Notes: generated from the sequence alone by a model not told the origin. Shown: positions 1-20,000, counted from the first letter of the stretch. The stretch is 20,000 nucleotides of DNA from an uncultured virus (IMG/VR IMGVR_UViG_3300020037_002418) (IMGVR_UViG_3300020037_002418), one strand, 5' to 3'. Program-made: numbers and translations.

Positions 1-84
1 GTACCGAGTGCGGTAATCGACCATCACGAGGTTGACCTCGTTGTCGGCATGAGCATACCCGCCATAGACCGCCACGGATGCCAT
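1..84 (-). CDS. 5' part of a hypothetical tail-region protein (runs off the window)
   Basis: ATG at 84-82 overlaps the TAA of the upstream gene (TAATG coupling); the frame MASVAVYGGYAHADNEVNLVMVDYRTRY is open to the window edge. Confidence 0.7.
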   Translation of the reverse strand, partial: MASVAVYGGYAHADNEVNLVMVDYRTRY

Positions 85-761
85 TAGAGCCTCTCGATTT
101 CTAGGCGACGTTGCAGGTCACTGAGAGCACGGGCGTGATCCTTCAGGAAGTCGAACTGGGCCGTGTGTAGCTGGGTATTGGCTTCAGCGAATTGGTGCAG
201 GCCATCTTCACCACCACCCGCATCAGAGCCACCATCTCCACCACTAAACCCACCATCCGCTCCACCTGCCGCATTAAAGGCCTCGACCTGATTCCCAAAG
301 GCCTCGATTCCACCATCGTCCTCACCGAGTCCCTCTAAGTCCGGTGCTGCTTCCTCCGTATGCGTTTCCGTAACGGGAATGTCCTCGGGAGGCACATCCT
401 CGGAGAAGCCAACTGAATCGTCAGGACCTGCCTGCTCAGGCTCAAAGGGAATGTCAGGTTGAGAGCCGCCATCAGCCGGGGTCGTAGTATCAAGTTTAGG
501 ATCACCTCCCTCAGACCCAACCGGCTGTGGCGGCTCATCGGAATCGTCTGACTCCTTCGCTAGCTTACCTAGAGTGCTGACTGTGTTATCGAGATCACTA
601 AGATCTTGTCCTTCATCATCGCCCTCAGGGAGCCCTTCCTCGGCGTCAGGTTGACCCGGGGCTTTCTCTTCAACAGGACCATTCGGACCCCATTCCGCAG
701 CCTTATCGTAACCAGCGTCACTGTCTGGCCCCTTTGTCGGAATGTCATCTTCTTGGTCCAT
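84..761 (-). CDS. Hypothetical highly acidic D/E/G/P-rich protein with a C-terminal amphipathic helix
   Basis: 225-aa ORF starting 3 nt after the tail tube gene stop; low-complexity acidic body, C-terminal ...LKDHARALSDLQRRLEIERL. Confidence 0.75.
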   Translation of the reverse strand: MDQEDDIPTKGPDSDAGYDKAAEWGPNGPVEEKAPGQPDAEEGLPEGDDEGQDLSDLDNTVSTLGKLAKESDDSDEPPQPVGSEGGDPKLDTTTPADGGSQPDIPFEPEQAGPDDSVGFSEDVPPEDIPVTETHTEEAAPDLEGLGEDDGGIEAFGNQVEAFNAAGGADGGFSGGDGGSDAGGGEDGLHQFAEANTQLHTAQFDFLKDHARALSDLQRRLEIERL

Positions 762-764
762 GAT

Positions 765-1712
765 TTATGCCGGATTTGAGTCAATCGTGAGCTCAAGCTC
801 CCTCGTGGAGCCTGTCATGCGGGAGACGTAGTTGCTAACCAGGTCGATCTCTTCCTTGCCGGAGACCACGGGGCTCTGGTTCACTAACTGAAGGACCCCG
901 AACGTCCAGGCAATGCTGACATTGCCATTAGTCGCGGTGATCACGTTGTTGCTCGTAGGAGACGAGGACAGGGCCACCGCATCTAGGGCAGCCGTAGCTG
1001 AGTCGTACGGATGTCGGGTCTGGAGGCTGACCTTGCGGTGCATCGGATACAGGATCGACGGCTCCACGCTGTTCACATACCGAGGACGCACATAGTTGTC
1101 GAGCACAATCGTGAACTGCTTAGTCTCGTACGCAGTATTAGAGATCTTGATAGCAGACGCCGTGTCTTCGAACACCATCGGGTAGAAGCTGCCGTCGGCC
1201 AGGGAGATGCTGGCTGTGGGTCCCGATGGGTTCTTCTGGTAGGCCAGAGCAATGATCGAGAGCTGGAGGATCAAGAAGTTCGGGGGGCCACCGGGGCCAT
1301 TCTGCGTGCCACGGACCACTGCCTTCGTCACATAGCAGGAGCTGAACTCGAACGTCGCCGTTACCTTGTCAATCAGAATTGCGAACGGCAGGAGAGCGTT
1401 TCCGTTGGTGGCGAAGCTGTACGTAGTAGAGACGGCCGTCTTACCCATGAAGTAAGGGGCCCAGGTAGCCATCTCAGCCGGACTGACGCCGAACGTGATG
1501 GTGCCTGAGTAGACGCTCGGTCCTTTACGGGCCCGCTCACCGTGCTCTGACCGGTCCCCTGTGATGACCATTGGGTGGACGACCGAGCCGATGTACTGCA
1601 TCGACTCCCGGTAGAACGGGTACGAGATGATCGTGCCGGTTGTCCAGTTAGGGACGCCAGCCCCATCTTTCAGATACAGCCTAGCTTTGGCTCCTTGAGC
1701 TTCCGATGCCAT
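765..1712 (-). CDS. Probable tail tube / major tail protein
   Basis: About 315 aa, beta-rich and S/T-rich; follows adaptor and terminator-like genes; GGAG upstream of ATG at 1712 (preferred to the TTG start at 1724). Confidence 0.6.
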   Translation of the reverse strand: MASEAQGAKARLYLKDGAGVPNWTTGTIISYPFYRESMQYIGSVVHPMVITGDRSEHGERARKGPSVYSGTITFGVSPAEMATWAPYFMGKTAVSTTYSFATNGNALLPFAILIDKVTATFEFSSCYVTKAVVRGTQNGPGGPPNFLILQLSIIALAYQKNPSGPTASISLADGSFYPMVFEDTASAIKISNTAYETKQFTIVLDNYVRPRYVNSVEPSILYPMHRKVSLQTRHPYDSATAALDAVALSSSPTSNNVITATNGNVSIAWTFGVLQLVNQSPVVSGKEEIDLVSNYVSRMTGSTRELELTIDSNPA

Positions 1713-1728
1713 CCATGGCTCCAATCAT

Positions 1729-2202
1729 TTAATAACTCGTGGGTAGCTCGCGAACCCAGCTTACCACAACCAATTGTCGGATGATGTAATTCGGCCACTT
1801 GTTGGGGTTGGTCAGGGTCTTGCCGGGCATCACGATGCAGACGTGCTCCTTGGGAGCCGTGGCGTCTCCAATCGTCACCAGGACCCGCTGGTCAGCGAAC
1901 CGCCTCCGGATCAGCTCGTACCACTGCATGACCTTATCGTCTGACAGGATCGAGTCATAGGACCGCATCTTCGCCAGCACGATTCCCACAATGTAACCAA
2001 TGTCTGAGGTCCCTACGGTGCCGTCGTCGTACTGCTCTCCCATGTCGATAATGGAGGCCCCACGATACGGATCTCCCGTCGGAGACAGCCAGTCCTCACG
2101 GATCGCTACCTCCGAGTCCACCAGCCCTTCCGGCTGAAGGTCCTTCACGATGGCTTCGATGGCCACCATGATCTGACCTTTATGGGAGATGTAGCTAGCC
2201 AT
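1729..2202 (-). CDS. Putative tail terminator / neck completion protein
   Basis: 157 aa between adaptor and tail tube; N-terminal helix followed by beta strands; translationally coupled to the upstream gene (TAATG); call rests on size and synteny. Confidence 0.45.
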   Translation of the reverse strand: MASYISHKGQIMVAIEAIVKDLQPEGLVDSEVAIREDWLSPTGDPYRGASIIDMGEQYDDGTVGTSDIGYIVGIVLAKMRSYDSILSDDKVMQWYELIRRRFADQRVLVTIGDATAPKEHVCIVMPGKTLTNPNKWPNYIIRQLVVVSWVRELPTSY

Positions 2203-3398
2203 TAGGGCTGCGTCCCTCCGGTGGTCAGGTCCGCACTGGCGGCGATACCTGCCAGGTTGTTCGGTTGGTAGGCCCGACCACCACGGTCTTCCGAGCGTTG
2301 ATCAGCAGCCATAGCAAAGATCAGAGCCCGTTCATAACGAGCCTCTCTCTGCTCCTGGCCCTTCCGGTCTTGGGAAGCGAACTTCGCCTCACAGCACCGC
2401 AGAAAGGCACTCCGCATGGCACCCGGCTCAATGTCGATCCGAGAGCTGATACGGTAGCCCGAGCCAGATAGCGTGGTATCCGCGTCCTGCTCTAAGGTCA
2501 GAGACGTCGTAGATTCCACACTCCGAATCACCCGCTGCATGGTGTAAGGATTCACTCGGTTCTTGTCGATCTCCCCTTGGAGTGAGGTCGGGATGGACGT
2601 ATCCCCGGTCTTCGTGAACCGCATCACGGCTCCCACCATATCCGAGGTGAAGCTCGTACTGGTGCCCGTGACGGTCGCAGACCCTGAGGTCGTAGCCACC
2701 GTTCCCACCGAGTACTCCAGCACCTTCAATGGCAGGGGCCAGCAGAGGGCATGGTACTGGTAAGTGCGGGCCGAGCTAGGAGACGGGGCAAAGTGGATAG
2801 CCATAGCACCCGCATACAGGTCACTGCGGTAGGCCGCATACATCAGAGGCTGGGCCGTGTTCCGCATGATCCGCTGCTCATGGAGGATATCCGAGGGCTC
2901 CACGCATTGCAGGAGCCGCCCAGGAGCGTTGAGGTCATGCACGTACAGAACCTCCCGGATGGTATCGGGAAGCTCGTACGTGTCGCGGGTGATGGTGTAG
3001 CTGGTACCGGAGGCGATATCAGCCGTTGGGCAGTCACCATCCCTGAGAATCACGACGGTGCTAGAGGTCCGGCTTTCAATGCTGTACCGGGCACCGGCAA
3101 TGTATAGGGCGTACTTCGTCACATCCGATGGCCACGTCGAGCTAGTCAGCGTGAGCGTACGAGACGACGACGTGTAGGCAATCGTCCCCGATGTCTGGCT
3201 GGCTACCGTGGCAAACGAGAACGTGCGGTAGTAGTACCGCCAGCTTCGGCGTACCGGGATCTCCGAATACGCCTCCAAGACAGCATCCCACGCCAACCTG
3301 CGGCTCCGGGGTGAATAGTCCCCGGCCACAACTTGATCGAGGGTGTAGTCGATGGCGTCCCATACGGTTAGGTATGGGGTATTGCTAGTTAGGCTCAT
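2202..3398 (-). CDS. Head-tail adaptor-like protein with two inserted S/T-rich beta modules
   Basis: N-terminal helices (..AWDAVLEAYSEI..RSWRYY), YELPD motif, 'IHFAPSPSSARTYQY' and C-terminal helices are typical of phage adaptor proteins; AAGGAG SD. Confidence 0.6.
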   Translation of the reverse strand: MSLTSNTPYLTVWDAIDYTLDQVVAGDYSPRSRRLAWDAVLEAYSEIPVRRSWRYYYRTFSFATVASQTSGTIAYTSSSRTLTLTSSTWPSDVTKYALYIAGARYSIESRTSSTVVILRDGDCPTADIASGTSYTITRDTYELPDTIREVLYVHDLNAPGRLLQCVEPSDILHEQRIMRNTAQPLMYAAYRSDLYAGAMAIHFAPSPSSARTYQYHALCWPLPLKVLEYSVGTVATTSGSATVTGTSTSFTSDMVGAVMRFTKTGDTSIPTSLQGEIDKNRVNPYTMQRVIRSVESTTSLTLEQDADTTLSGSGYRISSRIDIEPGAMRSAFLRCCEAKFASQDRKGQEQREARYERALIFAMAADQRSEDRGGRAYQPNNLAGIAASADLTTGGTQP

Positions 3399-3428
3399 GG
3401 AGGCTCCTTCCTTAGAGCGACTCCATTA

Positions 3429-4097
3429 TTAGGTCAGGACGGGGTGACCATGCAGGCGGAAGATGAACTGGCCAGCCGTGTAAGCCGCAGCCGTGTCACC
3501 CGTGCCTGCGGTGAGGTAGAAGTAGTGATCAGCGGTAAGGCTTTGGACCAAATTCTGGACCACAACACCTGCTACCGCATCGCCATTGTTAACACCGTAA
3601 GTCGTGCCACCGGCACCGTCATAGGCCAGTGACCCCGACGAATTGACCACGATGTTCACGTCATTGTCACCACCGGTCGGGGTCTCTACGCAGATCTGCT
3701 CGATCTTGAAGATCACACCGTTCGTAGCAACCACGTTGCGACCAATGTAGGCATTGCCGCCCGCCGACAGGCCAATGACGTCATTGGCGGTAGCCACGCT
3801 CGCCAAGCCTTGGAGATCGACTTTAATCTCAGTGATGATAATACCGTTCTCGGTGTAGCGGTACGTGGCTGGGGCCACGCCCGTACCAATCGCACCGGCA
3901 CCGTGTTCGGCGGTCACCGCCACGCCAGTTCGGCCAACTACACCGGTCATGAACTTACTAGCGTTCAGGGTCACGGCTTTCGACGCCTCGGCAGTTCCGA
4001 GAGTAGCCACGTTGTAGATGTTGAGGAACTCGGTCGCGGCCCCTTGATTAGCAAGACCTTTAGCGAGGTGGCTGGTGAAATTACGAGAGAACGACAT
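3429..4097 (-). CDS. Putative virion structural protein (G/A/T/V-rich, beta-rich)
   Basis: 222 aa from ATG 4097 with AAGGA SD; composition and position in the morphogenesis operon. Confidence 0.55.
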   Translation of the reverse strand: MSFSRNFTSHLAKGLANQGAATEFLNIYNVATLGTAEASKAVTLNASKFMTGVVGRTGVAVTAEHGAGAIGTGVAPATYRYTENGIIITEIKVDLQGLASVATANDVIGLSAGGNAYIGRNVVATNGVIFKIEQICVETPTGGDNDVNIVVNSSGSLAYDGAGGTTYGVNNGDAVAGVVVQNLVQSLTADHYFYLTAGTGDTAAAYTAGQFIFRLHGHPVLT

Positions 4098-4138
4098 GGG
4101 TCGGAATCCTTTCCGGTGGTGACAGCAGCCCAAGCCGC

Positions 4139-4876
4139 TTAAACAGGCGACTTAACCTTGGCTGGCTTTGTCTTGCTGGGACCGTGCTTCGCCAAAACCA
4201 TAGCTCGTAGCTCTGACTTTGACTTAGACTTCAGCTCCGGATTGGATCGTACCATATCCACGGCCTTACGCCTAACCAGATCCGCTCCCATGGGGGTGCA
4301 GTTCTCGTCAGCTAATTCATCCCGTTCAGGCTCTCGGTGGTTGGTACTGACCGCCCCATCGCAGGCCCAGCCCCGCTTCTCACAGAGATTCTTGATATAA
4401 CTCCGGGCACCACCAAATGGCACTACCGCCTCGGGGTCCCCTACGAACCGGGCCAGCTCGGGCATGTACTCGTCATTGGGTTTCAGGTTCACCCCTCGCT
4501 TGGCGAGCTGCTGCTTGACGTTGTTGATGTAGGTGTTGTTCTTTTTGCTACTGGGGTCTCCGAAGACTTCGTGCCAGGGCTTTCTTCCGGCCCAGAAGGT
4601 GTCGGTGGTTTGGAGTCCGGGAGGGGCTTGAAGACATAACATCGTCGCCCATCTATCACCACACTTCTTATCCTCCCTGCGGATTCGCACATAGATCGCC
4701 CCTCTCGTGACGTGGCCACCGCACTCCACGACTAGCTCCCCGCAGCGTGCCAGAACATCCGAGCTGACATTGGGGAACTCCTTGAGGATCTCCTCGGGCA
4801 TTGGCGGGTACACCACCAAGTCCACATAGGGTCGCCAGTCTTCGTTGTCTTTGAGCCAGACATCTATCCGTTTCAT
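4139..4876 (-). CDS. Hypothetical protein downstream of portal
   Basis: 245-aa ORF; ATGA overlap with the portal stop; basic C-terminus. Confidence 0.75.
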   Translation of the reverse strand: MKRIDVWLKDNEDWRPYVDLVVYPPMPEEILKEFPNVSSDVLARCGELVVECGGHVTRGAIYVRIRREDKKCGDRWATMLCLQAPPGLQTTDTFWAGRKPWHEVFGDPSSKKNNTYINNVKQQLAKRGVNLKPNDEYMPELARFVGDPEAVVPFGGARSYIKNLCEKRGWACDGAVSTNHREPERDELADENCTPMGADLVRRKAVDMVRSNPELKSKSKSELRAMVLAKHGPSKTKPAKVKSPV

Positions 4877-7302
4877 GCGGCTTTTCCTGGTTTGGGTTTC
4901 GTAGCAGCCATCTTCTTAGCCGTATCTACCTTAGCCTTCGACTGCTCTTTGGTGGTGTCGATCTTAGTCTTAGCCTGGGCCTTGGCAACAGCCACCTGAG
5001 TGGCACCCTGCTCCCGCTGCATCGCCATTTGCTGCTGACCCATCTGGATCTTCTGGGCACCCTCAGCAGTCTTCACAGCCATATCCACCTGACCCTGCTC
5101 TTGCTGCATCTGGATGTTCTGCTGATGCTCCTGCTGAGCCATCTGCATTTCCATCTTCTTCTCTTGGATCTTGAGCTGCATCTCCACCATTTTCATCTGG
5201 AGTTCAGCCTCCATCTTCTTCAGCTCCATCGCCATTTCCTGCTGGCTCTGTTGCTGGTCCATCTGCATCTTCTGTTGGTCCATGGCTCCCTTCATCTGGA
5301 GCTCCTGCTGCTTTAGGGCAGCGGGATTAGCTTGGGCCTCGGATTGGAGTTTGACGGCCTCCGCTTGCACCTTCTGAAGTTCCGCCTGCTGCATCTGCGT
5401 TTGAAGCTGTGCTTCCGGGCTGTTCTCGTCCTTAGGCTGGAAGAAGAGACCATCCAAGTCCATATCATGCAGCTCCCCATACTTCTTGAGGAGACCGTTG
5501 ATCGGCTCCCAGTCACCCGTCAGCTCAGCACGCTTGCTGGCCTCGGGCAGGAATCGACCCATGAGTTCGTTGAGATCCGCAATGTCTCGGTCTCGGTTCG
5601 GACGGCGGACAGAGCTGGCGGCCACCTCATAGTGCATCTGCCGCATCACGCTCTCGGCATCGGCGTTCTCGATGTGCTCCTTCCAGAGCATGGCACCGGC
5701 CTGACCTAGGAGCGGCACAACGTCGGGAGCCTTTACAAACAGCCAGGTGAGCATGGCCTCAACACCAGCAACTCGGCTTTGCCAGCCCACAACCTTCTTT
5801 TGCATATATTCTGGGCGAGCACTAACAGCCGATTTTCTAGCTTCCGTCGTTGACGCTGTGCGGTCTTGGGTGCCGTCTTCGTTTTGGCCATAGACGAAAG
5901 GGGTCATCCCCATCCTTTTATCGAAGTTGTTACTCAGGATATCCAGAACCTGCCAGGAGTCTCGGTTGACCTCTTTGTTCTCAATGATTTGGATCATCTT
6001 CTTGACGTCATCCACCGAGCCGGGAGGCAGGGCGAATACATCCAAGTCGGCCCCGTCATCGAGGACCTTCTTGATGTCGTCATAGTACTGACCCAGGACC
6101 GCGTACATCTGGCGGCTAGACTGCCAGGTACGGTTCACCAGCCATGAGACGATGGCGTTCATGGCCTTCAGCTCACCCAAGGCGGGGGCCAAGGGGGCTA
6201 TGGGGTAGGCACTTTCCGGATCGTCGTAGAAACGAAGGACTTCAACGGGCCAGCGGTCATCGGTCCAGAGCGGGACCGGCCACTCGAAGGACTGCCGCAC
6301 TTCCTCCGACGTCGCTCCATTGCGGATCTTGTCTGCTGGGCAGTTGAGTGGGTAAGGGCAGTCTGGGCAGATCGCCAGATATGCATAGTCACCGACGGTC
6401 TCCTCTAGTTGATTCTTGATAATGCTGGGCATCCCGGTCATACGGGCCCCGGTGCCGAGCTTACTCCAGACCTCATACCACACGATCAGGTCACTGGTCT
6501 TACCGGCCTTCCGGTCGGCACCACCGTCCCCTGAGCTACTAGCCAACTCCGCATAGTGCCACGAGGACTCTAGGGTGGCCTTGTTCTTTAGGGAGCCGGG
6601 TGGCAGCTTGAACCGCCGCTCGACTTGCCAGTGGGCCTCCGTGTGGCGGAGAGCAATCCACTTGGCTTCCTGCATGGTCTTGAAATCAGGGTCGATGATC
6701 AGGTCACCAGGCGGCTTCCGGAAGCAACCAGTGAGCGTTCTCTCAGAGCCGGGCATCGAGTAGGGGGCCGGCCACATACAGCCCATGCCAGTGAGCATAG
6801 CGTCGAGAACAGCCAGTTCGTTATGACCTTCGAGTCCATTGCCAGGCATTTCCCGAGGCGTGTAATTCAGCCACCCCGTCAGGAGCTGAGCCACTACCTT
6901 GTCCTTCGATGCCTCTTGGGCTGCCATCTGCATGACAACCTGATACATCTGGGGATCTGGGAAGGCGTCCTGAGGAAGCTCTAAGATCTTCTTCGGGGTG
7001 ACTGTCCGATGCGGGACATCCCACAAGAGGTTCGGGCCAAAGACAGCCACGAACTCAAAAGCCTTGTTGATGGTGACTCGGAACCGGGGAGCCTTCACGC
7101 CCCTCCAGAACTTCTTGGAGTAGAGCGGGTCCCACATGGCGGCAGCCGACTTCGAGTAGAACATCATGCACTCGTCGGCCACCTCCTTCCACTTCTTGCG
7201 GGGCTGAGACGTCAGGGCCATCTCGATCTTAGAAAGCCAGCCCGAGCACAACGGACGTAGGAATTGGTAGTCCGTGTCTTCGATATCGCCTAGATCGAGC
7301 AT
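4873..7302 (-). CDS. Portal protein (P22-like, with long Q/M-rich C-terminal coiled coil)
   Basis: 809 aa two genes downstream of TerL; 'DLIIDPD..AKWIALRH' and 'GQ..DRTASTTEARKS' resemble podoviral-type portal motifs; Q/M/E/K-rich helical tail. Confidence 0.8.
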   Translation of the reverse strand: MLDLGDIEDTDYQFLRPLCSGWLSKIEMALTSQPRKKWKEVADECMMFYSKSAAAMWDPLYSKKFWRGVKAPRFRVTINKAFEFVAVFGPNLLWDVPHRTVTPKKILELPQDAFPDPQMYQVVMQMAAQEASKDKVVAQLLTGWLNYTPREMPGNGLEGHNELAVLDAMLTGMGCMWPAPYSMPGSERTLTGCFRKPPGDLIIDPDFKTMQEAKWIALRHTEAHWQVERRFKLPPGSLKNKATLESSWHYAELASSSGDGGADRKAGKTSDLIVWYEVWSKLGTGARMTGMPSIIKNQLEETVGDYAYLAICPDCPYPLNCPADKIRNGATSEEVRQSFEWPVPLWTDDRWPVEVLRFYDDPESAYPIAPLAPALGELKAMNAIVSWLVNRTWQSSRQMYAVLGQYYDDIKKVLDDGADLDVFALPPGSVDDVKKMIQIIENKEVNRDSWQVLDILSNNFDKRMGMTPFVYGQNEDGTQDRTASTTEARKSAVSARPEYMQKKVVGWQSRVAGVEAMLTWLFVKAPDVVPLLGQAGAMLWKEHIENADAESVMRQMHYEVAASSVRRPNRDRDIADLNELMGRFLPEASKRAELTGDWEPINGLLKKYGELHDMDLDGLFFQPKDENSPEAQLQTQMQQAELQKVQAEAVKLQSEAQANPAALKQQELQMKGAMDQQKMQMDQQQSQQEMAMELKKMEAELQMKMVEMQLKIQEKKMEMQMAQQEHQQNIQMQQEQGQVDMAVKTAEGAQKIQMGQQQMAMQREQGATQVAVAKAQAKTKIDTTKEQSKAKVDTAKKMAATKPKPGKAA

Positions 7303-7331
7303 CCTTGCTCACCCCCTAAAAGAAGTACATT

Positions 7332-7347
7332 CGGCCTGCGTAGGCCG
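7332..7347. repeat. Intergenic palindrome CGGCCT-GCGT-AGGCCG (copy 1)
   Basis: Perfect 6-bp inverted repeat; near-identical copy at 16737-16752. Confidence 0.8.
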
Positions 7348-7354
7348 TTTTGAC

Positions 7355-7819
7355 CTAGACTTCAACAGTGGCCTTCTTCTTGGCCTTGCCTAGTTTCTCC
7401 TCGATGAGGATGGCTCGCTCTTCCGCCTTCTTAGCAAAGGCCTTAGCGGCATCCTTCGCCTTCTGTTCGGCTTCGATCAGGGCGTTCTCCCGTTTAGCCA
7501 ACTCCGCTTCATGCACTTCATAGGCATCAGCCGGGGCCTCACGGGGAAAGCTCCACGAACCGCTGTTCTTGGTGGTCTCGTTGGGCTTGTCGTGAATCCA
7601 GTGGGTAGTGTGGTGACAGCCCGCCTTGTGCTGGAGCATCCCATTGAACGGGTAGACAGTGACCTTAATGCGGCCAGGTCCTTCTACCTCCGATACGATA
7701 GCGGGAGCGGCGTTCCGCTTGTCCCCATAGGCGTGGTAGATAACGCCATCACTGACTTTCGGGGTCGGCTGGAGCCTCTGTCGCTGTTCCGCTAACTGGT
7801 TCCACACTTCGCTGCTCAT
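7355..7819 (-). CDS. Hypothetical protein (small beta domain plus K/A/E-rich helix)
   Basis: 154 aa from ATG 7819 with AAGGA SD; 'APAIVSEVEGPGRIKVTVYP' beta motif; ends in TAG. Confidence 0.7.
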   Translation of the reverse strand: MSSEVWNQLAEQRQRLQPTPKVSDGVIYHAYGDKRNAAPAIVSEVEGPGRIKVTVYPFNGMLQHKAGCHHTTHWIHDKPNETTKNSGSWSFPREAPADAYEVHEAELAKRENALIEAEQKAKDAAKAFAKKAEERAILIEEKLGKAKKKATVEV

Positions 7820-7912
7820 CGGATTCCTTTCCTGAAACCTCGTATCCTTCACTCATGGCGTAAATGATGAAGGGTGTTAAAAACTGAAAGTCTTCTTCTA
7901 GCCAGATTGCAC

Positions 7913-9679
7913 TCATACTGACTGTCCCGGCCCCATGTTCACGTAACCGTCGGTCTCTTTCTCTAGCTCAGCCTTAAGCTGCTTGGCAGCGTGGTAGGCC
8001 AGGCTCCCCGTACTGCGATAGCTATCCGGTGGAATATAAGCTATCCCGTCACGGAACCGACCATAAATATACTCGCTCAGGTACTCAACAGCCATTACGC
8101 AGTCGTACAGCCGCTCAGCCTGACCGTCATCCGTGGGCACCGGATTCCCTTCCGGGTCCTTCACCACTGCCTTCCGGAAGGCCCGGATCTCTTTCATGGT
8201 GGACGGGCAGCGGTAGGAGAACATCAGCCGGGGCCAGCCATTCTCGGTTGGCTCCATGAGATCCCGAACCGTTCTCCGTCGCAGGGCCTTATCGTTACAG
8301 CCCCGCATGAACCCACTATTCGTGGTTCTGCTAATGAGCCCCCTAGTCCTAAACTCTCGCTCGTAGGCTGCGAAGACGGTGACGTCCGAGGCTACGGTAG
8401 TCTGCCGGCCGATCATCTGATCCATGATGAAGGCTTCGAAGCGGAACCCACCTACCCGATCCTTGACGGCATCAGCCAGCATGGCGGGGGTGTACTTCCG
8501 GACGATGATCTCTTCTTCAATGATCAGGCGGTTCCCTAGGTCGAGCTCCTCGGGAGGCGGCACCACCCCAATCAGGCAGGCTGTCCGGGTATGGCTGGGG
8601 TCGATGACTAGGTACCGGGTCCAGTGCGGGGGGAACCGGGTCGGGTCATTGGTCAGCATGTTGCAGAGCGTCTGGTGCGGATTCTCTGGCTTCTCGACTT
8701 GCTTAGGCCGGACCTCGTGGATCGCTGCCCCGAAGTTGTACATCTGCCGGCCGCTGATGAACGAACTGATATCGCCCTGGTTACGGTGGGCCTCGTCATC
8801 GTCATCGTCCATACGGGCCAGCATCTGCTGGATACCCTTACGGTCGGAGTAGGGATTGTCGGAGCCAATGAGCCGGAAGACTTCGATAGGCTTCTCGGGG
8901 TTGTCCTTCTCCCGCTCCGCCCGGTCGAGCGTCTTGATCAGGGCCTCGTTCGCTACCTGGGGCCACACGGACCACAGGAACCAGCCGCACGTTGTCGCGA
9001 GACGGTCCTGCCATTCCTTTAAGAACGAGCTCTTCTCAATGTCTTCGTCTATCCAGATCCCGTCTACCGCATCACCCTTCTTCGGGGCGTCGCCGGTACT
9101 CGGATAGGCACAAATCGTCACCCCATTCTTGAGACGGACTGACCGGAAGACGTGGCCCGCCGCACTCTCCATGTGCCAGGAGCCGGGCTCGATCATGTGC
9201 TCCCCAAAGAGAGGCGGTGATAGCTCACTGTCGTTGTATCGCTCCCGGTCATAGTTCGGGTTATAGGCCCGCCACTTGTGAGTCTGGAGGTCCTGGATGA
9301 TCCGGAAGTTGGCACCGTCCCCGAGGCCAGGAGAGAATAGGCGGTGATAGAGGGTTTGGCCAATGTGATTGACGTCATACCCAATCACCCAATACAGACC
9401 AGGGTTGCGTTTAGATGGGGCACGGAAGCGGAGCGGGATCTTAGTTCCGTCTTGACGGGTAATAGGGATGCCAAGAATGCGGCTTCCCAGCTCTAAAACC
9501 ACACTCAACGTTTTTCCTGACCGCTTCCCACCAATTGTGAGGACTTCAGACGCCGGAGATTCGTGTACGGGGAGCTGGAACTCAGTAGGACGGTAGACCT
9601 CCAGTGGATGCTTCTCGTACTGTTCCAGGGCATGGATGCCCTTTTGGATATCAGCGAGTTGGTGCTTAAGGTTGGCCAT
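7913..9679 (-). CDS. terL: Terminase large subunit
   Basis: Q motif (TEFQ), Walker A GGKRSGKT, Walker B IWIDE, RNase H-like nuclease YLVIDPS...IMD...D; 588 aa. Confidence 0.92.
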   Translation of the reverse strand: MANLKHQLADIQKGIHALEQYEKHPLEVYRPTEFQLPVHESPASEVLTIGGKRSGKTLSVVLELGSRILGIPITRQDGTKIPLRFRAPSKRNPGLYWVIGYDVNHIGQTLYHRLFSPGLGDGANFRIIQDLQTHKWRAYNPNYDRERYNDSELSPPLFGEHMIEPGSWHMESAAGHVFRSVRLKNGVTICAYPSTGDAPKKGDAVDGIWIDEDIEKSSFLKEWQDRLATTCGWFLWSVWPQVANEALIKTLDRAEREKDNPEKPIEVFRLIGSDNPYSDRKGIQQMLARMDDDDDEAHRNQGDISSFISGRQMYNFGAAIHEVRPKQVEKPENPHQTLCNMLTNDPTRFPPHWTRYLVIDPSHTRTACLIGVVPPPEELDLGNRLIIEEEIIVRKYTPAMLADAVKDRVGGFRFEAFIMDQMIGRQTTVASDVTVFAAYEREFRTRGLISRTTNSGFMRGCNDKALRRRTVRDLMEPTENGWPRLMFSYRCPSTMKEIRAFRKAVVKDPEGNPVPTDDGQAERLYDCVMAVEYLSEYIYGRFRDGIAYIPPDSYRSTGSLAYHAAKQLKAELEKETDGYVNMGPGQSV

Positions 9680-10221
9680 TACTCTAAGTTCTGGGCCGAG
9701 CCCGTGATGGTGCGGATAGCTTCCTTCTTGGCGTCTGGTGTTTCCATCTTCGCCATGATGGCTGCCATCTTCAGGGTGAGTCGGGCCTCGATCTCCGCCT
9801 TCGTGAGGTTGTTCCAGTCCTGCTCCACCTGAGTGCTCTCCACCTTAGCGTGGATACTCATGAGCTTAGCCACGAATGAGAGGGCCTGGGACTTCTTGCC
9901 GGTAGCGGCGAGGTCCTTCACCCACTGAGAGAGATCCTTGCAGAGCGGCTCCACTCCCCCGTACTCGTCGTAGAACCCATCCACGATCTGAGCCAACGGC
10001 TCTAGCGTCTTGCCGTTGCCGTACTTAGCAATGACTTGGGCTACCTTCTGGCCAGCCATCGCCACCTTCTGGTCGTAGATGGCCATCGACGCTTCGAGGG
10101 GCAGGCACTTATTGCACCGCAGGTCTAACGGCAGGCTGTTGTAGCAACTAGCCGGGAGCCAGGTCTTGCACTGCGGACAAAAGAGCTGCTTCTCTTCTGG
10201 GTTTACTTGGGAATCGCCCAT
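9679..10221 (-). CDS. Probable terminase small subunit with N-terminal CxxC..CxxC zinc finger
   Basis: Helical 180-aa ORF coupled to terL (TAATG); CPQC and CNKC motifs. Confidence 0.55.
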   Translation of the reverse strand: MGDSQVNPEEKQLFCPQCKTWLPASCYNSLPLDLRCNKCLPLEASMAIYDQKVAMAGQKVAQVIAKYGNGKTLEPLAQIVDGFYDEYGGVEPLCKDLSQWVKDLAATGKKSQALSFVAKLMSIHAKVESTQVEQDWNNLTKAEIEARLTLKMAAIMAKMETPDAKKEAIRTITGSAQNLE

Positions 10222-11873
10222 ACATCTCCAGATGCTCTGAGTTTGTAACCGTTGTTCTCAGCGAACTCATCGACCATCCGACGGAGCTTAGGAGTCTCAT
10301 ACCCCAGTCCCGCCAGCAAGCCGCCTTCCGTGATGTGCTTGAACCAGGTCTCCAGCTTCTCTTCCGTCAGAGACCGCTCGATAAACACCAAGTCCAGGTG
10401 ATGCTGGTCTTCAGGATAAGGGAACTTTCTGCCAGACAGGTCGGCCATTACCCGTCCTGATTCTAGCTCGTGCTGAAAGCTCTTCGCAAACTGCTCGGCC
10501 GGCTCGGTGCTGAACTGGTAGGTCAGCGTAGAGTCGAGGGCGTACAGGTGCGATCCTTCCGGGAGTCCTTCCAGGATGGCGGCAGCCGATTGACCGGAGC
10601 CGGCGTGAGCTACGGCCACTTCAATGGGCCCATCGTTCTTCTCAACCAGCCAGTTCGTGAGGGCGGCGATGTTGTCGATGGACTCGTTGCTGATTTCGGT
10701 AGGGATAGCAGCTACCTTATAGCCACCGACAATACGGTGCTTGAGGGCGTGGCCGTTCTGCTTCTCTAGGGCGATAGCCACTGAGTTCTCAACACCAGCC
10801 ATCTCGGCGTGGGTATTCACCAAGGGCGGAGTGCCATTAGTCACTATCGGCTCGTTGTCGAGCTTGACGTCGGCATACTGACTGCCGGTTTCCTTTTCTC
10901 GTTCCATGAGGACGCGAGCTTCTTCCAGATCTTCCGGGGAGAGATAGACCTCATTCTGATCGTGACGCAGGGTCTGGCCCCGCCGACCGATATGGTCAGG
11001 TAGATTGCTGGTGTAGTCCACAATTCGCTTCTCGTCTTGGATTGACGTGTTGCAGTTCAGGGCCTCTCGCATCTCTTCGGCCACAATCTCCAGAGTAGCC
11101 ACCCGGGGCTTACCAACCCGCTTTGGCTTGTTGTGCAGAGCCCAGGAGTTGCAAGCAGCGAAGCAGACGTCGTAACCCTTCTTGATCTTCCAGTACACGC
11201 TCAGGTTGCGGGTGGCGAAGCAGTCTTCTGTTCCCCGCTTCTCACACTTGTCCTTGTCGTGCTCGTAGTCGAAGAACGGCTTAGGGGGGCCATCGAAGAT
11301 GTTCGTGGTGAATAGGCAGCAACCCGTAGGCAGCGACGACATCGGGTGAATGCCAGCCAGCTTCTCAGCCTCACGGCGAGTCAGCATCTCTTGCTTCCAG
11401 CCCGAGTCCAGGCCGTTCGTCTCTACGTTGGTCCACTGGAAGAGATACGGCACCTCACCACCATCACTGATGCCAGGACGGTTGATCGGGTGCGGGGGAG
11501 GACCGCAGTAGGGAGCCGCAATGACAGTCGGGATGCCCTGCTTCAGCCGGTCAAAGGCGAAGGTGAAGGCCTCGTCCAAGAACAGCTTGGCAGAGGGGTC
11601 CTTGCCGTAGTAGGCATCTGGCTCGTTGTCCGAGTCCAGCATCAGCAGCATATCGCAGCCGGCTTCCTTGGCCTCACGTACGGCCAGATTCCTGGTCATA
11701 TACACCGGGGTATCCGAGTAGATTCCCACTACCACCGTCTCGACCCGTGGGTCATTGAGCAGTCGGTTGTAGGCCTTACCCCACCAGACCATGAGTTCAG
11801 GGATGACCGAAGACACTCCGCCGTTACCACCGTACGCATAGATGGCAACTGCGATCCGTACCGTGCTTTTCAT
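10203..11873 (-). CDS. GT-A (GT2-like) glycosyltransferase fused to a degenerate class I SAM methyltransferase-like domain
   Basis: N-terminal 'RIAVAIYAY..TRNLAVREA..CDMLLMLDSD' (DxD) plus 'PTGCCLF' and 'TEDCF'; C-terminal 'GSGQSAAAIL..LYALDS..LDLVFIE..GGLLAG' resembles the Methyltransf_24 layout. Confidence 0.7.
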   Translation of the reverse strand: MKSTVRIAVAIYAYGGNGGVSSVIPELMVWWGKAYNRLLNDPRVETVVVGIYSDTPVYMTRNLAVREAKEAGCDMLLMLDSDNEPDAYYGKDPSAKLFLDEAFTFAFDRLKQGIPTVIAAPYCGPPPHPINRPGISDGGEVPYLFQWTNVETNGLDSGWKQEMLTRREAEKLAGIHPMSSLPTGCCLFTTNIFDGPPKPFFDYEHDKDKCEKRGTEDCFATRNLSVYWKIKKGYDVCFAACNSWALHNKPKRVGKPRVATLEIVAEEMREALNCNTSIQDEKRIVDYTSNLPDHIGRRGQTLRHDQNEVYLSPEDLEEARVLMEREKETGSQYADVKLDNEPIVTNGTPPLVNTHAEMAGVENSVAIALEKQNGHALKHRIVGGYKVAAIPTEISNESIDNIAALTNWLVEKNDGPIEVAVAHAGSGQSAAAILEGLPEGSHLYALDSTLTYQFSTEPAEQFAKSFQHELESGRVMADLSGRKFPYPEDQHHLDLVFIERSLTEEKLETWFKHITEGGLLAGLGYETPKLRRMVDEFAENNGYKLRASGDVWAIPK

Positions 11874-11882
11874 TGTTTCCTC

Positions 11883-11922
11883 AAAATAAAAGCCCCCTCG
11901 GTGTACGGAGCACCGAGGGGGC
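11883..11922 (-). terminator. Rho-independent terminator after the capsid/decoration genes
   Basis: 12-bp perfect GC-rich stem GCCCCCTCGGTG/CACCGAGGGGGC with a 7-nt loop, followed on the minus strand by TTTTATTTT. Confidence 0.85.
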
Positions 11923-12023
11923 CGAACCCCAGATGGTTTCCCATCTCACCCGCTGCTCAGGAGAAAACAGCGGGTTTCTTGCTCTGGTTGCGTCTCCGTA
12001 AAACGCTCCCAGTTATTAGCTGA

Positions 12024-12650
12024 TTACCAAGGAAGGTCGAGGTAGACGAGTACGTTCGCTGCCGTGGTGGCAGTCGTGCTCATCGCCACGCCCAGCCGGT
12101 TCAAAGCCGCACTCATGCAGTAGGTCGCATTGCTCGTCGAGATGATCGACGTGATGCGGCCCGCCGTGGTGGCTTGGCTCGTGGCCGCCGTAATGGCGAT
12201 CACATAGTCATCCTTCACCAAGGCATTAGCATCGAGCGACTTCTTCACCAAGCACGGACCCTTCACGACCAACCAGAAGTAGTCGTTAGTGGCCACGCCC
12301 GTGGACGGCAGGAACTCATCGACGATGCCAGCAACTACGCCGGAATCGAGCGACACGTAGCCATCCACTTCTTTACCTTCCATATTCGTCTTCCACACGC
12401 ACGCCCGGCCCGGAAGCAGGGAGATTGCACTGGAGTTGCGAACCAGGATGCACTCGACGTTGCCACCCGAGCGGGGGCCGAGGACAGTCGTGTTGCCAGT
12501 CAGGGTGCTGGAATAATCCAGATCCTTGAAGGCCTTGCGAATGCCACGGATCGCCGTGCTGGTCGTCGAGCTCGTGTCTGCCGTCCGGTTAGGGCCGGTC
12601 AGGTAAGTCTTCCCACGTTGGGGAAGGGAAACAACATTGTCAGCGGCCAT
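12024..12650 (-). CDS. Putative capsid decoration / cement protein
   Basis: 208 aa, A/T/S/V-rich; 'VAGIVDEFLP..NDYFWLVVKGP'; first non-mobile gene after MCP and last before the terminator; GAGGA SD. Confidence 0.55.
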   Translation of the reverse strand: MAADNVVSLPQRGKTYLTGPNRTADTSSTTSTAIRGIRKAFKDLDYSSTLTGNTTVLGPRSGGNVECILVRNSSAISLLPGRACVWKTNMEGKEVDGYVSLDSGVVAGIVDEFLPSTGVATNDYFWLVVKGPCLVKKSLDANALVKDDYVIAITAATSQATTAGRITSIISTSNATYCMSAALNRLGVAMSTTATTAANVLVYLDLPW

Positions 12651-12700
12651 ATTTAAGTTCCTCGCCCGGCAGTGGGTTTTTGCCCTTTACCGGCTCTGAG

Positions 12701-13300
12701 TCAAAGTCCTGATTGAATGGGGTTCTTAACCAACGGGCCGTTTAATATCCGTGAGGCCCACACCATCATTTCTTCATCGGACATCACACTCTTCATCCAA
12801 TTAGCTGCCTTACAAACCAGCCGCACATTGGACTCCGTGTAACCAATCGCATTGTCTATGCGGTCGATTGTCACGTTCGTGTAAACGCCCTTCCCTTGGC
12901 CTTGGATGTGTGTCATCGGAATCCCGGTTATTGCACACTTACCGTCCTGCTCTCTCCACCTACGCATGAGCAGCTCGTGTGTCACCTCTGATTCCGCAGC
13001 CATCAACCTCCGCCTCACGGTGTTTCTTCGCTGGCCAGACGTGGCTTTATGGGCCCGCCAAAGACATCGAAGATAAGCATCCGTGTTTTCAGTTTTGTAA
13101 GTTCTGGTTCTCTTCGTGTTGCATGAGTTGCATCTAGTTTCTCTGCCATTTGCTGTGTGCCTGGCTGGATAAAAGTTCTCCAGTGGGACCCACAGATGAC
13201 AGCTAGAGCACTCTTGCTTTCCGTCGATCACCAGCTTCTTTGGCCTACCGGCTTTTTTGCCGTTAGGCACATACGATAATTCACTACTGCTTGTACCCAT
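12701..13300 (-). CDS. Free-standing HNH homing endonuclease with N-terminal zinc finger
   Basis: CSSC..CNSC finger; 'QDGKCAITG..TIDRIDNAIGYTESNVRLVCKAANWMK' HNH core; AGGAGG SD before ATG 13300; visibly more AT-rich than its neighbours. Confidence 0.85.
   Translation of the reverse strand: MGTSSSELSYVPNGKKAGRPKKLVIDGKQECSSCHLWVPLENFYPARHTANGRETRCNSCNTKRTRTYKTENTDAYLRCLWRAHKATSGQRRNTVRRRLMAAESEVTHELLMRRWREQDGKCAITGIPMTHIQGQGKGVYTNVTIDRIDNAIGYTESNVRLVCKAANWMKSVMSDEEMMVWASRILNGPLVKNPIQSGL
12781..12894. repeat. Inverted repeat arm 1 (HNH catalytic region)
   Basis: Reverse complement of 19887-20000 with 113/114 identity. Confidence 0.95.
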
Positions 13301-13322
13301 AAAACCTCCTGAGGTTGCGACA

Positions 13323-13351
13323 AGTGTATTCCACAAGTCGTTAGCCAGCAA
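13323..13351 (-). promoter_or_regulatory. Candidate sigma70-type promoter for the HNH gene
   Basis: TTGCTG-17 nt-TACACT on the minus strand, 22 nt upstream of the HNH ATG. Confidence 0.45.
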
Positions 13352-13363
13352 GAGGATATCGTG

Positions 13364-14476
13364 TCAAGCATAATTTTTGAGTTTGGCCAAAAACTTAGGA
13401 CTTAAACTGCACTGGCCGTAGAATCCCGAGGCCCACAGAGCGGCAAAGCCAGCCCGAGGATCTTCGGTGGGTCCACGCATCCAGAACAGTTCCGGCATCC
13501 AGGAGGCGATCTCCACGGTGCTGGTGTTGACCATGTAGCCGGTGTTGGCCGGGCAATCGAAGTCCGCACTGATCGTGCAACCGTCTTGGTTCAACACGTT
13601 GCCGGCGAAGCCCAGGTCATTGGCCGTCTTGGCGGGAACCGAGATTCGGCGGATGGCCTCTTCGTGGTTCTTGTAGGCCTGGAACAGGTTGGGAGCCAGG
13701 GAGCAGATCTCGGGCATTCCATCGTCGCCACCTTGGATGGTGAGCCAGGTGATGGTCTGACCGATCACACGCCAGCAGTTGTCCTCGAACGTGGTGGAGC
13801 CGGTGCCCCAGCCCGTGCTGGACCAGTTCACCAGTTTCGGTGAGAAGTAATCGTATTCCACATCGCCCTGTCCATCCGGCCAGTCGTTGGCCAGCGTGGC
13901 ATTGGGGGAAGTCGTGAGGTTGGCACTCCACGTTCCGCCTTGATTGGCGAGAGCCGTCGAGAGACCCGCATAGGTCGTGCTCGGTTCAGCGATGCGGTCA
14001 CCAGCAGCAGGAGCCGTTCGCTCCGTGAGGCAGGTTTCCAAACCATAGATGGCGTTCTCACGGCCAGCGGTGCCACCCGCCTTGTACACTTCCGAAGCCA
14101 GACCGTTCTGGAGCTTCTTCATGATGCGGCCTTGCTTGGTCTTGAACAGATTGATGAGGGCTTCCTCACCGCTATTCATCGCCTTCTGCTTCATGGTGAT
14201 CGAGTCCGAGACTTGATAACCCGAAACAGGGAGCACCGCCTGTTGGAAGGCTTGGTGGTTCGAGAAGTCGATCATCGAGCCATCGCCGTGCTGGTGCATG
14301 GTGGGCTGCGAGAATTCGATCTGCCAGCGGAATTCATAGCCGCTGTTGTTGTAGGTGATCCGGCCCTTCTTCTTGAGCATCGCCAAGAAGAGACGACGGC
14401 GGATCGTCATATCCGAAGCACCCTTCATGTAGGCGGGCTTCGTGGTATTGATTACGCCAATCCATTCGTCAGACAT
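13364..14476 (-). CDS. Major capsid protein (HK97 fold, podoviral-type family)
   Basis: 370 aa after the scaffold-like gene; 'LFLAMLKKKGRI..SGYEFRWQIEF', 'NSGEEALINLFKTK' and 'IYGLET' resemble podoviral-type MCPs; AAGGA SD; strong G/C third-position bias. Confidence 0.8.
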   Translation of the reverse strand: MSDEWIGVINTTKPAYMKGASDMTIRRRLFLAMLKKKGRITYNNSGYEFRWQIEFSQPTMHQHGDGSMIDFSNHQAFQQAVLPVSGYQVSDSITMKQKAMNSGEEALINLFKTKQGRIMKKLQNGLASEVYKAGGTAGRENAIYGLETCLTERTAPAAGDRIAEPSTTYAGLSTALANQGGTWSANLTTSPNATLANDWPDGQGDVEYDYFSPKLVNWSSTGWGTGSTTFEDNCWRVIGQTITWLTIQGGDDGMPEICSLAPNLFQAYKNHEEAIRRISVPAKTANDLGFAGNVLNQDGCTISADFDCPANTGYMVNTSTVEIASWMPELFWMRGPTEDPRAGFAALWASGFYGQCSLSPKFLAKLKNYA

Positions 14477-14580
14477 CTTTAGCTTCCTTGCTAAAAGCCA
14501 GTCACAGGGCAGGCCGCCAGGTCAGCAAATCTCTGACGCTAGAAGGGCGTGATGCCTATTCACTGGGTGTATCCATACAC

Positions 14581-15714
14581 CTACGCTGCCGCACCGGTCT
14601 TATGCTTGCGGAAAGCGTTGGTAAACATGTTCTCTAACTCGCCCTCATTGCTGGGGACGAAGCCACTCCCGTCGTCGGTGTAGCTGCCTTGATTGGCTGA
14701 GGGGCTGGCCTTCCGCCGCATCTCATCAATGAAGGACTCTTGTTTTGATTTGGGGGCCGCAGAGGGAGGGGCGTCCGTGCCCTTGATGAACTTTCCATGC
14801 TCATCCCTCGCACGACCTGCATCGGTTGGCGTAACAACCGGTGTTGGACTGGTAGGCTGCGTGTTCACGCCTGATAACTTCAAGGCGTAAGCCGCTAGCT
14901 TCTGGGGGTCGTTTATACCCTGTTGGCGGAGTTCCGCAACAGTCTGCCGAAACTTCTCGCCGTCAGCCGTCAGTCGGCCATCGGGTTGATAGAGCCAAGC
15001 TTTGTGCTCGTCCGAGAACTTCTACTCGAAGGACTGGGCCTGGGTCTGTTGTTCGTAGGATTGGAACTGACTCTGGATCTTCTCTTCCAGCATTCGCTGG
15101 AACTGCCGCTCCAAGACGGGGCTGATGCCCTTGTAGATGTTCTGGTAGAAGTTCCCTTCGAACAGCTTCTGCATCTGTTCGCGTTGGGCAACGTGGGCCT
15201 GGTTCAGATCGTTGAGAACCGGCAGGGCCATGGCTTCGAAGCCGGGCTTGGCCTGATAGAGGCCGTTGTCACCCAGTTCTACAATGCCCTGATTGATCAG
15301 GAACTTCGCTTGTTCGTTAATCTGTGGTGCTTGCCACAAGGAGTTGAAATGGGAGTCGGGATCGAATTCGTCACTGGCCTCCTCGCTGGCTACATCATCG
15401 GAGCTACGATTGCCACGATTGGCACCGCCATCCTTTGTGCCACTTACAAGCGATGAGCGGCCAAGGTCAGCGTAGGCCCGGTCTTGCATGTACCGGTCGA
15501 GGAGGGCTTCCGCAAAGGAGCTCTCGTCCTCGATCCCATCGAGTGGGAGTCCGGCTGCTTGGGCTCGGGCATACAGCCCGCTACCAGAGAATGAGGAGTG
15601 TTGCTCGGGAGCAGCTTGTTCTGGGGCTGCTTCAGGTGTGGCCTCAGCCACGGGAGATTCCGGTTCCGCTTCCGGAGTAGGGACGCCACCAAAGATGTCT
15701 TCGAGCTCAGGCAT
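14581..15714 (-). CDS. Capsid scaffolding-like protein with an in-frame TAG at 15022-15024 (230 aa to the stop, 377 aa if read through)
   Basis: Acidic P/E/A-rich N-terminus, Q-rich helices and 'RARDEHGKF' motif; immediately upstream of MCP; the frame stays open past the TAG into the 14581-14883 ORF. Confidence 0.7.
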
Positions 15715-15750
15715 AGGATTCCGTTCCTGGAGATATAGGGGGTTGAGCTA

Positions 15751-15779
15751 TTAGTACCACTGATACAGAGACCTGTCAA
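15751..15779 (-). promoter_or_regulatory. Candidate promoter of the morphogenesis operon
   Basis: TTGACA-17 nt-TACTAA with an extended -10 TG, in the divergent intergenic region. Confidence 0.45.
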
Positions 15780-15798
15780 ACTACACAAGGAGTGATGA

Positions 15799-16026
15799 AT
15801 GAAGAAAGATGAGATCACGGCGTTCTGCTACAACCCGAACAACGGGGTCGCCAACGACACGCAGTACACCTTCAAGTCATCGGACGTCAGGGGCATTACA
15901 ATGGCTCCCGATGGAACGACCTACGCCAACCTGCGTGGGTTCCGTCAGGCCCGCATCCGGGTCAACGACTACTTCAACCTCAAGGAAGAGAAGTTCCCAT
16001 GGACCAAGGCACCCAGTCCAAAGTAA
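15799..16026 (+). CDS. Hypothetical protein
   Basis: 75 aa; AAGGAG SD; first gene of the plus-strand cluster. Confidence 0.7.
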   Translation: MKKDEITAFCYNPNNGVANDTQYTFKSSDVRGITMAPDGTTYANLRGFRQARIRVNDYFNLKEEKFPWTKAPSPK

Positions 16027-16343
16027 AGTCCGTCGTTCAGTCCCTACTGAAGACCGCCGCTCGGGCCCATCTCTGGCACCTAGGTACCAAGTCCTACGCC
16101 CAGCACGTCGCTCTCGGAGAACTCTATGAGTACCTCCACGATGCGGCCGACAAGCTGGCCGAGTCTTCAATGGGAGACGGCCTGACTATGGATGAGCCCA
16201 GTATCCCCACGGTTCTTAAGGAACTAGACGGGATCTGTAAGGAGTTGCGGTCCATCCCTGGCGAGCCGTGGCTCCAGAACATCGCCCAAGAGATTGACGG
16301 GGCGATCTATAAGTACCAGTACAAGTTGCGAAACCTGTCTTAA
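15999..16343 (+). CDS. Ferritin/Dps-like four-helix protein (DUF5856-like)
   Basis: 'AHLWHLGTKSYAQHVALGELYEYLHDAADKLAE' and 'LQNIAQEI..YKL' match the phage Dps-like pattern. Confidence 0.75.
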   Translation: MDQGTQSKVKSVVQSLLKTAARAHLWHLGTKSYAQHVALGELYEYLHDAADKLAESSMGDGLTMDEPSIPTVLKELDGICKELRSIPGEPWLQNIAQEIDGAIYKYQYKLRNLS

Positions 16344-16353
16344 GGAGATAGCC

Positions 16354-16632
16354 ATGAACCGTCGGGAGATGATCGGAGCGGTGGCCGGTTTGATCGGCTA
16401 CTCCCAGGCCGGGTCCAGCCAGCCCGAGAAAGTCTGGGGAGACAAACTCCTGAATTACGCAGATGTTGGCCAGGCCACGATGACAGAACCGGGCAAAGGT
16501 CCGGTTCATTACTGGTTTGAGGTAAATGGCAGGTGGGTTGAGGTGGATATGCGAACCTACTACGGCTATATGGCAGCCAACGTGTTTCCTGAAAGATTCA
16601 AGTGCGGCAAGTACTTCACTTACTACAGTTGA
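16354..16632 (+). CDS. Small protein with twin-arginine-like N-terminus
   Basis: AAGGAG SD; MNRREMIGAVAGLIG; 92 aa. Confidence 0.65.
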   Translation: MNRREMIGAVAGLIGYSQAGSSQPEKVWGDKLLNYADVGQATMTEPGKGPVHYWFEVNGRWVEVDMRTYYGYMAANVFPERFKCGKYFTYYS

Positions 16633-16735
16633 ATGCAGCAGTGAGCCCTGCCGGAGGAGGCGTGTATCGCCGGCAATCGCTAGCCTTTGTGACCGCGTGC
16701 CATCAGGCGGATATCTGGTGGCCCTTTAATACAAA

Positions 16736-16753
16736 TCGGCCTGTGTAGGCCGA
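16736..16753. repeat. Intergenic palindrome TCGGCCT-GTGT-AGGCCGA (copy 2)
   Basis: 7-bp perfect inverted repeat; 16/17 identical to 7331-7347. Confidence 0.8.
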
Positions 16754-16788
16754 ATTCCCCTCAAATGGGTGGGTGATAGGAGCACTTA

Positions 16789-17295
16789 ATGAAGGTCAGG
16801 CTGACCCCGGTGACGCTTAAGCGTGCCAAGGAGTTTGTTGATTCGCACCATCGCCATAACCAATCGCCCGTTGGGTGGAAGTTTGGGGTAGGGATCGAGC
16901 GGTTCTACCACAATAAGATCGACATCGGCTGTGCTGGTGGGCCCACTTGGGAAGAAGGGTGGGAGCTTTGTGGCGTGGCGATAGCCGGTCGATGCGTGGC
17001 CCGTGAGTTGGATAAGATCGGGACCAACATTGAGATAACCAGGGTCTGCGTGCTCGAAGAACGCAACGGCAACAGCATCCTGTATGGGGCCATATTGCGG
17101 GCCTGCCAATCACTGGGATACACCAAGGCCTACACCTACACTCTCCAAGAAGAGTCGGGCTCCAGTCTTAAGGCGGTGGGTTTCCAGGTTGATGAAATCC
17201 TTCCGGCCAGGGAAACCTGGTCGTGCCCATCCCGCCCAAGGCTTTCAATCAAACGACCAGAAGGACCCAAGGTTCGGTGGGTCAAAAACCTATGA
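16789..17295 (+). CDS. XF1762-family / Mom-like GNAT-fold protein
   Basis: 'AKEFVDSHHRH', 'GVAIAGR.VAR.LD', 'EITRVC', 'NSILYGA..RAC..LGY...TYTL..ESGSSLKAVGF'; AGGAG SD. Confidence 0.8.
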   Translation: MKVRLTPVTLKRAKEFVDSHHRHNQSPVGWKFGVGIERFYHNKIDIGCAGGPTWEEGWELCGVAIAGRCVARELDKIGTNIEITRVCVLEERNGNSILYGAILRACQSLGYTKAYTYTLQEESGSSLKAVGFQVDEILPARETWSCPSRPRLSIKRPEGPKVRWVKNL

Positions 17296-18161
17296 CTAAG
17301 GCTCGGTTTAAGCCCAAGGTGGGATACGTTCCCTCGGTGTACGTCTATACGATGCGGACCCCGCACAGTCTGTGCTTCCGGGATATGGAGCTACGGGCCA
17401 AGAGCTACCTGACGATGCTCCGCTTTAATAAGCACCCCGTAAAAGAAGCCAAAGAGGTGAAGCGGTTTCGGGAGGCCCTGTCCCTGAAAGCGGCACGGCG
17501 TTCGATCTTGGACCGGGAGGTAGGCGGGGACCTACTGAAGAACATTATGCAGCCAGGGGACTATCTGATTGTGAATTCCCTGACAGATGCGTTCATGAAG
17601 GAGGAGGACCTGGTGACGGTGATGAACCGGTTCCAGGAGCGGGAGCAGCACCTACACGTGTTGGACTTCTATGGTGCAGCAGTAGATTGCAGCAGCCCCT
17701 CGGGCCAGATCCTCCTCGGTAATATGCGGATGATCCATCAATACAATCGGGACTATCGGCGGAAGGTCACGGACAGCGTGCGGACGCGGGCACGGGCAAT
17801 AACGCGGCTCGCGGGCGGGCGGACGCCTTTCTTCTGTGAGGCCATCGAGAGTCATGGAGAGATCCGTCTGATCCTCAAGAGCTGGGCCATCCCCGCCGCC
17901 GAAGTCATTGGGAAGTACCGGCACAGCGACAACCCCAGTGAGCGGGTGAAGTACCCGGTCATTGCGGGCCAGCTAACCAAGGCAGGGCTCGGGGCGGGGT
18001 GGAAGAAGGACCCGAAGAGCCTGGACGAGCTGTACCACTTCTGGCGTGCCTGGGTGGCTGCCGGGAGGCCTGACGTCAATACACTGAAGTTCCCCGACTT
18101 TATTTACGAGTACCGCTCCCTCATGGCCCGAGGCCTAGTCAATGAAAACAATCACGTTTGA
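17292..18161 (+). CDS. Serine recombinase (resolvase)-fold protein with degenerate active site
   Basis: 'MQPGDYLIV', 'LHVLD..VDCSSPSGQILL', helix E region and 'GGRTPF' are recognisable; YxRxS and DRLxR are absent; ATGA overlap with the upstream gene. Confidence 0.65.
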   Translation: MTKARFKPKVGYVPSVYVYTMRTPHSLCFRDMELRAKSYLTMLRFNKHPVKEAKEVKRFREALSLKAARRSILDREVGGDLLKNIMQPGDYLIVNSLTDAFMKEEDLVTVMNRFQEREQHLHVLDFYGAAVDCSSPSGQILLGNMRMIHQYNRDYRRKVTDSVRTRARAITRLAGGRTPFFCEAIESHGEIRLILKSWAIPAAEVIGKYRHSDNPSERVKYPVIAGQLTKAGLGAGWKKDPKSLDELYHFWRAWVAAGRPDVNTLKFPDFIYEYRSLMARGLVNENNHV

Positions 18162-18810
18162 GGTCGATGACAAGAAGCACAACCTGTTCATCCTGGACGA
18201 CTACCTCAGCATGGACTGTGCCAAGAACATCATTACGGGCAAGAGCTACCCATTCCCGGAGTGGTTTGGCAAGCAGCACCAGCAGCCCAAGGTGGTGATC
18301 GACATTGGCGGCCACGTCGGGGAGTTCGCTGCCATGGCCCGCATTAACTGGCCCAAAGCAGAGATCCACGTCTTCGAGCCCAACCCGGAAGTCATCCCGG
18401 TCCTTAAGCTGAACGCCGAGATCTACGACTTCAAGATCTACCAGATGGCAGTCTCGGATAAGGGCGGCACCACCGATCTGTGCATTAGTGGGTACGGATC
18501 TGTGGCCAACTCCATTGTGGATCGGCCCAACCAGACCGGGGAGAAAGTCACGGTCAACGTGGCGGACGCCAAGGACCTGATGCGGCTGAAGCCCAACGTC
18601 CTGAAGGTGGATGCCGAGGGAGTGGAGGTGCAGATCCTCGGGCGGATGGACCTACCTAGCATCGAGCTGATCTACCTAGAGTTCCACTCCGAGGGGGACC
18701 GCCTGACCATCGAGCAGATGCTGCGTCCCACCCATTCCCTATTCCACGCCAACATTGGCCACAAAGACCAAGGAGAACTGATGTATGTCCGCAGAAAGAC
18801 CAACCTGTAA
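18142..18810 (+). CDS. FkbM family SAM-dependent methyltransferase
   Basis: 'VIDIGGHVGEF', 'HVFEPNP', 'MAVSD', 'LKVDAEGVE', 'IYLEFH'. Confidence 0.88.
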   Translation: MKTITFEVDDKKHNLFILDDYLSMDCAKNIITGKSYPFPEWFGKQHQQPKVVIDIGGHVGEFAAMARINWPKAEIHVFEPNPEVIPVLKLNAEIYDFKIYQMAVSDKGGTTDLCISGYGSVANSIVDRPNQTGEKVTVNVADAKDLMRLKPNVLKVDAEGVEVQILGRMDLPSIELIYLEFHSEGDRLTIEQMLRPTHSLFHANIGHKDQGELMYVRRKTNL

Positions 18811-19051
18811 GAGCTGTATCTATTGGGATGGCGGATACTGCCGCAGCCAGTCGCCGAAGCAGAAGGACGGAGAGGCGGCCTGGCCGTACTCCCAGCCAAC
18901 TGATTGGTGTGGCGAGCACCAGGACTTCATCAAGTGGATGCACGGCTTAAAAGAAGTCAACTTACTCACAGGCGGAAAGGCTTTGGTGCAAACATGCGAG
19001 TCCGGTTCGTCGGCGGCCCCTGGCACAATCGACTCCAAGACACCGACCTAG
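18785..19051 (+). CDS. Small Cys-rich phage protein (CxxC...C...WP...WCGE)
   Basis: 'CKSCIYW..YCR..P..WP....DWCGEH' metal-binding pattern common in phage hypotheticals. Confidence 0.65.
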   Translation: MSAERPTCKSCIYWDGGYCRSQSPKQKDGEAAWPYSQPTDWCGEHQDFIKWMHGLKEVNLLTGGKALVQTCESGSSAAPGTIDSKTPT

Positions 19052-19257
19052 GCCCGGTCTGGCAAGTGATGAGAGAGGGTAAGGGCGGAGCCGGAAACCG
19101 GGAGAAGTACCACCTCCACCGGTTCCGCACCTCACGCGGCACCCGCTACGTCCAATACATCCACGAGAGCTTACTAGCCAACAACGGCAAACCCGACCCC
19201 TGTGCTTACAAGGAGCGATTCAAGAAATGGAACTTGTCTATCTCATCTTTGCCCTGA
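18994..19257 (+). CDS. Hypothetical protein (FVGGP motif)
   Basis: ATG 18994; MRVRFVGGPWHN is a motif common in small phage proteins; 87 aa. Confidence 0.6.
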   Translation: MRVRFVGGPWHNRLQDTDLGPVWQVMREGKGGAGNREKYHLHRFRTSRGTRYVQYIHESLLANNGKPDPCAYKERFKKWNLSISSLP

Positions 19258-19309
19258 AGGCAGCCGCCATCATCTACACCTTTGCCCACGCCCCATGGGA
19301 TAAGAAGCG

Positions 19310-19513
19310 TTAGGGCTTCCTCGGGTCGCCGGGGTTCTTGCAGTACTCCCATACCGCCAACCTGATCAGCTCCGATATCGTCATCTCCGCGTCATCCGGG
19401 AACTCCCGCATCCACTTCAGCTTCTCCTCGATGACCTCCTTCACATGCGGACTGAACCGCACCTTATAGATCAGAGTACGCTGGGAACCGGCCGGCTGCT
19501 TCTTGAACGCCAT
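19310..19513 (-). CDS. Ribbon-helix-helix DNA-binding protein
   Basis: Strand 'IYKVRFS', helix, then 'MTISELIRLAVWEY'; GGAG SD before ATG 19513. Confidence 0.7.
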   Translation of the reverse strand: MAFKKQPAGSQRTLIYKVRFSPHVKEVIEEKLKWMREFPDDAEMTISELIRLAVWEYCKNPGDPRKP

Positions 19514-19524
19514 ACAAACGCTCC

Positions 19525-19559
19525 ACGTTAGACCACAAATGACCTTACGGTAGACCACA
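19525..19559. promoter_or_regulatory. Tandem direct repeat ACGKTAGACCACA x2, candidate RHH operator
   Basis: 19525-19537 and 19547-19559 are 12/13 identical with a 22-bp period; they lie between a TG-n-TACACT -10 box (19562-19570, minus strand) and the RHH start. Confidence 0.6.
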
Positions 19560-19640
19560 CCAGTGTACCATCGAGTATCAGAAACGCGATTGGTGTGCCG
19601 TGGCTGACCGCTTATTCCCCGCCCTGTAACGCCCCTTTCC

Positions 19641-19826
19641 ATGGAGAATCCCTACATGACCTTTGAGACCCTATTAGCAGAACTACGTGCTGGGAACGTC
19701 CCTAACGCCACCCAGAACGAGATCCTCTTAGCCCTGGTAGAAGCCATTAAAGGCCTACAGGACGGGTACGACTACCACGAGAGAGAGCTGCAATTAGGCC
19801 GCAAGATAGGAGCCGTAAAGCGTTAG
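19641..19826 (+). CDS. Small hypothetical helical protein
   Basis: 61-aa ORF (alternative start 19656 with GGAG upstream), divergent from the RHH gene. Confidence 0.55.
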   Translation: MENPYMTFETLLAELRAGNVPNATQNEILLALVEAIKGLQDGYDYHERELQLGRKIGAVKR

Positions 19827-19886
19827 CCTGTCTGGACTTACATTACCCATCTTACCACGAGTAGAATCTGCACAAACTCCGGGAGA

Positions 19887-20000
19887 GGAAGGGCGTTTAC
19901 ACGAACGTGACAATCGACCGCATAGACAATGCGATTGGTTACACGGAGTCCAATGTGCGGCTGGTTTGTAAGGCAGCTAATTGGATGAAGGGTGTGATGT
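19887..20000. repeat. Inverted repeat arm 2: partial copy of the HNH gene (may continue beyond the window)
   Basis: 113/114 identical to the reverse complement of 12781-12894; in-frame TAG at 19862-19864 upstream, so no full-length HNH ORF here. Confidence 0.95.

Follow-up and report, generated by a model that had tools for sequence, protein, structure and literature searches.

The window analysed here, a stretch of 20,000 nucleotides, belongs to a contig (G000) of an uncultured phage of about 70 kb. Late genes occupy its minus strand and include the major capsid protein gene (13364..14476, 370 aa), identified by a match to the major head protein family phrog_9953 (E 5.7e-22) and 76-91% identical at the protein level in relatives. 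On the plus strand of the same contig, 5 kb beyond the window, lies a 68-aa csrA gene (PF02599) at G000:C1:3202-3408, corresponding to window positions -5251..-5045. Two complete relatives, G001 and G005, share 33-81% protein identity with G000, and G008 and G009 are near-identical to it. In G005, 58 of 70 ORFs had no PHROG match at E 1e-5. Among the gene names given in a preliminary description of the window, that of the capsid was upheld and that of the portal weakly so (phrog_332, E 4.5e-7; PF23899 below cut-off), while scaffold, adaptor and tail tube were supported by no family match.

GGA-loop hairpins of the late strand

Hairpins were scored as ANGGAN with a perfect flanking stem, with minimum stem lengths of 3 and 4 bp as cut-offs. 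The preliminary description had placed eight of them on the minus strand, and all eight were located there at the coordinates given. The capsid hairpin tttagc[AAGGAA]gctaaa (14478..14495; loop in brackets) contains the SD of the capsid gene (ATG 14476) and appears in the local MFE fold; its counterparts are cttttc[AAGGAT]gaaaag in G001 and G005 and aagg[AAGGAG]cctt in L044. Upstream, agga[ACGGAA]tcct (15715..15728) abuts ATG 15714 of a 230-aa gene, the one formerly labelled scaffold, with ttcgc[AGGGAA]gcgaa at the orthologue in G001 and gga[ACGGAA]tcc in L025. Between these two genes lies a conserved 100-aa gene (14581-14883), inside which gggc[ACGGAC]gccc (14769..14782) is found about 300 nt 5' of the capsid start. 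At the equivalent codons, L025 has ggcc[ACGGAC]ggcc, and G001 and G005 have gccggc[AGGGAC]gccggc. Immediately 3' of the stop of this gene, the capsid leader contains ggtgt[ATGGAT]acacc (14566..14581), the weakest member of the set because it is not kept in the capsid leaders of G001, G005 and L025.

Further along the late strand, gga[AAGGAA]tcc (7821..7832) covers the RBS of a 154-aa gene (ATG 7819); its orthologue has gga[AAGGAT]tcc in G001 and gga...ttc in G005, where pairing is saved only by G-U. The hairpin gagc[AAGGAT]gctc (7297..7310) encloses ATG 7302 of the 809-aa portal-like gene and is identical in G005 despite 64% protein identity. At the 222-aa gene (ATG 4097), the RBS lies in cgga[AAGGAT]tccg (4102..4115), matched by gga[AAGGAT]tcc in G001. 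The RBS of a 398-aa gene (ATG 3398), whose product gave a weak tail-fibre match (phrog_1591, E 1.4e-4), holds two overlapping registers at 3401..3418: the reported hairpin at 3403-3418, gctct[AAGGAA]ggagc, is present but needs a closing U-G wobble, and the all-Watson-Crick form is agg[AAGGAG]cct at 3401-3412. The G001 orthologue has cagcc[ATGGAG]ggctg. At the 315-aa gene, the loop of gcc[ATGGAT]ggc (1708..1719) overlaps an ATG as reported; that ATG (1716) is not in frame, the in-frame start being ATG 1712, also in the loop. G001 has gagc[AAGGAT]gctc before the ATG of this gene. It had also been stated that GGA cannot serve as the SD at the portal-like and 315-aa starts. This was confirmed, the loop holding the ATG and a separate SD lying upstream, an SD-like GGGGG run for the former and GGAG for the latter. 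The hairpin ccgga[AGGGAA]tccgg (8140..8155), inside a 588-aa gene, is a doubtful member of the system, and no ANGGAN hairpin is listed across the orthologous gene range in G001 or G005.

Beyond the left edge of the window, ggcc[ATGGAG]ggcc (C1:3049-3062) occupies the RBS of a 566-aa gene divergent from csrA, and gtgt[AAGGAA]acac (C1:7804-7817) that of a 446-aa gene. In G005, the position of the 566-aa gene beside csrA is taken by a 535-aa gene with gtgg[AAGGAA]ccac, whose product was not matched to the 566-aa protein by tblastn. The first minus-strand start with a hairpin below csrA in G001 belongs to a 347-aa ORF and has cagca[ATGGAA]tgctg. Several stems consist of 3 bp only and fold in isolation at -0.6 to -2.2 kcal/mol.

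Enrichment, position and covariation

On the minus strand of G000, 12 of 153 ANGGAN passed the 3-bp cut-off and 9 the 4-bp cut-off, with means of 2.48 and 0.65 in 300 dinucleotide shuffles, none of which reached the observed numbers. The plus strand had 3/103 and 1 at the two cut-offs. The late strands of G005 (18/261, 12 with at least 4 bp) and G001 (25/331, 15 with at least 4 bp) behaved likewise, with 0/300 shuffles reaching either number. In a hand list of 35 genes, 20 ANGGAN were counted at -25..0 of the start codon, 10 of them with stems of 3 bp or longer and 6 with stems of 4 bp or longer; re-pairing left and right flanks with every SD kept gave 1.19 and 0.49, and 0/20000 trials reached the observed values. 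By an annotation-free rule, a hairpin was present at 9/11 start-proximal ANGGAN vs 3/142 others in G000 (Fisher P 1e-10), and at 8/22 and 9/23 start-proximal ANGGAN on the late strands of the two complete relatives. The proposed concentration of hairpins at gene starts was thus borne out against SD-preserving controls.

Nine of the 12 contig-wide hairpins lie at most 25 nt from a start, as expected of operators that overlap the SD or the start codon. On the late strand, a hairpin is found at 9/12 genes that open the array or are separated from the preceding gene by 16 nt or more, and at 0/11 genes that overlap or abut their predecessor. When loop sizes of 3 to 10 nt were scanned, hexaloops with GGA at positions 3-5 ranked first on the late strand in each of the three genomes, with 11, 16 and 22 hairpins whose stems were 4 bp or longer. 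The closing pair of 63 distinct hairpins was C-G in 33, A-T in 16 and G-C in 8, against a background of 123/285 C-G and 89/285 G-C, so the 5'C-G3' closing pair (CANGGANG type) is a bias, not a rule. The high-affinity CsrA/RsmE target has been described as a "CANGGANG-containing apical hexaloop" (PMC4894983), which the A-N-G-G-A-N hexaloop with its C-G preference fits. According to the same source, one CsrA dimer bridges two GGA sites, optimally about 18 nt apart. With 602 GGA in 28453 nt of the late-gene strand of G000, about 1 per 47 nt, chance alone would place another GGA close by.

The stem covariation envisaged in the preliminary description was seen at the capsid RBS, inside the 100-aa gene and at further orthologues. 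At the capsid RBS, both sides of the stem changed in 5/6 pairs, and the covariation score was 0.70 vs 0.245 shuffled (0/500) in an alignment of 6 sequences only. Within the coding region of the 100-aa gene, G-T-D-A in G000 became A-T-D-G in L025 with pairing retained, and stems also differed at five further orthologues. This pattern across homologous phages indicates that selection acts on the structure of the stem and not on its sequence. Its companion claim, that the stems of the window mostly differ, was only partly correct, since GGA...TCC is common to 4 of the 12 contig-wide stems.

The phage csrA gene and its closed slot in G002

A CsrA-family regulator had been postulated, and csrA was found on the same contig and in both complete relatives. 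Its product scores 56.6 bits against PF02599 (cut-off 27, E 7.6e-17), and the family is present in G000, G008, G009, G001 and G005, with 69.3 bits for the G001 and G005 homologs; the G005 protein also matches phrog_9500, "CsrA-like regulator". Residues L4, S5, R6, K7, R45 and E47 are invariant in five phage CsrAs, the last two forming the R-x-E of the C-terminal strand. Mutagenesis and structural work on CsrA point to L2, L4, R6 and R/K7 of the N-terminal strand and the C-terminal R44-E46 region as critical residues. Among solved structures RsmE matches best (2jpp, E 3.5e-9, residues 1-61 aligned), and in comparison with it M-L-x-L-x-R-K-V and R-E-E are retained and His43 is replaced by Glu. 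The 68-aa protein is therefore a member of the CsrA/RsmA family, with predicted binding to GGA-containing RNA. Its gene lies antisense within the late gene array, in a slot syntenic in G000, G001 and G005. The RBS of csrA itself is placed in aagt[CAGGAG]actt in G000, and a 6-nt loop occurs at the csrA RBS of G001 too. No sigma-70-like promoter was found near csrA.

A further relative, G002, has virion proteins 75-83% identical to those of G000. Its csrA slot is closed, the stop of a 119-aa gene abutting the start of the next gene, and PF02599 gave no candidate in its 32.5-kb sequence, which is 46% complete, so that csrA may lie elsewhere. Of 171 ANGGAN in G002, 2 pass the 3-bp cut-off and 0 the 4-bp cut-off. 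No hairpin, with G-U allowed or not, was present at the 8 orthologous starts bearing one in G000, and the same proteins are preceded by plain SDs. The 230-aa, 154-aa, portal-like, 398-aa, 315-aa (78% protein identity) and 446-aa (78%) genes of G002 all lack it, as does the interior of the 100-aa gene. This joint absence concerns one lineage (G002 with G003). Capsid phylogeny gave a three-way fork of G005, G002/G003 and (G001,(G000,L025)), with the branching order not settled. The tail proteins of G002 are 75-78% identical to those of G000, and those of G001 and G005 only 35-60%, which argues for loss in G002 rather than late gain elsewhere. The GC content of G002 is 54.8% vs 57%.

Carriage of csrA alone does not predict hairpins, because other csrA-carrying phages had no clear enrichment: 3/130 and 0/106 in Bacillus phage Dartukuta, 4/156 and 1/102 in Burkholderia phage Bcep22, and 8/324 and 3/137 in G006. 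The excess in G007 was only about twofold (14/442 vs 6.9 expected). Across 81 csrA-bearing IMG/VR loci (162 strand tests), the three strongest signals came from the G000 clade, and only two unrelated loci reached P <1e-3.

Possible readers of the hairpins and comparison with known systems

The hairpins probably act as operators bound by an RNA-binding protein of the CsrA family, the likeliest being the phage's 68-aa CsrA. Their position on virion-gene RBSs, together with a csrA gene of its own, suggests that the phage probably controls the translation of its own virion proteins. The earlier proposal that late-gene translation is gated through a host- or phage-encoded CsrA-family protein is supported, though indirectly, by all the computational checks it suggested save that for a sponge RNA. 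Such an operator would consist of a six-base A-N-G-G-A-N loop on a short stem of unconstrained sequence, and would lie over the SD or initiation codon of the gene that opens a translationally coupled late (virion) block. A CsrA dimer bound there would block the 30S subunit at this gene and also silence the coupled genes behind it. CsrA may be made while late transcription is low, and would be overcome once late mRNAs with their many sites accumulate; late transcription through csrA in antisense might contribute.

It is rather unlikely that the hairpins serve instead as operators for the CsrA of the host, with the phage csrA reprogramming host mRNAs or defence genes, or, as a variant, that host CsrA is soaked up by the plentiful late mRNAs, which would be its sponge. 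The motif suits any CsrA-family protein, and among the listed nearest cellular homologs of the phage CsrA 45 of 80 are Planctomycetota by record title, which means that CsrA occurs in the likely host phylum. A host CsrA thus probably exists and could be ligand or co-ligand. Host manipulation has been proposed for a phage RsmA (Campa et al. 2021, PMC8450108), the Campylobacter flagellin leader binds and titrates CsrA (PMC4894983), and the csrA-carrying phages without clear hairpin enrichment also accord with a role of csrA elsewhere. However, G002 lacks hairpins and csrA slot yet has closely similar virion proteins, which is unexpected unless the host changed, as its GC content might hint. The antisense place of csrA in the late array is moreover kept across three lineages, with identities among their CsrAs of only 42-47%.

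Somewhat less likely still is a protein-independent role, in which the hairpins display the SD or form 5' stems tuning initiation or mRNA stability and csrA is coincidental. In most loops the SD does lie at the normal spacing of 5-9 nt, the csrA RBSs of G000 and G001 also lie in 6-nt loops, the start-associated SAS motif of Cluster K mycobacteriophages has no known protein partner (PMC3203893), and Dartukuta and Bcep22 carry csrA without hairpin enrichment. But the loop contains the ATG at two genes with a separate SD upstream, a conserved covarying hairpin lies within a coding sequence, some 300 nt away from the closest start, and SD display requires neither a six-base loop, nor GGA at positions 3-5, nor a C-G closing bias. 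Start-proximal ANGGAN on the opposite, early strands form hairpins in only 0/8, 1/17, 0/30 and 0/23 cases, plain AGGAG being used there, and G002 manages with plain SDs for the same proteins. Another phage RNA-binding protein or RNA, or RNase processing between cistrons, is very improbable: most clade proteins have no family (the 58/70 G005 ORFs above) and the hairpins sit between translational blocks, but no feature indicates another reader, the motif is the best-described CsrA site, and csrA and hairpins are present or absent together.

The proposed control by a CsrA-family protein, probably that of the phage, can be set against several known systems. CsrA-family genes on phages and plasmids are documented (Sobrero and Valverde 2020, PMC7366521; PMC8450108; phrog_9500), and the csrA genes Bcep22 gp54 and orf23 of phage CSP3 (PMC10269572) adjoin a capsid gene. 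In the accounts of these genes, function is left open or host manipulation or anti-CRISPR activity is proposed, and they mention no cis-regulon acting on phage genes, unlike the candidate regulon here. A late-gene CsrA-hairpin regulon of this kind was not found in the literature searched.

In E. coli, glgC is translationally repressed by CsrA at a GGA-loop hairpin over the SD. Repression by CsrA, RsmA and RsmE (RsmE-hcnA, PDB 2jpp) shares with the present case the GGA at hexaloop positions 3-5, the C-G bias, the overlap with SD or start and the PF02599 family. In contrast to the cellular systems, regulator and predicted operators are here both viral, and the targets would be virion genes of the phage itself, some 9 of the 23 genes on the late strand of this contig. 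Nor was an antagonist RNA found: for the GGA-rich sponge RNA considered earlier, there were 0 Rfam matches at E <=1 in the window and the initial 8.6 kb of the contig. The Bacillus flagellin mRNA hag is controlled by CsrA. In Campylobacter, flaA translation is gated by CsrA through ANGGA hexaloops at the RBS (PMC4894983), and the likeness extends to the MLxLSRK-type N-terminus and an abundant structural protein as target. In contrast to flagellin control with its antagonist FliW, the phage has many candidate targets and not one main target, and FliW (PF02623) had 0/5 matches at E <=1 in the records of G000, G001, G002, G005 and G008.

The SAS motif of Cluster K, GGG...CCC around AGGAG, also has symmetric outer bases round an SD-like core, 3-7 bp before some phage starts and in one orientation (PMC3203893). 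As described there, it is one fixed 13-bp sequence at non-structural genes, whereas here stems vary and covary around a hexaloop, virion genes are concerned and the phage encodes a candidate reader, CsrA. The phage translational repressors T4 RegA and MS2 coat protein, the latter at the replicase hairpin, bind RNA operators at the RBS. They share with the system proposed here a phage protein acting at the initiation sites of phage genes, but differ in protein family and operator, the phage studied here having apparently captured a bacterial global regulator.

Hairpins at the starts of late genes

The preliminary description, made by a model from the sequence alone, had proposed a CsrA/RsmA-controlled morphogenesis regulon from eight hairpins, each consisting of an ANGGAN six-base loop closed by a stem of at least 3 bp. 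All eight were present at their assigned places. Two required correction in detail: the hairpin at 3403-3418 closes with a U-G pair and has its all-Watson-Crick register at 3401-3412, and at the hairpin of the 315-aa gene the in-frame start is ATG 1712, not ATG 1716. The full contig of the same phage (G000:C1) yielded four further hairpins, two of them outside the window, where the 446-aa and 566-aa genes begin, one within the 100-aa gene (14769-14782) and one within the 588-aa gene (8140-8155). The stems had been described as mostly different, which held in part, as 4 of the 12 on the contig share GGA...TCC.

The minus strand, which carries the late (virion) genes, contained 153 ANGGAN motifs on the contig, with stems of at least 3 bp at 12 and of at least 4 bp at 9. 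In 300 dinucleotide-preserving shuffles, the corresponding means were 2.48 and 0.65, and none of the 300 reached the observed counts. The plus strand (103 motifs, with 3 and 1 such stems) was ordinary, its counts being reached by 89/300 and 108/300 shuffles. The caveat raised earlier that GGA is frequent near starts anyway did not remove the enrichment, which held when conditioned on the motif by an SD-keeping re-pairing of flanks. Among the 20 ANGGAN motifs lying no more than 25 nt upstream of 35 hand-listed starts, 10 had a stem of at least 3 bp; re-paired left and right flanks gave a mean of 1.19, and 0 of 20000 re-pairings reached 10. An annotation-free rule was also applied, in which a start codon 4-17 nt past the loop start opens at least 80 codons and follows an in-frame stop at most 60 nt upstream. 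By this rule, hairpins were found at 9 of 11 start-proximal motifs of the late strand versus 3 of the 142 others. When loop sizes from 3 to 10 were scanned with GGA at every offset, the hexaloop with GGA at positions 3-5 was the largest late-strand class in three genomes, followed by a tetraloop alias of the same hexaloop (A...U closing).

Hairpin position followed gene spacing. In a hand list of 23 late-strand genes, a hairpin occurred at 9 of the 12 that have an upstream gap of at least 16 nt or stand first in the array, and at none of the 11 that directly adjoin or overlap the gene before them, indicating that it stands at the leading cistron of each translationally coupled block. In the portal-like and 315-aa genes, the ATG lies inside the loop and a separate SD is located upstream. 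In local folds, 7 of the 9 start sites had the hairpin within their minimum-energy structure. The isolated hairpins had stabilities of -0.6 to -6.3 kcal/mol, and those at the weak end would depend on a protein to stay folded. A hairpin in the capsid leader (14566-14581) was considered as a conserved second site and rejected because it is not conserved. Elsewhere in this leader (14496-14560, minus), the blocks 'aggcatcacgcc' and 'ggcggcctgccct' are kept in a complete relative (G001), in a second complete relative and a fragment (G005/G004) and in the metagenome contig L025, and not in the fragments G002/G003; they may represent a late promoter or an additional RNA element.

Window positions 1-19848 correspond to G000:C1:8454-28301. 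This IMG/VR virus record has 28,301 bases and a rated completeness of about 40%; the last 152 bases of the window (19849-20000) are absent from it, and it has no terminal repeat. Phage and host are both uncultured. Minus-strand genes with family matches included the capsid gene (13364-14476; phrog_9953, E 5.7e-22), an 809-aa portal-like gene (4873-7302; phrog_332, E 4.5e-7, with PF23899 SU10_portal below the cut-off) and a 398-aa gene with a weak tail-fibre match. Most other ORFs of the window had no family match, and none backs the labels scaffold, adaptor or tail tube used in the preliminary description. Between the capsid and 208-aa genes lies an HNH/endonuclease VII gene (12701-13351, minus; phrog_1035, E 1.2e-26) whose sole start candidate is a TTG without SD. 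It had no tblastn counterpart in G001, G005 or G002 and looks like a lineage-specific homing-type insertion. A strong intrinsic-terminator-like hairpin (11891-11923, minus; 13 pairs, 10 of them G-C, then a T run) separates the 208-aa gene from the 556-aa gene, whose plain SD comes directly after the hairpin; T-rich hairpin tails are also found at this junction in G001 and G005. The plus-strand module at 16789-18810 encodes a Mom-like DNA-modification protein (phrog_1384, E 1.4e-22), a serine-recombinase-like protein (PF00239, 25.3 bits) and an FkbM-type methyltransferase (PF05050), and every gene in it has a plain AGGAG-type SD and no hairpin.

Recurrence and covariation in relatives

A capsid search of IMG/VR returned only six relatives, also with wider alignments, and five IMG/VR contigs had capsids 76-83% identical to that of G000. 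The metagenome collection added L025 (91% identical) and four short or distant contigs; the capsid of a further locus, L044, was 60% identical. The genome collection gave no capsid match, hence no prophage or host by that route, and GenBank phages gave none to the capsid region by blastn. Over 17.7 kb, the contig G008 was 99.9% identical to G000 and represents the same lineage of phage. Synteny of G000 was complete with G001 (77 kb), G005 (70.6 kb, with terminal repeats) and G002 (32.5 kb), at protein identities of 33-83%.

The hairpin excess recurred in both complete relatives. On the late strand of G001, 25 of 331 motifs had stems of at least 3 bp and 15 of at least 4 bp (shuffle means 5.7 and 1.6), with 6/344 at 3 bp or more on the other strand; the values for G005 were 18 of 261 and 12 (means 4.6 and 1.3), with 8/275 on the other strand. 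None of 300 shuffles reached either count in either genome. By the annotation-free rule, hairpins were present at 9/23 start-proximal late-strand motifs in G001 and 8/22 in G005, and on the opposite strands at 0/8 in G000, 1/17 in G005, 0/30 in G001 and 0/23 in G008.

Stem covariation in related phages, a check proposed in the preliminary description, was seen at the capsid RBS, at other orthologous starts and inside the 100-aa gene. At the capsid RBS, G000 has the stem tttagc/gctaaa, whereas G001 and G005 share cttttc/gaaaag and L044 has aagg/cctt. In a loop-centred alignment of six rows, including the hairpin-less G002, both sides change in 5 of 6 pairs. The covariation score, from six rows, which are few, was 0.70 versus 0.245 for shuffled alignments, was reached by 0/500 of them and fell when the partner was slid. 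Stems likewise differ between G000 and G001 at the 230-aa (agga/tcct and ttcgc/gcgaa), 315-aa (gcc/ggc and gagc/gctc), 398-aa (agg/cct and cagcc/ggctg) and 222-aa genes (cgga/tccg and gga/tcc). At the 154-aa gene, G000 and G001 share gga/tcc and G005 has gga/ttc with a G-U pair, and the portal-like stem is the same in G000 and G005. Turnover was observed as well, with a hairpin at the 208-aa gene in G001 and G005 and not in G000, and at the 513-aa gene in G005 only. The internal hairpin of the 100-aa gene occupies the same codons in four lineages: Gly-Thr-Asp-Ala in G000 (gggc...gccc), Ala-Thr-Asp-Gly in L025 (ggcc...ggcc), and gccggc...gccggc in G001 and G005. The Gly/Ala swap between G000 and L025 preserves pairing at the expense of the peptide.

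Part of the stretch was found in 20 of the 24 public sequencing-run rows listed (wastewater, freshwater and other samples), all as contigs. A comparison of four of them showed relatives and yielded no RNA ends. Some contigs with the capsid gene switch at the exact start codon to a G002-type leader (14476-14581), and others exchange the 103-nt capsid leader for roughly 100 nt of different sequence. Recombination thus has a boundary at the capsid start, between leaders with hairpins and leaders without.

A phage csrA gene and a relative without it

The preliminary description had pointed beyond the window for a CsrA-family protein, and a PF02599 profile search of the contig identified one. The csrA gene lies on the plus strand at C1:3202-3408, 5 kb left of the window, and encodes 68 aa (56.6 bits, cut-off 27). 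Its best solved relative was RsmE 2jpp (E 3.5e-9, aligned from Met1), and it keeps the N-terminal M-L-x-L-x-R-K-V and the R-E-E of the last strand. Located between late-strand genes and divergent from the 566-aa gene, it overlaps a 147-aa Cys-rich ORF in antisense at its 3' end, and its own RBS lies within a 4-bp hexaloop hairpin with the loop CAGGAG. A predicted complex of two copies (5-row alignment) scored 0.38 against a mark of 0.42. No GGA-rich sponge RNA of a known family, also suggested earlier, was recovered, an Rfam search at E up to 1 giving no match, and no FliW was found. A sigma-70 promoter scan gave nothing near csrA, and within the window fewer matches than in shuffles. Against GenBank phages, tblastn with the G000 CsrA gave no match at 1e-3 and with the G005 CsrA gave five records.

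The Cys-rich gene (G000:C1:3280-3723, minus) runs antisense through the end of csrA with its 3' end in G000 and encodes a small protein kept beside the csrA slot in all four lineages, with orthologues at L024:13503-13862, L013:1787-2245 and L014:1695-2036 and a shared '...W-W-E-x-G-C-W-V...N-[ST]-L-G-A-R' pattern. A repeated element, AAAACGGCCT-N4-AGGCCGAAT (6-bp inverted repeat), occurs upstream of csrA (G000:C1:3133-3155), the Mom-like gene (window ~16736-16753) and the portal-like gene (window ~7325-7345). The first two copies extend into a common 'ttcccc...gggtgg' stretch and, on the opposite strand, themselves resemble terminator hairpins. Its core was not found in G002, and no comparable copies were found in G001 or G005; it may be a shared operator, a promoter element or a bidirectional terminator.

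In both complete relatives, csrA (PF02599, 69.3 bits) occupies the same antisense slot and has the same Cys-rich neighbour. PF02599 had no match in the fragments G002, G003 and G004; in the latter two the slot lies past the contig end, as reckoned from contig ranges, so only G002 is informative. Its tail proteins are 75-78% identical to those of G000, versus 35-60% for G001 and G005, and its capsid 83%. On its virion strand, stems reached 3 bp at 2 of 171 motifs and 4 bp at none. All eight orthologous starts that bear a hairpin in G000 have a plain SD there and no hairpin even when G-U pairs are allowed. The stop of its Cys-rich gene abuts the start of the large gene, leaving no room for csrA, and its contig (46% complete) contained no PF02599 candidate. 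Under a four-taxon grouping that rests on tail-protein identities rather than on a tree of tail proteins, a single loss on the G002 branch would explain the absence of both csrA and hairpins, though as one lineage this is not proof. The capsid tree left the three ingroup lineages without branching order.

Hairpin enrichment is not general among csrA-carrying phages. Bacillus phage Dartukuta (L032, MW749009.1) has two annotated CsrA-like genes (10703-10876 and 25862-26056), one inside the tail module, and Burkholderia phage Bcep22 (L121, AY349011.3) has one (31170-31364) directly before the capsid gene. Neither was enriched in ANGGAN hairpins (3/130 and 0/106 in Dartukuta; 4/156 and 1/102, none at a start, in Bcep22), and their CsrAs may therefore recognise different sites or RNAs of the host. 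Counts were 8/324 and 3/137 in G006, and 14/442 and 7/183, about twofold at most, in G007. In 162 strand tests over 81 csrA-bearing IMG/VR loci, the present clade (L008, L009, L087) gave the three strongest results, and two loci outside it reached P < 1e-3. Of 80 rows of cellular sequences closest to the CsrA of this clade, 45 were Planctomycetota by their record titles, at identities of 40-60%, a hint that the host has its own CsrA.

A possible morphogenesis gate and known systems

The hairpins very probably represent a real, selected RNA motif specific to strand and start. That they serve as CsrA-family operators is likely, and the best single reading, which we hold with moderate confidence, is that the phage's own CsrA would read them and repress translation. 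We infer the timing, titration and antisense logic of this control. A complete virus-private Csr circuit acting as a morphogenesis gate is a more tentative proposal, and rather improbable in its entirety. Here, a captured CsrA encoded antisense within the late array would clamp every translationally coupled block of virion genes at its first cistron. Release would be switch-like, as operator-bearing late transcripts outnumber CsrA and late transcription silences csrA in antisense. The csrA gene and its operators would form one co-evolving unit, so that loss of csrA, as in G002, would let operators decay at all eight orthologous starts examined. Should the phage's own virion genes prove to be the targets of its CsrA, this would show that a bacterial global regulator can be captured and rewired as a virus-private translational timer or stoichiometry control; G002 would serve as a natural knockout, and a plain 'moron' or 'auxiliary' annotation of phage csrA could mislead.

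Phage-borne csrA genes have been catalogued since 2020. In the relevant passages of PMC7366521, csrA was carried by 30 of 2517 phages, some of whose hosts had no csrA, and its role was stated as open. PMC8450108, in the part concerned, guessed at host manipulation for csrA/rsmA, and portions of PMC8450108, PMC10269572 and PMC12038007 catalogue such genes, whose function they leave open or suppose to be manipulation of the host or of CRISPR. A full-text literature search, at titles level and with subscription journals mostly outside its coverage, returned no paper on CsrA-type operators at a phage's own late genes. Here, the likely targets are the phage's own capsid, portal and tail genes, readable from the genome, which reduces the open csrA question to a small set of RNA-protein pairs amenable to testing, each combining the 68-aa protein with an RNA of 14-20 nt. 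The hexaloop consensus and the titration of CsrA by a target mRNA are taken from sections of PMC4894983. Among phages, the nearest precedent for a start-associated motif, as far as the portion of PMC3203893 considered here describes it, is the SAS of Cluster K mycobacteriophages.
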